64,000 nt of DNA from Sphingomonadales bacterium Ga0077559. Lineage in GTDB: Bacteria; Pseudomonadota; Alphaproteobacteria; Sphingomonadales; Sphingomonadaceae. Shown in pieces: positions 1 to 64,000 of the stretch. The notes beneath the pieces are model-generated. The model ran no database searches and was not told the DNA's origin. It saw nothing but the letters and a program-made list of their open reading frames with translations. Made by a program: the position numbers and the translations under genes. Location: contig LNFK01000040.1 of assembly GCA_001464315.1 (NCBI GenBank), forward strand, positions 32,607-96,606, given 5' to 3'. The first letter of the stretch is position 1. The number at the start of each line of letters is the position of its first letter.

Positions 1-1
1 G

Positions 2-358
2 CTTGGCTTTGGCGGCAATGTCGGCGGCGTCGAGCAAGAGGCGCTGCCCGGCGTCGACAATTATCTCAATTTTGTGATGAAATTCATCTTCGGCTTCGGG
101 ATATCATTTTTGCTGCCAGTATTGCTGATGCTGTTGGAGCGGGCAGGCATTGTCACTCTCGAGCAACTTCGCGGTGCACGGCGCTATGCCATTGTCGGTG
201 CGTTTGCGATTGCAGCCGTGCTCACACCTCCCGACGTCGTATCGCAACTACTGCTCGCGATACCTCTGTGTATTCTTTACGAACTGGCCATCATAACGAT
301 TTGGTTTACCCGCCGCCGTAGGTCGACAGGCGAAGTTGCTGAAGAACCAGCTATCTGA
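2..358 (+). CDS. tatC: Twin-arginine translocase subunit TatC, 3' part (truncated by window start)
   Basis: Frame open from position 2. Motifs YLNFVMKFIFGFGISFLLPV, RRYAIV and AAVLTPPDVVSQLLLAIPL are typical of the TatC C-terminal half. Confidence 0.93.
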   Translation, partial: LGFGGNVGGVEQEALPGVDNYLNFVMKFIFGFGISFLLPVLLMLLERAGIVTLEQLRGARRYAIVGAFAIAAVLTPPDVVSQLLLAIPLCILYELAIITIWFTRRRRSTGEVAEEPAI

Positions 359-423
359 AATATTACGCCTTTTAATTCTGCGTAGGATATTTTGTTCATC
401 AATAGGTTGGGTAGCATTTCAAC

Positions 424-459
424 AAAAATGGCCGCATGATCGTTGAAATCATGCGGCCA
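424..459 (-). terminator. Intrinsic terminator downstream of the entericidin-like genes
   Basis: Perfect 12-bp inverted repeat TGGCCGCATGAT (429-440) / ATCATGCGGCCA (448-459), followed by a T run on the minus strand. Confidence 0.8.
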
Positions 460-484
460 CCGTATTAATAATCTATACGCTGCA

Positions 485-607
485 TCAGATTGCGCGGTCG
501 GCAGCATCTCCAACCGATTCAATGTCTTGGCCCGCGCCTTTGACGGTGTTGCAGGCGGCAGCAAAAAGCGATGCGGATAGCAAGATGATGGTAGCAATTT
601 TACGCAT
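485..607 (-). CDS. Entericidin A/B-family small lipoprotein (40 aa), absent from the ORF track
   Basis: Hand translation MRKIATIILLSASLFAAACNTVKGAGQDIESVGDAADRAI*: signal peptide, lipobox Cys and the CNTVKGxGxDI entericidin signature. Confidence 0.88.
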   Translation of the reverse strand: MRKIATIILLSASLFAAACNTVKGAGQDIESVGDAADRAI

Positions 608-682
608 GTGAATCTCCGATGTTGCGACAGTTTTCATTGTCTTACATCGCAAACGCCGGATGTCGTCAGAAGTTCCGTAAGT

Positions 683-805
683 TTAAATTGCGCGATCACC
701 TGCCTCGCCGACTGACTCGATGTCTTCGCCCAATCCCTTGACCGTATTGCATGCAGACAAGATGAGCGAGGCCGAAATAAGAATGGTAGCAGCCAATATA
801 CGCAC
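683..805 (-). CDS. Entericidin A/B-family small lipoprotein (40 aa)
   Basis: GTG start at 805 after a GGAGG SD: MRILAATILISASLILSACNTVKGLGEDIESVGEAGDRAI*. LSAC lipobox and CNTVKG signature. Confidence 0.88.
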   Translation of the reverse strand: MRILAATILISASLILSACNTVKGLGEDIESVGEAGDRAI

Positions 806-871
806 GACATTTCCTCCTGGATGATGGATGCTGCTATCGTTGCATCCACCATCATGAACAGACGCTGACAA

Positions 872-3013
872 CTAGAAACTCAGGCGCGCGGTCACCCGGA
901 AGTCGCGTCCGGCCAAGGGTACGAAATCTTTGGTAAAGGATGCGGCACGGCGCGCGGTGACGTCGAACAGATTATTGGCCGACGCGATGAGTGCTATGTT
1001 GCGGTCCCTGCCAAAAGGCCGCCACGTTGCTGATGCATTGACCAGAGTGAAGCCTTCGGTCGGCGTTTCAAACGCAGCAATGCGGTTCTGGGCATCGCTA
1101 TACTCGACTTCGCCGCGCAGATCGAAATGACCACTGGTCAATTCAGCGCCGCCTAATAGGCGTAAAGGCGGGATTCGGGGAGCATTGCCGCCGCCACCGG
1201 AAATCTTGGCGCGTGTATAATCGGCGACGCCATCGACCCCAAGGTCGAACCCGCCATAGCTGCCGAGCCGAGCCGCGGCCTGAAACTCCACACCCCATAC
1301 GCGGGCATCATCCTGAAAATATTGGAAGACAGGAAGATTGTCCTCTTCGGCACCCGTTTCGGCCTCGTAGATGAAATTGTCGAAGCGGTTGGTGTAAACC
1401 GTTGCGCTGAATTCACCATTGGTGCCGTCGTAGCGAGCGTAAAGCTCGCCATTCCACGCCCGCTCGCTTTTCAGCGTTGGGTCGCCGATCTCGAACGCCT
1501 GTGTCGCGATATGCGGACCGTTGGAGAACAGCTCTTCGACTGACGGCGCGCGTCCGGTACGCGAAATATTAGCACCGATTTTAAGGTCGCCGATATTGTA
1601 GCCAACGCCGGCCGCCGCCGAGAAATTGTTGAACGCGCGGGTGACACCTAGCGTATCTGCCCGCAATTCGGCGGTATCAAAGCGCAGCGCCACTTCGGTA
1701 TCAAGATCGCCGAATTTGAATTCTTGAAGCGTGAACAATCCGTAGGCGCGTGTCTTGTTAGGCGGAACGAAGGCTTCGGCACCAATGGCTTCGAAATCAC
1801 GGCTTTGATATTGTACACCGCTCGCGCCGCGCCAGCCGTTACGTTCATTTTGCACAATTTCCGCGCGGGCTTCGATGCCCTGGCTGTTAAAGACCGTTCC
1901 GATTTCGTCGCCTTCGAATTCGGTATGGGTATAGTCGGCATAACCAGCGCGCAGCCGCAATTTTTCGAACAGCCCGGCACCGAGATTTACTTCTCCGCGG
2001 AAATCAAGACGGTATTGGCGCAGACCAATGGTGACAGGGGCCTCGCCTTCTTCTCCGCCTTCTTCGCCCTCCTCATGATGATGCGCAGCACCGGGACGGG
2101 CGGGGACGCCGTAATTTGTGTCATAGATGCTATACGAAACACCTAAGTTGCCGCCATCATCAATAAAGGCGATGCCGCCGCCTGCAGTCCAGGTCTTGAC
2201 CGCGCTATTGGGTATCCGCCCCCGCTGCGCCGCGAGTTCACGTGCTTCTTGAGCTTCCTCCAGATTGCCTTCGCCTTCTTCATCCTCGGCAAATTCAAGC
2301 GCCTCTGCGCGCAAATTTGGTGACAGCACAAAACCGGCAGTCCGCAGATCGTCGCTCTTACGATAGCTGCCATCCAAGTGAACAACGACTCGATCGGCCA
2401 AAGGAACGTCGATAGAGCCACCGCCCGACCAATCATCCGCGGCGCTGCCGTAGCCCGCCAGTATGTCGACATGAATAGCTTCGTCCGGGATCGCGCGCGG
2501 TATGCGTTTGTCGATTGCGTTAACCGCGCCGCCGACCGCCTGACCACCAAACAGCAAAACTGCCGGGCCACGCAAAACTTCAATTCGCTCCACGGTTAAA
2601 GTGTCGATGGTGACGGCATGGTCAGCCGACGTGTTCGATACGTCGATATTGCCGATTCCGTCAGTTAGGACAGCGACCCGGTTACCCTGATATCCGCGTA
2701 AAACCGGTCGTGAAGCCCCGGGAGAGAAACTGGTGGCTGACACTCCGGGTAGGCTGGTCAATATATCGCCCAACTGGGCACGGGTTTTCTCCGCCAGCAT
2801 CTCGCCTGAAACCGCGGACGTGCCAGCCAGTATGTCGAGCCGTTCGATATAGGGCGCGGTGACCACAATTTCCTTTTCGGTATGAAAATCGTCATCCTGC
2901 GCCGCTTGCCGTGCTGAACTATCTTCAGCCTGTTGAGCGTCGGCGGGTACAGACAGTGCGATTGAAACAGCCGTAATGCTGACGGCAAACTTGGCGTAAA
3001 TGATGGGCTTCAT
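872..3013 (-). CDS. TonB-dependent receptor, ZnuD-like (probable zinc uptake)
   Basis: Signal peptide from MKPIIYAK, plug motifs (PGVS, RPVLRG, RIEVLRGPAVLLFG), His/Glu-rich loop and terminal F (ARLSF). Zur-like box upstream. Start refined from 3151 to ATG 3013. Confidence 0.88.
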   Translation of the reverse strand: MKPIIYAKFAVSITAVSIALSVPADAQQAEDSSARQAAQDDDFHTEKEIVVTAPYIERLDILAGTSAVSGEMLAEKTRAQLGDILTSLPGVSATSFSPGASRPVLRGYQGNRVAVLTDGIGNIDVSNTSADHAVTIDTLTVERIEVLRGPAVLLFGGQAVGGAVNAIDKRIPRAIPDEAIHVDILAGYGSAADDWSGGGSIDVPLADRVVVHLDGSYRKSDDLRTAGFVLSPNLRAEALEFAEDEEGEGNLEEAQEARELAAQRGRIPNSAVKTWTAGGGIAFIDDGGNLGVSYSIYDTNYGVPARPGAAHHHEEGEEGGEEGEAPVTIGLRQYRLDFRGEVNLGAGLFEKLRLRAGYADYTHTEFEGDEIGTVFNSQGIEARAEIVQNERNGWRGASGVQYQSRDFEAIGAEAFVPPNKTRAYGLFTLQEFKFGDLDTEVALRFDTAELRADTLGVTRAFNNFSAAAGVGYNIGDLKIGANISRTGRAPSVEELFSNGPHIATQAFEIGDPTLKSERAWNGELYARYDGTNGEFSATVYTNRFDNFIYEAETGAEEDNLPVFQYFQDDARVWGVEFQAAARLGSYGGFDLGVDGVADYTRAKISGGGGNAPRIPPLRLLGGAELTSGHFDLRGEVEYSDAQNRIAAFETPTEGFTLVNASATWRPFGRDRNIALIASANNLFDVTARRAASFTKDFVPLAGRDFRVTARLSF

Positions 3014-3062
3014 TCTACAACGGTTCTCTAAAGTTGGTTGGGGGCGTCGGTGGCTAATAACT

Positions 3063-3085
3063 GTAATGTTATAGTATAACAATAC
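3063..3085. promoter_or_regulatory. Zur-like operator
   Basis: GTAATGTTATAGTATAACAATAC, a near-perfect 23-bp palindrome resembling the proteobacterial Zur box (AATGTTATA-N-TATAACATT), ~50 bp upstream of the TBDR start. Confidence 0.78.
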
Positions 3086-3207
3086 CTCAATCGCTATTTT
3101 CGACGAAATGCTGCTGGCAGGCGACAATGGATGGGCAAGGCGAATTGTCATGGCGCAAATATAGACTTGCTTGCGAACCCCAATGAACGCGACTAGCTGT
3201 CTGCGTC

Positions 3208-4200
3208 ATGAATACCCTAGGTTCAACGCTCGATCTGATCGGAAATACCCCGCTTGTCCGCCTCAAGGGGCCAAGCGAGGCCGCGGGCTGCGACATTTAT
3301 GGCAAATGCGAATTTGCCAACCCGGGCGCGTCTGTAAAAGACCGCGCCGCGCTGTATATTGTTCGCGATGCTGAACAAAATGGTTCGCTGAAGCCGGGCG
3401 GAACCATCGTCGAGGGCACTGCGGGTAATACGGGCATCGGGCTTGCGCTGGTCGCCAGTGCGCTCGGATACAAAACCATCATTGTCATGCCTGAAACGCA
3501 AAGCCAGGAGAAAAAGGACACGCTGCGCGCCTTGGGCGCACAACTCGTTCTTGTTCCTGCGGCGCCATATTCAAACCCAGGACATTTCGTTCACACCTCG
3601 CGCCGGTTGGCCGAAGAAACCGAAAATGCGGTCTGGGCGAACCAATTCGACAATATCGCCAACCGCCGTGCACATATCGAAACGACTGCCGAAGAAATCT
3701 GGGCTCAGATGGATGGCAAAATCGACGGTTTCACCTGTGCTGCGGGCACCGGCGGAACTATCGCTGGCGTTGGGTTAGGTCTGAAGGCCAAAGACGAGAA
3801 TGTCACCATCGCCCTGTCCGATCCACACGGTGCGGCTTTGTACAATTATTACGCGAACGGTGAGCTACGATCCGAAGGCAGTTCTGTGGCCGAAGGTATC
3901 GGTCAGGGGCGCATCACCGCCAATCTCGATGGCGCGCCAATTGATACGCAATATCGGATATCGGACGAGGAAGGACTCATTTGGGTTCGCCGCCTGTTAG
4001 CAGAGGAAGGCCTTTGTCTTGGCCTTTCTTCGGGCATCAACGTCGCGGGTTCAGTAGCGCTTGGAAAAGAACTGGGGCAGGGCAAACGGATAGCAACAAT
4101 CCTATGCGACACTGGCTTTCGTTATCTATCCACCATCTACAATCCGGAATGGATGAAGGGTAAAAACCTGCCGCCAATGCCCTGGCAACTGGACATTTGA
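3208..4200 (+). CDS. cysK: Cysteine synthase A (O-acetylserine sulfhydrylase)
   Basis: LIGNTPLV, PLP lysine motif NPGASVKDR, EGTAGNTG, GTGGT. Confidence 0.92.
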   Translation: MNTLGSTLDLIGNTPLVRLKGPSEAAGCDIYGKCEFANPGASVKDRAALYIVRDAEQNGSLKPGGTIVEGTAGNTGIGLALVASALGYKTIIVMPETQSQEKKDTLRALGAQLVLVPAAPYSNPGHFVHTSRRLAEETENAVWANQFDNIANRRAHIETTAEEIWAQMDGKIDGFTCAAGTGGTIAGVGLGLKAKDENVTIALSDPHGAALYNYYANGELRSEGSSVAEGIGQGRITANLDGAPIDTQYRISDEEGLIWVRRLLAEEGLCLGLSSGINVAGSVALGKELGQGKRIATILCDTGFRYLSTIYNPEWMKGKNLPPMPWQLDI

Positions 4201-4237
4201 GCCAATCCACCCAATATAGAGGGTAGGAGGACGGCAA

Positions 4238-4534
4238 ATGGCCGAACATAGACAGTCAGCGATGCAACGCATTCAAGTCGGCCTTGTCGGGCTTGTGGTG
4301 GTGCTGCTCTTCGTTAGTCTTGCCAACATGGTCCTTGATCGCGTGAGTGACGGGCCCAGTATGACTTCGACCGAGAATGGGCAGCCTGCGGCGGCGGAGA
4401 GCGAGCAGCTGCCCGATGAGCCACTGGCCGAATTGGGCGTTACGCCGGTCGCCAAGGATGAAGAGGCGGCCAAGGCGCTCGAAACACCAACGCAGAATAT
4501 CCGTCAAGTCCCGCCGTCGACGCCCTCGCAGTAA
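4238..4534 (+). CDS. Hypothetical single-pass membrane protein
   Basis: GGAGG SD upstream; one N-terminal hydrophobic segment, then an acidic/Pro-rich tail (DEPLAELGVTP). Confidence 0.75.
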   Translation: MAEHRQSAMQRIQVGLVGLVVVLLFVSLANMVLDRVSDGPSMTSTENGQPAAAESEQLPDEPLAELGVTPVAKDEEAAKALETPTQNIRQVPPSTPSQ

Positions 4535-4541
4535 ATCATTT

Positions 4542-5372
4542 ATGCAATTGAACCTCAAAAATGCGGGTATCCGCAAGCGGCTGCTCGTCGGAATGCTGCT
4601 TGTCGTGGGGCTGATATTTTTACTGTCGGCCGTCCGTTATCTGCGGCTGGAAGCGGAAGGACCGAAGCCATCGCTCGGTCTGATGACGACATTGCCGCTG
4701 CAATGGAGCGAAGGCGGGATTGAGGCGGATCTATCATACGATGCTCAACCACATCCGGTCTACACGCGCTTGGAGCGAGCATATGAGGTCCGGCCTCTAG
4801 ATAATTTTGATGAACTCGGGACATCAAAGATTCCGCTCCTCATACTCGCGCAACCCCGTGCATTGGCTCCAACCGAGTTGGTTGCGCTAGATAGATGGGT
4901 TCGCGAGGGGGGGCATTTGCTTGTGTTGGCCGATCCTGCCCTGCAGTGGGGCAGTCTCTACCCGCTAGGTGACAAGCGGCGCCCGTTATTTACGTCCTTG
5001 CTGTCACCTTTATTTTCGCATTGGGGGTTGGAGCTGGTGCTACCGATGACCGACCCGGCAGAAATATCGTTGCGCGAGATCGACGGCTTGACCATCCGCA
5101 CACAAACGCCGGGCGAATGGCTTCCAAAGACAGGGGGTGAGGGTGCCCAATGCCAGATCGCCGCCCATAAGTTGCTCGCCGATTGTAGCGTCGGAAAGGG
5201 CAGGGCGTTGCTCGTGGCCGACGCCGACCTGCTCGACGCCGTATATTGGGAAGGCCAAGGTGTCCGCGCGGTCACTGGCGGAGACGAATTTGACAATTTG
5301 CTGTGGGTTGAGGCTCTGCTGATAGCACTGCGCGAGGGGTCGGCAAATCTTGGGGATTTCGTGGGAAAATGA
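4542..5372 (+). CDS. Membrane-anchored protein, GldG/DUF4350-like (ABC transporter auxiliary type)
   Basis: N-terminal TM segment; LILAQPRAL and ELVALDRWVREGGHLLVLADP resemble GldG-like domains. Start refined to ATG 4542. Confidence 0.6.
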   Translation: MQLNLKNAGIRKRLLVGMLLVVGLIFLLSAVRYLRLEAEGPKPSLGLMTTLPLQWSEGGIEADLSYDAQPHPVYTRLERAYEVRPLDNFDELGTSKIPLLILAQPRALAPTELVALDRWVREGGHLLVLADPALQWGSLYPLGDKRRPLFTSLLSPLFSHWGLELVLPMTDPAEISLREIDGLTIRTQTPGEWLPKTGGEGAQCQIAAHKLLADCSVGKGRALLVADADLLDAVYWEGQGVRAVTGGDEFDNLLWVEALLIALREGSANLGDFVGK

Positions 5373-5581
5373 CCAGCGATTCGCGGGAATTCTTGGAATG
5401 ATGAGGGAAAATCAACCGTTATTGTGCGGATTCCAATTGTCATGAATCTTTTGTCCATCCCAACGCGTGTCAGTTTCAATATTATTAGATAATAAAAACA
5501 GATATTTATGCTTAACAGCACTGAAAGTTCCATAAAATCCCTCTTTTCATCCATATAATCCCTCGTTATGCAAAGGCATCC
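5351..5581. promoter_or_regulatory. dcw/mraZ promoter region with MraZ-type GGGA/TCCC repeats at ~10-bp spacing
   Basis: GGGGA 5352, TGGGA 5362, CGGGA 5384, TGGAA 5394, AGGGA 5404; opposite-orientation TCC motifs at 5529, 5538, 5550, 5559, 5579. AT-rich core between them. Confidence 0.55.
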
Positions 5582-5684
5582 AAGGGGTGGATTTCTGATT
5601 TTAACGGCCGTTTCAGCGTCCGCACAGCGATAGGCGTCGCTGTGATTGGCAATCCGCGCCCTTTTCGGGAGGGTGGTTTCGGCA

Positions 5685-6176
5685 GTGTCAGCGTTGGTGG
5701 TCTATGCAGGTTCGGGGGTGTCGGGTGTGGACGCCAAAGGCCGCACGACTATACCTGCTGAACTGCGCGACAGCGTACAGCAATCCTCCGGTGCCAACAG
5801 CGTTTGCATATCTCGCCATAACAGCCTTCCCTGCCTGATTGGCTTCGGCGGTGCCGAGCGGCTTAAGCTCCGCGCCGACATCGAGGCGCAATGGCAAAGT
5901 GCGGTTACTCGCGGGACCGAATTTGACCGTGAACTCGCAGGGGTTTCCGCCTCTTCCATTTTCGAGACGGCTTTTGAAGCCAGTGGGCGCTTCGTGCTTT
6001 CGCCGATGCTTAAGCATTTCGGCCGTATCGAAGACCGCGCCTTCTTTTTCGGCGCGACCACCCATTTCATGCTGTGGAACCCGGACGTCTTCTTGAAAGA
6101 AGCGCCCGCAGCATTCAACTCAATCAAGGACGAGCTTAATTACTGGCTCTCCGAAGCGGCCAAGCGCAGCAAATGA
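5685..6176 (+). CDS. mraZ: Cell division/transcriptional regulator MraZ (start uncertain, 5646-5697)
   Basis: [14 protein letters not shown] and a degenerate second motif FEASGRFVL; first gene of the dcw cluster. Confidence 0.85.
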
Positions 6177-7129
6177 GCGCGCAGGCCCCCCATATTCCAG
6201 TTCTGCTGGATGAAGTGATTCACGCTCTAGCCATCACCCCTGGCGCTGAGATTGTGGATGGCACCTTTGGTGCAGGAGGATACAGCGAAGCGATACTCGC
6301 TGGCGGTGCGCGCGTTTACGCGTTTGACCGCGATCCCGATGCGCTATCAGAAGGTGCAGACCTTGCAGGCCGCAGTGGAGGTGCTTTGCGCCTCTACTCG
6401 GCCTGCTTTTCTGATTTGGACGAGGCTCTGATCGCCGACGGCATTACCGAGGTTGATGGCGTCGTATTGGACATCGGTGTTTCGTCGATGCAGCTTGATC
6501 GCGCTGAACGCGGATTTTCTTTCCAAAAGGACGGCCCGCTTGACATGCGCATGGCGCAGGATGGCATGACCGCGGCAGATTTCGTCAACGAAGCAGAAGA
6601 AGCCGACATTGCCGATATCATTTACCGTTATGGCGAAGAACATCGTTCTCGCCGGATCGCGCGGGAAATTGTTGCAGCGCGCCCGATCACTACGACCGCC
6701 CAATTGGCTACTATTGTCCGCAAGGCTGTGGGCCACAAACCTGGCGCACCAAAAGATCCCGCTACCCGCGCATTTCAGGCAATCCGTATCCATATCAACC
6801 GCGAGCTTGATGAACTGACCGATGGTCTGGAAGCCGCCGAACGGATGCTTAAGCCCGGCGGCCGTCTGGCAGTAGTGACCTTTCACAGCCTCGAAGACCG
6901 CATCGTCAAACAGTTTCTGCGCCGCCGCAGCGGTGCCGAAGGGGTAGGGTCGCGGCATATACCAACGGTGACGGACGCTGGTCCCGTTCCCACATTTGAA
7001 AAAGCCGACAAGGCAGTTCGCCCGTCAGAAGCTGAAATCAATCGCAATCCACGCGCCCGTTCCGCAACATTGCGCTCGGCAACGCGCACATCGGCACCCG
7101 CTTGGGCAGAAAAAGGACTGGCGGCATGA
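6173..7129 (+). CDS. rsmH: 16S rRNA m4C1402 methyltransferase RsmH
   Basis: [53 protein letters not shown]. Confidence 0.97.
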
Positions 7130-7704
7130 GCCTTGCCATGAAGCGACTGAAAAATCTGGGCTGGCTTGCGCTGGTGTTCATGGTTGCGATCCTGCTCTAT
7201 CCGTTGTCGCTCAATGTGGCGGCCCTGCACAGCGATTTGGTATCGGTTGACCGCGAGATACTCGAGACCAAACGCGAAATCAGCTTCCTCCAAGCGGAAA
7301 TCCGCACCCGCGCGAGCCTCCAGCAGCTCGAAGAATGGAATGAGTTGCTTTACGGCTATCAACCACCGACTGCGCAGCAATTTGTCAACGGAGAGGCAGC
7401 TTTGGCTGGCCTCGGCGGTGACGCACCGGTAGGTAAACCGGTCATGGTTGCTGCGTCCTTCTCGGACGGCGCGGCTCCTGCTGGGCTAATCGGCGCCGGT
7501 CGAAACAGCACAACGTCAGTTGAGGCCAATAGCGACAATGACGATGGAATTCAGAAGCCAACCAAGGTGGCAATCGCCAAAATCGATACGCCGGTCGTAG
7601 AGCAAACCCGCACCGAGCGGCTTGCGCGGATGGATGAAAAATTGCTGTCCGATGACTTGATGCACGACATCTCGGTAAAAGCTGACAAAGAACGCAAGCG
7701 TTAA
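7126..7704 (+). CDS. ftsL: FtsL-like cell division protein with long C-terminal extension
   Basis: Lies between rsmH and ftsI; single TM segment, then a coiled coil ([14 protein letters not shown]). ATGA overlap with rsmH. Confidence 0.65.
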
Positions 7705-9437
7705 TGACCATTCTCGCCGCCCGCACCACTACGCGCAAAAGCGGCCTCGGCACCCCGCCGTTCACCGCGCACGGTTATTGGCGGATGCTTGTTTTGCTGG
7801 CGGCTTTTGGTCTTTTCGTGTTGCTGTTGATCGGACGGCTGGCGACATTGGCGTTGTTCGAAAGCACCCGCGCTTATGGCGCGACCAATACCGAATATGT
7901 CCCGGACCGCGGCGACATCATCGACCGTAACGGCGTACCGCTGGCACGCAGCATTTACGGCTACGCCATTTGGGTAAACCCATCTGCTCTGTTGGGAAAT
8001 CGCAAGGAATTGGCGAGCCAGTTGGCGATGATTTTCCCAGATACCCCAGCGTCAGAATTTTATGCCAAGCTGACGTCCGACAAGGCAGGATATCTGCGCA
8101 AGCGCGCGCTGCCCGAACAAGTCCGCCAAGTGCACGATCTGGGTGAAATCGCTATCGAATTTCCGCGCGAGGCAACCCGGCTTTATCCGCAACATGATAT
8201 GGCAGCGCATGTCCTAGGCTTCGTCAACCGTGACGGTAAAGGCGCGATGGGGATGGAGCGGGTGATGAATGATCATCTGCGTGATCCGGCGAGGCGCGGA
8301 AAGCCACTCAACCTGTCGCTTGATGTCCGCGTGCAGGCAGCGCTGGAAAGCGAGCTTGCTTCCGGCATGACAGCAACCGGCGCGAAAGGCGCAGCTGGGG
8401 TTATCCTTGATGTCCAGACCGGCGAAGTTGTTGCAATGGCGACGTTACCGTCTTTCAATCCAAACCGCCCCGTCTTCGCCAATATTCCTGACCTTGGGCA
8501 GACTATCGTCGATGGTCGTTATCCGATTACTCGCCAAACGAATAACGTTACCAATCGCGTTTACGAATTGGGTTCAACGTTTAAGCCTTTGACCGTCGCG
8601 GCGGCACTTGACGCAGGCACGGTCCGTGACCTGTCGATCCGCTATGACGCGACCAAGCCACTTCAGGTGGGCCGGTTCAAAATCAGTGATACCCATCCGG
8701 CCGGCCGCTGGTTGAACACTCCCGAATCCCTTATCCACAGCTCAAACGTTGTGACCGCGCAGATTGCGGATAATCTCGGCGCAACGCGAATGGACGCGAT
8801 GCTTCGGACGATGCATTTCAACAGCCGTCCCGACATCGAACTCGCCGAAAAGGCGATGCCCCTGTACCCAAAAACCTGGGGCCGTTTGACCAACATGACG
8901 GTTGGATTTGGTCATGGCATCGCTGTAACGCCCTTGCATCTGGCGAGCGCTTATGCCGCCATGGTCAACGGCGGAATATATCGCCCGGCAACGATGTTCA
9001 AAACCAGGCCCGATGCGAAATTGCCCGGTAAGCGGGTCTTTACTGCAGCCACAAGCGCGCGGATGCGTCAATTGATGCGGATGATTGTCGTCGACGGTAC
9101 TGGCAAAAAGGCCGACGCCGAGGGTTATCGCGTGGGTGGCAAAACGGGATCTGCAGAAAAGCCCGGCGTTGGCGGTTATAGCCGCAATCTTGTTGTCGCG
9201 ACTTTTGCGGCGGCCTTTCCAATGGACAATCCACGCTATGTGGTGCTCGCGATGCTTGACGAACCAAAAGGCACCGAGGCTTCGAGCTTTCAACGGACCG
9301 CTGGCTATACTGCGGCACCGGTCGTCCAAAAAACAGTCACCCGCATCGGTCCATTGCTGGGAATTATTCCCGACATGAAGCGCGATGTTGATGTTTCCGA
9401 ACTGATGCCTCTATTGTGGAAGGCTAAGGGAGAATAG
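7704..9437 (+). CDS. ftsI: Penicillin-binding protein 3 (septal transpeptidase)
   Basis: RGDIIDRNG, SxxK motif (GSTFK), SSN, KTG motif (GGKTGSA). Confidence 0.95.
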   Translation: MTILAARTTTRKSGLGTPPFTAHGYWRMLVLLAAFGLFVLLLIGRLATLALFESTRAYGATNTEYVPDRGDIIDRNGVPLARSIYGYAIWVNPSALLGNRKELASQLAMIFPDTPASEFYAKLTSDKAGYLRKRALPEQVRQVHDLGEIAIEFPREATRLYPQHDMAAHVLGFVNRDGKGAMGMERVMNDHLRDPARRGKPLNLSLDVRVQAALESELASGMTATGAKGAAGVILDVQTGEVVAMATLPSFNPNRPVFANIPDLGQTIVDGRYPITRQTNNVTNRVYELGSTFKPLTVAAALDAGTVRDLSIRYDATKPLQVGRFKISDTHPAGRWLNTPESLIHSSNVVTAQIADNLGATRMDAMLRTMHFNSRPDIELAEKAMPLYPKTWGRLTNMTVGFGHGIAVTPLHLASAYAAMVNGGIYRPATMFKTRPDAKLPGKRVFTAATSARMRQLMRMIVVDGTGKKADAEGYRVGGKTGSAEKPGVGGYSRNLVVATFAAAFPMDNPRYVVLAMLDEPKGTEASSFQRTAGYTAAPVVQKTVTRIGPLLGIIPDMKRDVDVSELMPLLWKAKGE

Positions 9438-9439
9438 TA

Positions 9440-10867
9440 GTGAAGCTCGGGCAATTGGTAAGCGGTCTTGACGATTCTGCTGCCGAAAAAACAGTAACCG
9501 GCTTTGCCATCGACCACAGGAAAATTGCGCCCGGGACGGTTTTTGGGGCATTTCAGGGCGCAGCTTTCAATGGAGAAGATTTCATAGGCGATGCGATTGC
9601 CTCTGGTGCTATTGCCATCGTCGCTCGGCCCCAAGCGAACGTAACGGGCGCAGTTCATATCGAAGACGGCAATCCGCGCCGCGCTTTTGCCAATCTGGCC
9701 GCCAAATTCTTCCGGCCATTTCCCCAAGTCATCGCGGCAGTCACCGGCACCAATGGTAAGACGTCAACGGCCGAGCTCACACGTCAACTGTGGCGAATGG
9801 CAGGACACAACGCGGCTTCGATCGGCACCTTAGGAATCACCACCGCATCGGATCAGGCAAAAACGGGCCTGACTACGCCTGATATCGTGACATTCCTGTC
9901 GAACATGTCTGGTCTTGCACGCGAAGGCATCAGCCACGCGATTTTCGAGGCATCGAGCCATGGCCTGTCGCAATATCGCAGCGAAGGCGTGCCCGTTTCG
10001 ATTGCGGCCTTCACCAATCTCAGTCGCGACCATCTCGATTATCACGGATCGATGGAGGAATATTTCGAGGCGAAGATGCGACTGTTCGACGAAGTCGTTG
10101 ACGATAACGGTACCGCCGTTGTCTGGGCTGACGATGAATGGTCAGATAAGGCCATAGAGCGCGTTAAAAGGCGTGAAATCCGTTTGATTAGCGTGGGCGA
10201 AAAGGGAAGGGACATCCAACTCGTTTCCCGTCAGCCAACCCAACTCGGTCAAACTCTCGAGCTTCGCATTCAGGGCGACATTCATAAAGTTAAGCTCCCG
10301 CTGATAGGTGCATATCAGGTGGCAAATGTGCTGGTCGCTGCCGGAATTGTGATGGCAAGCGGCGGCGACGTCGAAGCGGTCTTGGGCCATATCGCTCGGC
10401 TTCAGCCGGTGCGCGGACGGCTAGAGCGGGCGGTCATCACCAAAAGCGGCGCGCCGGTATATGTAGATTATGCTCACACGCCCGATGGATTGAAAGCCGC
10501 TATTGCCGCGCTTCGCCCGCATACCAAGGGCAGGCTGATTACGGTTTTCGGTGCAGGCGGTGACCGCGACAAAGGCAAACGGCCCGAAATGGGCGCAATA
10601 GCCGTTGCCGACTCCGACATCGCGATTGTCACGGATGACAATCCGCGAAGCGAAGACCCGGCCCTGATCCGCGCCGATGTCATGGCAGGCGCCCCCGGCG
10701 CCCATGAAATTGGCGACCGGCGCTACGCCATTGCCTTTGCCATAGAACATGCCGAACCCGACGACATCGTGCTGATCGCGGGCAAAGGGCATGAACAAGG
10801 TCAGATTATCATGGGCCGCGTACTGCCCTTCGATGATGTCGAAGTCGCTCGGGAATGCGCCGCATGA
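9440..10867 (+). CDS. murE: UDP-MurNAc-tripeptide synthetase
   Basis: VTGTNGKTS, EASSHGL, DHLDYHG, DYAHTPD, DDNPR (meso-DAP specificity), AGKGHE. Confidence 0.97.
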   Translation: MKLGQLVSGLDDSAAEKTVTGFAIDHRKIAPGTVFGAFQGAAFNGEDFIGDAIASGAIAIVARPQANVTGAVHIEDGNPRRAFANLAAKFFRPFPQVIAAVTGTNGKTSTAELTRQLWRMAGHNAASIGTLGITTASDQAKTGLTTPDIVTFLSNMSGLAREGISHAIFEASSHGLSQYRSEGVPVSIAAFTNLSRDHLDYHGSMEEYFEAKMRLFDEVVDDNGTAVVWADDEWSDKAIERVKRREIRLISVGEKGRDIQLVSRQPTQLGQTLELRIQGDIHKVKLPLIGAYQVANVLVAAGIVMASGGDVEAVLGHIARLQPVRGRLERAVITKSGAPVYVDYAHTPDGLKAAIAALRPHTKGRLITVFGAGGDRDKGKRPEMGAIAVADSDIAIVTDDNPRSEDPALIRADVMAGAPGAHEIGDRRYAIAFAIEHAEPDDIVLIAGKGHEQGQIIMGRVLPFDDVEVARECAA

Positions 10868-12249
10868 CCCCGCTGTGGACCCATGCCGAGTTAATCGCTG
10901 CTACAGGCGGACAGGCAATGGGCGAATTTGACGCAAATGGCGTCGCATTCGACTCGCGCGAAATTGGCAAAGGCGATCTGTTCTTCGCCATGAAAGGCGA
11001 GACGACCGACGGGCATTTGTTTATCAACAGGGCTTTTGCCAATGGTGCCGCCGGTGCCATCGTTAGCGAACCTGTTGCCCACCCCCATATATTGGTCGAC
11101 GACACATTTGCTGCGCTGAACGCGCTTGGCATTGCTTCGCGTGACCGCATGCAGGGCAAGGTCATTGGCGTTACCGGATCGGCAGGCAAAACGGGAACCA
11201 AAGAAGCGCTTTATGCTGCTCTCGATCGATCGTCGCGCGGAAAAGCCCATCGGTCGGTTAAAAGCTATAACAATCATGTCGGCGTGCCACTCAGCCTTGC
11301 GCGGATGTCCCGCAATACGCAATTCGGCGTGTTCGAAATGGGTATGAACCATGCCGGCGAACTGCGCGAACTGACAAAACTCGTTCGCCCGCACGCTGCC
11401 ATTATCACCACGATTGCCCCCGCACATATCGAATTTTTCAACGACGAAAGCGAGATTGCCGACGCCAAAGCAGAGATTTTTGAAGGCCTGCTGCCAGGTG
11501 GAGCAGCCATTATTCCTGCCGATAACGCCCATTATCGCCGCCTGCGCGATGCTGCTGCAAAATATACCGACAACATCGTCAGTTTCGGATTTTCCTCCAG
11601 CGCCGATGTTCGCGTTCTTGATCATGTTGGCGCGGTGGGGGGCGGATCGCTGGTTACGGCAAAGCTGCCCAGCGGCTCTTTATGCTACACCCTGTCGCAA
11701 TCGGGCGAGCATTGGATTGCCAATTCGCTTGCTGTCTTAGCTGCTGTCGAAGCCGTCGGAGGCGATTTGGCCTCGGCAGGGCTTGCACTGGCGGAACTGG
11801 GCGGACTTGCCGGCCGCGGTGCACGCCATGAGATTGCTGTGGGTGACGGTAATGCGTTGCTGCTCGACGAAAGCTATAACGCAAACCCTGCGTCGATGGT
11901 GGCCACATTGGCTGAACTAGGCAAATTTCCTGGGCGGAAGGTCGCAGTTCTCGGCACGATGAAGGAATTGGGGCAAAAGAGCGATGAATATCATCTCGGT
12001 CTTGCCGCTCCGCTGGCGGCGGCTAAAATCGATTATGCGATATTTGTCGGCGAAGGGATGCAAATTCTCGTCAAAGAGTTGAGAGCAGGGGTTGAGGGGC
12101 CAGCCGATTTCGCCCATTGCGCCACCGCAAGCGAGGCGCTCGAACGCCTCAAAAGCAATTTACGTGAAAATGACACGATTTTGGTCAAGGGCTCCAATTC
12201 CATGGGGCTTTCGGCTATCGTTGATGTCTTGGTGGGTGGGAAAGCCTGA
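10864..12249 (+). CDS. murF: UDP-MurNAc-pentapeptide synthetase
   Basis: [44 protein letters not shown]. Confidence 0.97.
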
Positions 12250-13319
12250 TGCTATATTTACTGGCGGAGTATCTGGGTTTTCCGGGCGGGTTAAACCTCA
12301 TCCGCTATTTAAGCTTCCGGTCCGGTGCTGCGGTTGCAACGGCGCTGGTCATTGGACTGCTGATCGGCCCCAAATTCATCGGGATGTTACGAGTGCGACA
12401 GGGCAAGGGGCAACCGATCCGTAGCGATGGCCCGCAATCGCATCTAGCCAAAGTTGGTACGCCGACAATGGGTGGGCTAATGATCCTGATCGCGGTTTCG
12501 GTGTCGATGCTGGTGTGGATGGACCTTACTAATATTTACGTCTGGGCCTGTCTGCTCGTTATGGGCGGCTTTGGTTTGGTCGGTTTCATGGACGATTATG
12601 ACAAGGTCAAAAAGCGGAGCCACAAGGGCGTGTCGGGCAAACTCCGACTGCTTATGGAGTTCGCAATCGCCGGTGTTGCGGTATCGCTTATCGTGTCGCA
12701 ATCGGGCGGTATGCTGTACCTGCCGTTCGTCAACGGGCCGGTTGTCGATCTAGGCTGGTGGTATGTGCCATTTGGCGCTTTCGTCATCGTGTCATTCGGC
12801 AACGCGGTCAATCTGACTGATGGCCTCGATGGCCTCGCGACAATGCCGGTCATCATCGCATCGATAGCGTTCATGCTGATTGTTTATATGGTCGGCAACG
12901 CCAAATATGCTGAATATCTTGGTATTCCATTCTATCTGGGTGCAGGCGATCTCGCAATGCTGTGCGGCGCAATTGTTGGCGCAGGTTTGGCTTTCCTTTG
13001 GTTCAACGCTCCACCTGCCGCGGTGTTCATGGGCGACACCGGCAGCTTGGCATTAGGTGGAACGCTTGGTGCGATTGCTGTTGTCGCCCATCATGAATTT
13101 GTACTCGCGATTATCGGCGGATTGTTTGTGGTCGAGGCGTTGTCGGTGATCATTCAGGTTTTCTGGTTCAAGCGAACAGGCAGGCGGATTTTCCGTATGG
13201 CACCAATCCACCATCATTTCGAACAATTGGGCTGGTCTGAGCCAACCGTCGTTATCCGGTTTTGGATTGTTGCGTTCGTTCTGGCTTTGGCAGGTCTATC
13301 GACCCTTAAGCTTAGATGA
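12249..13319 (+). CDS. mraY: Phospho-MurNAc-pentapeptide translocase
   Basis: [37 protein letters not shown]. Confidence 0.98.
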
Positions 13320-14605
13320 TCACAAGCCCGGCCTTTAAGAACCGCAAATTCGCCCTGCTGGGTCTGGCGCGCTCGGGCTTGTCCTCTGCACGGTCCTTGG
13401 CGGCTGGCGGCGCCCATTTGCTGGCCTGGGACAATGATGAAAGCGCACGCGCCAAAGTGGCCGATATCGCGACCATCGCCGATCCGCTGGATGCGGACTT
13501 GTCGGGCTATGACGGAATTATCGTTTCACCCGGTGTGCCGATTAACCGGCACCCGATTGCCGATAAAGCCAAGGCGGAAGGCATTCCGCTGCTCGGTGAT
13601 ATCGAATTATTCTCAATGGCGCGGGCCGACCTTCCCCCGCATCGGGTGATCGGGATTACAGGCACCAACGGCAAATCGACGACGACGGCGTTGGTTCATC
13701 ACCTTCTAAAAAGCGCGGCTTTACCGGCGCGAATGGCGGGCAATATTGGTATGCCGATATTGTCTCAGCCACCGCTCCCAGCAGGAGGGGTCTATGTCAT
13801 CGAATTGTCGAGTTACCAGATCGACATCACGCACAGTCTTGCTTGCGAGGCTGCGGCGCTAATAAATCTCGCACCCGACCATCTCGACCGGTACGACGAT
13901 TACAATGCCTATAAGGCCTCGAAAGCGCGGCTGTTCGATATGCAAACCGCAAAACAGCATTCAGTATTCGGCAAAGGCGATGACGATACCTATGGGATTT
14001 ACGGCAATGTGCTGGCGAGGCGCGGTTCCGCCGTTGTCCACCTCGCTGATCCCGCACTCGTTATCGGCCAGAGCGATTGGCCGTCGTTACAAGGTCCGCA
14101 TAATTTGCAGAATGTTGCTGTCGCCATTAAACTGGTCGAAGCACTGGGAATTACTGAGGCGCAATGGCGTCCGGCCTTGCGCAGTTTCAAGGGACTGGCG
14201 CACCGGATGGAAATCGTCGCCGAACGTAACGGCGTGTTGTTCGTCAATGACAGCAAAGCGACCAATCCGGCATCGACGGCGCCCGCTTTAGCAGCTTATC
14301 CGCGTGTGCACTGGATTGTCGGCGGCTTGCCAAAAGGCGATGACCTCGACGAATGCGTGCCAAATTTCGGGCATGTGGTCAAAGCGTATACGATTGGTGA
14401 GGCGGGGCCGTTGTTCACCCGGTTGCTGTCTCCGCATATGCCGGTCGAAAGCAGCGAGATGATGGGGGCCGCGGTGCATTCTGCGGCATCGCAAGCAAAG
14501 CCCGGGGATGTCATCATGCTCTCGCCTGCCTGCGCCTCGTTCGACCAGTTTAAGGATTTCGAAGCACGCGGAGATGCGTTCAAGGCGATTGTCGCAGCGT
14601 TATGA
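13316..14605 (+). CDS. murD: UDP-MurNAc-L-Ala:D-Glu ligase
   Basis: [41 protein letters not shown]. Confidence 0.97.
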
Positions 14606-15825
14606 ACGGCGATCGCAATCAGGTGCCCTGGGTGCTGGCGGCCAAGACCGGCAAGATCGGTTTTGCCAACCGCCTCGGCCGTGGCGATCGCTCTCCGCTG
14701 GGCGTATGGTTCTGGGAACTCGACCGCGTATTGCTGGCCTTGATGCTGGTGCTTATCGCCATCGGTCTGTTGGCGGTGGCGGCAGGTTCGCCGGCCGGGG
14801 CGCAGCGTCTATCGTCGGCTACTGTCCAACTCAATCCGCTCTATTTTTTCTACCGGCAACTGTTGTGGGTCATTGTCGGTGTGCCGCTGATGCTGGTCGT
14901 GTCGATGTACCCTAGAGAACAGGCACGGCGTTTTGCCGTGGTTGGGTTTTGCATTTTCTTCGCTTTGCTGGCGCTGGTGCCATTGATCGGCCGCGAGGTG
15001 AATGGATCGCAGCGCTGGATTGGGGCGGGCTTTGCTGGCTTGCAACCATCCGAATTCCTTAAGCCATTTTTCGCGGTAACGATGGCGTGGATCATTAGCT
15101 GGCGATTGAAAGATACAACGCTGCCTGTCCGTCTGATCAGTAGCTTCGTCACCGGTTTGGTGTGCCTGTTCCTGATGGCACAGCCCGATTTGGGGCAGAC
15201 AATATTGTTCGCTGGGACCTGGTTCGCATTGATGATGGTGTCGGGGGTCCCTGCCTCGCGCCTTTGGGCTATGGTAATTGGCGGAGCGGTCGGGCTTGTA
15301 TTGGCTTATAACTTTTATCCTGTCGCGACCCAGCGCATTGATGCATGGATATTCGGTACCGAAGGCCTCACCCACGACAAGATGGCGATGGCGACGCTTA
15401 CCAGTGGCGGGTTCATTGGGGTGGGGCCAGGGCTTGGCACGAAGAAATATTCGCTACCTGAAGGACATACCGATTACATCTTTTCGGTGATTGGCGAAGA
15501 ATTCGGCCTGTTGGCGTGCATGGTAATTGCAATCCTTTATTTTGCGATCCTGTTGCGGATCATTATCCGTTTGTTGGACGAAAAAGACCAGTTTGTCGTC
15601 TTGGCCGTCACCGGGCTTGGAGCGCAATTTTGCGGGCAGGCGATGATCAACATGGCGGTGAACTTGGGCGTCTTTCCATCGAAAGGTATGACCCTGCCAT
15701 TCATCAGCTATGGCGGATCATCGACACTGGCGCTGTCGATTACTTGCGGTCTCATCCTGGCACTGACCAAGCGCAACCCTTATCTTGACCGCTCGGCCTA
15801 TATGGTGAAGGGACAAATGCCATGA
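14602..15825 (+). CDS. ftsW: SEDS peptidoglycan polymerase FtsW
   Basis: VNGSQRWI, QPSEFLK, QPDLG, HTDYIFSVIGEEFG, LPFISYGGSS. Confidence 0.96.
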   Translation: MNGDRNQVPWVLAAKTGKIGFANRLGRGDRSPLGVWFWELDRVLLALMLVLIAIGLLAVAAGSPAGAQRLSSATVQLNPLYFFYRQLLWVIVGVPLMLVVSMYPREQARRFAVVGFCIFFALLALVPLIGREVNGSQRWIGAGFAGLQPSEFLKPFFAVTMAWIISWRLKDTTLPVRLISSFVTGLVCLFLMAQPDLGQTILFAGTWFALMMVSGVPASRLWAMVIGGAVGLVLAYNFYPVATQRIDAWIFGTEGLTHDKMAMATLTSGGFIGVGPGLGTKKYSLPEGHTDYIFSVIGEEFGLLACMVIAILYFAILLRIIIRLLDEKDQFVVLAVTGLGAQFCGQAMINMAVNLGVFPSKGMTLPFISYGGSSTLALSITCGLILALTKRNPYLDRSAYMVKGQMP

Positions 15826-17003
15826 CTATTTCGAGGCATTACGTCCTGGCCGCTGGCGGCACCGGCGGGCATCTGATTCCAGCGTTCGCTTTGGGGCAGG
15901 AATTGCTCCATCGCGGACATCATGTGGCGCTGATAACCGATGAGCGCGGGGCGAAAATTCCTGGATGTCCGGAAAAGATTGCAACGCACATGTTGCCTGC
16001 CGGACGCATCACCAAAAATCCGAAGAGCTGGTTGCCTGGTGTGAAAGCGATTGCCGAAGGCCGGTTGATGGCACGCCGACTTTACGGCAGCTTTGGTCCA
16101 AGTGCGGTCGTTGGCTTTGGTGGCTATCCGGCATTTCCTGCTTTGCTGGGGGCTTTCGCCGAGGACATCCCAACTATTATCCATGAACAGAACGCGGTGC
16201 TGGGCCGAGTTAACCGTTTCACCGCCCGTCAGGTAAACGCTATTGCTACCGCCTATCCCGATATATTGCGCCTGTCGCTGCGGTATAAGAAAAAGGTACA
16301 CTTGCTCGGGAATCCAGTGCGCGAAGAGGTGCTAGCTCTGCGCGATCAGCCTTATCCGCCGCTTTCCGAAGAGGGCATCTTCAGAGTATTGGTAACAGGC
16401 GGCAGCCAGGGCGCAACGATATTGTCTGATGTCGTTCCCGATGGCCTATCAAGGCTCCCGCTCAATTTGCGCCGACGCTTGCAGGTGACGCAGCAATGCC
16501 GTGCCGAAGATATCGAAAAAGTTCGTGCGGCTTATGCGCAGCACGATATTCCCGCAGAGCTCGCAACCTATTTGCCCGATTTGCCCGAGCGCCTTGGTTG
16601 GGCGCATCTGGTGATTTCGCGCGCCGGGGCATCGACAATCGCCGAACTGACCTGCGCAGGACGCCCTGCAATATTGGTACCGCTGCCGAGTGCCACCGAT
16701 AATCATCAAAGCTATAATGTGAAGGAAATGGTTCATGCAGGCGGCGCACGCGCTATTGCGCAGGCAAGCTTCACGCCGGTCGAGCTTGCCAAGCAGATTC
16801 AGAAGATTGCCTTGGAACCTGGCGCACTAGAAAATGCCGCTGGTTGCGCCAAAAAATGCGGACGCCCCAACGCCGTCGCCGACCTGGCGGACCTGGTGGA
16901 ATCCTTCGGCAAAGCACCAATCATGCATACCATTAGACCTAAAGCCGAAAACGCCGCAGCCTTCGGCGCATCACCAGCGCTAGCCAAGGACGCAATAACA
17001 TGA
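15822..17003 (+). CDS. murG: Lipid I GlcNAc transferase
   Basis: [37 protein letters not shown]. Confidence 0.97.
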
Positions 17004-18406
17004 AGGGCGTCCCGACAGATATCGGCACCGTGCATTTCGTGGGCATCGGCGGCATCGGCATGTCCGGCATTGCCGAGGTCATGCACAATCTGGGCTATAC
17101 GGTGCAGGGCAGCGATATTGCCGACAGCTACGTCATCGACGGCCTGCGCAAACGCGGCATCAAAGTCATGATCGGCCATGACGCCAATAATCTGGGCGAT
17201 GCGACGGTGGTAGTGACCTCGACTGCGGTCAAGGCGGGGAATCCAGAGCGCGATGCTGCGCTTGAACGGCGCATTCCGCTGGTCAGACGCGCAGAGATGC
17301 TGGCTGAACTCATGCGCCTAAAGAACACTGTCGCCGTAGCTGGCACGCATGGCAAGACCACGACTACTTCGCTGATTGCTGCGATGCTCGACCACGGCGG
17401 GATCGACCCGACAGTGATCAACGGCGGTATTATCAATAGCTATGGTTCGAACGCACGATTGGGGGCCAGCGACTGGATGGTGGTCGAAGCCGACGAAAGC
17501 GATGGCAGTTTTCTAAGGCTCGACGGTACATTGGCCGTCGTTACCAACATCGATCCCGAACATCTGGACCATTATGGCGACTTTGACGCGATCAAGGAGG
17601 CATTTGTCGAATTCGTCGAAAATGTGCCTTTTTATGGCGCGGCGATCATGTGTCTCGATCATCCCGAGGTGCAGGCGATCCTGCCAAAGATCCGCGACCG
17701 GCGGATTATTACTTATGGGTTTTCAGCGCAGGCCGATATTCGCGGCGAGAATGTAACGCCATTTCCCGGTGGCAACCGCTTTGATGTTGTCGTTCGGTCG
17801 CGCGACGGTTCGCAGCGAATGATCGATGGGATAGTCCTGCCAATGCCGGGTCGGCACAATGTCCAGAACGCGCTTGCCGCAATCGCAGTTGGCCTCGAAA
17901 TGGGCATGACCGACGAGTCGGTTGCGCATGGCTTCGACAAGTTTGGCGGCGTAAAACGGCGCTTTACCAAAGTAGGTGAAGTCGATGGTGCGACTATCAT
18001 CGACGATTACGGCCATCATCCCGTCGAAATCCGCGCTGTCCTTTCGGCAGCCCGCGAGGGTGCGCAAGGCCGCGTGATTGCCATCGCGCAACCCCATCGA
18101 TTCACGCGATTGCGCGATCATATGGATGATTTCCAGCAGGCCTTTAACGATGCCGATATAGTCTTCATCTCGCCAGTCTATGCGGCTGGCGAAGCGCCGA
18201 TAGAAGGCGTCGACTCTGAGGCTTTGGTAAGGGGCATCAAAGCGCGCGGCCACCGTTCGGCGGCTACCGTCGCCGACGCCGATGATCTTGCGGCTAAACT
18301 GGCCGAGGCCGTTAAAGATAATGATATGGTCGTTTGCCTTGGCGCAGGTGACATAACCAAATGGGCCGCCGGTCTTGCCGATGCGATCAAGGCAAAGCGG
18401 TCATGA
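17000..18406 (+). CDS. murC: UDP-MurNAc:L-Ala ligase
   Basis: [42 protein letters not shown]. Confidence 0.98.
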
Positions 18407-19299
18407 GCGTTGCGACCCTACCCAAGATTGAGGGCAAACTCACCGCCAACGCGCCGCTCGCGCCGTTGGTTTGGTTCAAGTCGGGCGGACATGCCGAATA
18501 TTTGTTCGAGCCGAAAGATGCCTCCGACCTTCAGGGATTTTTGCATGGTCTGGACGAAGACATACCGGTTATGGCGCTTGGCCTGGGGTCGAACTTGATT
18601 GTCCGCGATGGCGGCGTTCCCGGTGTCGTCGTCCGTCTCGGCAAGGCCTTCGCAAAAGTTGAAAAGTTGGACGAATTGACGCTCGACTGCGGCGCAGGAG
18701 CTTCGGGCATATTGGTGTCGTCGACTGCGCGCGACAATGGCATTGCTGGTTTGGAATTCCTGCGATCTATACCCGGTACCGTAGGAGGGTTTGTCCGTAT
18801 GAACGGGGGTGCTTATGGCGGCGAAGTCAAGGACATACTGGTCGACTGCGATGTGGTAATGCGCAGTGGCGAACTTGTTACGCTGTCAGTCGAAGAACTA
18901 CACTACAGCTACCGACATTCCGAATTTCCCGATGGCGCAATCGTCGTAGCTGCACGTTTCAGGGGAAAAATCGGAGAACCTGAGTCCATTCAGGCCGAGA
19001 TGGACCGGATCGCCGCTTCACGTGAAGCCTCTCAGCCATTACGTTCGAAAACCGGTGGCTCGACGTTTAAAAACCCCGATGGCCAAAAGGCATGGCAATT
19101 AGTCGATGAAGCTGGTTGCCGCGGTTTCCAAATCGGCGGCGCGCAGGTTTCGGAAAAGCACACCAATTTTCTAATCAATACAGGCGATGCAACTAGCGCC
19201 GATATCGAAGCCTTGGGCGAAGAAGTCCGTCGCCGAGTATTGGTCAAGTCCGGCGTGGACCTGCACTGGGAAATTCAGCGCGTGGGGAAGCCTGTATGA
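18403..19299 (+). CDS. murB: UDP-N-acetylenolpyruvoylglucosamine reductase
   Basis: [38 protein letters not shown]. Confidence 0.97.
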
Positions 19300-20219
19300 G
19301 CGAGCAAATCCATGTAGCCGTCCTTATGGGCGGCTGGTCTAACGAACGACCGGTGTCGCTGATGAGCGGCAATGGCGTTGCCGATGCGCTGGAAAAGCTC
19401 GGTTACAAAGTCAGCCGCGTCGATATGGATCGCAATGTCGCACAAGTTCTGGCTGCACTGCGTCCCGATGTGGTGTTCAATGCGTTGCATGGCGTACCCG
19501 GCGAAGATGGGTCGGTGCAGGGCATGCTCGACCTGATGGGTATCAAATATACACATAGCGGGATGGTGACTTCGGTGATCGCGATCGACAAGGAGTTGAC
19601 CAAACAGCGGTTGGTGCCTGCTGGCATTCCCATGCCGAAGGGCACCATTGTCGAAAGCAAAAGCCTGTTCGCAGCCGACCCACTACCGCGCCCATATGTT
19701 CTGAAGCCCATAAATGAAGGTAGCTCGGTCGGCGTTGCTATTATCAAGACCGACAGTAATTATGGCAACCCGATTTCGCGTGAGGCCAAAGGGCCTTGGC
19801 AGGAATTTGATACTTTGCTTGCCGAACCCTTCATCAAGGGCCGCGAACTGACCGTAGCGGTCTTGAGCGATAAGGCGCTGGCGGTGACCGAGCTAAAACC
19901 TAAAAGTGGCTTCTATGATTATGACGCGAAATATACTGACGGCCTTACCGAACATATATGTCCGGCTGAAATCCCAGCTGATATTGAAGCATTCATGCTC
20001 GAAACCGCACTTAGAGCGCATCAATTGCTTGGCTGTAAAGGCGCGTCGCGCACCGATTACCGTTGGGATGATGAACAGGGGATCGACGGCATTTTCGTTC
20101 TCGAAACCAATACCCAGCCAGGCATGACTCCGCTCAGTCTCGTGCCGGAACAAGCCAGATATGTCGGCATCAGCTACGAACAATTGGTACACATCATTGT
20201 CAAAGAGGCGCTAGCATAA
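19296..20219 (+). CDS. ddl: D-alanine--D-alanine ligase
   Basis: GGWSNER, LHGVPGEDG, EGSSVG, YDYDAKY, ETNTQPGMT. Confidence 0.97.
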   Translation: MSEQIHVAVLMGGWSNERPVSLMSGNGVADALEKLGYKVSRVDMDRNVAQVLAALRPDVVFNALHGVPGEDGSVQGMLDLMGIKYTHSGMVTSVIAIDKELTKQRLVPAGIPMPKGTIVESKSLFAADPLPRPYVLKPINEGSSVGVAIIKTDSNYGNPISREAKGPWQEFDTLLAEPFIKGRELTVAVLSDKALAVTELKPKSGFYDYDAKYTDGLTEHICPAEIPADIEAFMLETALRAHQLLGCKGASRTDYRWDDEQGIDGIFVLETNTQPGMTPLSLVPEQARYVGISYEQLVHIIVKEALA

Positions 20220-21130
20220 TGGCGACTGCAACGCGCAAAGCTCCGGCGAAGAGGAAGGCAAAGGCAGCGGCGCCGCGCCAAAGAGTGCGGCAAATTTCAT
20301 GGCTCGACCGGCTGCTGCGGACTTTGCCATTTTCCGAAGAAGATATTCAACGCGTTATTACCTGGGTTGTCGTGGCTGCTATCTCGGTCCTTGTACTGGC
20401 CGCCGCACAATATTTTGGAATGATCGCCGCCGCTCACCAGCAATATGCCGGCCTTGCGGCGAAAGCCGGATTTCAGGTGCAGCGGGTTGAAGTCAGCGGG
20501 ATGGAGCGCGTCGACCAGCTGAAAGTCTACGAGTTGGTTCTGGCCGAAAAAGATAGGGCAATGCCGTTGGTCGATATCGACCAGGTGCGCGCTGATTTGC
20601 TCAAATATGGCTGGATCAAGGATGCGCGCGTGTCACGCCGTCTGCCCGATACACTTGCTGTCGAGATTATCGAGCGCAAACCGTCGGCGGTCTGGCAACG
20701 CGACGGCAAATATTCGTTGATCGATGCCGAGGGCATCGTACTCCAGCATATCAAATCGGAAGAAACTGGCGAATTGCCCGTTCTGAATGGCGTTGATGCA
20801 AACCGTCACGCAGTCGCGCTGAACGAACTGCTCGATAATGCCACAGCCTTAAAGGCGCAGGTTATCGGCGCGAGTTGGATCGGCAATCGCCGCTGGGATT
20901 TGCGTTTTAAATCAGGCGAGACCTTGGCCTTGCCCGAAGGCGAAAAGGCGGCCGCCGAAGCCTTGCTGAACTTTGCGCGAATGGACGGCATCCACCGTCT
21001 GCTTGGCCGCGATCTCATCCATTTTGATTTGCGCGATCCAGACCGGGCCTATTTCCGCAAAGCGCCCAAGCCTGAACCTGCTAATGCTGAAAGCAAGAGC
21101 ACGCCCGAAAAATCGGGAGAAGCGGTATGA
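20219..21130 (+). CDS. ftsQ: Cell division protein FtsQ
   Basis: TM segment, POTRA region (VSRRLPDTL), RRWD motif; lies between ddl and ftsA. Confidence 0.93.
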   Translation: MATATRKAPAKRKAKAAAPRQRVRQISWLDRLLRTLPFSEEDIQRVITWVVVAAISVLVLAAAQYFGMIAAAHQQYAGLAAKAGFQVQRVEVSGMERVDQLKVYELVLAEKDRAMPLVDIDQVRADLLKYGWIKDARVSRRLPDTLAVEIIERKPSAVWQRDGKYSLIDAEGIVLQHIKSEETGELPVLNGVDANRHAVALNELLDNATALKAQVIGASWIGNRRWDLRFKSGETLALPEGEKAAAEALLNFARMDGIHRLLGRDLIHFDLRDPDRAYFRKAPKPEPANAESKSTPEKSGEAV

Positions 21131-22392
21131 AGGCGGCCCGCGTTGAAAAACTGATTTCGGCCATCGACATCGGTTCGTCAAAGGTCTCTGCATTGATCGC
21201 AGGCCAAACCGACAGCGGCGAATTGCTGGTGCTCGGCACCGGCCAGCGTGAGAGCAGGGGTGTCACCCGGGGCCAGATCGCTGATATCGAACAGGCTGAA
21301 CTATCAGTGCGACATGCCGTCGAACAAGCCGAGCGCATCGCTGGAATCAATATCGACCGCGTCTGGGTCGGGATGTCGTCGGGCGGCCTCGATAGCCTGC
21401 TCGCTCCGGTCGAAATAGAACTTGGCGGCGACCGGATAACGCAGGATGATATCGACCAGCTTCTGCAGGCGGGACGAGCCAATATTCAGACTGGCGGCAA
21501 GATGCCCTTGCATATTCAGCCTACGCTGTACTCGCTCGACGGCGTCGGCGGTGTTGCCAACCCACTAGGGCTGCATGCCGACCGGCTTGGCGTCGATATC
21601 CATGTAGTGCTCGCGGACCAGTCGACTGTTCGCAACATCGACATGACGGCGCGCGCCGCGCATCTAGATGTGGAATCGGTGATCGTTTCGCCGATCGCTA
21701 CCGGCATGGCCTGTTTAACGGCGGAAGAGCGGGATTTGGGCGTGGCACTGGTCGAATTTGGAGCAGCGATCACCAATGTGTCGGTGTTTGTCGGCGGGAT
21801 GCTCGTTGGGCTCGAGACGATTAAATATGGTGCATCGGATATCACCGCGGACATCGCGTCGACATTCGGTATTCGCTTGGCGCAGGCCGAGCGGCTCAAA
21901 TGTTTCCACGGTTCGGCGCTGACCAGCCCGCGCGATCATCAGGAAATCCTTGAAGTCGGGCCGGATGAAAATGGCAATGAAGCAGCGTTGCACGCGCCGC
22001 GTATTACCAAGGCGCAGTTGAACGCAGTCGTTTGCCAGCGTGTCGATAGCATCGTTTCAGACATTGGGCGGGCCCTGAAGGATCTGGGTTTTTCCGGCCC
22101 CTCCAGCCATCAGGTTGTTTTGACCGGCGGCGGGGCGGAACTGAAAGGAATTGCCGAGCATATGCAGGCGGCACTCGGCAGGACCGTCCGGATCGGGAAG
22201 CCGTTGGGGTTGAGCGGGATTCCCGAAGCGCATTCGGGCCCCGCCTTTTCCACGCTGGTGGGACTAATTCTTTATGCTTCGTCGGAACGGGTCGACATGA
22301 ATGCGGGTTATGATTTGCACAGCGGGCAAATGTCTGATGCGTCGCCCGGACTGTTTGAACGCATAAAACGGGCGATTCGAGAGAATTTCTGA
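21127..22392 (+). CDS. ftsA: Cell division protein FtsA
   Basis: DIGSSKV, AERLK, LTGGGA, VRIGKP, C-terminal amphipathic helix. Confidence 0.96.
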   Translation: MKAARVEKLISAIDIGSSKVSALIAGQTDSGELLVLGTGQRESRGVTRGQIADIEQAELSVRHAVEQAERIAGINIDRVWVGMSSGGLDSLLAPVEIELGGDRITQDDIDQLLQAGRANIQTGGKMPLHIQPTLYSLDGVGGVANPLGLHADRLGVDIHVVLADQSTVRNIDMTARAAHLDVESVIVSPIATGMACLTAEERDLGVALVEFGAAITNVSVFVGGMLVGLETIKYGASDITADIASTFGIRLAQAERLKCFHGSALTSPRDHQEILEVGPDENGNEAALHAPRITKAQLNAVVCQRVDSIVSDIGRALKDLGFSGPSSHQVVLTGGGAELKGIAEHMQAALGRTVRIGKPLGLSGIPEAHSGPAFSTLVGLILYASSERVDMNAGYDLHSGQMSDASPGLFERIKRAIRENF

Positions 22393-22496
22393 CAGAAAGC
22401 TGTGCAAAAAGGTTAATTTTCGGGTGTGTGGTGTTTGCTTTTGTGTAAGAAGCGTGAAAAATTCTAACAAGCCACTTATGGCTAGGGGGAAATAGT

Positions 22497-23981
22497 ATGA
22501 GCATCAATATCGGTCCACCAGTGGTTGACGAGTTGAAGCCTAAAATCGCGGTCATCGGTGTCGGTGGCGCTGGCGGCAACGCGGTTGCAAATATGATCGG
22601 CGCAAAGGTCGAAGGCGTTGATTTTGTCGTCGCCAATACCGATGCGCAGGCATTGAACGCCTCGCCCGCCGAATATCGCATTCAGTTGGGACCTGACATC
22701 ACGCAAGGCCTTGGTGCCGGTTCGCGGCCCGAAGTCGGCCGCGCCGCAGCCGAAGAAACCATCGAGCAGGTCAAAGCCGCGCTCGCAGGTTGCCATATGT
22801 GCTTTATCGCAGCGGGCATGGGCGGAGGCACCGGAACCGGTGCCGCTCCGGTTATCGCCAAAGCCGCTCGTGAAATGAATATCTTGACCGTCGGCGTGGT
22901 GACCAAGCCTTTTCTGTTCGAAGGTTCGCGCCGCATGCGTTCGGCGGACTCGGGCATCACCGAATTGCAACAGCATGTCGATACGCTGATCGTTATTCCG
23001 AATCAGAACCTGTTCTTGGTTGCGAACCCCAATACAACTTTTAAGGAAGCATTCTTGCTTGCTGATGAAGTGCTGCAACAAGGTGTGCGCGGCATCACCG
23101 ACCTGATGGTCATGCCTGGCCTCATCAATCTCGACTTTGCCGACGTCCGTTCGGTGATGCATGAAATGGGTAAAGCGATGATGGGCACCGGGGAAGCCGA
23201 AGGCGACGGTCGTGCGCTCGAGGCTGCTGAAAAAGCAATCGCCAATCCATTGCTCGACGGTGTGTCTATGCAAGGTGCAAAGGGCGTAATCGTCTCGATC
23301 ACCGGTGGCGAAGACATGCGCCTGATGGAAGTCGATGAAGCAGCAAACCATATCCGTGAACTGGTCGATCCCGATGCTAATATCATTTGGGGTTCGGCGT
23401 TCAATGAAAACCTCAACGGCAAAATCCGCGTTTCTGTGGTTGCTACCGGTATCGACAATGACGGTTCGGTTGCGTCGCCGACTGCACACGCAACACGGCC
23501 TTTTGCATTTAGCCGGCCTTCGGAACCGGTTGCCGAACCCGTGCCTGCTCCAGCTTCGTCCTTTTTAGGACATTCCGAACCGGAGGCAGCAGCTGAAGAA
23601 ATTACCCCTGACGCCGACGACAGCCTTGAACTTGGTAGCGAATTTGTGACGGAAGACGCTGGCGAAGAGAGCGAAGTCGATCATTCGGTTCCCCAAGTCT
23701 CTGAGCCAGAAACTGCCGAAGAAAGCGATTTGCTCGAACTTGGTGATGCACATGTTGCGGACGAAGTTGAAGCGCAGCCCGCTTATCAGCCTGCTGACGT
23801 GACGCCAGCGCCAGATCGTGCCGCGCCGCGGATTTCGACAGGTGGTACATTGTTCGAGCGTATGTCGAACCTGTCCCGTGGATTAGGGCGCTCAGATGAC
23901 GACGACGGCGAAGAAAAGGATAGTGCAGCGCCTGGTGCATTGAACATCCCGCGTTTTCTGGATCGACAAAACAACAATTGA
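22497..23981 (+). CDS. ftsZ: Cell division protein FtsZ
   Basis: [16 protein letters not shown] signature, INLDFADV, acidic linker, conserved tail LNIPRFL. Confidence 0.99.
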
Positions 23982-24090
23982 TCGTTCTCGCGTTCAGCGC
24001 AAAGTCAGCCTGTCTTCATTATAAAACCACTCGGCGGGGTGATGTGCGATGGCGCGTTGCATCGCGGAGTGGGCATGGCAATAAGATGGT

Positions 24091-26070
24091 ATGGATGTGA
24101 CAATATTACGTAGTTGTGTTGCAATGGCGCTTGTAGCCACTGCGGCTAGTGCGTCGGCGCAGATTGTCGATGAAAGCGCGCTCGACGCACTTGACAAAGC
24201 CGCCGCTTCTACAGCCCAGCCCACTCGCGAGCCAGCCGGCGCAGTTGAGCTGCGTACAGCTATGCGTCGCATTTCGTACAATTCGACCGATGCGGATGCG
24301 TTGGCCGATGCTGGCAATGCATCATTAATGCTCGGTGACGCCAATGCTGCGTTGAACTTTTTCACCCGGGCTAATACCGTTCGTCCAAATAACGGTCGGA
24401 TTGTCGCAGGTCTTGCTGCTGCGACTGTACGAACGGAAAACCCTTTTGAAGCACTTCGGCTGTTTGATGATGCCATACGTTTGGGGATCAGCGACCGAAC
24501 TATCGCGACAGACCGGGCGCTTGCTTATGATCTGTTGGGTAATTTTGATCGCGCCCAGCAAGATTATAAGCTCGCACGAACAGCGGCCTCTTCCGATGAT
24601 CTCCTCATCCGGCAAGCTATCTCGCTGTCGCTGGCGGGGCAGAAAGCAGAAGCCGATGCTATGCTTGTCCCGCTGTTGCAAAAAAATAGCGCCGCGGCAT
24701 GGCGCGCTAGGGCTTTTATGCTGGCTGCGCGCGGCGATCTGCGCGAGTCCACGAAAGTAACGCAAGGGTTTTTGGACGCGGCTTCGGCCCAGCGGATGGA
24801 GCGCTATCTCCGGTTGATGCCCGACCTGACCGGCGCACAGCAGGCGGCGGCAATCCATCTGGGTCATTTTCCAGCCGGCCAATATGTTGGTCGTGACAGC
24901 GACCAGCTTCGTAGGGTGGCTTCGACTATTCCACCGGTGGCGCCAGGTCTCAACGAGAGCAGACTGATCCCAGCAGGTAACCCGTTGGGACCGAAAACAG
25001 CTAGTAAAACTCCGGCGAAAAATGAACAAAAACCAGAACGCAGGCGCGATCGAAGGGCGCGAGAGCAAGCGGAACTCAAGGTAGCGATCGCCAATATCCC
25101 CGACGCGGTTAAGCTGCCCAAAACCGATCGTTCACGCCTTGGCACGGATGGCGCACGCGCCAAAATGGACGAGGCGCAGGCTGCGCGTGTGTCGACCATC
25201 AGCACCGGCGGATTGCCGCCACCCGAGTCGGCACGGCCACTGGTTTCGGTTGCTCTGCCGCCAAAAAAAGACGCCGTAGCGGTGCCACCACCGGCGCAAC
25301 AGCAGCCTGTTGCCCAACAACCGGCGGTGTTGCCGTCCAATAATGCGATAACATCGGTTAGGGTGCCGATCGCGAAGCCGGGCCTGACGACGTCAATAAT
25401 GTCGGCGCCGCCCGTAACTGCGACGCCGCTGTCTGCACCCACAGTTACTGCCACTGGAGGGCCCGAAGTCACGGCAACAACGACAGTGGCGCTCCAAGGG
25501 CCTACTCCGAGCGGTGTGCCGGTTACCTCATCTGGTGCTTTTGCGGTCACGTCAGCTCCAGTCATTGGGCCAATCAATGCTGCACCCGCTGTCCAACCGG
25601 CAGCGACCCCGGCTTTCGACCTTGCATCAATCGTGAGCGCAATCGAAATTCCGGAAAGCGAGCAAAAGCCGTCGGCCGTTCCGGTGGATTTGAAGAAAAT
25701 CCGGCCACCGATGCCAAAGATCGCCGCAGTGGATACTGGTATTAAAGCAGTAAAGGTCGATCCGAAGGTCACCGCCAAAGCCAAGCTGGATGCCTCGAAC
25801 CCGGCTCGGTTCTGGGTGCAGATTGCGACTGGCGAGGCGAGCGCACTTGGCTACGATTACCGCAAATGGACTAAGAAGAACGCTGTGTTGTTCAAGGGAC
25901 AGAACGGATGGACCTCGGCTTGGGGCAAGACGAGTCGTCTGCTTGTCGGTCCGTTTGCTGACATGAAAACCGCAAAAAAATGGGAAGGCGATTTCAAAAA
26001 AGCGGGCGGCGACGGTTTCATGTGGAAAAGCGAAAACGGCGTGGTGGTAACCGTGCTCAAATCGAAATAG
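24091..26070 (+). CDS. Exported TPR + SPOR domain protein
   Basis: Signal peptide, TPR-like helices, long Pro/Ala/Thr/Val linker, C-terminal SPOR-like domain (FWVQIA, RLLVGPF). Confidence 0.8.
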
Positions 26071-26110
26071 CTGCTTTGCGTTGCTCGCGCTCGGCGGCAT
26101 AAGCGCCGCC

Positions 26111-27262
26111 ATGTCATCTCTCGCGCCTTATGCCTGCCGCCCAGACCAAAGTCGCGGCCGTCTTTATCCCGAACCCGCCCAAGACGTGCGAGGGCCGCGC
26201 GACATTTTTCAGCGCGACCGTGACCGGATTATCCATTCGATTGCATTCCGCCGGCTTCGCCACAAAACACAGGTGTTCATCGCGCCCGACGGCGATCACT
26301 ACCGAGTCCGCCTGACGCACAGTCTCGAAGTCGCACAAATCGGCCGGACGATTGCCCGCGCGCTCGGCCTCAACGAAGACCTGACCGAAGCATTGTGCCT
26401 CGCCCACGATATCGGTCACCCGCCTTTTGGTCACGCTGGAGAGGACGCGTTGGAGGAAGCGCTGAAGCCTTATGGCGGGTTCGACCATAACGCGCAGACG
26501 TTACGCACGTTAACGCAGCTTGAAAGTCCATATCCGTCATGGCCGGGTTTGAACCTGAGCTGGGAGCTGCTTGAAGGCCTTGCCAAGCATAATGGCCCGG
26601 TGACCGCGCCGACATGGGCGCTGGCGGAAGTCAATGCCGCGTTCGATCTCGACTTGCCAAGTTGGCCATCGCTCGAAGCGCAAGTCGCAGCGATCAGCGA
26701 CGATATTGCTTATGATAATCACGATATTGACGACGGCCTGCGTGCCGGATTGCTGACTTTGGAGCAGCTGTTGGAATTGCCGTTTCTCGCCGAGCGTTGG
26801 GACGGAATAACAGCGAAATATCCCGGCGCAAGGCGTGAAACGCTTATCCGCGAACTGGTACGCGCGCAGATCGGCGTGATGGTCAACGATGTGATCGACA
26901 CGACGCGGATGCGATTAAATGATCTGGCGATCCCGACTGCCGATGACATTCGTCAAGCAGGTCTGCAAATCGGCGGATTTTCAGACGAGCTTGCGGCCCG
27001 CGAGCGCGAGTTAAAAGCATTTATGTACGCCAATCTCTATCACCATCCTGCGCAGCAAGAGGCCGCCGACACCGCGCAGGCGATTATCGCTGATCTGTTC
27101 CGGGCATACGCCAGCGATCCGTTGCTGCTACCCGCCGACTGGCAATCCGGCGCGCCAGCGGTTGAACCGCAACGTAGCCGCCATATCGCTGACTTTCTGG
27201 CGGGCATGACCGACCGTTATGCGCAAAACTGCCACCGCGAAATATTCGGGCCGGGGGCATGA
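26111..27262 (+). CDS. dgt: Deoxyguanosinetriphosphate triphosphohydrolase (HD family)
   Basis: [47 protein letters not shown]. Confidence 0.93.
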
Positions 27263-27909
27263 CCCGAATATTGTTAGCAGGTGCAAGTGGGCTGATTGGG
27301 AGGCAAGCTGCGGAGTTGCTTACTGTGGATGGCGAAGTCCATGCGCTGCTAAGGAAGCAACTGGACGGATTGCCGCCCAGTGTCACACAGCACGTTGGAC
27401 CGATCGCGCATTGGCCTACTATAATTTCGAGCATGTCCCTTGACGTCGCTATATCTTGCCTCGGCACGACAATGCGGATTGCCGGTTCGCCTGAGGCATT
27501 CCGCGCGGTCGACCATGACCTGATGCTTTCATTCGCCTCTGCTGCCCGCAATGCAGGGGTGCGGCATATGATCAGCGTTTCGTCGGTCGGCGCATCGGCA
27601 AAAAGCGGTAATCTCTATTTACGGACCAAGGGCGAAGCCGAGGCCGCATTGTCGGGCATGGGCTTTGAACGGCTGGACATCATCCGACCCGGTTTGCTCA
27701 CCGGTGGTAGGCGCCTGGATAGCCGCCCCGGCGAATCGCTTGGCATCTTGCTCGCACCTTTCACAGACCTGCTTATGCTTGGTAGTTTCGGCCGTTACCG
27801 ATCGACGCCATCGGCGAAAGTGGCGCGGGCAATCGCTGTGCTTGTTGCTAGCGGCGGCGTGGGCAGATTTATCCACGAGAATGCCGAGATAAACGCTATG
27901 GCCGGTTGA
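27259..27909 (+). CDS. NAD(P)H-binding atypical SDR/epimerase-like protein
   Basis: [33 protein letters not shown]. Confidence 0.85.
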
Positions 27910-27944
27910 CTCTGCTGCGCTGCAGCGTCAATGCGCTAAGGTCG

Positions 27945-28102
27945 CTGACGAAGCGGGAGAGCGTCCTTTTTAGGGCCGCCGAAGGAGCAACCGCCCCGGA
28001 ATCTCTCAGGCAAAAGGACCGCTTCGGCTTTTGCGACACTCTGGAAAGAGCCTTGATAGGCCGCCGAAGGGGTAAAGCTCTCAGGTATCCGTGACAGAGG
28101 GG
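27945..28102 (+). ncRNA. Glycine riboswitch (tandem aptamers)
   Basis: Two GGA(G/A)AG...CGCCGAAGG...CTCTCAGG aptamer cores (~27953-28023 and ~28039-28099) directly upstream of gcvT. Confidence 0.95.
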
Positions 28103-28157
28103 GTAGCAGGTATGGCACCAGCCGGTGCTGGCCGCTGCGACTCTTGAACGGAATTGT

Positions 28158-29300
28158 ATGAGCGACGACGAAGAACTCGAACTTATCGAAATATTGGAAA
28201 TGCCGCTGGACGCTTGGCACCGCGCGCGGGGTGCCCGTATGGTCGAGTTTGCGGGCTATCATATGCCAATCCAGTATGAAGGCATCATGGCCGAGCATTC
28301 GTGGACCCGCGAGAATGCAGGGCTGTTCGATGTCAGCCATATGGGCCAGCTGATGCTGACCGGCGACGGCGCTGCGGAGGCGCTTGAGGCTTTGGTGCCG
28401 GGCGACATCAGTGCGCTCCAAGAAGGCCGTATGCGGTATTCGCTGTTGCTCGCCGAGAATGGCGGGGTTCTCGATGACCTGATGGTTACTGCCGCGCCGA
28501 TGGGGCTGTATGTCGTAGTCAACGGCGCGGTGAAGTGGGATGACATGGGCTATTTGCGCGAGCATTTGCCTGATGAAATTACGATCAATCATATGGATGA
28601 TCGCGCGCTTTTGGCGCTGCAGGGACCGAAGGCCGTCGATGCGCTCTTGCGCGTCGTGCCGGGTGTCGATGCGTTGTATTTCATGGACGCAGGCTCCTTT
28701 TTCTGGGGGCCAAAGACCGACCCTGAACCTTTGTGGATCAGCCGTTCCGGCTACACCGGAGAAGACGGCTTCGAGATTTCGGTTCCGGCCACGCACGCGC
28801 AAAAGCTCGCCGAAGAGCTGTGCGCGCAGCCCGAGGTGAAGCCAATCGGCCTTGGCGCTCGTGACTCGCTGCGGCTTGAGGCAGGCCTGCCGCTTTACGG
28901 GCATGACATGAACCCCGAGGTCGACCCCGTCGAGGGCAACGCCGCCTTTGCTGTTTCGAAACGCCGGCGCGCCGAAGGTGGCTTCAACGGCGCCGAACGC
29001 ATATTGAAAGCCCTGGCCGAAGGCCCGTCACGCAAGCTGGTAGGCTTCACCGTCGACGGCAAAATACCGGTTCGCGAAGGCGCCTCGATTTATTCAAAAA
29101 ATGAACAGGTTGGCATGATAACTTCAGGCGGGTTCGCACCAAGTGTTGGCGCGCCGATCGCGATGGGATATGTTGCCAGTGCACATATCGCAGTCGGCAC
29201 CGCGCTTGAAGCTGAAGTCCGCGGCAAACGCGTTGCGCTGACCGTCGCGGCGATGCCTTTTGTTCCCCATCATTATCACCGGAGAGGAAAATCCATATGA
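28158..29300 (+). CDS. gcvT: Glycine cleavage aminomethyltransferase
   Basis: [34 protein letters not shown]. Confidence 0.97.
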
Positions 29301-29668
29301 GCCGTTATTACACAGAAGATCATGAATGGATCGACGTCGATGGCGAGACCGCGACGGTCGGAATTACCGATTACGCGCAAAGCCAATTGGGCGATATCGT
29401 TTTCGCCGAAGTCCCGGCGACTGGTGCCACGCTCAAAAAGGGCGGTGACGCGGCGGTTGTAGAGTCGGTGAAAGCTGCGTCGGACGTTTATGCTCCGGTT
29501 AGCGGCGTCGTGACCGAAGGCAATGACGCATTGGAAGGCGATCCAGCATTGGTCAACAGCGATCCCGAGGGCGAGGGCTGGTTCTTTAAACTGACGTTGA
29601 GCGACACAAGCGAACTCGACACCTTGATGGATGCAGCCGCTTACAAAGCATTTGTCGACGGACTTTAA
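29297..29668 (+). CDS. gcvH: Glycine cleavage H protein
   Basis: [15 protein letters not shown], lipoyl-lysine motif VESVKAASD. Confidence 0.97.
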
Positions 29669-29677
29669 GGAAAAAAT

Positions 29678-31036
29678 ATGCGCTATCTCCCGCTTACGCA
29701 GACCGACCGGCAGGCAATGCTCGGCTTCATTGGGGCGAAATCCATCGATGATCTGTTTGTTGATGTGCCTGCCGAGGCGCAATTGGATGGGCCGATCCAC
29801 GGCCTGCCTAATCATGCCAGCGAAATGGCGGTTGAACGGCACTTCTCAAACCTTGCGCGGCAGAATATGTCTGCTTCGCACCATCCGTTCTTCCTTGGTT
29901 GCGGCGCTTACAAGCATCATGTGCCTGCCTCGGTCGATCATATTATCCAGCGCGGCGAGTTTCTGACCGCTTACACGCCTTATCAGCCTGAAATCGCGCA
30001 GGGCACTTTGCAGATGCTGTTCGAATTCCAGACGCAGGTTGCACGGTTGTTCGGCTGCGACGTCGCCAATGCGTCGATGTATGACGGCTCGACTGCCTGC
30101 TGGGAAGCGATTGGCATGGCGGGACGCATCACCAAGCGGACGAAGGCGGTTCTGTCGTCCGGCTTGCACCCGCATTATGTCAGCGTTGCTAAAACAATGG
30201 CGAAATACACTGGAGACACACTCGATACCGCGTTTCCTGAGCTGTCAGCGGAAACCGACAGCGCGCGGTTACTGGCTGCGATAGATGGTGAAACCAGCTG
30301 TGTGGTCGTGCAATACCCCGACATATTGGGCCGGATCGAGGATTTATCCGCCATTGCCGCCAAGGCGCATGAACATAGCGCACTTCTGATTGCGGTGGTG
30401 ACCGAGCCGGTCGCTTTGGGCGCGATCAAAGCACCCGGCGAAATGGGCGCGGACATTGTTGTGGGTGAGGGACAGTCAATTGGCGTTGGCCTTCAATTTG
30501 GCGGGCCTTATGTCGGTCTGTTTGCTTGCAAAGAAAAATTCGTTCGGCAAATGCCAGGACGGCTGTGCGGTGAAACTGTCGACGCAGAGGGTAAGCGTGG
30601 CTTCGTATTGACCTTGTCGACACGCGAACAGCATATCCGCCGTGAAAAGGCGACATCAAATATTTGCACAAATTCAGGGCTTTGTGCACTGGCTTTCAGT
30701 GTTCATATGACATTGCTTGGTGAAAAGGGCCTGCGCGGATTGGCGTCGCTCAACCACGCGCTCGCAGTGCGGGCGGCGGACCGGTTGACGCAAATCCCAG
30801 GCGTGGAGTTAATTAACGACAGCTTTTTTAATGAGTTCACATTGCGGCTGCCGAAGGAAGCAAGGCCAGTTGTTCGGGCACTTGCCGACCGGAAGATACT
30901 CGGGGGTGTGTCGCTCGGACGGCTGTATCCGGGTGTGAACGCTCTAGAGAACGGTCTGGTCGTCGCTGTAACCGAAGTCGCCACAGCCGAGGATATCGAA
31001 GCTTTCGCCGCTGCCTTGCAGGAGATTTTAGCATGA
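29678..31036 (+). CDS. gcvPA: Glycine dehydrogenase subunit 1
   Basis: [32 protein letters not shown]. Confidence 0.97.
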
Positions 31037-32604
31037 ACGCAATCAATCAAAGTGGATGGAAGCCCGAGATGGTCGGCGAAGGCCGTCATGACGTCAAAAC
31101 CTATACCGGCAACAAGGCGCTTATGCTCGAAGAACCGCTGATTTTCGAAATCGGCAATAACAGCACGACTGGAGTGGATCTCGCTGTTTCGCCAAAGGTC
31201 ATCTCGCGCCTTGGCAATCTTGAGCGGCACCGTGACATTGCGCTGCCTGGCCTGTCCGAGCCTGAAGCTGTCCGACACTACACTCGCCTCAGCCGGCAGA
31301 ATTACGCTATCGACCTGGGTTTCTTCCCGCTTGGCAGTTGCACGATGAAGCACAACCCGCGGCTCAACGAAAAAGTCGCACGGATGGCGGGTTTTGCTGA
31401 CGTTCACCCGATGCAGCCGATTGAAACGGTGCAAGGCGCGCTGGCGGTTATCAATGAGTTGGCGGTGTGGCTGATCGAACTCACCGGCATGCACGGCGTG
31501 GCTATGACGCCAAAGGCCGGCGCTCATGGCGAATTATGCGGTATTTTGTGCATCAAGGCTGCACTCGAAGCGAGGGGTGACAAGCGCAGCGTCATTCTGG
31601 TGCCGGAAAGCGCCCATGGAACCAATCCGGCTACAGCAGCCTTCGCCGGATTCTCGGTAGAAAACATCCCGGCAACGTCAGAAGGTCGGGTGGACCTGGC
31701 GGCGCTGAAATCACGTCTCGGTCCCGATGTTGCTGGTGTCATGATCACTAACCCCAACACCTGCGGCCTGTTCGAACGTGACATGAAGGCGATTTCAGAC
31801 GCCGTCCATGCGGCAGGCGGCTACGTTTATTGCGATGGCGCAAATTTCAACGCCATCGTCGGCCGCGTGCGGCCAGGGGATCTCGGCATTGATGCCATGC
31901 ACATCAATCTGCACAAGACCTTCTCCACCCCGCATGGCGGCGGCGGGCCCGGCTCTGGCCCGGTCGTGCTTTCTGAAGCTTTGTCGCCTTTTGGGCCTCT
32001 GCCTTTCACCGAACGGCATGCCGATGGGCATTTTTCGTTGGTCGAAGAGGAGACGGCTGGCGAACGCCATCCCCATAGTTTTGGCCGAATGACCGCGTTC
32101 CACGGCCAAATGGGCATGTTCACGCGTGCGCTTTCCTACATCATGTCGCACGGGGCGGATGGCTTGCGTCAGGTTGCCGAAGATGCGGTACTTAACGCAA
32201 ATTATATCCTGCGAAGCCTTGAAGATGTGCTTGATGCACCGTTTGCGCATAGTGGGCCTTGCATGCACGAGGCATTGTTCAGCGACGACGGTATGGCCGA
32301 AGGTTTCTCGACGCTCGACATAGCCAAGGGCCTGATCGACGAGGGCTATCACCCGATGACGGTGTATTTCCCGCTGGTCGTGCACGGCGCGATGCTGGTC
32401 GAACCGACTGAAACCGAGAGCAAGGCGACACTCGACCAGTTCATCGGCGCGTTGCGGTCTGTGGCAGAGCGGGCGAAGGCAGGCGATCCATTGCTCAAGT
32501 CAGCACCACACCACGCGCCGCGCCGCCGTCTTGATGAAACACAGGCTGCGCGCAAGCCGATATTGGTGTGGCGAGAACCCGAACAGGCTGTGGCAGCAGA
32601 GTAA
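31033..32604 (+). CDS. gcvPB: Glycine dehydrogenase subunit 2
   Basis: [13 protein letters not shown] motif [26 protein letters not shown]. Confidence 0.97.
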
Positions 32605-32676
32605 ACCAAGCTACAAAAATCCGGGTGCATTTCGACCATCAGCATCTATATTCTGGTGGTTGGGAGGAGAGCGACG

Positions 32677-33147
32677 ATGGATGTGGACGTTGACAGTGCA
32701 AAGGTAACTTTCCCGCCGCCCTTTGTTTACATCGGCTTGTCGTTGGTCGGTCTTGCGCTAGACCATGTTTTGCCTTGGTCAATCAAATTGACCGTGATTG
32801 GTCGCTATGTTGGCGGAGGGCTGTTAATTGCTGCTGCGTTGGCTTTTCTTCTCGCCGCTTCGGGACGCTTTCGCAAAGCTGGAACCGAACTGAAGCCGTG
32901 GAAAACAACGAGCGCGATTGTAGGCGAGGGTGTTTACGCGTTCACCCGTAACCCCATGTATTTGGGGATGGCGCTGTTTATGGCCGGACTTGGCTTTCTG
33001 TTCTCGAGTCTGGGCGTCATTTTATTATTGCCCGTTGCGATTGTCCTGATCCAGACACAAGTCATCGCTCGCGAAGAGCGGTATCTGGAGGCAAAGTTCG
33101 GCGATGAGTATCGCATCTATAAATCACGCGTCCGCCGCTGGATTTGA
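32677..33147 (+). CDS. Isoprenylcysteine carboxyl methyltransferase (ICMT/PEMT) family membrane protein
   Basis: GVYAFTRNPMYLG, REERYLEAKFGDEY, VRRWI; GGAGGAG SD upstream. Confidence 0.88.
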   Translation: MDVDVDSAKVTFPPPFVYIGLSLVGLALDHVLPWSIKLTVIGRYVGGGLLIAAALAFLLAASGRFRKAGTELKPWKTTSAIVGEGVYAFTRNPMYLGMALFMAGLGFLFSSLGVILLLPVAIVLIQTQVIAREERYLEAKFGDEYRIYKSRVRRWI

Positions 33148-33148
33148 T

Positions 33149-33784
33149 GTGGATCGGCAGCAGCCCTTCATCTTTGAATCTGATGGCGAGGCAAAGCGCT
33201 TCGCCCCCGCCACTGAACGCAACCGCGATGCCATTGCGAGGGTCCTGAAAGGCATTCTGCCGTCATCGGGTCTAGTGCTGGAAATCGCCAGCGGTACCGG
33301 CGAACATATTGTCCATTTCGCTGCGATGTTTCCGAATTTGAAATGGCAACCGAGCGATTCCGATCCGGCGGCCTTGGCGTCGATCGCCGCGTGGCAAAAT
33401 GATGTTCGAAGCCCGAACTTGCTTGCGCCGTTGAAAATTGACGCGGTTGCGGATTGGGAAATCGGCTACGCCGACGCAATTATCTGCATTAACATGGCCC
33501 ATATCAGCCCATGGTCCGCGACGTTGGGGTTGTTGCGCAACGCTTCGCGCATCCTGGCAAAAGGCGTGCCGCTATATTTATACGGACCCTATATCCAGAA
33601 CAGCGTTCCGACAGCAGCGAGCAATCTGGATTTCGACGAATCGCTCAAAAGCCGCAATCCGGAATGGGGTTTGCGTTCTGTAGAGGCCATCGAAAACGCT
33701 GCCCGAACAGCAGGCTTCGATCTAATTGAAGTCATTCCAATGCCGGCAAACAATCTTTCACTTGTTTTCAGACGCGCCGCATAA
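33149..33784 (+). CDS. DUF938 family SAM-dependent methyltransferase
   Basis: APATERNR, LEIASGTGEH, WQPSD, HISPW, MPANN. Start refined to GTG 33149. Confidence 0.88.
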   Translation: MDRQQPFIFESDGEAKRFAPATERNRDAIARVLKGILPSSGLVLEIASGTGEHIVHFAAMFPNLKWQPSDSDPAALASIAAWQNDVRSPNLLAPLKIDAVADWEIGYADAIICINMAHISPWSATLGLLRNASRILAKGVPLYLYGPYIQNSVPTAASNLDFDESLKSRNPEWGLRSVEAIENAARTAGFDLIEVIPMPANNLSLVFRRAA

Positions 33785-33872
33785 ATTTAATCGCGCGATT
33801 GACTCGCCGCCTTAATCGCAAGAAACACCAACTGGATGGCGCTTGCACGGACGAGCGGCCACGAACAGGAGA

Positions 33873-35429
33873 ATGGCTGTGGGCTTGGCGGTGACCGACA
33901 TACTGACATTTGAAGATTTTTTGCGCCATTGGGCGGACGAACGGCCCGAGCGTGTTGCGCTTCGGCAGGACGATAGGTCCGATAATTATGCCCAGCTTGA
34001 AGATCGTACCGCGCGGATAGCGTCGATGCTGCTCGCGGCTGGCCTTAAAAAAGGCGACCGCATTGCCTGGATCGGCAAGAATAGCGATTTATATTTCAGT
34101 TTGTTTTATGGTGCCGCGCGCGTGGGCATCGTCATGGTGCCAATCGGCTGGCGGCTTGCACCTGCAGAGTGGGTGTATATGGTCAAAGATGCAGAGACCC
34201 GCATCCTGTTCACCGGCGAAGGGTTTGATGGCGCGGGTGACGCGCTGGTTGGTGAAGTCGAGCGAGTCATTGGTGAAGATGAAGCCCGGGCGCTGATCGA
34301 TGCAACTGCTAGGGTTGAATTCGCCGCGGCCGGGCCGGATGATGCGGTCTTACAGCTCTATACCTCAGGAACCACGGGTAACCCAAAAGGTGCGGTGCTA
34401 TCCAACCGCAACCTCTTCGCGCTGCGCAAACATGCAGAAGGATCGGATCAGGCTTACACGAAATGGGATGATGACGAGGTTGTTCTGGTCGCGATGCCGT
34501 GCGCGCATATCGGCGGCACGGGGCTCGGCATCATGGCGGTGGCGGCAGGCTTGCCTGCTTTCGTATTGGCCGAATTTACGCCTGATGCCGTATTCGACGC
34601 CATCGAAACAGGCGGCGTGACGCGGTTGTTCATCGTGCCGGCTGCGCTCCACATCATGCTGCAGCAACCGCGCTGCACGCAGGTCGACTACAGCCGTTTA
34701 AAATATATCCTGTATGGCGCCGCGCCGATGCCGCTTGAATTGCTGCGTCAGTGCATGACGGTATTCAACGCTGAGTTTATTCAGGTCTACGGAATGACCG
34801 AAACGACCGGGACGATCACGATGCTACCGCCGGAGGATCATGATCCCAACGGTAATGCGCGGATGCGATCCGCTGGTAAGCCGCTACCGGGGGTGGAGAT
34901 TCGCATTGTCGATGGCGCCGGTGAAGACCTTGCGCCGCGTGAAGTCGGAGAAATCTGGACCCGGTCTTCCAACAATATGGTTGGTTACTGGAATCTCCCC
35001 GATGCAACAAAAGGTACGGTCGCGGATGGCGGCTGGATCAGAACCGGCGACGCCGGTTTCCTTGACGAGGACGGCTATTTATTCATCCACGACCGGGTGA
35101 AGGACATGATCATCTCTGGTGGAGAGAATGTCTATCCTGCGGAAGTCGAAAGCGCGATCTTCGGTCACCCCGACGTGTTGGAGGTTGCTGTCATCGGCAT
35201 TCCTGACGACAAATGGGGCGAGTCGGTCAAGGCCATCTGCGTACCTCGTCCCGGCGCATCGATTGATTCCGACAGCGTCATTGCCTGGGCGCGGGACAAG
35301 ATTGCCGCTTTCAAGGTGCCTAAGTCAGTCGATGTCATTGCTGCGCTACCGCGCAACGCTACCGGTAAAATCCTGCGCAAAGATTTACGCGCACCTTATT
35401 GGGAAGGACGCGAGCGGCAGGTGAATTAA
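33873..35429 (+). CDS. Long-chain fatty-acid--CoA ligase
   Basis: AMP-binding LYTSGTTGNPKG, YGMTET, TGDAG, DMIISGGENVYPAEVE, terminal GKILRK. Confidence 0.93.
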   Translation: MAVGLAVTDILTFEDFLRHWADERPERVALRQDDRSDNYAQLEDRTARIASMLLAAGLKKGDRIAWIGKNSDLYFSLFYGAARVGIVMVPIGWRLAPAEWVYMVKDAETRILFTGEGFDGAGDALVGEVERVIGEDEARALIDATARVEFAAAGPDDAVLQLYTSGTTGNPKGAVLSNRNLFALRKHAEGSDQAYTKWDDDEVVLVAMPCAHIGGTGLGIMAVAAGLPAFVLAEFTPDAVFDAIETGGVTRLFIVPAALHIMLQQPRCTQVDYSRLKYILYGAAPMPLELLRQCMTVFNAEFIQVYGMTETTGTITMLPPEDHDPNGNARMRSAGKPLPGVEIRIVDGAGEDLAPREVGEIWTRSSNNMVGYWNLPDATKGTVADGGWIRTGDAGFLDEDGYLFIHDRVKDMIISGGENVYPAEVESAIFGHPDVLEVAVIGIPDDKWGESVKAICVPRPGASIDSDSVIAWARDKIAAFKVPKSVDVIAALPRNATGKILRKDLRAPYWEGRERQVN

Positions 35430-36145
35430 GTGCCCAGCGCGGCCATGATGCCCGGCACAAGTTCGGGCTTGCAAATAAGCAGGTCGGGCAAATAGGGATT
35501 GGCATTGTTATAGCGCATTGGTGACCCGTCGAGGCGTACGCAATGCAGGCCTGCAGCCTGCGCCACCGCAACCGGCGCGCAATTGTCCCATTCATATTGG
35601 CCGCCGGTGTGGAGGTAGATGTCGGCCTCACCGCGAACGACCGCCATGGCTTTTGCCCCAGCGCTCCCCATAGGCAGCAGTTCCGCGCCGAGTTTTTCGG
35701 CAAGCGCCACCGCTTCGGCAGCGGGCCGGGTGCGGCTCACGACGATTTTCAGCGGGTCGTTGGTCGGCGGCAAGGCATTTGGCTTTTCCGAGCATAAAGT
35801 CACGCCCAATGCGGGCAGGGCGACCGCTCCTACTGTCGCTATGCCATCTACGGCCAGTGCGACATGGACTGCCCAGTCGCCCCGGCCTTCGCTATATTCG
35901 CGCGTTCCGTCCAAGGGGTCGATTATCCAAACACGGCTGACCGAGCACCGCGACGTGCAGTCGATCTCTTCCTCTGAAAGCAACGCGTCGTCGGGACGCG
36001 CCTTGCGAATTTCAGAGCACAGAAAAATGTTGGCGATGCGGTCGCCTTCATCACCGACCGCCTTGCCGCTGCCGGTCTTCTGTAAAGCGAGCAGCATATT
36101 ACCCGCCTCGGTCGCAAGCCACGCCGCAATTTCGCCGTCGGTCAC
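35426..36145 (-). CDS. cysQ: 3'(2'),5'-bisphosphate nucleotidase
   Basis: [33 protein letters not shown]. Confidence 0.92.
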
Positions 36146-38058
36146 AGGTCATGGCTCCAGACGCCGATGACACGTTGGACGATCAACTCGGCCGCCGCTT
36201 CGGGTGTGATCTTTGTCGTATCGATGCGGATATCCGGCTGTGACGGGGCTTCATAAGGGCTATCGATGCCAGTAAAATTCTTGAGTGCGCCGCTTCGTGC
36301 CTTTTTATACAGGCCTTTTACGTCGCGGAGCTCGGCTTCCTCAAGCGGCGTGTCGATGAAGATTTCAAGAAACTCGCCTTCAGGCAGCATGGCACGCACC
36401 ATCTCGCGTTCGGCGCGGAAAGGCGAGATGAACGCGGTCAGCACGATTAACCCGGCGTCGGTCATCAGCTTTGCCACTTCACCGACGCGGCGGATATTCT
36501 CGATCCGGTCGGTATCGGTAAAGCCCAAATCCTTGTTCAGCCCATGTCGCACATTGTCGCCGTCGAGCAGGAAACTGTGCCGTCCAAGCGTAAAAAGTTT
36601 CTTTTCGACCAAATTGGCAATCGTCGACTTGCCCGATCCCGATAGCCCGGTGAACCACAGCAACTTGGGCGATTGCCCCTTTTGCTGAGCATGCGCCTCG
36701 CGGCTGATGTCGATCGCCTGCCAGTGAACATTTTGCGCGCGGCGCAGACTGAAGTTCATCATACCTGCCGCGACAGTAGTGTTGTCGATCTTGTCGATCA
36801 GGATGAAGCCGCCGAGTGTGCGATTTTCGGCATAAGGTTCAAACACGATTTGCCTGTCGCATGTCACTTCGGCCACGCCGATGGCATTCAGCTCCAACGT
36901 CTTGGCAGCTAGATGCTCCATCGTGTTGACATTGACCTGATACTTCGGCGGCTGGACCGTTGCAGATACCATCTGAGTGCCCAGTTTTAGCCAATAGGCG
37001 CGACCAGGCGTTAGAGCTTCGTCGGCCATCCACACCAGATTGGCTTCGAACTGATCGGCAGCTTGTGGCGGATTTTCGGCAGCCGCGATTACGTCACCGC
37101 GTGAACAATCGACTTCATCAGTGAAGCACAATGTTACCGATTGTCCGGCCACGGCCTCGTCAAGATCGCCATCCATTGTCACGATGCGCGATACCGATGA
37201 CGTCTTGCCGCTTGGCAGCACGCGCACAGCATCGCCCTTTTTAACGACGCCGCTGGCGATTTGTCCTGCGAAACCCCGGAAATCGAGATTAGGACGGTTC
37301 ACCCATTGGACGGGCAGACTAAATGGTTTTTGCTGATCGCCTGTGACATCGAGTTCCACGCTTTCGAGCAGTTCGATCAGAGGCTTGCCCTTGTACCAAG
37401 ACATATTCGGCGACAGTGTGGTTATATTATCGCCCTTGAACCCCGAAATCGGAATTGCGGTGAAATCGGTGATGCCGATTTCGCGGGCAAAGCAACGGTA
37501 ATCCTCAACGATATGATCGTATCGCAGAACGTCATAGCCCACCAAATCCATCTTGTTGACCGCGAGGAAAATATTTTTGATGCCGATCAAATGGGCGAGA
37601 TAGCTGTGCCGCCGCGTCTGTGTCAGCACTCCCTTGCGCGCATCGATCAGGATAATCGCAAGGTCAGCGGTAGACGCGCCGGTGACCATGTTGCGGGTAT
37701 ATTGCTCATGCCCGGGCGTGTCGGCCACGATGAATTTGCGTTTTTCAGTAGCGAAGAACCGGTACGCGACGTCAATCGTGATGCCCTGTTCGCGCTCGGC
37801 GGCAAGGCCATCGACCAGCAGCGCAAAGTCGATATCCTGACCTTGCGTCCCAACCCGTTTGCTATCGGCCTCAAGCGCAGCAAGTTGATCTTCAAAGATC
37901 ATCTTAGAGTCGTAAAGTAACCTACCGATTAAAGTAGATTTTCCATCATCGACCGAGCCACAGGTGATGAACCGCAACAACGACTTATGCTGATGTGTTT
38001 CAAGATAGGCGTCGATATTCTCCGCAATCAAGGCATCAGTTTCATATGCTGAGGACAT
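36142..38058 (-). CDS. cysNC: Bifunctional sulfate adenylyltransferase subunit 1 / APS kinase (CysN-CysC, NodQ-like)
   Basis: [27 protein letters not shown], then the APS kinase part [23 protein letters not shown]. Confidence 0.96.
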
Positions 38059-38948
38059 CAGAAATAGCCCTCCTGCTTCTTTTTTTCCATGCTCGCCGCT
38101 TGGTCATGGTCGATGGCTCGGCCTTGCCGTTCCGAGGTCGTGGTGAGCAGCATTTCCTGAATGATTTGAGGCAGCGTCGTGGCTTCGCTCTCGACCGCAC
38201 CAGTCAACGGGTAGCAGCCGAGCGTACGGCGTTCAACCGGAATTTCGTCATCATTCAGTCGGAAGCGCGCGTCATCAACCATAAGCAGCAAGCCGTCTCG
38301 CTCCACCGTCGGCCGAGGCGCGCTGAAATAGAGGGGCACAATCGGGATATTTTCGAGGTGAATATATTGCCAGATGTCGAGTTCGGTCCAGTTCGATATC
38401 GGGAATACCCGAATGCTCTCACCAGCCGCTTTTTTCGCGTTGTAAAGATTCCATAATTCGGGCCGCTGCTGTTTCGGATCCCAGCGGTGGTTGGACGAAC
38501 GGAAGCTGAAAACCCGCTCCTTCGCTCGGCTTTTTTCCTCGTCACGCCGCGCTCCGCCAAAGGCCGCGTCGAAGCCGTAATGATCGAGCGCTTGTTTAAG
38601 CCCTTCGGTCTTCCACATATCGGTGTGCAATCCGCCATGATCGAACGGATTGATGCCGCGCGCGGTCGCCTCCGGGTTTTGCCAAACGAGCAATTCCATG
38701 CCCGCATCCTTCGCGGATTTTTCGCGCATTTCGTACATCGCGCGGAACTTCCACGTGGTGTCGACATGCAACAGCGGAAATGGCGGGGGCGCTGGGTAAA
38801 AGGCCTTTTTTGCCAGATGCAGCATCACCGCGCTGTCCTTGCCAATGCTGTACAGCATCACCGGGCGGGCGGCCTCTGCGACCACCTCGCGCATGATATG
38901 GATGCTTTCCGCCTCAAGCCGTTGCAGATGTGTTAAGTTGCCTGACAT
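38058..38948 (-). CDS. cysD: Sulfate adenylyltransferase subunit 2 (apparent 4-aa deletion)
   Basis: [26 protein letters not shown]. The usual RFRTLGC motif reads ERRTLGC here. Confidence 0.95.
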
Positions 38949-39029
38949 GCACTGCTATTTACGCGCTGTTTGGCTAGCCGCAACAAGCAAAGGCTTGGCA
39001 CGTTTCAACTTCTGCTTGGCTGACGCAGG

Positions 39030-40331
39030 CTAGCGACCGACGCTCGAATAGGCAAAACCGGCTGCTTCGGCTTCACTCGCGCGATAGATATTACGCAAAT
39101 CAATGAGCGCATTGCCCGACATTGCTGTCCGCAATTTTCCAAGATCGAGCGCGCGATAGGCATCCCATTCGGTAACCAGCGCAACAGCGTGTGCGCCGGC
39201 CGCCGCCGCATAGGCGCTGTCGCTCATAATGATTCCAGGCAACAGCTTTGCTGCCTCTTCCATACCCTCTGGGTCATGCGCGTGCACTTCCGCGCCTGCG
39301 TCGATCAGCGTTTGGACAATAGCAATCGATGGCGCGTCGCGCATGTCATCGGTATTTGGTTTGAAGGTCAGTCCAAGCAGCGCGACTTTCTTGCCGCGCG
39401 CGTCGCCGCCCAAAGCGTTGACGATTTTGCGGCCCATCGCGCGTTTGCGTAAGTCATTGGCCTGTACCACAGCTTCAACGATCCGCACTGGCGTATCATT
39501 GTCTTGCGCCGTCTTGAGCAACGCCAGCGTGTCTTTCGGAAAGCAGCTGCCGCCATATCCCGGACCGGCATGCAGGAATTTGCTGCCAATGCGGTTATCG
39601 AGACCAATCCCGCGCGAGACGTCCTGAACATCAGCGCCCAGTTTTTCGCACAGATCAGCCATTTCGTTGATGAATGTGATCTTGGTCGCCAGAAACGCAT
39701 TTGCCGCATATTTGATCAGTTCGGACGAACGCCGGCTGGTGAACAATATCGGTGATTCGTTCAGGAATAATGGCCGGTAGACCGCACGCATAACATCGCG
39801 CGCCCATTCATCATCGCTGCCCACTACGATCCGGTCAGGGCGCTTGAAATCGCCGATCGCCGCACCTTCGCGCAAGAATTCGGGGTTGGAGACCACGGCA
39901 AATTCAAGCGCGGGATTGGCTTCGCGAATGATCCGTTCGACCTCATCACCGGTACCTACAGGGACGGTGGATTTGGTGACCACCACCGTTTTGGGTTCAA
40001 TGCCTGCAGCCAGTTCCGCTGCCGCTGCATAGACATAGCTCAGGTCGGCATGGCCGTCGCCTCGGCGCGAGGGCGTTCCGACGGCGATAAAAACAGCTTC
40101 GCAGCCTCTTACCGATGCCTCCAGATCGGTGGAAAAGGACAGGCGGCCCGCATCAACGTTGGTTTTAACCAACGCTTCGAGCCCCGGCTCGTAGATCGGC
40201 ATTACACCAGAGTTGAGCCGGTCAATCTTGCCCGGGTCCTTATCGACGCAGACTACGTCATGGCCGAAGTCGGCAAAGCACGCACCGGAAACGAGGCCCA
40301 CATAGCCTGAGCCTATCATAGCGATTTTCAT
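39030..40331 (-). CDS. ugd: UDP-glucose 6-dehydrogenase
   Basis: IGSGYVGL, KSTVPVG, SNPEFLREG, GYGGSCFPKD, FKPNTDD. Confidence 0.95.
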   Translation of the reverse strand: MKIAMIGSGYVGLVSGACFADFGHDVVCVDKDPGKIDRLNSGVMPIYEPGLEALVKTNVDAGRLSFSTDLEASVRGCEAVFIAVGTPSRRGDGHADLSYVYAAAAELAAGIEPKTVVVTKSTVPVGTGDEVERIIREANPALEFAVVSNPEFLREGAAIGDFKRPDRIVVGSDDEWARDVMRAVYRPLFLNESPILFTSRRSSELIKYAANAFLATKITFINEMADLCEKLGADVQDVSRGIGLDNRIGSKFLHAGPGYGGSCFPKDTLALLKTAQDNDTPVRIVEAVVQANDLRKRAMGRKIVNALGGDARGKKVALLGLTFKPNTDDMRDAPSIAIVQTLIDAGAEVHAHDPEGMEEAAKLLPGIIMSDSAYAAAAGAHAVALVTEWDAYRALDLGKLRTAMSGNALIDLRNIYRASEAEAAGFAYSSVGR

Positions 40332-40379
40332 TATGGACTTTCTTTTTCAAAATCTGGCGTTGCTAAGCCAATACGGCCT

Positions 40380-40810
40380 GGTGTGATTTTCGACAAGCCC
40401 AGGCTCTTTAATGGTGGGAGGTAAAAATAGGCTGAACCGAGCGGCGATGCCTCCAACGCTAAGCGGCATTACAATGCGCGTGGCATCCCTCTCGTTGCCC
40501 AAGCAGTCGAGCGGGGGGAGCTTGATATCGTTATCAATAACAAGGAAGCGATATCACATGGCCTCGCGGGGGGAGATGTTACCCGGAGAACTGCTTCCTG
40601 CTGACGTAGCTGCGCTACATGGTAATTATGTTCGTGTTTGGGGCGCGCTCTGGCTGGCAGGTGAGGTATTGCCGGCAGGCACCAATTCTATCGCCATCGA
40701 TATTCCGCATACAGGGTCCTACATCCCGAATGGCAATTTCGTCGTCGATGGGGCAAGCTATAAGCGAGGCGAGATGATCGAGCTGGGCGACGGAGATAAA
40801 TTCGCCAATG
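40380..40810 (+). pseudogene. Degenerate gene remnant (frameshift and stop codons), possibly the C-terminal part of a membrane glycosyltransferase-like protein
   Basis: Protein-like text in one frame (HYNARGIPLVAQAVERGELDIVINNKEAISHGLAG) continues in the adjacent frame (LLPADVAALHGNYVRVWGALWLAG). Stops at 40422 and 40428; no SD or plausible start. The family guess is from memory only. Confidence 0.45.
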
Positions 40811-42296
40811 CGGAGCGGTGCGACGGAAAATTTTGCGCACAGCCGCCGATGAAACGGTCAATTTGTTCCATATCCGCCAAGTCCATGCCTTCGGTAGACG
40901 CCAACAGCTTTGCATCAGGCGGAAACGTGCCGTAGCCTGCAAACAGGCAATGCCATGATAGCGAGCTGTAATAGCGGCCAATATCGAGACTATGGATTTC
41001 TGCTGACAGATCAGCACCGGTAAACCAAGCGGTCATCACCGATTTGAGATTATCCGACAGGTTTTGGTTAGCGGCATTGGCTCGCCAATAGTCGCTGTCA
41101 GTGCGCTGGTTCATCCTGTAGTGCGCAACGATATAGTCTCGGATTCCATCATAGCGATGCCCGATATTCTTATTGAAAGAAGACGCGTGTTTGTCGGACT
41201 GCCCGCCATCCTCAAAAGCCTGAATAAAGCCTTCGACCGTTGCCTGCACGATATGCAGCGCGGTTGCCTCCAGCGGTTCGATAAAGCCTTGTGACAGGCC
41301 GACTGCGAGGCAGTTTTTCACCCAGCTGCGTTCAACCCGACCGACGTTCATTTGCAAATGCCGCGCCTCGACGTCGCTGTCGAGCAACCCCAGATGACGC
41401 CGCAGTTCGTTTTCGGCGGCGTGGGTATCGATGTAATGCGACGAATAGACGTAGCCATTGCCCGCGCGGCCCGTCAGCGGAATGCGCCATGCCCAACCTG
41501 CCGAAAGCGCGGTGGCGCGGGTTTCGCTCGGCAGATAGCCCTCATCATTGGGTGTCGGCATCGCGACTGCACGGTTGTTGAACAGGTTTTCGGTGAAAGG
41601 TATGAAAGGTACTTTCAATGCCTTTTGAATAATCGCCCCGCGGAATCCGCTGCAGTCAATGAAGAAGTCGCCCGAGATCCCTTCGCTGCCCTCGACGTGA
41701 AGGGACGCGACACTGCCTTCCTCGTCCAGCATGACCTCGGACACTGTGCGCTCGAGATAGGCGACGTTAAGCTTGGTCGTCGCATGTTCGCGTAAAACAT
41801 GGCCAACCAAAACAGCATCAAAATGATAGCCATAGCCGATCTGGAACGGGAAATTAGTTGGCGCTATGGGCGCACGCCGTTCGGCGGCAATCCGCGCTGG
41901 CAGGAAGAACCGGTCAGGATGGGCATAGACATCACGCCCCGTCCGACGCGCGCGGGTGTGGAAGGCGAATTGTGGTTCGGTAAAACCGTCGAGATTGGTG
42001 TGAAACGGGTGAAAATAGCTCTCAAACCCCGGTCGCTCAGACCAGCCGTGAAAACTGATCCCGGCCTTATAGGTTGCATTGCATTTCGGCATCCATTCGG
42101 ATTCGGTAAGACCAAGCGTATCGAAAAACGCCTTCAATTGCGGCGTTGAACCTTCGCCGACGCCAATGATCCCGATGTCGGGAGACTCAACAACCGTAAC
42201 CTTATGCTGCGGCCATGTTTTTGCGACTAGGCAGGCGGCCATCCAGCCTGCTGTGCCGCCGCCTAGAACGACAAAGTGAAGTTGTTGCTCTGCCAT
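40758..42296 (-). CDS. Flavin-dependent tryptophan-halogenase-family protein (copy B)
   Basis: GGGTAGW, GVGEGS, conserved Lys (TYKAGI), WAWRIP, FIEPLEAT. ATG overlaps the upstream TAA. Confidence 0.9.
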   Translation of the reverse strand: MAEQQLHFVVLGGGTAGWMAACLVAKTWPQHKVTVVESPDIGIIGVGEGSTPQLKAFFDTLGLTESEWMPKCNATYKAGISFHGWSERPGFESYFHPFHTNLDGFTEPQFAFHTRARRTGRDVYAHPDRFFLPARIAAERRAPIAPTNFPFQIGYGYHFDAVLVGHVLREHATTKLNVAYLERTVSEVMLDEEGSVASLHVEGSEGISGDFFIDCSGFRGAIIQKALKVPFIPFTENLFNNRAVAMPTPNDEGYLPSETRATALSAGWAWRIPLTGRAGNGYVYSSHYIDTHAAENELRRHLGLLDSDVEARHLQMNVGRVERSWVKNCLAVGLSQGFIEPLEATALHIVQATVEGFIQAFEDGGQSDKHASSFNKNIGHRYDGIRDYIVAHYRMNQRTDSDYWRANAANQNLSDNLKSVMTAWFTGADLSAEIHSLDIGRYYSSLSWHCLFAGYGTFPPDAKLLASTEGMDLADMEQIDRFIGGCAQNFPSHRSALANLSPSPSSIISPRL

Positions 42297-43225
42297 TAGC
42301 GGAGTTGTAGCATCCAACCGAAGATATCGTCCATCCGCGCCGCCCAGGCATTTTCCTCGTGCGGCGTGCCTTCATATACTCGGCTGGAAAAATCGCGGCC
42401 GTTGCGCCAGCCGTTTGCAACCAACGCGGCGTCGAGATTTTCCTGATAGGGCTGGTAAAATGCATCGAGCGTTTCGGTACCATGGTCGAACCAGATCCGG
42501 CGGCCTCCGGGTTTCCCCAGCTCCTGCTTCACATAGGTCCGCCATGCCGCAAATATGTCCTCGCGCTCAGCCGAGGTCCAATTTGGATTGCCGAGCGGAA
42601 GATGCGTCGAAACTGCACCTGCCGTGCCAAAAACCTTCGGATATTTGGTTATGGCATAGAGCGAGATTAGCCCACCCATGCTCGAGCCAGCTATCGCGGT
42701 ATGCTTGCGGTCTTTTCTTGTACGATAATCGCGGTCGATTTTGGGTTTCAGTTCATCAACGATAAACTTCAGATATTCGTCAGAGATAATCGGTTTGCCG
42801 TTGCCCTGCGTCGCCAGCTTTTTGACGACCGCCGGGGAAAGCAAGTCGGCCATCACGTGCGGAAAATATTGTCGCCCGCGATCCTCGCCGGGCTGGTCGA
42901 TGCCGACGATGATGAATGGCTTGACTTTATTTGCCTCGATCAGGCGCAACGCCGATTTGTCCGCCGCCCAGACTTTGTTGAAATTCGAACGCTTGGGTTC
43001 GAACAGGTTCTGGCCGTCGTGCATGTAAACAACGCCATAGCGCCGCTTGGAGGCGTCATAACCAGGCGGTAACCACAGCACGACTTTGGTTGGCGCAATA
43101 TATTTCGACTGCAGTGCTCCCAAATCGACGAAACGCCCCTTATCGTGTGCCGATGCTTTCATCGGCATCAGTGCGACGACCGCGGTCGCGACCGATGATA
43201 CGATCAGCGAGCGCCGCCCGATCAC
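42296..43225 (-). CDS. Alpha/beta-hydrolase (putative esterase) with Tat-like signal peptide
   Basis: MIGRRSLIVSSVATAVVA..ASA, YMHDGQNLF, nucleophile elbow GSSMGG, DHG, terminal HEENAW. Confidence 0.88.
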   Translation of the reverse strand: MIGRRSLIVSSVATAVVALMPMKASAHDKGRFVDLGALQSKYIAPTKVVLWLPPGYDASKRRYGVVYMHDGQNLFEPKRSNFNKVWAADKSALRLIEANKVKPFIIVGIDQPGEDRGRQYFPHVMADLLSPAVVKKLATQGNGKPIISDEYLKFIVDELKPKIDRDYRTRKDRKHTAIAGSSMGGLISLYAITKYPKVFGTAGAVSTHLPLGNPNWTSAEREDIFAAWRTYVKQELGKPGGRRIWFDHGTETLDAFYQPYQENLDAALVANGWRNGRDFSSRVYEGTPHEENAWAARMDDIFGWMLQLR

Positions 43226-45267
43226 TTGCTCTCGACCAGCCGAATAGCAAAGCCGCCACCCGGAGCTATCCGCATATTAAGATCGTCGGTGCTGCTCAGC
43301 GTCTTGCTCTCAATCACAATCGAATGGCGCTTTTCGGTGCGATAGTCGGCATCGTCACCATCGCGATAAATTTCCGCTTTGTAGCTTTTCCCCGGTGTCA
43401 GGAAATCGAGCTTGAACGAAATTTCGCGCGCCTCTTCATCGCCGACTGCGCCAATATACCAGTTGTTGCCGCCGCGTTCCTTGCGCGCAATGGTCACGAA
43501 ATCACCAATCTCGCCGTTCAGCACGCGCGTGTCCTGCCAGTCGGTCGGAACATCGCGGATGAACTTCATTTCCTTTGGATATTTTGCGTAATTTTCAGGC
43601 GTATCAGCGACCATCTGCACCGGGGAATAGATCACTACGTATAATGCCAACTGTTTGGCGATCGTGGACAGGATATCGCTGTCCTCGCTGCCTTTCAGGC
43701 TCAATACGCCCGGGGTAAAGTCCATTGGGCCTTCTAGCATACGCGTGAACACGACATTAGCTTCATGCTCGGGCGGATTCTTGGCTCCGACCCACGCGTT
43801 ATATTCCATTCCGCGCATCCCTTCGCGCGCAACCCAATTGGGATAGGTGCGATGCAGGCCGGTACCCTTGACCGGCTCATGACTGTCGATGCCGATTTTA
43901 TACTCGGCGGCCTTTTCAATGACTCGAAGCTGGTGGTTCACCATCCACTGCCCCTGATGCCATTCGCGAAGCGTTTTGCCGTCGCCGTCCTGACGCTCCA
44001 TCTGAGCAGCATCAGTAACATAGCCTGTCTTCACCACCATATAGTCCCGGTCCGCAGCGAATTTGAAAGCCTTGTCGAACTGCTTTTCATAATGCGTCGC
44101 CGCGCCGCCGGTCTCGTGATGGCCGACCAGGCGAACGCCTTTTTTCTTGCCGTAAGCCACCAGCATATCCGCGTCGAAATCCTCGGTCGGCTGGGCAAAG
44201 TCCATATCATAGCCGTTGCCGAACCAGTCGCCGTCCCAGCCAACATTCCAGCCCTCAACCAGGAGGTGCGGAATCTTGTTTTCGGAAGCGAAATCAATGT
44301 AGCGCTTCACATTGGCATTGGTCGCGCCATGTTTCGGGCCGCGTGCCCATGACCATTCGCCCTTGATCATATTCCACCATACACCGGCGAACTTCCCGGG
44401 TTTGATGTAGCTGACATCGCCCAATTTGTTGGGTTCGTTAAGGTTCAGCATCAGGTGGCTGTGATAAATACCGGCCGGATCGTCAGCGATGATCAGAGTG
44501 CGCCATGGGGTGCTCCATGCACCCTTTTTCTGCACCTTGGGTTCACCCGCACCAGGATGGAGCGCGGCGCGGAGAGTGTTGCCTTCGGTCCGCGCTACGG
44601 CCATGCCCGAATAATCGACCAAGGCTGCCTCGTGCAGGGCAACATGCGTTCCGTCAGCCATCTTGATCGTCACTGGCGTATCGGCATTGGCAACGGCGGA
44701 AAGCGGCGTTTTGTTGTAGAGATATTCCTCGCGGTTCCACAGGAATGCGGGCTTCCACCATGCGATGCCATCGCTGGCAAAGGCGAATTCTGTCAGCTCC
44801 TCGGCGATATTGCTGTTCGCCATTTGGGGCTGCTCGGGAAATTCATATCGGAAGCCCACGCCGTCTTCGTAAAGCCGGAAGGTGACGGTGAAAACGCGCG
44901 CAAGCGCGGTGCTTTCTTTCAGATGCACCTTGAGTTCGCGGTAGCGGTTACGGATGCTTTGCCACTCGCCCCAAGGTTGGGTCCAGGTCTCATCGAAGTC
45001 GCGCACTTCCTGACCGGTAACGTTTAGGCGGCGGTCGATTTTTACTGCATCGGTAAACAGGAAACCAAGCCTCGACGGTGCCAAAATCGGTTTGCCCTTC
45101 CGGGTCACGGAATAAGCCGCGCGGCCATCGCCATCGATGGTGACGGCAACGCTGACTGCGCCATCGGGCGAAGACGCTTGGGCTACCGGGCGCGCGTTGG
45201 CGGAAGCCGCTGCGAGCAATGCTCCGCCCAGCGCTATAACCGAATATTTTATCTTCTTGCTGCCCAT
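43222..45267 (-). CDS. Glycoside hydrolase family 97 (alpha-glucosidase, SusB-like)
   Basis: Signal peptide; TPWRTLI, LNLNEP, EGWN, HHET, HEP, REGMRGMEY, GPMDFTPG. Confidence 0.93.
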   Translation of the reverse strand: MGSKKIKYSVIALGGALLAAASANARPVAQASSPDGAVSVAVTIDGDGRAAYSVTRKGKPILAPSRLGFLFTDAVKIDRRLNVTGQEVRDFDETWTQPWGEWQSIRNRYRELKVHLKESTALARVFTVTFRLYEDGVGFRYEFPEQPQMANSNIAEELTEFAFASDGIAWWKPAFLWNREEYLYNKTPLSAVANADTPVTIKMADGTHVALHEAALVDYSGMAVARTEGNTLRAALHPGAGEPKVQKKGAWSTPWRTLIIADDPAGIYHSHLMLNLNEPNKLGDVSYIKPGKFAGVWWNMIKGEWSWARGPKHGATNANVKRYIDFASENKIPHLLVEGWNVGWDGDWFGNGYDMDFAQPTEDFDADMLVAYGKKKGVRLVGHHETGGAATHYEKQFDKAFKFAADRDYMVVKTGYVTDAAQMERQDGDGKTLREWHQGQWMVNHQLRVIEKAAEYKIGIDSHEPVKGTGLHRTYPNWVAREGMRGMEYNAWVGAKNPPEHEANVVFTRMLEGPMDFTPGVLSLKGSEDSDILSTIAKQLALYVVIYSPVQMVADTPENYAKYPKEMKFIRDVPTDWQDTRVLNGEIGDFVTIARKERGGNNWYIGAVGDEEAREISFKLDFLTPGKSYKAEIYRDGDDADYRTEKRHSIVIESKTLSSTDDLNMRIAPGGGFAIRLVESK

Positions 45268-45278
45268 ATTCCGCCTCC

Positions 45279-46904
45279 TTAAGCGATTTTTTCCATGACT
45301 TTTGCGCCATAAGCCGGAAGCGAACCCGGCGTGGCATCGTTTTCCGACTTCACCATCCGCCAGCGGTCTGGCTGTGCCGGTTGCCAATTAGTGTCTTCGC
45401 CGCCCATGTTAAACGCGCAGATAAGATGCTGATTTGCGCTGCGGCGCTCGAACACCAACAGATCGGATTGTGCTTCAATGATGTGTAAGTCGCCGATCAA
45501 CATCGCTTCATTGACATTGCGAAACGCGATGAGCTTGCGCGTTAATGCCAGCATTGAATCGGCGTCCAGTTCCTGTCTGTCGACCGACATCGCCTGATGA
45601 TCAGGGCCGAGCGGCAACCAAGGCTCGGCAACGCTGAAACCGCCGTTCAACGCTTCTGCTGACCAAGGCATCGGCGTGCGCGTCCCGTCTCGACTGAGCG
45701 TCAGTGGCCAATTGGCAATGGCTTCCGGGTCTTGAAGCTTGTCGAACGGGATTTCGACTTGAGTGAGGCCAAGCTCTTCGCCCTGCCACAATATGACATT
45801 GCCGCGTAGACAGGCGAACAGCATCATCACCATCCGCGCATAGGCGTCGCGCGCATCGACCGGTGCCCAACGGCTAATCCAACGCGGGGCGTCATGGTTC
45901 GAAAATGCCCATGATGGCCAACCAATTCCATCGGTATCGGGCCAAGCCTCCAATGCCTCGCGCACCAATGCGGGCGTCAGATGTTCGGCATAGAGAAAGT
46001 TGAATCCGTAGGCGCTGTTGAAGTGGGACTCACCGGCAGTGAAAGCCTTCATTTCGCGGTCAGGGTCAGGGCCGCCTACTTCTGCCACGGTAAACCGGTC
46101 TGGATACATGTCGGTCAAAGCGCGGATGCGTGCAATGAAGTCGGGAATGTCCGGGTGCGACTGGTTGTTCACCTTCAACTGGAAGTCAAACGGCCGCGTC
46201 CGGACTCCGTTTCCGGCTGGGGCTGGCGGGTTATCCTTGAGTTCCGGATCATGCATCGCGAAGTTGATTGCGTCGACACGGAAACCGTCGACGCCGCGGT
46301 CCAACCAGAATGCGGCAACCCCCAACAGCGCATCCTGAACCACTGGATTATGGACATTCAACTGCGGCTGACTGCTCAGGAAGTTGTGCATATAATATTG
46401 GCCACGCCGCGCGTCCCACGTCCATGCCGGGCCGCCGAATACCGATTGCCAGTTATTCGGCGGGGTGCCGTCGGACTTGGCATCGGCCCAAACATACCAG
46501 TCGGCCTTAGCGTTATCGCGGTTCGCCCGACTCTCGGCGAACCAAGCATGCAGATCCGACGTATGGGAATACACCTGATCGATCAGGACTTTGAGTCCGA
46601 CCGAATGCGCTTTAGCGACCAAGTTATCAAAATCATTGAGTGTTCCGAAAATCGGGTCGACGCCGCAATAATCGGCGACGTCATAGCCAAAATCCTTCAT
46701 CGGCGAAGTGAAGAAGGGCGACAGCCAGATCGCATCGACGCCCAATGACGCGACATAATCGAGCTTGCCAGTAATCCCCGGCAAATCGCCAATGCCGTCG
46801 CCGTTGGAATCGGCGAAGCTGCGCGGATAGACCTGATAAATGCTCGCGCCGCGCCACCACGGTCGTTCGGTTTTTGTGGCTTCTATGGGGAGGGGGTCAC
46901 TCAT
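45279..46904 (-). CDS. GH13 alpha-glucosidase (cytoplasmic)
   Basis: YQVYPRSF, DFGYDV, catalytic GFRVDA / VAEV / SNHD, DGTRTPM; no signal peptide. Confidence 0.93.
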   Translation of the reverse strand: MSDPLPIEATKTERPWWRGASIYQVYPRSFADSNGDGIGDLPGITGKLDYVASLGVDAIWLSPFFTSPMKDFGYDVADYCGVDPIFGTLNDFDNLVAKAHSVGLKVLIDQVYSHTSDLHAWFAESRANRDNAKADWYVWADAKSDGTPPNNWQSVFGGPAWTWDARRGQYYMHNFLSSQPQLNVHNPVVQDALLGVAAFWLDRGVDGFRVDAINFAMHDPELKDNPPAPAGNGVRTRPFDFQLKVNNQSHPDIPDFIARIRALTDMYPDRFTVAEVGGPDPDREMKAFTAGESHFNSAYGFNFLYAEHLTPALVREALEAWPDTDGIGWPSWAFSNHDAPRWISRWAPVDARDAYARMVMMLFACLRGNVILWQGEELGLTQVEIPFDKLQDPEAIANWPLTLSRDGTRTPMPWSAEALNGGFSVAEPWLPLGPDHQAMSVDRQELDADSMLALTRKLIAFRNVNEAMLIGDLHIIEAQSDLLVFERRSANQHLICAFNMGGEDTNWQPAQPDRWRMVKSENDATPGSLPAYGAKVMEKIA

Positions 46905-48601
46905 TTTACTTTGCACACCATATAACCAAAAGCAGGAAGGGAAATCGCGACCGAGCCGGGCAAGCGCGGTGCAGCCGGGCAACTACCGCGCAGCGCGGTT
47001 AATGCAGTCGCAGCTTGGCCGATTTCGACATTGGCGTTGAGCGGTGCATTGGAAGTGTTGAACGCCACCAGTACTTCCTCGCCCGATGCGCTGTCGATCC
47101 GCGATACGGCAAACAGTCCGGGCTTTTCGCCATAATTGCGAACAATCTGGTCGCCGCGCCGCAACGCAATTTGCTCGCTGCGGAGTTTGGCGAGATCGGC
47201 CACGGCCTTGTAGATCGGGTGGCCTGTATCAAAATTACTGTCGGCCGTCGTAGCGCTCGTTCCGACCAGTTTATTGTCATTGTAGACCGCGACTTTCGAC
47301 GGGAACATATCCTCGCGTGCGTCCTGATCATTACCATCTCCGGCAAAACCCTGCTCATCGCCCGAGTAGATTGTAGGTACCCCGCGAAGGGTCATTAGCA
47401 TCGCGTGGCCAAGCAAGACGCGCTGCAATATTTCGGAATCGTCGGCATTTGGATGCGCCAAGCGCATCTCGCGCGCGAAACGACCGAAATCATGATTGCC
47501 GAGGAAGGTCGGCAACTGCTTTGCGGTCGCCTTGCCGCCTTCGTACAAATCGTCGCCTTCGAACATCGTCGCGAAAAGGTCGGTGCCCGCACGTCCGGCG
47601 ACGGTTTCAATAGCGGTGCGGCGGAATACGAAATCGAGCACCGACGGAAACTTCGCAATCCGCGTGTGCAACGCTTGTGCCTGAACATCCACTCCATCCG
47701 ATGCAACTTCTCCGAAAACATGGAAATTAGGGATGCCTTTAGCCTTGGCATGTTCCACAATAGCAGGTGCAAATTTTACCCAGAATTCGGGATGGACGTG
47801 GCGCGCTGTGTCGATCCGGTAGCCATCTATTCCGAAGCGGTCGATCCAGCCTTTATAGACCTCGATAAAGCCATCGATAACGCGCGGGTCGGTGGTTGCA
47901 AAATCGTCAAGGCCGACAAAATCGCCCATGACCGAATTCTCACCCTTGAATGTCGTGTCGCCGCGATTGTGATAATATTGGACATCGTTCATCCATGCCG
48001 GGACTTTGATGTTTTTCTCGGCTTCGGGAACGACGGGCGTATAGGCCTTTTGCGGATAGTCGGCGCGGCTGCGATAGGCGCATTTCACACATTCGGCATA
48101 TTGGATGACGTCGGCGCTGTGGTTGGTAATGATGTCCATATATACCTTCATCCCGCGCTTGTGCGCTGCGTCGACGAAGGCCTTGAATTCGGCATCGGTA
48201 CCGAAGTGCGGGTCGACGGTGGTGAAATCGGTCACCCAATATCCGTGGTAGCCCGCCGATTCCTCGCCCTTGCCGCCTTGCACCGGCTTGTTCTTGAAAA
48301 TCGGTGCAAACCAGATCGCGGTCGCGCCCATGCCCTGGATATAATCGAGCCGCTTGATCAACCCCGCCAAATCGCCGCCGTGGAAGAAACCTTTATGCGT
48401 GGGGTCGAAGCCATGCTGCATCTTGTCGCCCTTCAACCCGCCTTTGTCGTTCTTGACGTCGCCATTTTCAAAGCGGTCGGGCAGGACAAAATAAATGACT
48501 TCGTCTTCGGGCAGGCGGTCGCGATGCGATTGCGCAGCGAGCGGTGCGGTAAATACATTTGCCAACAGGCTGGCGCCGAGCCAAAGTTTCTTTAACGTCA
48601 T
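46901..48601 (-). CDS. Exported GH13 alpha-amylase/neopullulanase-like enzyme
   Basis: Signal peptide; YFVLPDRF, YHGYW, catalytic GYRIDT / FGEV / GNHD. Confidence 0.92.
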   Translation of the reverse strand: MTLKKLWLGASLLANVFTAPLAAQSHRDRLPEDEVIYFVLPDRFENGDVKNDKGGLKGDKMQHGFDPTHKGFFHGGDLAGLIKRLDYIQGMGATAIWFAPIFKNKPVQGGKGEESAGYHGYWVTDFTTVDPHFGTDAEFKAFVDAAHKRGMKVYMDIITNHSADVIQYAECVKCAYRSRADYPQKAYTPVVPEAEKNIKVPAWMNDVQYYHNRGDTTFKGENSVMGDFVGLDDFATTDPRVIDGFIEVYKGWIDRFGIDGYRIDTARHVHPEFWVKFAPAIVEHAKAKGIPNFHVFGEVASDGVDVQAQALHTRIAKFPSVLDFVFRRTAIETVAGRAGTDLFATMFEGDDLYEGGKATAKQLPTFLGNHDFGRFAREMRLAHPNADDSEILQRVLLGHAMLMTLRGVPTIYSGDEQGFAGDGNDQDAREDMFPSKVAVYNDNKLVGTSATTADSNFDTGHPIYKAVADLAKLRSEQIALRRGDQIVRNYGEKPGLFAVSRIDSASGEEVLVAFNTSNAPLNANVEIGQAATALTALRGSCPAAPRLPGSVAISLPAFGYMVCKVK

Positions 48602-50121
48602 GGCAGGGCCTTTTTCATTTCGAGGAGAGGGGCGGCGCAATTGGCGGCGATATAATCCTGATGGAGCGGCATTCGTCCCGCGACATGTGCCGCATGATTT
48701 TGCGCGACATTGATGAATTCAGCGAGTTGCTCCGACGTGAGTTGGTCTGCGAGCGGGTGATAGCCTTGGGGGCGCAACCCTTGTCCCCACATCACCTGAA
48801 GCCAGCCCAGTTCGGTGAACAGCTCCTCGCCCACACGGACAATGCGACCATTGGCTTTGAACAGATCGATCTTAGCGGCGAGGCTATCGGGTATCGCCAT
48901 ATTCCGGCATTGCCGCCAGAATTCGCCGGGGCGGTTGTTGGCTTTATAATGCAATATGATGAAATCGCGGATAGAGTGGAATTCGAAATCCATCTGCCCG
49001 TTGAAGGCGTCAATGTCGGGTTGGTCGAAACCGGCGGTCGGGAAGAAATTCAGCAACTTGGCTATGCCAGACTGGATCAGATGAATACTGGTCGATTCCA
49101 ACGGCTCCAGAAACCCGCTCGACAGCCCCAGGGCAACGCAATTCTTCTTCCAGATTTGACGCCGTTTGCCTGTTACAAAACGCAACTGCCGCGGCTTGGC
49201 CAATGCTCCGCCATCGAGATTTGACATGAGGGTATCGGTCGCATCGGCGTCGCTGACAAAATCGCTGCAATAGACGTAGCCATTGCCGGTGCGGTGCTGC
49301 AACGGGATGCGCCACTGCCATCCGGCGTCGCGCGCGGTCGACCGGGTATAGGGAGTGAGTGGATTGACAGATGCGCATGGCACGGCCACCGCGCGATTGC
49401 AGGGCAGATAATTCGACCAATTCTCATAGCCGCTTTGCAGCGCTTGCTCGATCAGCAGACCGCGAAAACCCGAGCAGTCGATGAACAGGTCTCCATCGAC
49501 CGTCTCGCCGGACATCAATTTTACCGCATCGATAAAACCTGTCTCAGCATTCAACTCGACGTCGACGACTTCGCCTTCGGTCCTGACAACATCCCGCGCC
49601 TCGGCATATTTCCGCAAGAACTGCGCGTAGAGACCAGCGTCGAAATGATAGGCGTAAGCCACGCCGCTTGGCAGGCTGCCCGGCTTTTCCTGCGGGCGAG
49701 CGAAGCGGTTTTCGGCGGCTGCCAATGCGGCCGGCGCGTAGTCCCACAGCGACGATGTTCCGCCCTGCTGGCGATGCCGCAACCAATATTGGTGAAACGG
49801 CAGTAGCCCCAATGGCCGCCCGATTTGTCCGAAAGCATGGATATAGCGATGCCCCGGCTCAGCCCAGTCGGCAAATTCAATGCCAAGCTTGAACGACCCT
49901 TGTGTCGCGCGGATGAACTCGTTTTCGGCGATGCCAAGGCTTTGGTTGAAAAGCTGGATGGCGGGTATGGTCGCTTCACCGACACCGATCGTGCCGATGT
50001 CGTCGGACTCAATAAGCCGTATCGAATAGTCCGGCCCCAGAAATCGAGCAAAGGCAGACGCGGCCATCCAGCCGGCTGTTCCTCCTCCTACTATCACGAT
50101 CTGTTTCAGAGCGCTCTCCAT
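48598..50121 (-). CDS. Flavin-dependent tryptophan-halogenase-family protein (copy A)
   Basis: GGGTAGW, GVGEATIP, conserved Lys (SFKLGI), WQWRIP, FLEPLESTSI. GGAG SD before ATG 50121. Confidence 0.92.
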   Translation of the reverse strand: MESALKQIVIVGGGTAGWMAASAFARFLGPDYSIRLIESDDIGTIGVGEATIPAIQLFNQSLGIAENEFIRATQGSFKLGIEFADWAEPGHRYIHAFGQIGRPLGLLPFHQYWLRHRQQGGTSSLWDYAPAALAAAENRFARPQEKPGSLPSGVAYAYHFDAGLYAQFLRKYAEARDVVRTEGEVVDVELNAETGFIDAVKLMSGETVDGDLFIDCSGFRGLLIEQALQSGYENWSNYLPCNRAVAVPCASVNPLTPYTRSTARDAGWQWRIPLQHRTGNGYVYCSDFVSDADATDTLMSNLDGGALAKPRQLRFVTGKRRQIWKKNCVALGLSSGFLEPLESTSIHLIQSGIAKLLNFFPTAGFDQPDIDAFNGQMDFEFHSIRDFIILHYKANNRPGEFWRQCRNMAIPDSLAAKIDLFKANGRIVRVGEELFTELGWLQVMWGQGLRPQGYHPLADQLTSEQLAEFINVAQNHAAHVAGRMPLHQDYIAANCAAPLLEMKKALP

Positions 50122-50138
50122 GCTCTCCACTTACCGAC

Positions 50139-50187
50139 AAAAAAGGCCCCCGCCACGTCAGGAATTTTTCCTACCGCGGCGGGGGCC
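50139..50187 (-). terminator. Terminator-like hairpin between the TBDR and halogenase A
   Basis: GGCCCCCGCC (50145-50154) / GGCGGGGGCC (50178-50187) stem with an inner AGGAA/TTCCT stem, followed by T6 on the minus strand. Confidence 0.75.
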
Positions 50188-50200
50188 GATGATTAGCTCA

Positions 50201-52918
50201 TCAGAACTTGAAGGTGAACCCAGCGAGGAACCGGCGACCGTAGATTTGGTAATCGATCACCTGGTTACGGGACGCGCCAACCGATGCAAAACGCTCGTCG
50301 GTCAGGTTCTGGCCTTGCAAATAAACCGAAAGTCCCTGAAGCGCGCTGCCATCTTGGAAGTCGTATCCGATCTGGCCATCGACAATCAATTCGGCAAGCG
50401 CGGTACGCCGCGTTGGCGATCCGCCAAAACCGGTGAAGTCGCCGAGGAACGTCGAACGATAGCGAACGGAACCGCGGGCGTTAAAGCCCCATTTTTCGAA
50501 GTAGGCGGTACCGTTGGCGACCCATTTCGAATAGCCGGGAATCTGGTCAACATTGCCTTGCGCATCTTTAATCTTGGTCTTGGTGTAGCCGACGCCGCCG
50601 GTTACGCCAAAGCCGTCAAGCGCTTCGCTGATGTTGCTGAAGGGCAGGGTGACTGCGAGTTCAGCTCCATAAAGCTTGCCGCCGCCGGTGTTGAACGACG
50701 ATTCCAGACGTCCGATCAGCGTTGCAGGCGGTAACCCGGTTGGAAGTGGATAGCCTGCAAAATCAAATGGAAAGCGCGTACGGTCGATGTAGCTCTTGAT
50801 GTCCTTGTGGAAAAGTTGGAGCGAAATAAGGCCCGAATTTCCGAAATATTTTTCAAAGTTCAAGTCAAACGCGTTTGCGCGATAAGGACGCAATTGCGGG
50901 TTACCACCATTGCCATCGATGAACGGTGCCAAGCCTGTCGGACTGTCGGCTATTGTATTGTTGATGCCATAAGAAACCGCAACGCGCAGATCGTCCAACC
51001 GTGGGCGCTGTATCTGACGTGATGCGGCAAATCGAATAACGAAATCGCTGTCAAACCGCATCGACAGGTTAAGGCTGGGCAGTACATCCCAATAGCTGGT
51101 GCTGGCCCGGACCGAGCGAGCAACGCCGCCAGCGAATACAGTTCCAGAAGAACCCTGATCGGTGTGTATCGCCTGCACGCCGATGTTACCAGTCAACGTG
51201 CCACTGCCCATTTCCTGCTCGATATCGGCCTGCAAATAGGCCGTCATCAGGTCTTCGGTGACATTATATGCCTTTGCCGGAATATCTGGCGAAAGGTTGC
51301 GGTCAAGCACCAGCGTACCATCAGCGATCAGGTCACGCGCGTCGTAACTGACGATCGGACCCAAGCCAAGGTAGCCCAGATTGGTTGGGCGCAGCAACGC
51401 ACCGGCAGGGATCGGCAACTCCAACGCACCGCCGCGCAGCCGGACGAGAAACTCATCAGGAGTCAGGCTTTTCTGTCGGTCGGTATAATTGAGGCCGAAT
51501 TTGATGGCCGAGAAAAAGCCTTCGACTTCCTTCTCCACACCGACGCGATATTGCTTCAGTTCGTCTTCGATAATGCGGTTATTGTAATAGCCAGCCTGCG
51601 GAACAACACCGCCACCCCAGCCGAGTGGATCGGTTAAGCGAATAAGCGCGGGGTTGCTGTAATCGAGCGTGGGATCGAACACCGTTCCCGATGGACCCGA
51701 TGTAAAGCGGATTGTGTCGGTCGCCCCCAAGCTCTGGCCAAAGCCGGTGCCCGAATATGCTTCAATGCTCAACTCATTGCGGTCGGTTCGCGAATAGCCG
51801 ACGTCGATAAACGCCTTCCAGCCATCGTCACCCTTATATTCTGCGTTATAGCCGAACGAGTAAAGATCGGCCTTGCGCTGGAAAATATCGTTGCGAACCA
51901 CGCCTTGCACATTGTTGAAAGTACCGGCGGTGACAAATCCGTCGGAAACTGTGGTACCCGTCGGTCCCGTTGTGCCGAACGCGCCGAAGCCCAAGGGCAA
52001 TTCAATGCCGCGCTTCGACTGGTCGTCTTCGAAATTCGAATAGAAACCATCGAACGTCATGCGGATCGTGTCCGACGCTTGAAATTGCAACGTGCCGTTA
52101 AGGCCAAGGCGTTTCAGCTGAGTTGATGTGACAAAGGATTTCGAACCACCAATGACGGCAGGCGATGCTGCTGTGCCTGCACCGGCATAACCCCAGGCGT
52201 TGAACTCCTGAAGCTGGTAGGGCTCGTCGACATAAGACGCCGACAACGCCAGTCCGATTGTGTCATCGGCAAACTGGTCGATATAAGTAGCATTGGCGCG
52301 GTAGCCGTATTTCTTGGAACCTGCGTTCAGTGCACCGAGATCGGCATAAGTGCCGCGCGCACCGATGGCGAGGACTTGCTTGCCATAGTCGAGCGGACGG
52401 ACGGTGCGGATGTCGATGGTGCCGACAAGACCTTGCCCTACGAGCGACGCAGTTGGCGATTTGTAGACAACAACCTGACTGACGATTTCAGAAGGATATT
52501 GGTCGAACTCGACCGCGCGGCTGTCACCGGTCGAGGTTTGCTCGCGACCATTCAGGACGGTTTGCGAAAAGTCGGGGCCGAAGCCGCGGATCGAGATGTT
52601 GTTCGAACGGCCGTTCAGGCGCTGCGATGTGACGCCGGGAAGGCGGGCAATGGACTCGCCGATAGATGCGTCCGGAAGCTTGCCAATATCTTCGGCTGAA
52701 ACCGACTCAACAATCTGGTCGTTGTTTTTCTTTTCATTGACCGCATTCTCCAGCGAAGCGCGGAAACCCGAGACGACGATGGCGTCTTCATCTTCGTCGG
52801 CAGGCGCATCTTGCGCAAACGCTGGTGCAGCAAATGCAGCAACAATTGCGGTGCCCAGCGCAAAGCGGCTGGCACTATGCGCGAAACGGCGCGCATTATT
52901 AAACTGGAACTTGGCCAT
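50201..52918 (-). CDS. TonB-dependent receptor, probable maltodextrin uptake (MalA-like)
   Basis: Signal peptide, IVVSGFRASL, DIGKLPD, ESIARLPGV, terminal F (FTFKF); neighbours are GH13/GH97 genes and a LacI gene. Confidence 0.9.
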   Translation of the reverse strand: MAKFQFNNARRFAHSASRFALGTAIVAAFAAPAFAQDAPADEDEDAIVVSGFRASLENAVNEKKNNDQIVESVSAEDIGKLPDASIGESIARLPGVTSQRLNGRSNNISIRGFGPDFSQTVLNGREQTSTGDSRAVEFDQYPSEIVSQVVVYKSPTASLVGQGLVGTIDIRTVRPLDYGKQVLAIGARGTYADLGALNAGSKKYGYRANATYIDQFADDTIGLALSASYVDEPYQLQEFNAWGYAGAGTAASPAVIGGSKSFVTSTQLKRLGLNGTLQFQASDTIRMTFDGFYSNFEDDQSKRGIELPLGFGAFGTTGPTGTTVSDGFVTAGTFNNVQGVVRNDIFQRKADLYSFGYNAEYKGDDGWKAFIDVGYSRTDRNELSIEAYSGTGFGQSLGATDTIRFTSGPSGTVFDPTLDYSNPALIRLTDPLGWGGGVVPQAGYYNNRIIEDELKQYRVGVEKEVEGFFSAIKFGLNYTDRQKSLTPDEFLVRLRGGALELPIPAGALLRPTNLGYLGLGPIVSYDARDLIADGTLVLDRNLSPDIPAKAYNVTEDLMTAYLQADIEQEMGSGTLTGNIGVQAIHTDQGSSGTVFAGGVARSVRASTSYWDVLPSLNLSMRFDSDFVIRFAASRQIQRPRLDDLRVAVSYGINNTIADSPTGLAPFIDGNGGNPQLRPYRANAFDLNFEKYFGNSGLISLQLFHKDIKSYIDRTRFPFDFAGYPLPTGLPPATLIGRLESSFNTGGGKLYGAELAVTLPFSNISEALDGFGVTGGVGYTKTKIKDAQGNVDQIPGYSKWVANGTAYFEKWGFNARGSVRYRSTFLGDFTGFGGSPTRRTALAELIVDGQIGYDFQDGSALQGLSVYLQGQNLTDERFASVGASRNQVIDYQIYGRRFLAGFTFKF

Positions 52919-53056
52919 GATTGACTCCCCTAAATGGTTCCGTCCAATTTGAAGGGCGGTAACCGGCTACATTTGCGCATCCAGACGCTGGCCGACATGA
53001 ATGCAATTATGACCATGACAAAATGCGCCTCAACCCCGGGATTGACCACAAATCCA

Positions 53057-53067
53057 CATACGTATTC
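53057..53067. promoter_or_regulatory. Candidate LacI-family operator (ATACGTAT core)
   Basis: CATACGTATTC palindromic core with central CG, in the TBDR/LacI divergent region; the same core recurs at 54239. Confidence 0.6.
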
Positions 53068-53198
53068 AGAATATGCATTTTAAACTGTTGCAATTTTGCA
53101 ACAAGTTATGACCATCGCGCAAACGCTTTTCCCCGTCATTGCTTCAACTATCTGGTAAGCCTAAGACGAGTTCAGGAGCTGGAAAGGCGCTGACCGGA

Positions 53199-54224
53199 AT
53201 GGCAGGCAAGGCCACATCATTTGATATCGCGCAGCTGGCAGGCGTATCGCAACCCACGGTGTCGCGTGCGCTTCGCGGCAGTCCCACGGTATCCGAGCAA
53301 ACGCGCAAACGCATCGAAGCCATTGCGCAGCAACTCAATTACAAGGTCGACAAGAACGCATCGAATTTGCGGCTACAGGCAACGCGGACATTGGCCTTGC
53401 TGTTCTTCGAAGATCCGACGCCCGATGAAACAGGTATAAATCCGTTCTTTCTCTCAATGCTCGGTTCGCTCACCCGAACCTGCGCGCATCGCGGGTATGA
53501 CCTCCTCATTTCATTCCAGCAGCTCTCATCGAACTGGCATGTGGATTACGAGGATAGCCGCAAGGCTGATGGAATCATACTCCTCGGCTATGGCGATTAC
53601 GAGTTATACCGGGCGAAGCTCGAGCAATTGGTGGAGCAAGGAACGCATTTTGTGCGTTGGGGCTTTGCGCAGGAAGGACAGCCCGGCACAACAATCGGAT
53701 GCGATAACTTCCGGGGTGGTCTCGATGCTGCGCGGCATCTGATGCAACATGGACGGCGCAAGATTGCCTTTCTGGGCGACGCGAGCAGCCATTATCCTGA
53801 ATTTCAGGACCGCTATCGCGGCTCGTGCGAAGCGCAAGGCGGGGAGGGCATCATCGCCAACCCCAAACTTCAAATCGATGCATTGAACTCGCAGGATGCA
53901 GGATTTGAAGCCGCGCAAACGCTGATCGCGAGCGGCGAGCAATTTGACGCGATCTTTGCAGCCAGCGACACTATAGCGATCGGCGCCATGCAGGCGCTAC
54001 GCGATCATGCAATCAACATACCCGAAGATGTCGCAATCGTCGGCTTTGACGATATTCCGGCAGCCAGTTTGACCCACCCTCCGCTGACTACCATCCAGCA
54101 AAATTACAAGCTTGCCGGCGAATTGCTGGTTGATGGCGTACTCAAGCAAATCCGGAACGAGCAGGTGCCTACCGCTTTGCTTCCAGCAAAGTTAATTGTG
54201 CGGCAATCGTGCGGCGCGCACTAG
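53199..54224 (+). CDS. LacI-family transcriptional regulator (MalR/MalI-like)
   Basis: HTH SFDIAQLAGVSQPTVSRAL, sugar-binding domain, IVGFDD, PPLTTI. Confidence 0.93.
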   Translation: MAGKATSFDIAQLAGVSQPTVSRALRGSPTVSEQTRKRIEAIAQQLNYKVDKNASNLRLQATRTLALLFFEDPTPDETGINPFFLSMLGSLTRTCAHRGYDLLISFQQLSSNWHVDYEDSRKADGIILLGYGDYELYRAKLEQLVEQGTHFVRWGFAQEGQPGTTIGCDNFRGGLDAARHLMQHGRRKIAFLGDASSHYPEFQDRYRGSCEAQGGEGIIANPKLQIDALNSQDAGFEAAQTLIASGEQFDAIFAASDTIAIGAMQALRDHAINIPEDVAIVGFDDIPAASLTHPPLTTIQQNYKLAGELLVDGVLKQIRNEQVPTALLPAKLIVRQSCGAH

Positions 54225-54237
54225 CTCTGCGCTTCCT

Positions 54238-54248
54238 TATACGTATGC
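54238..54248. promoter_or_regulatory. Second candidate LacI operator, upstream of the MFS gene
   Basis: TATACGTATGC; same ATACGTAT core, ~90 bp before the MFS start. Confidence 0.55.
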
Positions 54249-54336
54249 GTAACCGCTAAACCGGCGTCCTGCCATTGCAGGGTTTCTTTGTTTCTGTCAG
54301 CGTCTCCTGACAATAACACCTTGGGAGAGGGCGTCA

Positions 54337-55827
54337 GTGGAAAAACCACGTCAGGGATACAGAGGGCTGTGGAATATCAGCTTCGGCTTTTTCGGTATTC
54401 AGATCGGCTTTGCCCTTCAGAACGGTAACATGTCGCGTATTTTCCAATCGCTCGGCACCAGCCTTGATGATTTGCCTGCACTTTGGATTGCGGCGCCGCT
54501 AACCGGGCTATTGGTGCAGCCGCTTATCGGTCATTTCAGCGACCGAACTTGGTTCGGCAGACTTGGCCGCCGCCGTCCCTATTTCCTTGCGGGCGCTATT
54601 CTCGCGGCATTGTCTTTGCTCGCGATGCCAATGGCGGAAGTCCTGTTGTTCGCCGCTGTAATGCTATGGGTTTTGGACGCATCGCTTAACATTTCGATGG
54701 AGCCGTTTCGTGCATTTGTCGGCGATATGTTGCGCAAGGATCAGCACACGGCAGGCTATGCCGTGCAGACCGCATTCATCGGCGCTGGCGCAGTGGTAGG
54801 TTCGGTCTTTCCTTATCTGCTCGACGCATGGGGCGTGGCGAACGTCGCGCCAGACGGGCAGATCCCGGACACCGTCAAATTTAGTTTCTGGTTCGGCGGC
54901 GTTGCTTTGTTTCTGGCCGTGATGTGGACCATCTTGACCACGAAAGAATATAGCCCGGCCGAAATGGAGGCTTTCGACGGACCGCCAGCCGATAGCGGTG
55001 CCACAATCCGCGCCTTGGCCGCACGGTCGACGGGTGGTGCAGGGATTTGGATCATTGCAGGCGCTGTGGTCGCTGCGCTGGTGCCATTGGGTGGTCTGGA
55101 GAAGGAAGTCTATCTGCTCGGAGCCTTGCTGGCGGGTTATGGCATCGCCAGCCTGCTAGCCATCAACCTCGCGAAATCGGGCCGCGACAATAATGTGCTC
55201 TCCCACATCGTGGGCGATTTTTCCGGAATGCCCGACATCATGAAAAAGCTCGCATTGGCGCAGTTTTTCAGCTGGTCGGCATTGTTCATCATGTGGATTT
55301 ATACCACGCCTGTGGTGGCGCAATATATGTTCGGTTCGGCTGACCCGAACAGCGCAGCTTATGGCGAAGGTGGCAACTGGGTCGGCACCTTATTCGCCAT
55401 ATACAACGGCGTGGCTGCCCTTGCTGCGCTGTTCGTGCTGCCAACGCTGGCCAAGAAAATCGGTAAAGTGAACACGCATATCATCTGCTTGCTGGCAGGC
55501 GCGGCGGGCTATGCCAGCTTTCTGTTCATTCGCGATCCCAATCTACTCATCGTGTCTGAAATCGGCGTGGGCATCGCCTGGGCATCGATCCTTGCTATGC
55601 CATACGCTATCTTGGCCTCCAGCTTGCCGCAAAACAAACTCGGCATCTATATGGGTCTGTTCAACGTGTTCATCGTAATGCCGCAACTGCTCGTGGCAAC
55701 CGTGATGGGAAGCATATTGAAAGCATTTTTCCCAACCGAACCGATCTGGACCATGGCCTTTGCCGCCGTGGTCATGGCACTAGCGGCACTCGCCATGTTG
55801 CGCGTGAAAGAAGAGGCGTCAGATTGA
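54337..55827 (+). CDS. MFS sugar transporter (maltose/sucrose, GPH-like)
   Basis: GFFGIQIGFALQ, GHFSDRTW.RLGRRRPY, MEPFRAFVGD, GIYMGLFN. Confidence 0.9.
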   Translation: MEKPRQGYRGLWNISFGFFGIQIGFALQNGNMSRIFQSLGTSLDDLPALWIAAPLTGLLVQPLIGHFSDRTWFGRLGRRRPYFLAGAILAALSLLAMPMAEVLLFAAVMLWVLDASLNISMEPFRAFVGDMLRKDQHTAGYAVQTAFIGAGAVVGSVFPYLLDAWGVANVAPDGQIPDTVKFSFWFGGVALFLAVMWTILTTKEYSPAEMEAFDGPPADSGATIRALAARSTGGAGIWIIAGAVVAALVPLGGLEKEVYLLGALLAGYGIASLLAINLAKSGRDNNVLSHIVGDFSGMPDIMKKLALAQFFSWSALFIMWIYTTPVVAQYMFGSADPNSAAYGEGGNWVGTLFAIYNGVAALAALFVLPTLAKKIGKVNTHIICLLAGAAGYASFLFIRDPNLLIVSEIGVGIAWASILAMPYAILASSLPQNKLGIYMGLFNVFIVMPQLLVATVMGSILKAFFPTEPIWTMAFAAVVMALAALAMLRVKEEASD

Positions 55828-58800
55828 CGGCTGCTCGGTTTCCTGCGCCTTGATCTCTTTTGCGAGGCGGCGAGATACAGCATCGGGCGAACTCGTATAC
55901 CGGGCCAGCCGAGAATAAATCAGCGGGATCAGCACCAGGGTAATCAGCGTCGCTAGCGTCACGCCAAATACGATAACTACGCCGATGGCCGAGCGCGCTG
56001 CACCGCCAGCACCGCCAGCAATTGCCAAGGGTATTGCACCGAATACTGTCGCGATCGACGTCATGAGGATAGGCCGCAAGCGCCGCGTGGCAGCTTCCTG
56101 TACGGCTTCAACAATCTCCTTGCCTTCATCGCGAAGCTGATTGGCAAATTCGACGATTAGAATCCCGTTCTTGGCAGCAAGGCCGACAAGCATCACCACG
56201 CCAATCTGGCTGTACAGGTTCAGCGTCGTGCCAGTCAGCGCCAATCCGACAAGACCTCCGCCGACTGCCAATGGCACGGTCGTGATAATCGTCGCCGGAT
56301 GTACGAAACTCTCAAACTGCGCGGCCAAAACGAGATAAACCAAAACAATCGTAAGCACAAAAATCAAGATGATCGAGCCACCGGTTTCCTTGAAGGCCTG
56401 GCTCTCACCACGATATCCAACCGCCAGAATTTCCGGCGCAGCGCGCGCTTCATCTTCGAGGAAGGTAAGCGCCTCTCCCATCGTGTAGCCCGGTGCCAAT
56501 CCGCCGGATAGCGTGATGGCGCGCAATTTATTAAAGCGGCCCAGATCGCGCGCGCCAGCTGTTTCGGAATAGGTAACCAGATTGGCAAGCGACACCAGCG
56601 AACCATCACGTGACCGGACCTGAATTGCCGCCAGATTTTCGGGGGATGCGCGGTCCTCTGCATCGGCCTGAACGATAACGCGATATTCTTCGCCACGATC
56701 AACATAGGTCGATACCCGGCGCGAACCCAAAAGCGATTGCAGCGCCTGACTGACATCGGCGACTGACACGCCGAGATCGCCCGCGCGCGTTGTATCGACC
56801 GCAATTTCCATCTGCGGTTTGGTTTCCTTATAATCGGAATCGAGGTTCACGATGCCGGGATTATTGCTCGCCGCGGCCAAGATCCTGTCGCGCGCGATGC
56901 TGAGCGATTCATAAGTCGACCCGGCGATGACAAAGTTCAACGGCTGCCCCCGACCCCGCCCGAGCGAGGACCGCGCCGATGCATTGCCGCGCACTGCGGG
57001 CAGGTCGGCGAGAATTTTGTTAACCTGCGATACAACATCATCAGTCGTTTCGGTCCGCTCTTCCCATGGTTTCAGGAAGATAACGAATGTACCACTGTTA
57101 AAATCATCACTGGCGCTAAATCCGCCGGGAGTTCGCTGAATGATCGAACGGACGGTTCCCTTTTCCAACAACCCGAGCACCGGTTTTGATGCGTCGAGCA
57201 TATATTTGTCCATCGCGGCATAGCCTGTGCCTTCAGGTGCCGAGATATTGGCGCTTAATATCCCGACATCTTCGGCGGGTGCGAGTTCGGAATCGAGCAA
57301 CGTAAAGCAAAAAGCCGCAACCGCCAGAAATGCGCCAACGCCCAGCAGCGCGAAGAGCGGCTTGGTGATGACGCGGGTGAGCAATTTGCTATATGAGTTT
57401 TCAATCCGGCCAAAACGGTCGTCGACCCATTGGGCTAGCTTTCCGCGTTTTTCGTTCCGCAGCAATTTAGAACACAGCATTGGCGCAAGGCTGAGCGCGA
57501 CAAAGCCCGAAAAAGCAATCGCTGCAATCATCGCGCCTGCTAATTCGCGGAACAGCAATCCGGTTTGCCCGGCAAGAAACATCACGGGAACGAAAACGGC
57601 GCAGACAACGATGGTCGTAGAAATGACAGCAAAGGCGACTTGCTTGGTACCCTGAACAGCCGCAACCAATGGTGGGTCGCCTTTTTCGATGCGGTGATAA
57701 ACATTTTCGAGCACTACAATGGCGTCATCGACAACAAGCCCGATCGCAAGAACCATTGCCAGTAACGTAAGCAGATTAATCGAAAATCCGAGCAGCCAAA
57801 GCACGGCAAAGGTCGCCAGCAAGCAAATAGGCACGGTAATTGCCGGAATTATGGTTGCACGCCAACTCCCCAGAAACAGGAAAATGACCAGAACCACCAA
57901 TATGGCAGCCTCGGCCAGCGTTACCCACACACCATCGATTGCCTTGCTGATGAATAACGAATCGTCCGAACCAACGGTCATTGTCATGCCGTCGGGCAAA
58001 GTTGGTTTGATGTCTTCGGCGAGTTTCTTCGCGCTTTCTGCAACCGCCAGCGTATTCGCACCCGATTGACGGACGATACCCATTCCGAGTGCTGAATTGC
58101 CGTTCAGGCGAAACGCGGCGTAGGGATTTTCAGCGCCGGTTTCGACGCGCGCGACGTCGCCCAAACGCACGAGATATCCATCGGTACCGCGTGAAACCAC
58201 CAGCTGCCGGAACTGTTCTTCATCGGCAAAAACACGGGTGACGCGCAAGGTGATGTTCTGGTCGGCCGATTCCAACCGGCCCGCCGGCAGTTCGACATTC
58301 TGACTACGCAGCGCATTTTCAACATCGGCCGGCGTCAGGCCGAGCGCTGCCAGGCGATCGGGTTGCAGCCAGACACGCATCGATGGTCGCGCTTCTCCGC
58401 CCACGAAGACACGGGCCACGCCGTCGAGCGCGGAAAAACGATCGACTAGGTTACGATCAACATAATCGCTCAATTCAAGGCGGGACCAGCCGGGCTTGGA
58501 TACAACGAGGAACAGGATAGGCGATGAATCTGCATCGACTTTACGCACTTCAGGCGCGAGAACTTCTTCGGGCAAATCATCGATTGCGCCGCCGACCCGG
58601 TCGCGAACATCATTCGCCGCGCTGTCAACGGTTCTTCCAGGTGCGAACTCGATCGTGATTGACGATTGCCCGTCGCGCGAACGCGATGTCAGCGTCTGGA
58701 TACCTTCGATTCCGGCAAGAGCATTTTCCAGCACTTGAGTGACGCGAGATTCCACGACGGTGGCAGCCGCGCCGGTGTAGTTAGTGTCCACCGAAACGAT

Positions 58801-58929
58801 TGGTGGCTCGGTGTCGGGATATTCACGTACCGGCAGGCTTAGAAATCCGACGATACCGATGAGCACCATCAAAATGGCCAGAACGGCAGCAAATACCGGG
58901 CGGCGGACTGAAATATCGGATAAGGTCAT
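55819..58929 (-). CDS. RND efflux permease (AcrB/HAE1 family)
   Basis: ISVRRPVFA, LPVREYP, GLVVDDAIVVLEN, GLAAKNGILIVEFA, RLRPILMT. Confidence 0.95.
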   Translation of the reverse strand: MTLSDISVRRPVFAAVLAILMVLIGIVGFLSLPVREYPDTEPPIVSVDTNYTGAAATVVESRVTQVLENALAGIEGIQTLTSRSRDGQSSITIEFAPGRTVDSAANDVRDRVGGAIDDLPEEVLAPEVRKVDADSSPILFLVVSKPGWSRLELSDYVDRNLVDRFSALDGVARVFVGGEARPSMRVWLQPDRLAALGLTPADVENALRSQNVELPAGRLESADQNITLRVTRVFADEEQFRQLVVSRGTDGYLVRLGDVARVETGAENPYAAFRLNGNSALGMGIVRQSGANTLAVAESAKKLAEDIKPTLPDGMTMTVGSDDSLFISKAIDGVWVTLAEAAILVVLVIFLFLGSWRATIIPAITVPICLLATFAVLWLLGFSINLLTLLAMVLAIGLVVDDAIVVLENVYHRIEKGDPPLVAAVQGTKQVAFAVISTTIVVCAVFVPVMFLAGQTGLLFRELAGAMIAAIAFSGFVALSLAPMLCSKLLRNEKRGKLAQWVDDRFGRIENSYSKLLTRVITKPLFALLGVGAFLAVAAFCFTLLDSELAPAEDVGILSANISAPEGTGYAAMDKYMLDASKPVLGLLEKGTVRSIIQRTPGGFSASDDFNSGTFVIFLKPWEERTETTDDVVSQVNKILADLPAVRGNASARSSLGRGRGQPLNFVIAGSTYESLSIARDRILAAASNNPGIVNLDSDYKETKPQMEIAVDTTRAGDLGVSVADVSQALQSLLGSRRVSTYVDRGEEYRVIVQADAEDRASPENLAAIQVRSRDGSLVSLANLVTYSETAGARDLGRFNKLRAITLSGGLAPGYTMGEALTFLEDEARAAPEILAVGYRGESQAFKETGGSIILIFVLTIVLVYLVLAAQFESFVHPATIITTVPLAVGGGLVGLALTGTTLNLYSQIGVVMLVGLAAKNGILIVEFANQLRDEGKEIVEAVQEAATRRLRPILMTSIATVFGAIPLAIAGGAGGAARSAIGVVIVFGVTLATLITLVLIPLIYSRLARYTSSPDAVSRRLAKEIKAQETEQPSI

Positions 58930-58938
58930 CCTACTTTA

Positions 58939-59988
58939 TCAGCGTCCGGTTTTGGTCGGCGCGGCGGCTGCACCCGGCTGCCTCACGCGCACCTTGGCAC
59001 CATCAGACAATTTTACCACGCCTTCGGTCACAATTTCCTGCCCGGGTGTCAACCCTTCTACAATTTCGACCAAGGCCCCGTCGCGCGCACCGGTTTTCAC
59101 AGGAATGCGCTTGGCCTTCTGCTCTGCATCTATCACATAAACAAAGCTGGTATCACCTTCGCGCACCAGCGACAATTCGGGGACGGCGAGCGCGGCGCGC
59201 GGGTTTGACTCAATCGTAACATTCACCAGCATACCCGGTTTCAACATAGCGTTGCGATTGGGAATCGTTGCGCGCAATGTAGCGGTTCGGGTCTGGACAT
59301 TGACCACCGGATCAATCGCCTGAATTCGACCTGAAAATATCACATCTGGATATGCAGCCGCTTTGGCAGTGATTGTCTGACCGACCTTGATATTGGCGAG
59401 CATCGTTTCGGGAATGGTGAAATCGAGCTTAATTGTGCCAATGTCGCTGACTGTCGCGATCTCGTCGCCAGCGCTGACTACCGCGCCGACCGAGATCCGG
59501 CGGAGCGATACATAGCCTGAAAATGGCGCGCTGATAACGCGGTCGCCGATCGATGCGCCTGCCTCCCTGGCATCTGCACGCGCTGCGGCAGCCAGCGCGG
59601 TCTGGCTATCGAGGCTTGCGTTAGTCGCAAAACCGCGACGTTGAAGTTCCTGAATCCGTCCCAGTTGCTGCTCCGCCTCACGGGCTCTTGCTTGCGCGCT
59701 AGCGAGCGATGCCGTTTCCTGACCTTGCGCCAATACTGCCAGGGTTTGTCCGCGTTTGACATAGGCGCCATCGGTGAAACCAAGCCGCGTTATCCGCTCG
59801 GTCACGGGTGCGCGTACGGACACTTGTTCATTCGCATTCGCGTTACCCACCGCGACGTACCGGTCGGCAAATTGATGCTCAGCGACAGCTCCGGTGACTA
59901 CTAAAGGCGCGGGTCGCTCACGCTTTTCCTCGCCACCACCGCAGGCAGCCAGCAACATAATCAGAAGGATGGATAAGCTACGATGCAT
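58939..59988 (-). CDS. RND periplasmic adaptor (membrane fusion lipoprotein)
   Basis: Lipobox LAAC, lipoyl-like halves, ISAPFSG, LKPGM, GLTPGQEIV. Confidence 0.93.
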   Translation of the reverse strand: MHRSLSILLIMLLAACGGGEEKRERPAPLVVTGAVAEHQFADRYVAVGNANANEQVSVRAPVTERITRLGFTDGAYVKRGQTLAVLAQGQETASLASAQARAREAEQQLGRIQELQRRGFATNASLDSQTALAAAARADAREAGASIGDRVISAPFSGYVSLRRISVGAVVSAGDEIATVSDIGTIKLDFTIPETMLANIKVGQTITAKAAAYPDVIFSGRIQAIDPVVNVQTRTATLRATIPNRNAMLKPGMLVNVTIESNPRAALAVPELSLVREGDTSFVYVIDAEQKAKRIPVKTGARDGALVEIVEGLTPGQEIVTEGVVKLSDGAKVRVRQPGAAAAPTKTGR

Positions 59989-60207
59989 GATGTTTCCGGA
60001 GATATATTCCGCAATAGCATAGGGCGTAAGCCCGTCAATAACAGCGGAAATTAGGCTAATTCAAATAATCAATGACACATGCGAGCAGTGCAAACGATTG
60101 GAGCAGGGCATGTTCCAATGCCGCAACCGTGCCCATGTATTTTGCCTTAAGTCCAGCAAATATCAAAGGTAACTTGCAGTCCCGTTTTTGTATGATAGCT
60201 ACGCATA

Positions 60208-61215
60208 ATGGGTAGCTTTCCGTTTAGTGCGATTGTCGGTCAGAATGAGATGAAGCAGGCGCTGCTGATCGCGGCGGTCGATGCGCGGATCGGCGGGGTG
60301 ATGATTTTCGGCGACCGGGGGACGGGCAAGTCCACAGCCGCACGAGCGCTTGCGGCAACTTTGCCATTGATTTCGGTTGTTGAGGGGTGCCGGTTCAACA
60401 GCGCTCCTGAGGCTATCGCGGACAGTCCCGATTATGTGCCGGGCGCTAAGATTCGCACCGTTAAGGCCAAGGTGCCTTTTGTCGACCTGCCTCTAGGTTC
60501 GACCGAAGACCGGGTGCTTGGGACGCTCGATCTGGAACGTGCGTTGGCGCATGGTGAGAAGCAGTTCGAGCCGGGGTTGCTGGCAAAGGCACATCGCGGG
60601 TTTTTGTATATCGATGAGATCAATCTGCTTGAGGATCATGTCGTCGATTTGTTGTTGGATGTTGCGGCATCGGGCGAGAATCTGGTCGAACGCGATGGCC
60701 TTTCGATCCGTCACCCGGCGCGGTTTGTGCTCGTGGGCAGTGGTAATCCGGAAGAAGGCGAATTGCGGCCCCAATTGCTTGATCGCTTCGGCCTGTCGGT
60801 TGAGGTGCGCACGCCCGAGGATATCGCCGACCGCGTCGAGATCATGAAACGCTGCGATGCGAACGAGCAGGACGGGGCTGGCTTTGCAGCGGTGTGGGCT
60901 GACGAGGATGGCAAGGTTCTAAAGCGGATTGCCAAGGCAAAGGCGGCGCTTCCTAAGGTTGAAACGCCTGAGAGCATCCTTGAAGACATGGCGACCTTGT
61001 GCAAGGCAGTGGGCGCTGACGGGCTTCGGGGTGAGCTGACATTGATGCGCGGCAGTCGTGCGCTCGCGGCGCTCGATGGCAAGAAGGTGGTCACGCGCAA
61101 GCATCTGAAAGAAATTGCGCCACTCGCACTACGTCACCGGTTGCGGCGCAATGTGCTCGACGAGACCGGATCCACCACGCGGATCGAACGCGCGCTAGAA
61201 GAACTGTTCGGGTGA
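60208..61215 (+). CDS. bchI: Magnesium chelatase ATPase subunit I
   Basis: FPFSAIVGQ, GDRGTGKST, EPGLLAKAHRGFLYIDE, GSGNPEEGELRPQLLDRFG, LRHRLRR. Confidence 0.95.
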   Translation: MGSFPFSAIVGQNEMKQALLIAAVDARIGGVMIFGDRGTGKSTAARALAATLPLISVVEGCRFNSAPEAIADSPDYVPGAKIRTVKAKVPFVDLPLGSTEDRVLGTLDLERALAHGEKQFEPGLLAKAHRGFLYIDEINLLEDHVVDLLLDVAASGENLVERDGLSIRHPARFVLVGSGNPEEGELRPQLLDRFGLSVEVRTPEDIADRVEIMKRCDANEQDGAGFAAVWADEDGKVLKRIAKAKAALPKVETPESILEDMATLCKAVGADGLRGELTLMRGSRALAALDGKKVVTRKHLKEIAPLALRHRLRRNVLDETGSTTRIERALEELFG

Positions 61216-62900
61216 GCGAAGCGGCTGCGTTGGATGCGGTCATATCGGACGCAGAATTGGCGCTTCACCTATTCGTCCGCAATCCAACGTTGTTTGGCGG
61301 CATCGTTCTTCGCGGTGATGGTCCGGTGCGCGACGAGATGGTCGCGTTCGCAAAGGACGCCATTAGCCAATTTGGTCCGGTCGCGAAAATTCCGTCCAAT
61401 GTCGATGCCGAGCGCTTACTTGGCGGGCTCGATTTAACTGCAACTCTGGCGAGCGGGCAGGGGGTGATGCGTACTGGCTTACTCGATAGTGCAGCCGGCG
61501 GCGTAGTGATCGTGCCGATGGCCGAGCGAGTCCAGTCCAACGTCGCGGCGCACATAGCGCAGGCCATGGACGGCGTCGATGTCGCGGCGATCTTGCTCGA
61601 TGATAGCCAAGAACCCGATGAAGCACCGCCAGCGGTGCTGACCGAGCGGATGGCGTTACAGTGCGACACCTCGGTCTTGCGCAGTTTTTCGCAGCATGCG
61701 GGTGCAGCGAAACCAATCGCTCTGGCAAATGTCCAACCACTCGACGACGAACAGCTCTACGCCATTGCGGCCACATCGGCAGCACTCGGCATCGGCTCAG
61801 TCCGCGCGCTGATTTTTGCAAACTCCGTAGCGCGCGCCCACGCTGCACTGAACGGGCGCGAACAAGCCATCGACGATGACATCGCAGCCGCCGTCCGGCT
61901 GGTCCTTTCGCCGCGCGCAACGCAGATACCGCAGATGGAACCCCCGCCGTCCGAGCCGGAGGACGACCAGCCGCAAGACAATGAACCCGAAGACAACAAC
62001 GAAGACCGCCAAATCGAGGATATCGACCTTGAGGACATCATGCTCGATGCCGCCGCTGCCGCGATCCCGAAGCATATCCTCGACCAGATCGATGGCGCGG
62101 CGAAACGCGGCGGCAAGGGGCAGGGCGGCAAATCGGGGCAGAAACAGAAATCGGCGCAGCGCGGTCGTCCGCTTGGGTCCCGCCCCGGCGTGCCGGGCAA
62201 TGGCAAACGCCTGTCGCTGATCGACAGCCTGCGCACTGCTGCGCCGTGGCAGAATATCCGCCGCCAACTGGCGCGCGCGGACGACACGCGCATCATCCAC
62301 ATCCGCAAATCCGACCTCCGCGTCCGCCATTACGAGCAGCGCACCGAGAGCCTGACGATCTTTGCGGTCGACGCATCCGGCTCCTCGGCGCTGTCGCGGC
62401 TGGCCGAAGCGAAGGGCGCGGTCGAGATGATGCTGGCTCAGGCCTATGTCAAACGCAGCCAGGTCGCGCTCATTGCGTTCCGGCAATCAGCTGCGGAAAT
62501 CTTGCTGCCGCCCACGCGGTCACTGACGCGGGCAAGGCGGGCGCTCGCGGCATTACCGGGCGGCGGCGGCACGCCCTTGGCGGCAGGACTAATGGCGGCG
62601 CAGCAATTGGCCGAAGCAGCTCAGCGCGCCGGGCAGACCCCGACAATTGCGATCCTCACCGACGGCAAGGGCAATGTCGCGATGGATGGCACCGCGAATC
62701 GCGCAGCGGCGATGGAGGATGCGCATCAGGCAGCGCGGAATTTCGCGGCACTCGGGCTGAATTGCATCGTCATAGACATATCCCCCCGCCCGCGTGAAGA
62801 GGCCGCCGAGCTGGCAGCCGCGCTCAACGGCCGCTATCTGCCGCTACCGCAAGCGCAAAGTGCAGCAATGGTCTCAGCGATTGAAAGCCTGAACGCGTGA
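61212..62900 (+). CDS. bchD: Magnesium chelatase subunit D
   Basis: ERLLGGLDLTATL, Pro/acidic linker, vWA/MIDAS DASGS, GGGTPL, LTDGKGN. Confidence 0.93.
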   Translation: MSEAAALDAVISDAELALHLFVRNPTLFGGIVLRGDGPVRDEMVAFAKDAISQFGPVAKIPSNVDAERLLGGLDLTATLASGQGVMRTGLLDSAAGGVVIVPMAERVQSNVAAHIAQAMDGVDVAAILLDDSQEPDEAPPAVLTERMALQCDTSVLRSFSQHAGAAKPIALANVQPLDDEQLYAIAATSAALGIGSVRALIFANSVARAHAALNGREQAIDDDIAAAVRLVLSPRATQIPQMEPPPSEPEDDQPQDNEPEDNNEDRQIEDIDLEDIMLDAAAAAIPKHILDQIDGAAKRGGKGQGGKSGQKQKSAQRGRPLGSRPGVPGNGKRLSLIDSLRTAAPWQNIRRQLARADDTRIIHIRKSDLRVRHYEQRTESLTIFAVDASGSSALSRLAEAKGAVEMMLAQAYVKRSQVALIAFRQSAAEILLPPTRSLTRARRALAALPGGGGTPLAAGLMAAQQLAEAAQRAGQTPTIAILTDGKGNVAMDGTANRAAAMEDAHQAARNFAALGLNCIVIDISPRPREEAAELAAALNGRYLPLPQAQSAAMVSAIESLNA

Positions 62901-63778
62901 GTGGCCGCTATCCTGATTGGTCGACCGACGGCAAGGACTGGCCGAACCGCGAGGCCAGCAGCTTTGTTCGCGCGGGCGGCTATGAATGGCATGTGCAGAA
63001 GATGGGCGATGGACCTATATGCTTGCTCATCCACGGCACTGGCGCGGCAACGCATAGCTGGCGCGATGTCATGCCGTTGCTGGCCAAGCATCACACCGTC
63101 GTCGCGATGGACCTGCCCGGTCACGGATTTACCAAAGGCATGGGGCAGAGGCCGACGCTGGAGGGCATGGCGGCATCCGTCGCGGCATTGCTCGACGAAC
63201 TCAAAATCACCCCGACCCTCATCGTCGGCCACAGCGCTGGCGTTGCCATCGCAGCGCAGCTCTTGCTCGACCGCAAATGGCAGATACCACTCATCGGTTT
63301 CACCCCCGCCCTGATGCCATTCCCCGGCCTTGCAGCAAAGATTTTCCCGAGCCTCGCTAAAATGCTGTTCACCAACCCGTTCGTAGCGATCATCTTCTCG
63401 CGAATGGCACAAGCCCCAGGCCAGACCAGGAAATTCCTGGCGCGCTCGACCGGATCGAACATCGACCCGGCAGGCGCGAAGTATTACACTTTCCTGTTCA
63501 GCAAATCAGGCCACTGCGACGGCGCAATCCGCATGATGGCCAACTGGCGGCTGGAGGCGTTGGGAGCAAGGCTCGGCAATCTTGCGTCCCCCGTGCTGCT
63601 GGTCAGCGCAGCCAAAGACGCAGCCATCCCCAAAGCGGCGGTGATGCAAGCGGTTGCGTTAATCCCCGGTTGCGAGACGCAGGAGATGGCCGCCCTGGGC
63701 CATCTGGCGCATGAGGAAGATTCAGCGCAGGCGACGAATATCATCACCGAATTTGCCAAGACGAAAATGACGGCATAA
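62897..63778 (+). CDS. bchO: Alpha/beta hydrolase BchO
   Basis: WPNREASSFV, HGTGAATHSW, DLPGHGF, GHSAG, HLAHEE; directly follows bchID. Confidence 0.9.
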   Translation: MSGRYPDWSTDGKDWPNREASSFVRAGGYEWHVQKMGDGPICLLIHGTGAATHSWRDVMPLLAKHHTVVAMDLPGHGFTKGMGQRPTLEGMAASVAALLDELKITPTLIVGHSAGVAIAAQLLLDRKWQIPLIGFTPALMPFPGLAAKIFPSLAKMLFTNPFVAIIFSRMAQAPGQTRKFLARSTGSNIDPAGAKYYTFLFSKSGHCDGAIRMMANWRLEALGARLGNLASPVLLVSAAKDAAIPKAAVMQAVALIPGCETQEMAALGHLAHEEDSAQATNIITEFAKTKMTA

Positions 63779-63804
63779 AACGGCGACAGCGAAGGAGAGA
63801 CGAA

Positions 63805-63966
63805 ATGGAACAGGGCGCATTCGACAATCTGGGTTGGATTGAAATAGTCTTCGTCGGCGTCGTCGCGTTGGGCCTTGGCTTCTGGCAACTCTGGTCAATC
63901 AACCGCGAAATTGCCAAGGACAAGGAAAAGGCGACAGTAAAAGATGCAGCGCCTAAATCGGACTGA
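63805..63966 (+). CDS. Small single-pass membrane protein (53 aa), absent from the ORF track
   Basis: GAAGGAG SD; MEQGAFDNLGWIEIVFVGVVALGLGFWQLWSINREIAKDKEKATVKDAAPKSD*. Confidence 0.72.
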   Translation: MEQGAFDNLGWIEIVFVGVVALGLGFWQLWSINREIAKDKEKATVKDAAPKSD

Positions 63967-63974
63967 GCGCCGTG

Positions 63975-64000
63975 TTATACAGCCTCCCTCGGCATCTTAT
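63975..64000 (-). CDS. Possible 3' end of a convergent gene (crtC-like tail), truncated by window end
   Basis: Minus strand reads ...KMPREAV*, reminiscent of the MPR tail of CrtC. Only 7 codons are visible. Confidence 0.25.

Follow-up and report, generated by a model that had tools for sequence, protein, structure and literature searches.

Introduction

Carbohydrate-utilisation loci built around a TonB-dependent outer-membrane receptor (TBDR), known as CUT loci, combine the receptor with carbohydrate-active enzymes for one substrate, an inner-membrane transporter and a regulator (PMC1790865). The maltodextrin CUT loci of Caulobacter crescentus (receptor MalA) and Xanthomonas campestris (receptor XCC2469, which is induced by maltose; PMC1790865) comprise a TIGR01782-type TBDR, GH13 enzymes, alpha-glucosidases, an inner-membrane sugar transporter and a LacI-type repressor, and no halogenase or esterase is listed in them as published. 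In the Bacteroides Sus system, which is without a flavoprotein, an outer-membrane TonB-dependent transporter is accompanied by a GH13 amylase and a GH97 alpha-glucosidase of the SusB type.

PF04820 "tryptophan halogenase" genes beside TBDRs are very common in environmental Proteobacteria, and are routinely taken to indicate the synthesis of halogenated natural products or the cycling of organohalogens in the environment. Iyer, Abhiman, de Souza and Aravind described in 2010 a neighbourhood of a TBDR gene, one to three tryptophan halogenase genes, SapC and a JmjC/2OG-oxygenase, for which they predicted a halogenated siderophore-like product (PMC2938197). Among the relatives with a solved structure, BrvH and Xcc4156 were crystallised and assayed, and brominate indole in vitro (PMC5945002, PMC7336383), the activity of BrvH being very low (PMC5945002). 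BrvH and the Xcc halogenases act on indole derivatives and not on tryptophan (PMC5945002, PMC7336383, PMC8269204), and the biocatalysis literature gives the native substrates of BrvH and Xcc4156 as unknown (PMC5945002, PMC7336383).

Layout of the locus

The window, i.e., the whole stretch of 64,000 nucleotides that was analysed, belongs to a freshwater Sphingorhabdus-like sphingomonad. All nine genes of the locus were confirmed to the base at the positions given in the original prediction, and their families were verified in Pfam and NCBIfam. On the minus strand, the TBDR gene is followed by a terminator-like hairpin and by six further genes, and the lacI and MFS genes are divergent from this block, as had been predicted:

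50201 to 52918, minus strand: TonB-dependent outer-membrane receptor of the Xanthomonas/Caulobacter carbohydrate type (PF07715 Plug and PF00593 barrel; TIGR01782 at 581 bits, cutoff 310; signal peptide)
50145 to 50187, minus strand: terminator- or attenuator-like hairpin with 20-nt arms followed by TTTTTT, inside the 77-nt spacer between the TBDR gene and halA
48598 to 50121, minus strand: halA, cytoplasmic flavin-dependent halogenase of the BrvH/Xcc4156 type (PF04820 at 638 bits, gathering cutoff 21; 507 aa from the ATG at 50121; Shine-Dalgarno GGAG; no signal peptide)
46901 to 48601, minus strand: exported GH13 enzyme, alpha-amylase/CGTase-like (PF00128; best structure matches to alpha-amylase and CGTase; signal peptide MTLKKLWLGASLLANVFTAPLAAQS)
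45279 to 46904, minus strand: cytoplasmic GH13 alpha-glucosidase (PF00128 at 396 bits; QsGH13 alpha-glucosidase 7voh, E 4e-235; no signal peptide)
43222 to 45267, minus strand: periplasmic GH97 alpha-glucosidase of the SusB type (all three GH97 domains, GH97_N, GH97 and GH97_C; signal peptide)
42296 to 43225, minus strand: exported serine esterase, CE1/feruloyl-esterase-like (PF00756 at 108 bits; GTG start; signal-like N-terminus containing RR)
40758 to 42296, minus strand: halB, second cytoplasmic flavin-dependent halogenase (PF04820 at 418 bits, gathering cutoff 21; 34% identity to halA)
53086 to 53103, no strand: perfect 8+2+8 palindrome TGTTGCAAttTTGCAACA, candidate LacI-family operator between the divergent TBDR and lacI genes
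53200 to 54224, plus strand: LacI-family repressor (PF00356 and periplasmic-binding-like domains; longest ORF from 53139, likely ATG at 53200)
54337 to 55827, plus strand: MFS/GPH-type sugar symporter, predicted inner-membrane maltose/maltodextrin importer (PF07690, PF13347, TIGR01301-like)

The receptor belongs by its score to TIGR01782, the Xanthomonas/Caulobacter TBDR subfamily by which a putative MalA-type maltodextrin receptor is recognised, and the GH97 protein matched structures of alpha-glucosidases (5hq4, E 8e-200; SusB, 1e-144) far better than that of a retaining alpha-galactosidase (1e-66). Together, the genes correspond to the gene content that defines a CUT locus, and the region is almost certainly an alpha-glucan/maltodextrin utilisation locus. 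The maltodextrin-type core of the original prediction (TBDR, GH13, GH97, LacI and MFS) was thus borne out.

In contrast to the Caulobacter and Xanthomonas loci, the receptor gene is followed by a single translationally coupled block of six genes, three of which encode the esterase and the two halogenases. The locus also differs from Sus, as it has no SusD/E/F lipoprotein, LacI instead of SusR and an MFS importer. With the neighbourhood of Iyer et al. it shares a TBDR gene with one to three adjacent halogenase genes, the intact Rossmann fold and catalytic lysine of their products and the occurrence in alpha- and gamma-proteobacteria; however, it is embedded in a glycoside-hydrolase operon, neither SapC nor a JmjC/2OG-oxygenase is found among its nine genes, and its gene content does not fit a siderophore-like product. 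Relatives with these partners do exist, namely L014 (SapC and Cupin_8), where the full cassette directly adjoins alpha-glucan genes, and L082 (2OG-FeII_Oxy_5). The designation as an undescribed system was overstated, since TBDR–halogenase neighbourhoods were described with a predicted function in 2010 (PMC2938197), and BrvH and Xcc4156 have been studied structurally and enzymatically. The locus is an ordinary maltodextrin/starch uptake cluster that also encodes an esterase and two intact halogenases, a widespread pairing in which the extra genes are optional.

Coupling within the six-gene block

Reading of the junctions from the sequence gave exactly the four overlaps and the single 11-nt gap with a Shine-Dalgarno motif that had been predicted. 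The start codon of the exported GH13 gene lies on the halA stop (ATGA), the two GH13 genes overlap in the same manner (ATGA), the GTG start of the esterase gene lies on the GH97 stop (GTGA) and the halB ATG on the esterase stop (TAATG). Between the cytoplasmic GH13 and GH97 genes, TAA is followed by the 11 nt GGAGGCGGAAT, containing GGAGG, and ATG. Owing to this translational coupling, halA and halB can hardly be expressed separately from the glycosidase genes, and the block is probably co-transcribed.

The TBDR gene, a point absent from the original prediction, is uncoupled from halA by the 77-nt spacer with its hairpin (minimum free energy of the spacer, -45 kcal/mol). A similar hairpin and T-run were found in at least 30 of 48 TBDR–hal spacers, whose length was always at least 68 nt. 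Located 3′ of the TBDR gene, the hairpin and T-run would set the receptor apart from the downstream block, most likely giving a high receptor-to-enzyme expression ratio. An internal promoter within halA, or strong termination at the hairpin, is conceivable and would count against co-expression. No RNA run was found to contain the window, and in soil metatranscriptomes only a few small contigs matched the orthologous locus L021.

The halogenases HalA and HalB

Both proteins carry the GxGxxG FAD-binding motif as GGGTAGW, which is nearly invariant in orthologues. The WxWxIP motif, which blocks monooxygenation, is present as GWQWRIPL in HalA and GWAWRIPL in HalB, and aligns with GWMWTIPL of PyrH and with BrvH and Xcc4156. 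The lysine and glutamate motifs (SFKLGI and GFLEPLES in HalA, TYKAGI and GFIEPLEA in HalB) align with YKLGI and FVEPLES of PyrH; we take this lysine (position of PrnA K79 and PyrH K75) and the glutamate of FxEPLES to be the catalytic residues of flavin-dependent halogenases. K81, W271, W273, I275, P276, E342 and E345 of HalA were invariant among orthologues. Judged by these motifs, HalA and HalB retain all catalytic hallmarks of flavin-dependent halogenases, and we regard true halogenation as their somewhat more probable chemistry.

Neither protein should be named a tryptophan halogenase, because the tryptophan-binding motifs HPFE[QR] and YYHG..YS of Trp-FDH groups A and B (taken from the table in PMC8269204) are missing: HalA has HAFGQ and HalB HPFHT at the former, and YYHG..YS is present in neither. 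Membership of these groups was rejected on this basis. At the corresponding sites, HalA bears the group-C signatures ATIPxx and HxFGx.

The best solved relatives of HalA were 9luq (E 5e-154), Xcc4156 (6y1w) and BrvH (6frl); they match it along its whole length (E 1e-142 to 1e-154), and their catalytic motifs are the same. They have been investigated as biocatalysts, outside any genomic or physiological context. HalB represents a separate lineage, equally close to Trp 5/6-halogenases and to BrvH. Since they are only 34% identical, HalA and HalB probably act at two positions or on two substrates. Each has more than 8000 close homologues among the matches listed.

Conservation and accessory status of the halogenase genes

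At least 15 independent loci of other species share this gene order, so the arrangement is not due to chance. In Sphingomonadales, the exact operon occurs in L001–L005, L007, L008, L019, L021, L026, L046, L048, L081, L082, L086, L091–L093 and L114. TBDR orthologues (57–90% identical) head the same operon in other sphingomonads, LacI (60–71%) and MFS (60–77%) orthologues occupy the same positions, and halB orthologues close the operon in L081 and L082. Outside this order, namely in Lysobacterales, Burkholderiales and Caulobacterales, HalA orthologues adjoin GH97, GH13, MFS, LacI or MalF genes.

Relative to L001, dN/dS values were 0.07–0.10 for the hal genes and 0.04–0.19 for the other operon genes, which places the hal genes under purifying selection similar to that on the glycosidase genes. 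Given this selection and the recurrence in many species, the presence of the halogenases and the esterase is not accidental, in line with the tight coupling originally claimed for them. The linkage is also frequent, contrary to the rare linkage named as a refuting condition in the original prediction: of the 54 halA-anchored loci having 5 kb on both sides, 33 carry a GH13 or GH97 gene in their flanking sequence (up to 10 kb), and a halogenase gene follows the TBDR gene in 8 of 19 GH97-anchored loci.

However, the reverse search from GH97 also retrieved the same operon without any hal gene (L083, L089), and in the TBDR tree receptors lacking a linked halogenase are scattered or nested among the hal-linked clades, which suggests repeated loss of the hal genes. 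Because of these hal-less operons and losses, the halogenases are best regarded as common, selected accessories that are dispensable for glucan uptake. Thus, while the maltodextrin core and the conserved, coupled halogenase and esterase genes of the original prediction stand, its proposal that these enzymes act in alpha-glucan foraging is unsupported or overstated, which leaves the prediction partly supported as a whole.

The exported esterase

The GSSMG serine motif of the esterase was invariant in 20 orthologues. Foldseek searches with its AlphaFold model (pLDDT 82) retrieved CE1 feruloyl esterases first (XynZ, BT_4077, Bacint_04212) and siderophore esterases next (EstB, IroE, Fes), at E values of 1e-15 to 1e-11. 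All share the PF00756 alpha/beta-hydrolase fold and the GxSxG serine, and by its Esterase-D-type fold, nucleophile motif and best match (1e-15) the protein resembles CE1 enzymes; however, identity was only 16–22% and the TM-score 0.5–0.65, and phmmer against characterised CE1 members gave E 1e-7 only, over partial stretches. Further, the esterase has no CBM48 and is encoded within an alpha-glucan locus rather than one for xylan or iron. Judging from its modelled fold, it most likely strips acyl decorations (hydroxycinnamoyl or acetyl) from imported glucosides.

Proposed function and alternative explanations

As would be expected from these well-characterised families, LacI would control an alpha-glucan (maltodextrin/starch/glycogen) utilisation locus in which maltodextrins cross the outer membrane via the TBDR and are trimmed in the periplasm by the exported GH13 amylase and the GH97 alpha-glucosidase; maltose or short dextrins would be carried inwards by the MFS symporter, and glucose released by the cytoplasmic GH13 alpha-glucosidase. 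HalA and HalB appear to be cytoplasmic, catalytically intact members of the non-tryptophan "indole/aryl" group, which most likely halogenate an electron-rich aromatic other than free tryptophan with O2 and halide, using FADH2 from a reductase presumably encoded outside the locus. They are optional passengers of the receptor module, outside glucan breakdown, and most likely serve to produce or alter a halogenated aromatic metabolite during feeding on the glycan. We give this explanation as a whole about an even chance, and hold a small-molecule product with an ecological role to be possible though somewhat doubtful. Such a product has no visible pathway, since a scan of the nine locus genes and of 17 other window ORFs revealed neither a flavin reductase nor a scaffold-forming enzyme (NRPS, PKS etc.); classification as a secondary-metabolite gene cluster, which requires a scaffold enzyme and a dedicated reductase beside the halogenase, was rejected. 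Also against a halometabolite, halide is scarce in the freshwater habitat of the host, yet the closest characterised enzymes prefer bromide. Moreover, in three proteobacterial classes the distribution of HalA orthologues follows that of glucan-type loci, which hints at a sugar-related specificity that a generic halometabolite role leaves unexplained.

This tracking of the receptor's sugar class would suit an unlikely alternative in which a protein or peptide encoded in the locus or co-regulated with it is halogenated on Trp or Tyr by HalA and HalB prior to export, as a post-translational layer of TBDR-dependent glycan uptake. No precursor-peptide, protease or exporter gene is present among the locus genes, sister operons do without the hal genes, and we know of no outer-membrane or periplasmic protein for which halogenation has been demonstrated by experiment. 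In its favour, MibH of the non-tryptophan group has a peptide as its substrate (PMC8269204), BrvH has an open active site that "could allow larger substrates" (PMC5945002), and related loci pair halogenases with SapC, JmjC/Cupin_8 or 2OG-Fe(II) oxygenases (PMC2938197; L014, L082), families that include protein-modifying enzymes, and also with DUF6445. Synthesis and re-import of a halogenated siderophore-like compound, as predicted for TBDR–halogenase–SapC–JmjC neighbourhoods (PMC2938197), would be compatible with the resemblance of the esterase fold to EstB, IroE and Fes; but the receptor is of the carbohydrate type TIGR01782 and is accompanied by GH13, GH97, LacI and a sugar MFS, the locus lacks SapC, JmjC and any NRPS or other scaffold gene, and XCC2469 of a similar Xanthomonas locus is maltose-induced (PMC1790865). 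For this locus, such a role is highly improbable and already largely refuted by gene content.

It is also rather improbable that HalA and HalB are non-halogenating in vivo, acting as monooxygenases or oxidases or in a non-catalytic regulatory or structural capacity tied to the receptor. Although a native halogenated product is known for no member of the clade (PMC7336383, PMC5945002), the habitat is low in halide and no partner reductase gene lies nearby, the halogenase-specific Lys, WxWxIP and Glu of EPLES are invariant across orthologues, and relatives matching over nearly the full length (E 1e-142 to 1e-146) halogenate in vitro. Repeated loss from otherwise identical operons, and the occurrence of the TBDR–hal pair beside GH3, GH144-like and GH68 genes and in tandem hal arrays, would fit an inherited cassette whose hal genes are co-transcribed passengers with a role unrelated to sugar. 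Purifying selection equal to that on the glycosidases, the preserved start/stop overlaps with their genes and a linkage spanning Alpha-, Beta- and Gammaproteobacteria render such a lack of functional link unlikely. With comparably little confidence we entertain the view that the receptor-linked halogenases are partnered with glycan TBDRs according to sugar class, performing an unrecognised chemical step in proteobacterial polysaccharide foraging; an aromatic group on the imported glycoside may be halogenated, a decoration on which the CE1-like esterase would also act, or a locus protein or peptide may be modified post-translationally. The existence of hal-less sister operons argues for an accessory halogenase role of limited centrality to glycan uptake. 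Were the foraging step real, thousands of environmental "tryptophan halogenase" genes would belong to nutrient acquisition, not antibiotic synthesis.

Interpreting TBDR-linked halogenase genes as antibiotic clusters calls for caution. The locus ties one halogenase orthologue group to a sugar-regulated catabolic operon through start/stop overlaps with glycosidase genes, and the inducibility by maltose or starch expected from it offers a cheap, concrete experimental handle on the halogenase product in a cultured sphingomonad.

Elements around lacI

The palindrome upstream of lacI occurs once in the window, and its assignment as operator is tentative because its sequence is not conserved in orthologous loci. 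Separately, a hairpin with a T-rich tail was observed at positions 54266–54283, between lacI and the MFS gene.

Architecture of the locus

All genes named in the original prediction were recovered by ORF listing, translation and scans against Pfam and NCBIfam. Start codons were selected by three criteria, namely a Shine-Dalgarno sequence upstream, the presence of a signal peptide and agreement in length with homologues, and with these starts the coupling of the genes was also as predicted, with four overlapping junctions and one short gap.

Genes of the locus, in order of transcription from the receptor
TonB-dependent receptor (TBDR), 50201-52918, minus strand: Plug plus barrel; TIGR01782 ('TonB-Xanth-Caul'), 581 bits against a cutoff of 310
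halA, minus strand: halogenase gene, PF04820, 638 bits
Exported GH13 gene, 46901-48601, minus strand: Pfam and NCBIfam scans
Cytoplasmic GH13 gene, 45279-46904, minus strand: Pfam and NCBIfam scans
GH97 gene, minus strand: all three family domains present
Esterase gene, minus strand: PF00756
halB, minus strand, end of the operon: halogenase gene, PF04820, 418 bits
LacI-family regulator and MFS/GPH sugar symporter genes, plus strand, divergent from the receptor

Gene junctions from halA onwards
halA and exported GH13: ATGA
Exported GH13 and cytoplasmic GH13: ATGA
Cytoplasmic GH13 and GH97: TAA, 11 nt GGAGGCGGAAT, ATG
GH97 and esterase: GTGA
Esterase and halB: TAATG

As judged from reading of the translations, the locus is bordered by UDP-glucose dehydrogenase-like and cysDN-like genes at one end and by an RND efflux pair at the opposite end; since these flanking genes are unrelated, the unit is well delimited. 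An ORF of 174 aa at 40411-40935 on the plus strand, convergent with halB and overlapping its 3' end by approximately 180 nt, had no Pfam match and is probably spurious, with a middle part that resembles a small beta-rich domain.

Sugar enzymes, receptor and esterase

The GH97 protein best matched alpha-glucosidases (5hq4, E 8e-200; SusB, 1e-144), retaining alpha-galactosidases being far weaker (1e-66). The cytoplasmic GH13 enzyme matched the alpha-glucosidase QsGH13 (E 4e-235), and the exported one alpha-amylases and CGTases. Signal-peptide-like N-termini were found on the receptor, the exported GH13, GH97 and the esterase, and none on the cytoplasmic GH13, HalA or HalB. Such an architecture is that of the carbohydrate-utilisation TBDR (CUT) loci of Blanvillain et al. 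(PMC1790865), among which is the Xanthomonas maltodextrin locus, where the TBDR XCC2469 is accompanied by two alpha-glucosidases and a CGTase as well as a transporter and a repressor; XCC2469 is induced by maltose and was described as an orthologue of Caulobacter MalA (PMC1790865). Judging from the characterised families, alpha-glucans would pass from the TBDR to the periplasmic GH13 and GH97 enzymes, then through the MFS symporter to the cytoplasmic GH13, under the control of LacI.

The exported GH13 shared only 57% identity with its counterpart in the nearest orthologous operon (L001:4530-6353), compared to 77-90% for all the flanking operon genes, which suggests that the periplasmic amylase either was replaced or has evolved fast.

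In the esterase, the GSSMG serine motif was invariant. Its AlphaFold model (pLDDT 82) was most similar to CE1 feruloyl esterases and then to siderophore esterases, at 16-22% identity (E values of 1e-15 to 1e-11; TM-scores between 0.5 and 0.65). Esterase chemistry is credible. A CE1-type esterase could possibly free phenolic acids from sugars, with the halogenases attacking electron-rich aromatics; as esterase and halogenase genes come and go independently among the compared loci, this phenolic connection was not relied on.

HalA and HalB as candidate halogenases

Both HalA and HalB retain GxGxxG, the lysine in F/YK-x-GI, WxWxIP and the glutamate in FxEPLE, in alignment with their counterparts in PyrH, BrvH and Xcc4156. 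The nearest relatives of HalA were 9luq, Xcc4156 (6y1w) and BrvH (6frl), while HalB scored about as well against tryptophan 5/6-halogenases as against the BrvH group. Both proteins lacked the motifs for tryptophan binding that are listed for true tryptophan halogenases (PMC8269204), and both grouped with the 'group C' non-tryptophan enzymes of that classification. For BrvH and the Xanthomonas enzymes, bromination is known with indole derivatives but not with tryptophan, their native substrates being unidentified according to the authors (PMC5945002; PMC7336383). From the motifs and these relatives, we infer that both proteins are functional halogenases whose substrate is an aromatic compound other than free tryptophan. 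Further, they share only 34% identity with each other, suggesting two substrates or two positions of attack. Speculatively, the product would be a halogenated small molecule made during feeding.

Other readings have to be weighed against a small-molecule halogenase function. Neither a flavin reductase nor a scaffold-forming biosynthetic gene was detected in the locus or in the 17 other window ORFs scanned. BrvH itself has very low activity on indole (PMC5945002). The target of halogenation might be a peptide or protein. The two flavoproteins might also perform non-halogenating chemistry; the halogenase motifs were, however, invariant in 12 HalA orthologues of 65-87% identity. Finally, the halogenase genes might have no functional link to the locus. 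On this point, dN/dS relative to L001 was 0.07-0.10 for the halogenase genes and 0.04-0.19 for the other operon genes, values that, with synonymous sites saturated (dS above 1), are rough indicators of constraint only; they give a rough sign that both sets of genes are equally constrained.

Conservation of the receptor-halogenase operon

The genomic context of halA was analyzed by using a HalA alignment to scan genomes, each species being represented once, the best 80 matches giving 80 loci in which genes were called with a GC3-aware caller and labelled by tblastn with the window proteins at fixed thresholds. The full order, with MFS and LacI genes divergent from TBDR-halA-GH13-GH13-GH97-(esterase)-halB, recurred in Sphingomonadales (e.g., L001-L005, L019, L021, L026 and L046); in L007, L008 and L048 a contig end cuts the operon, so that only part is visible. 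Cultured carriers of the operon include Sphingomonas aquatica LMG 28596 (L004), Sphingopyxis sp. H115 and MSC1_008 (L026 and L021) and Chakrabartia godavariana PRB40 (L046). Two HalB homologues with 68-70% identity, looked up separately, each ended the same operon (L081 and L082). A similar TBDR lay directly upstream of the HalA orthologue in 46 of the 68 loci with enough upstream sequence, and a TBDR of another subtype in at least six more. GH13 or GH97 genes were present in the flanks (up to 10 kb) in 33 of the 54 loci that had 5 kb to either side.

Outside this order, Lysobacterales loci (L014, L022, L023 and L058) carried the HalA orthologue among GH97, cytoplasmic GH13, MFS, LacI and esterase genes in a different arrangement. 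In Burkholderiales, TBDR-halA either preceded an ABC transporter containing MalF_P2, a maltose-specific domain (L033), or adjoined GH13 genes. A minority of HalA loci represented other glucan loci, their partner being GH3 or a 'putative glucoamylase' protein (PF10091).

Several of these neighbourhoods had further features. Tandem arrays of 3-5 halogenase paralogues (25-57% identity to HalA) followed a single large TBDR in L011, L015 (3986-11494), L076 and L035. Directly 3' of the halA orthologue, L016 encodes a 235-aa DUF6445 protein, and L017 and L027 have a 235-aa ORF in the same position; a gene located here may be a further partner that recurs with receptor-halogenase pairs. In Xanthomonas euvesicatoria (L069:6653-9901), a CarboxypepD_reg-type TBDR just upstream of the halogenase gene was split into two ORFs, probably as a pseudogene with a frameshift.

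In the opposite direction, the frequency of halogenase genes in alpha-glucan loci was addressed by a metagenome scan with a GH97 alignment, which gave 80 loci, often short. The same operon with halA and/or halB was present in L086, L091-L093 and L114. L083 and L089 carried it without any halogenase gene, the two GH13 genes and GH97 directly following the receptor (in L083 also with the esterase), and L087, L124, L105-L107 and L110 likewise had no halogenase gene. Among 19 receptors with enough downstream sequence, the next gene encoded a halogenase in 8 cases, the exported GH13 in 2 and something else in 9. A halogenase gene was present in 10, and the esterase gene in 9, of the 28 GH97 loci that had 5 kb to either side. 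In a neighbour-joining tree of 70 receptors, built without support values, receptors lacking a linked halogenase formed several small groups nested among halogenase-linked ones, a pattern that fits repeated loss.

Halogenases and esterase are therefore frequent, selected accessories of the receptor module that alpha-glucan uptake does not require, and the halogenase genes are dispensable for the sugar function. The interpretation in the original prediction was partly supported: the maltodextrin-type uptake system held, while a part of the halogenases in alpha-glucan foraging was overstated, as the operon exists without them in L083 and L089.

The receptor-halA spacer and its hairpin

The receptor gene is not coupled to halA. 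A 77-nt spacer, which the original prediction had not included, separates them. Two arms of 20 nt form an inverted repeat in it (50145-50187), after which the coding strand reads TTTTTT, with the halA ATG 24 nt further on. A GC-rich hairpin directly 3' of the receptor stop codon, mostly with a T-run, was found with a simple detector in at least 30 of 48 TBDR-halogenase spacers, most of the remaining ones also folding into a hairpin (RNAfold); the minimum spacer length was 68 nt. It is the structure, not the sequence, of the hairpin that is conserved, in nearly every pair and across three proteobacterial classes. In L006 the spacer reached 365 nt, with tandem repeats of a GGGGCAC(G/A) heptamer 3' of the terminator hairpin.

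With the hairpin in the spacer, the transcription architecture reads [receptor]-hairpin-[halA-GH13-GH13-GH97-esterase-halB], and the hairpin would set a high receptor-to-enzyme ratio through partial termination or transcript stabilisation. Since the interval from the hairpin to halA is too short to hold a promoter, and the start of the exported GH13 gene overlaps the halA stop, halogenase expression appears hardly separable from that of the glycosidases; separate expression would need a promoter within halA. No RNA run was found to cover the window, and two soil metatranscriptomes searched with the Sphingopyxis orthologue L021 gave few contigs (36-506 nt), too small to address co-transcription.

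The interval between the receptor gene and lacI contains, at 53086-53103, a perfect 8+2+8 palindrome, TGTTGCAAttTTGCAACA, that occurs nowhere else in the window. Because its sequence was not conserved in the orthologous intergenic regions, it is considered a candidate operator only.

Relation to described halogenase neighbourhoods

The original prediction had presented the locus as its best candidate for an undescribed system. This does not hold, as the receptor-halogenase association has been in print since 2010 (PMC2938197) and the locus combines known kinds. Iyer, Abhiman, de Souza and Aravind described a conserved alpha- and gamma-proteobacterial neighbourhood in which a receptor of the TonB class occurs together with SapC, JmjC or 2OG oxygenases and 1-3 tryptophan halogenases whose Rossmann fold and catalytic lysine are intact; they predicted a halogenated siderophore-like product for it (PMC2938197). 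Compared to it, the window locus is a reduced variant, with the halogenases only, fused into a known type of sugar locus, and a siderophore reading was rejected for it as poorly matching its gene content. In Lysobacter brunescens (L014:3-3990), a halogenase-SapC-Cupin_8(JmjC)-halogenase cassette adjoins esterase, GH97, halA, cytoplasmic GH13, MFS and LacI genes, physically joining the 2010 'siderophore-like' neighbourhood to an alpha-glucan locus. Further, the L082 contig with the alpha-glucan operon also bears a locus of the sucrose/fructan type (13271-21503), in which GH68, ROK kinase and LacI genes adjoin a second receptor-halogenase pair and, after this pair, a gene for a TPR/2OG-FeII_Oxy_5 protein. 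In full-text searches of the literature we found no paper explaining the receptor-halogenase link or reporting its regulation, function being treated only by Iyer et al. In a freshwater Sphingomonas, a single transposon insertion in a 'tryptophan halogenase' gene changed colony morphology, with no follow-up (PMC11340318). The enigma of receptor-linked halogenases is real and widespread, and this sugar-locus context makes it directly testable.

Other features of the window

DNA runs matching the window were found in drinking-water, activated-carbon and freshwater metagenomes. A second, smaller TBDR gene (872-3151, 759 aa) has as its 5'-side neighbour a PALP-family gene (3208-4200, plus strand), with no halogenase gene there. 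At 60208-63778, genes for a Mg-chelatase ChlI-like AAA protein, an AAA_lid_2+VWA (BchD-like) protein and an alpha/beta hydrolase follow in succession; as this order is like bchI-bchD-bchO of the photosynthesis gene cluster, the host may be an aerobic anoxygenic phototroph.
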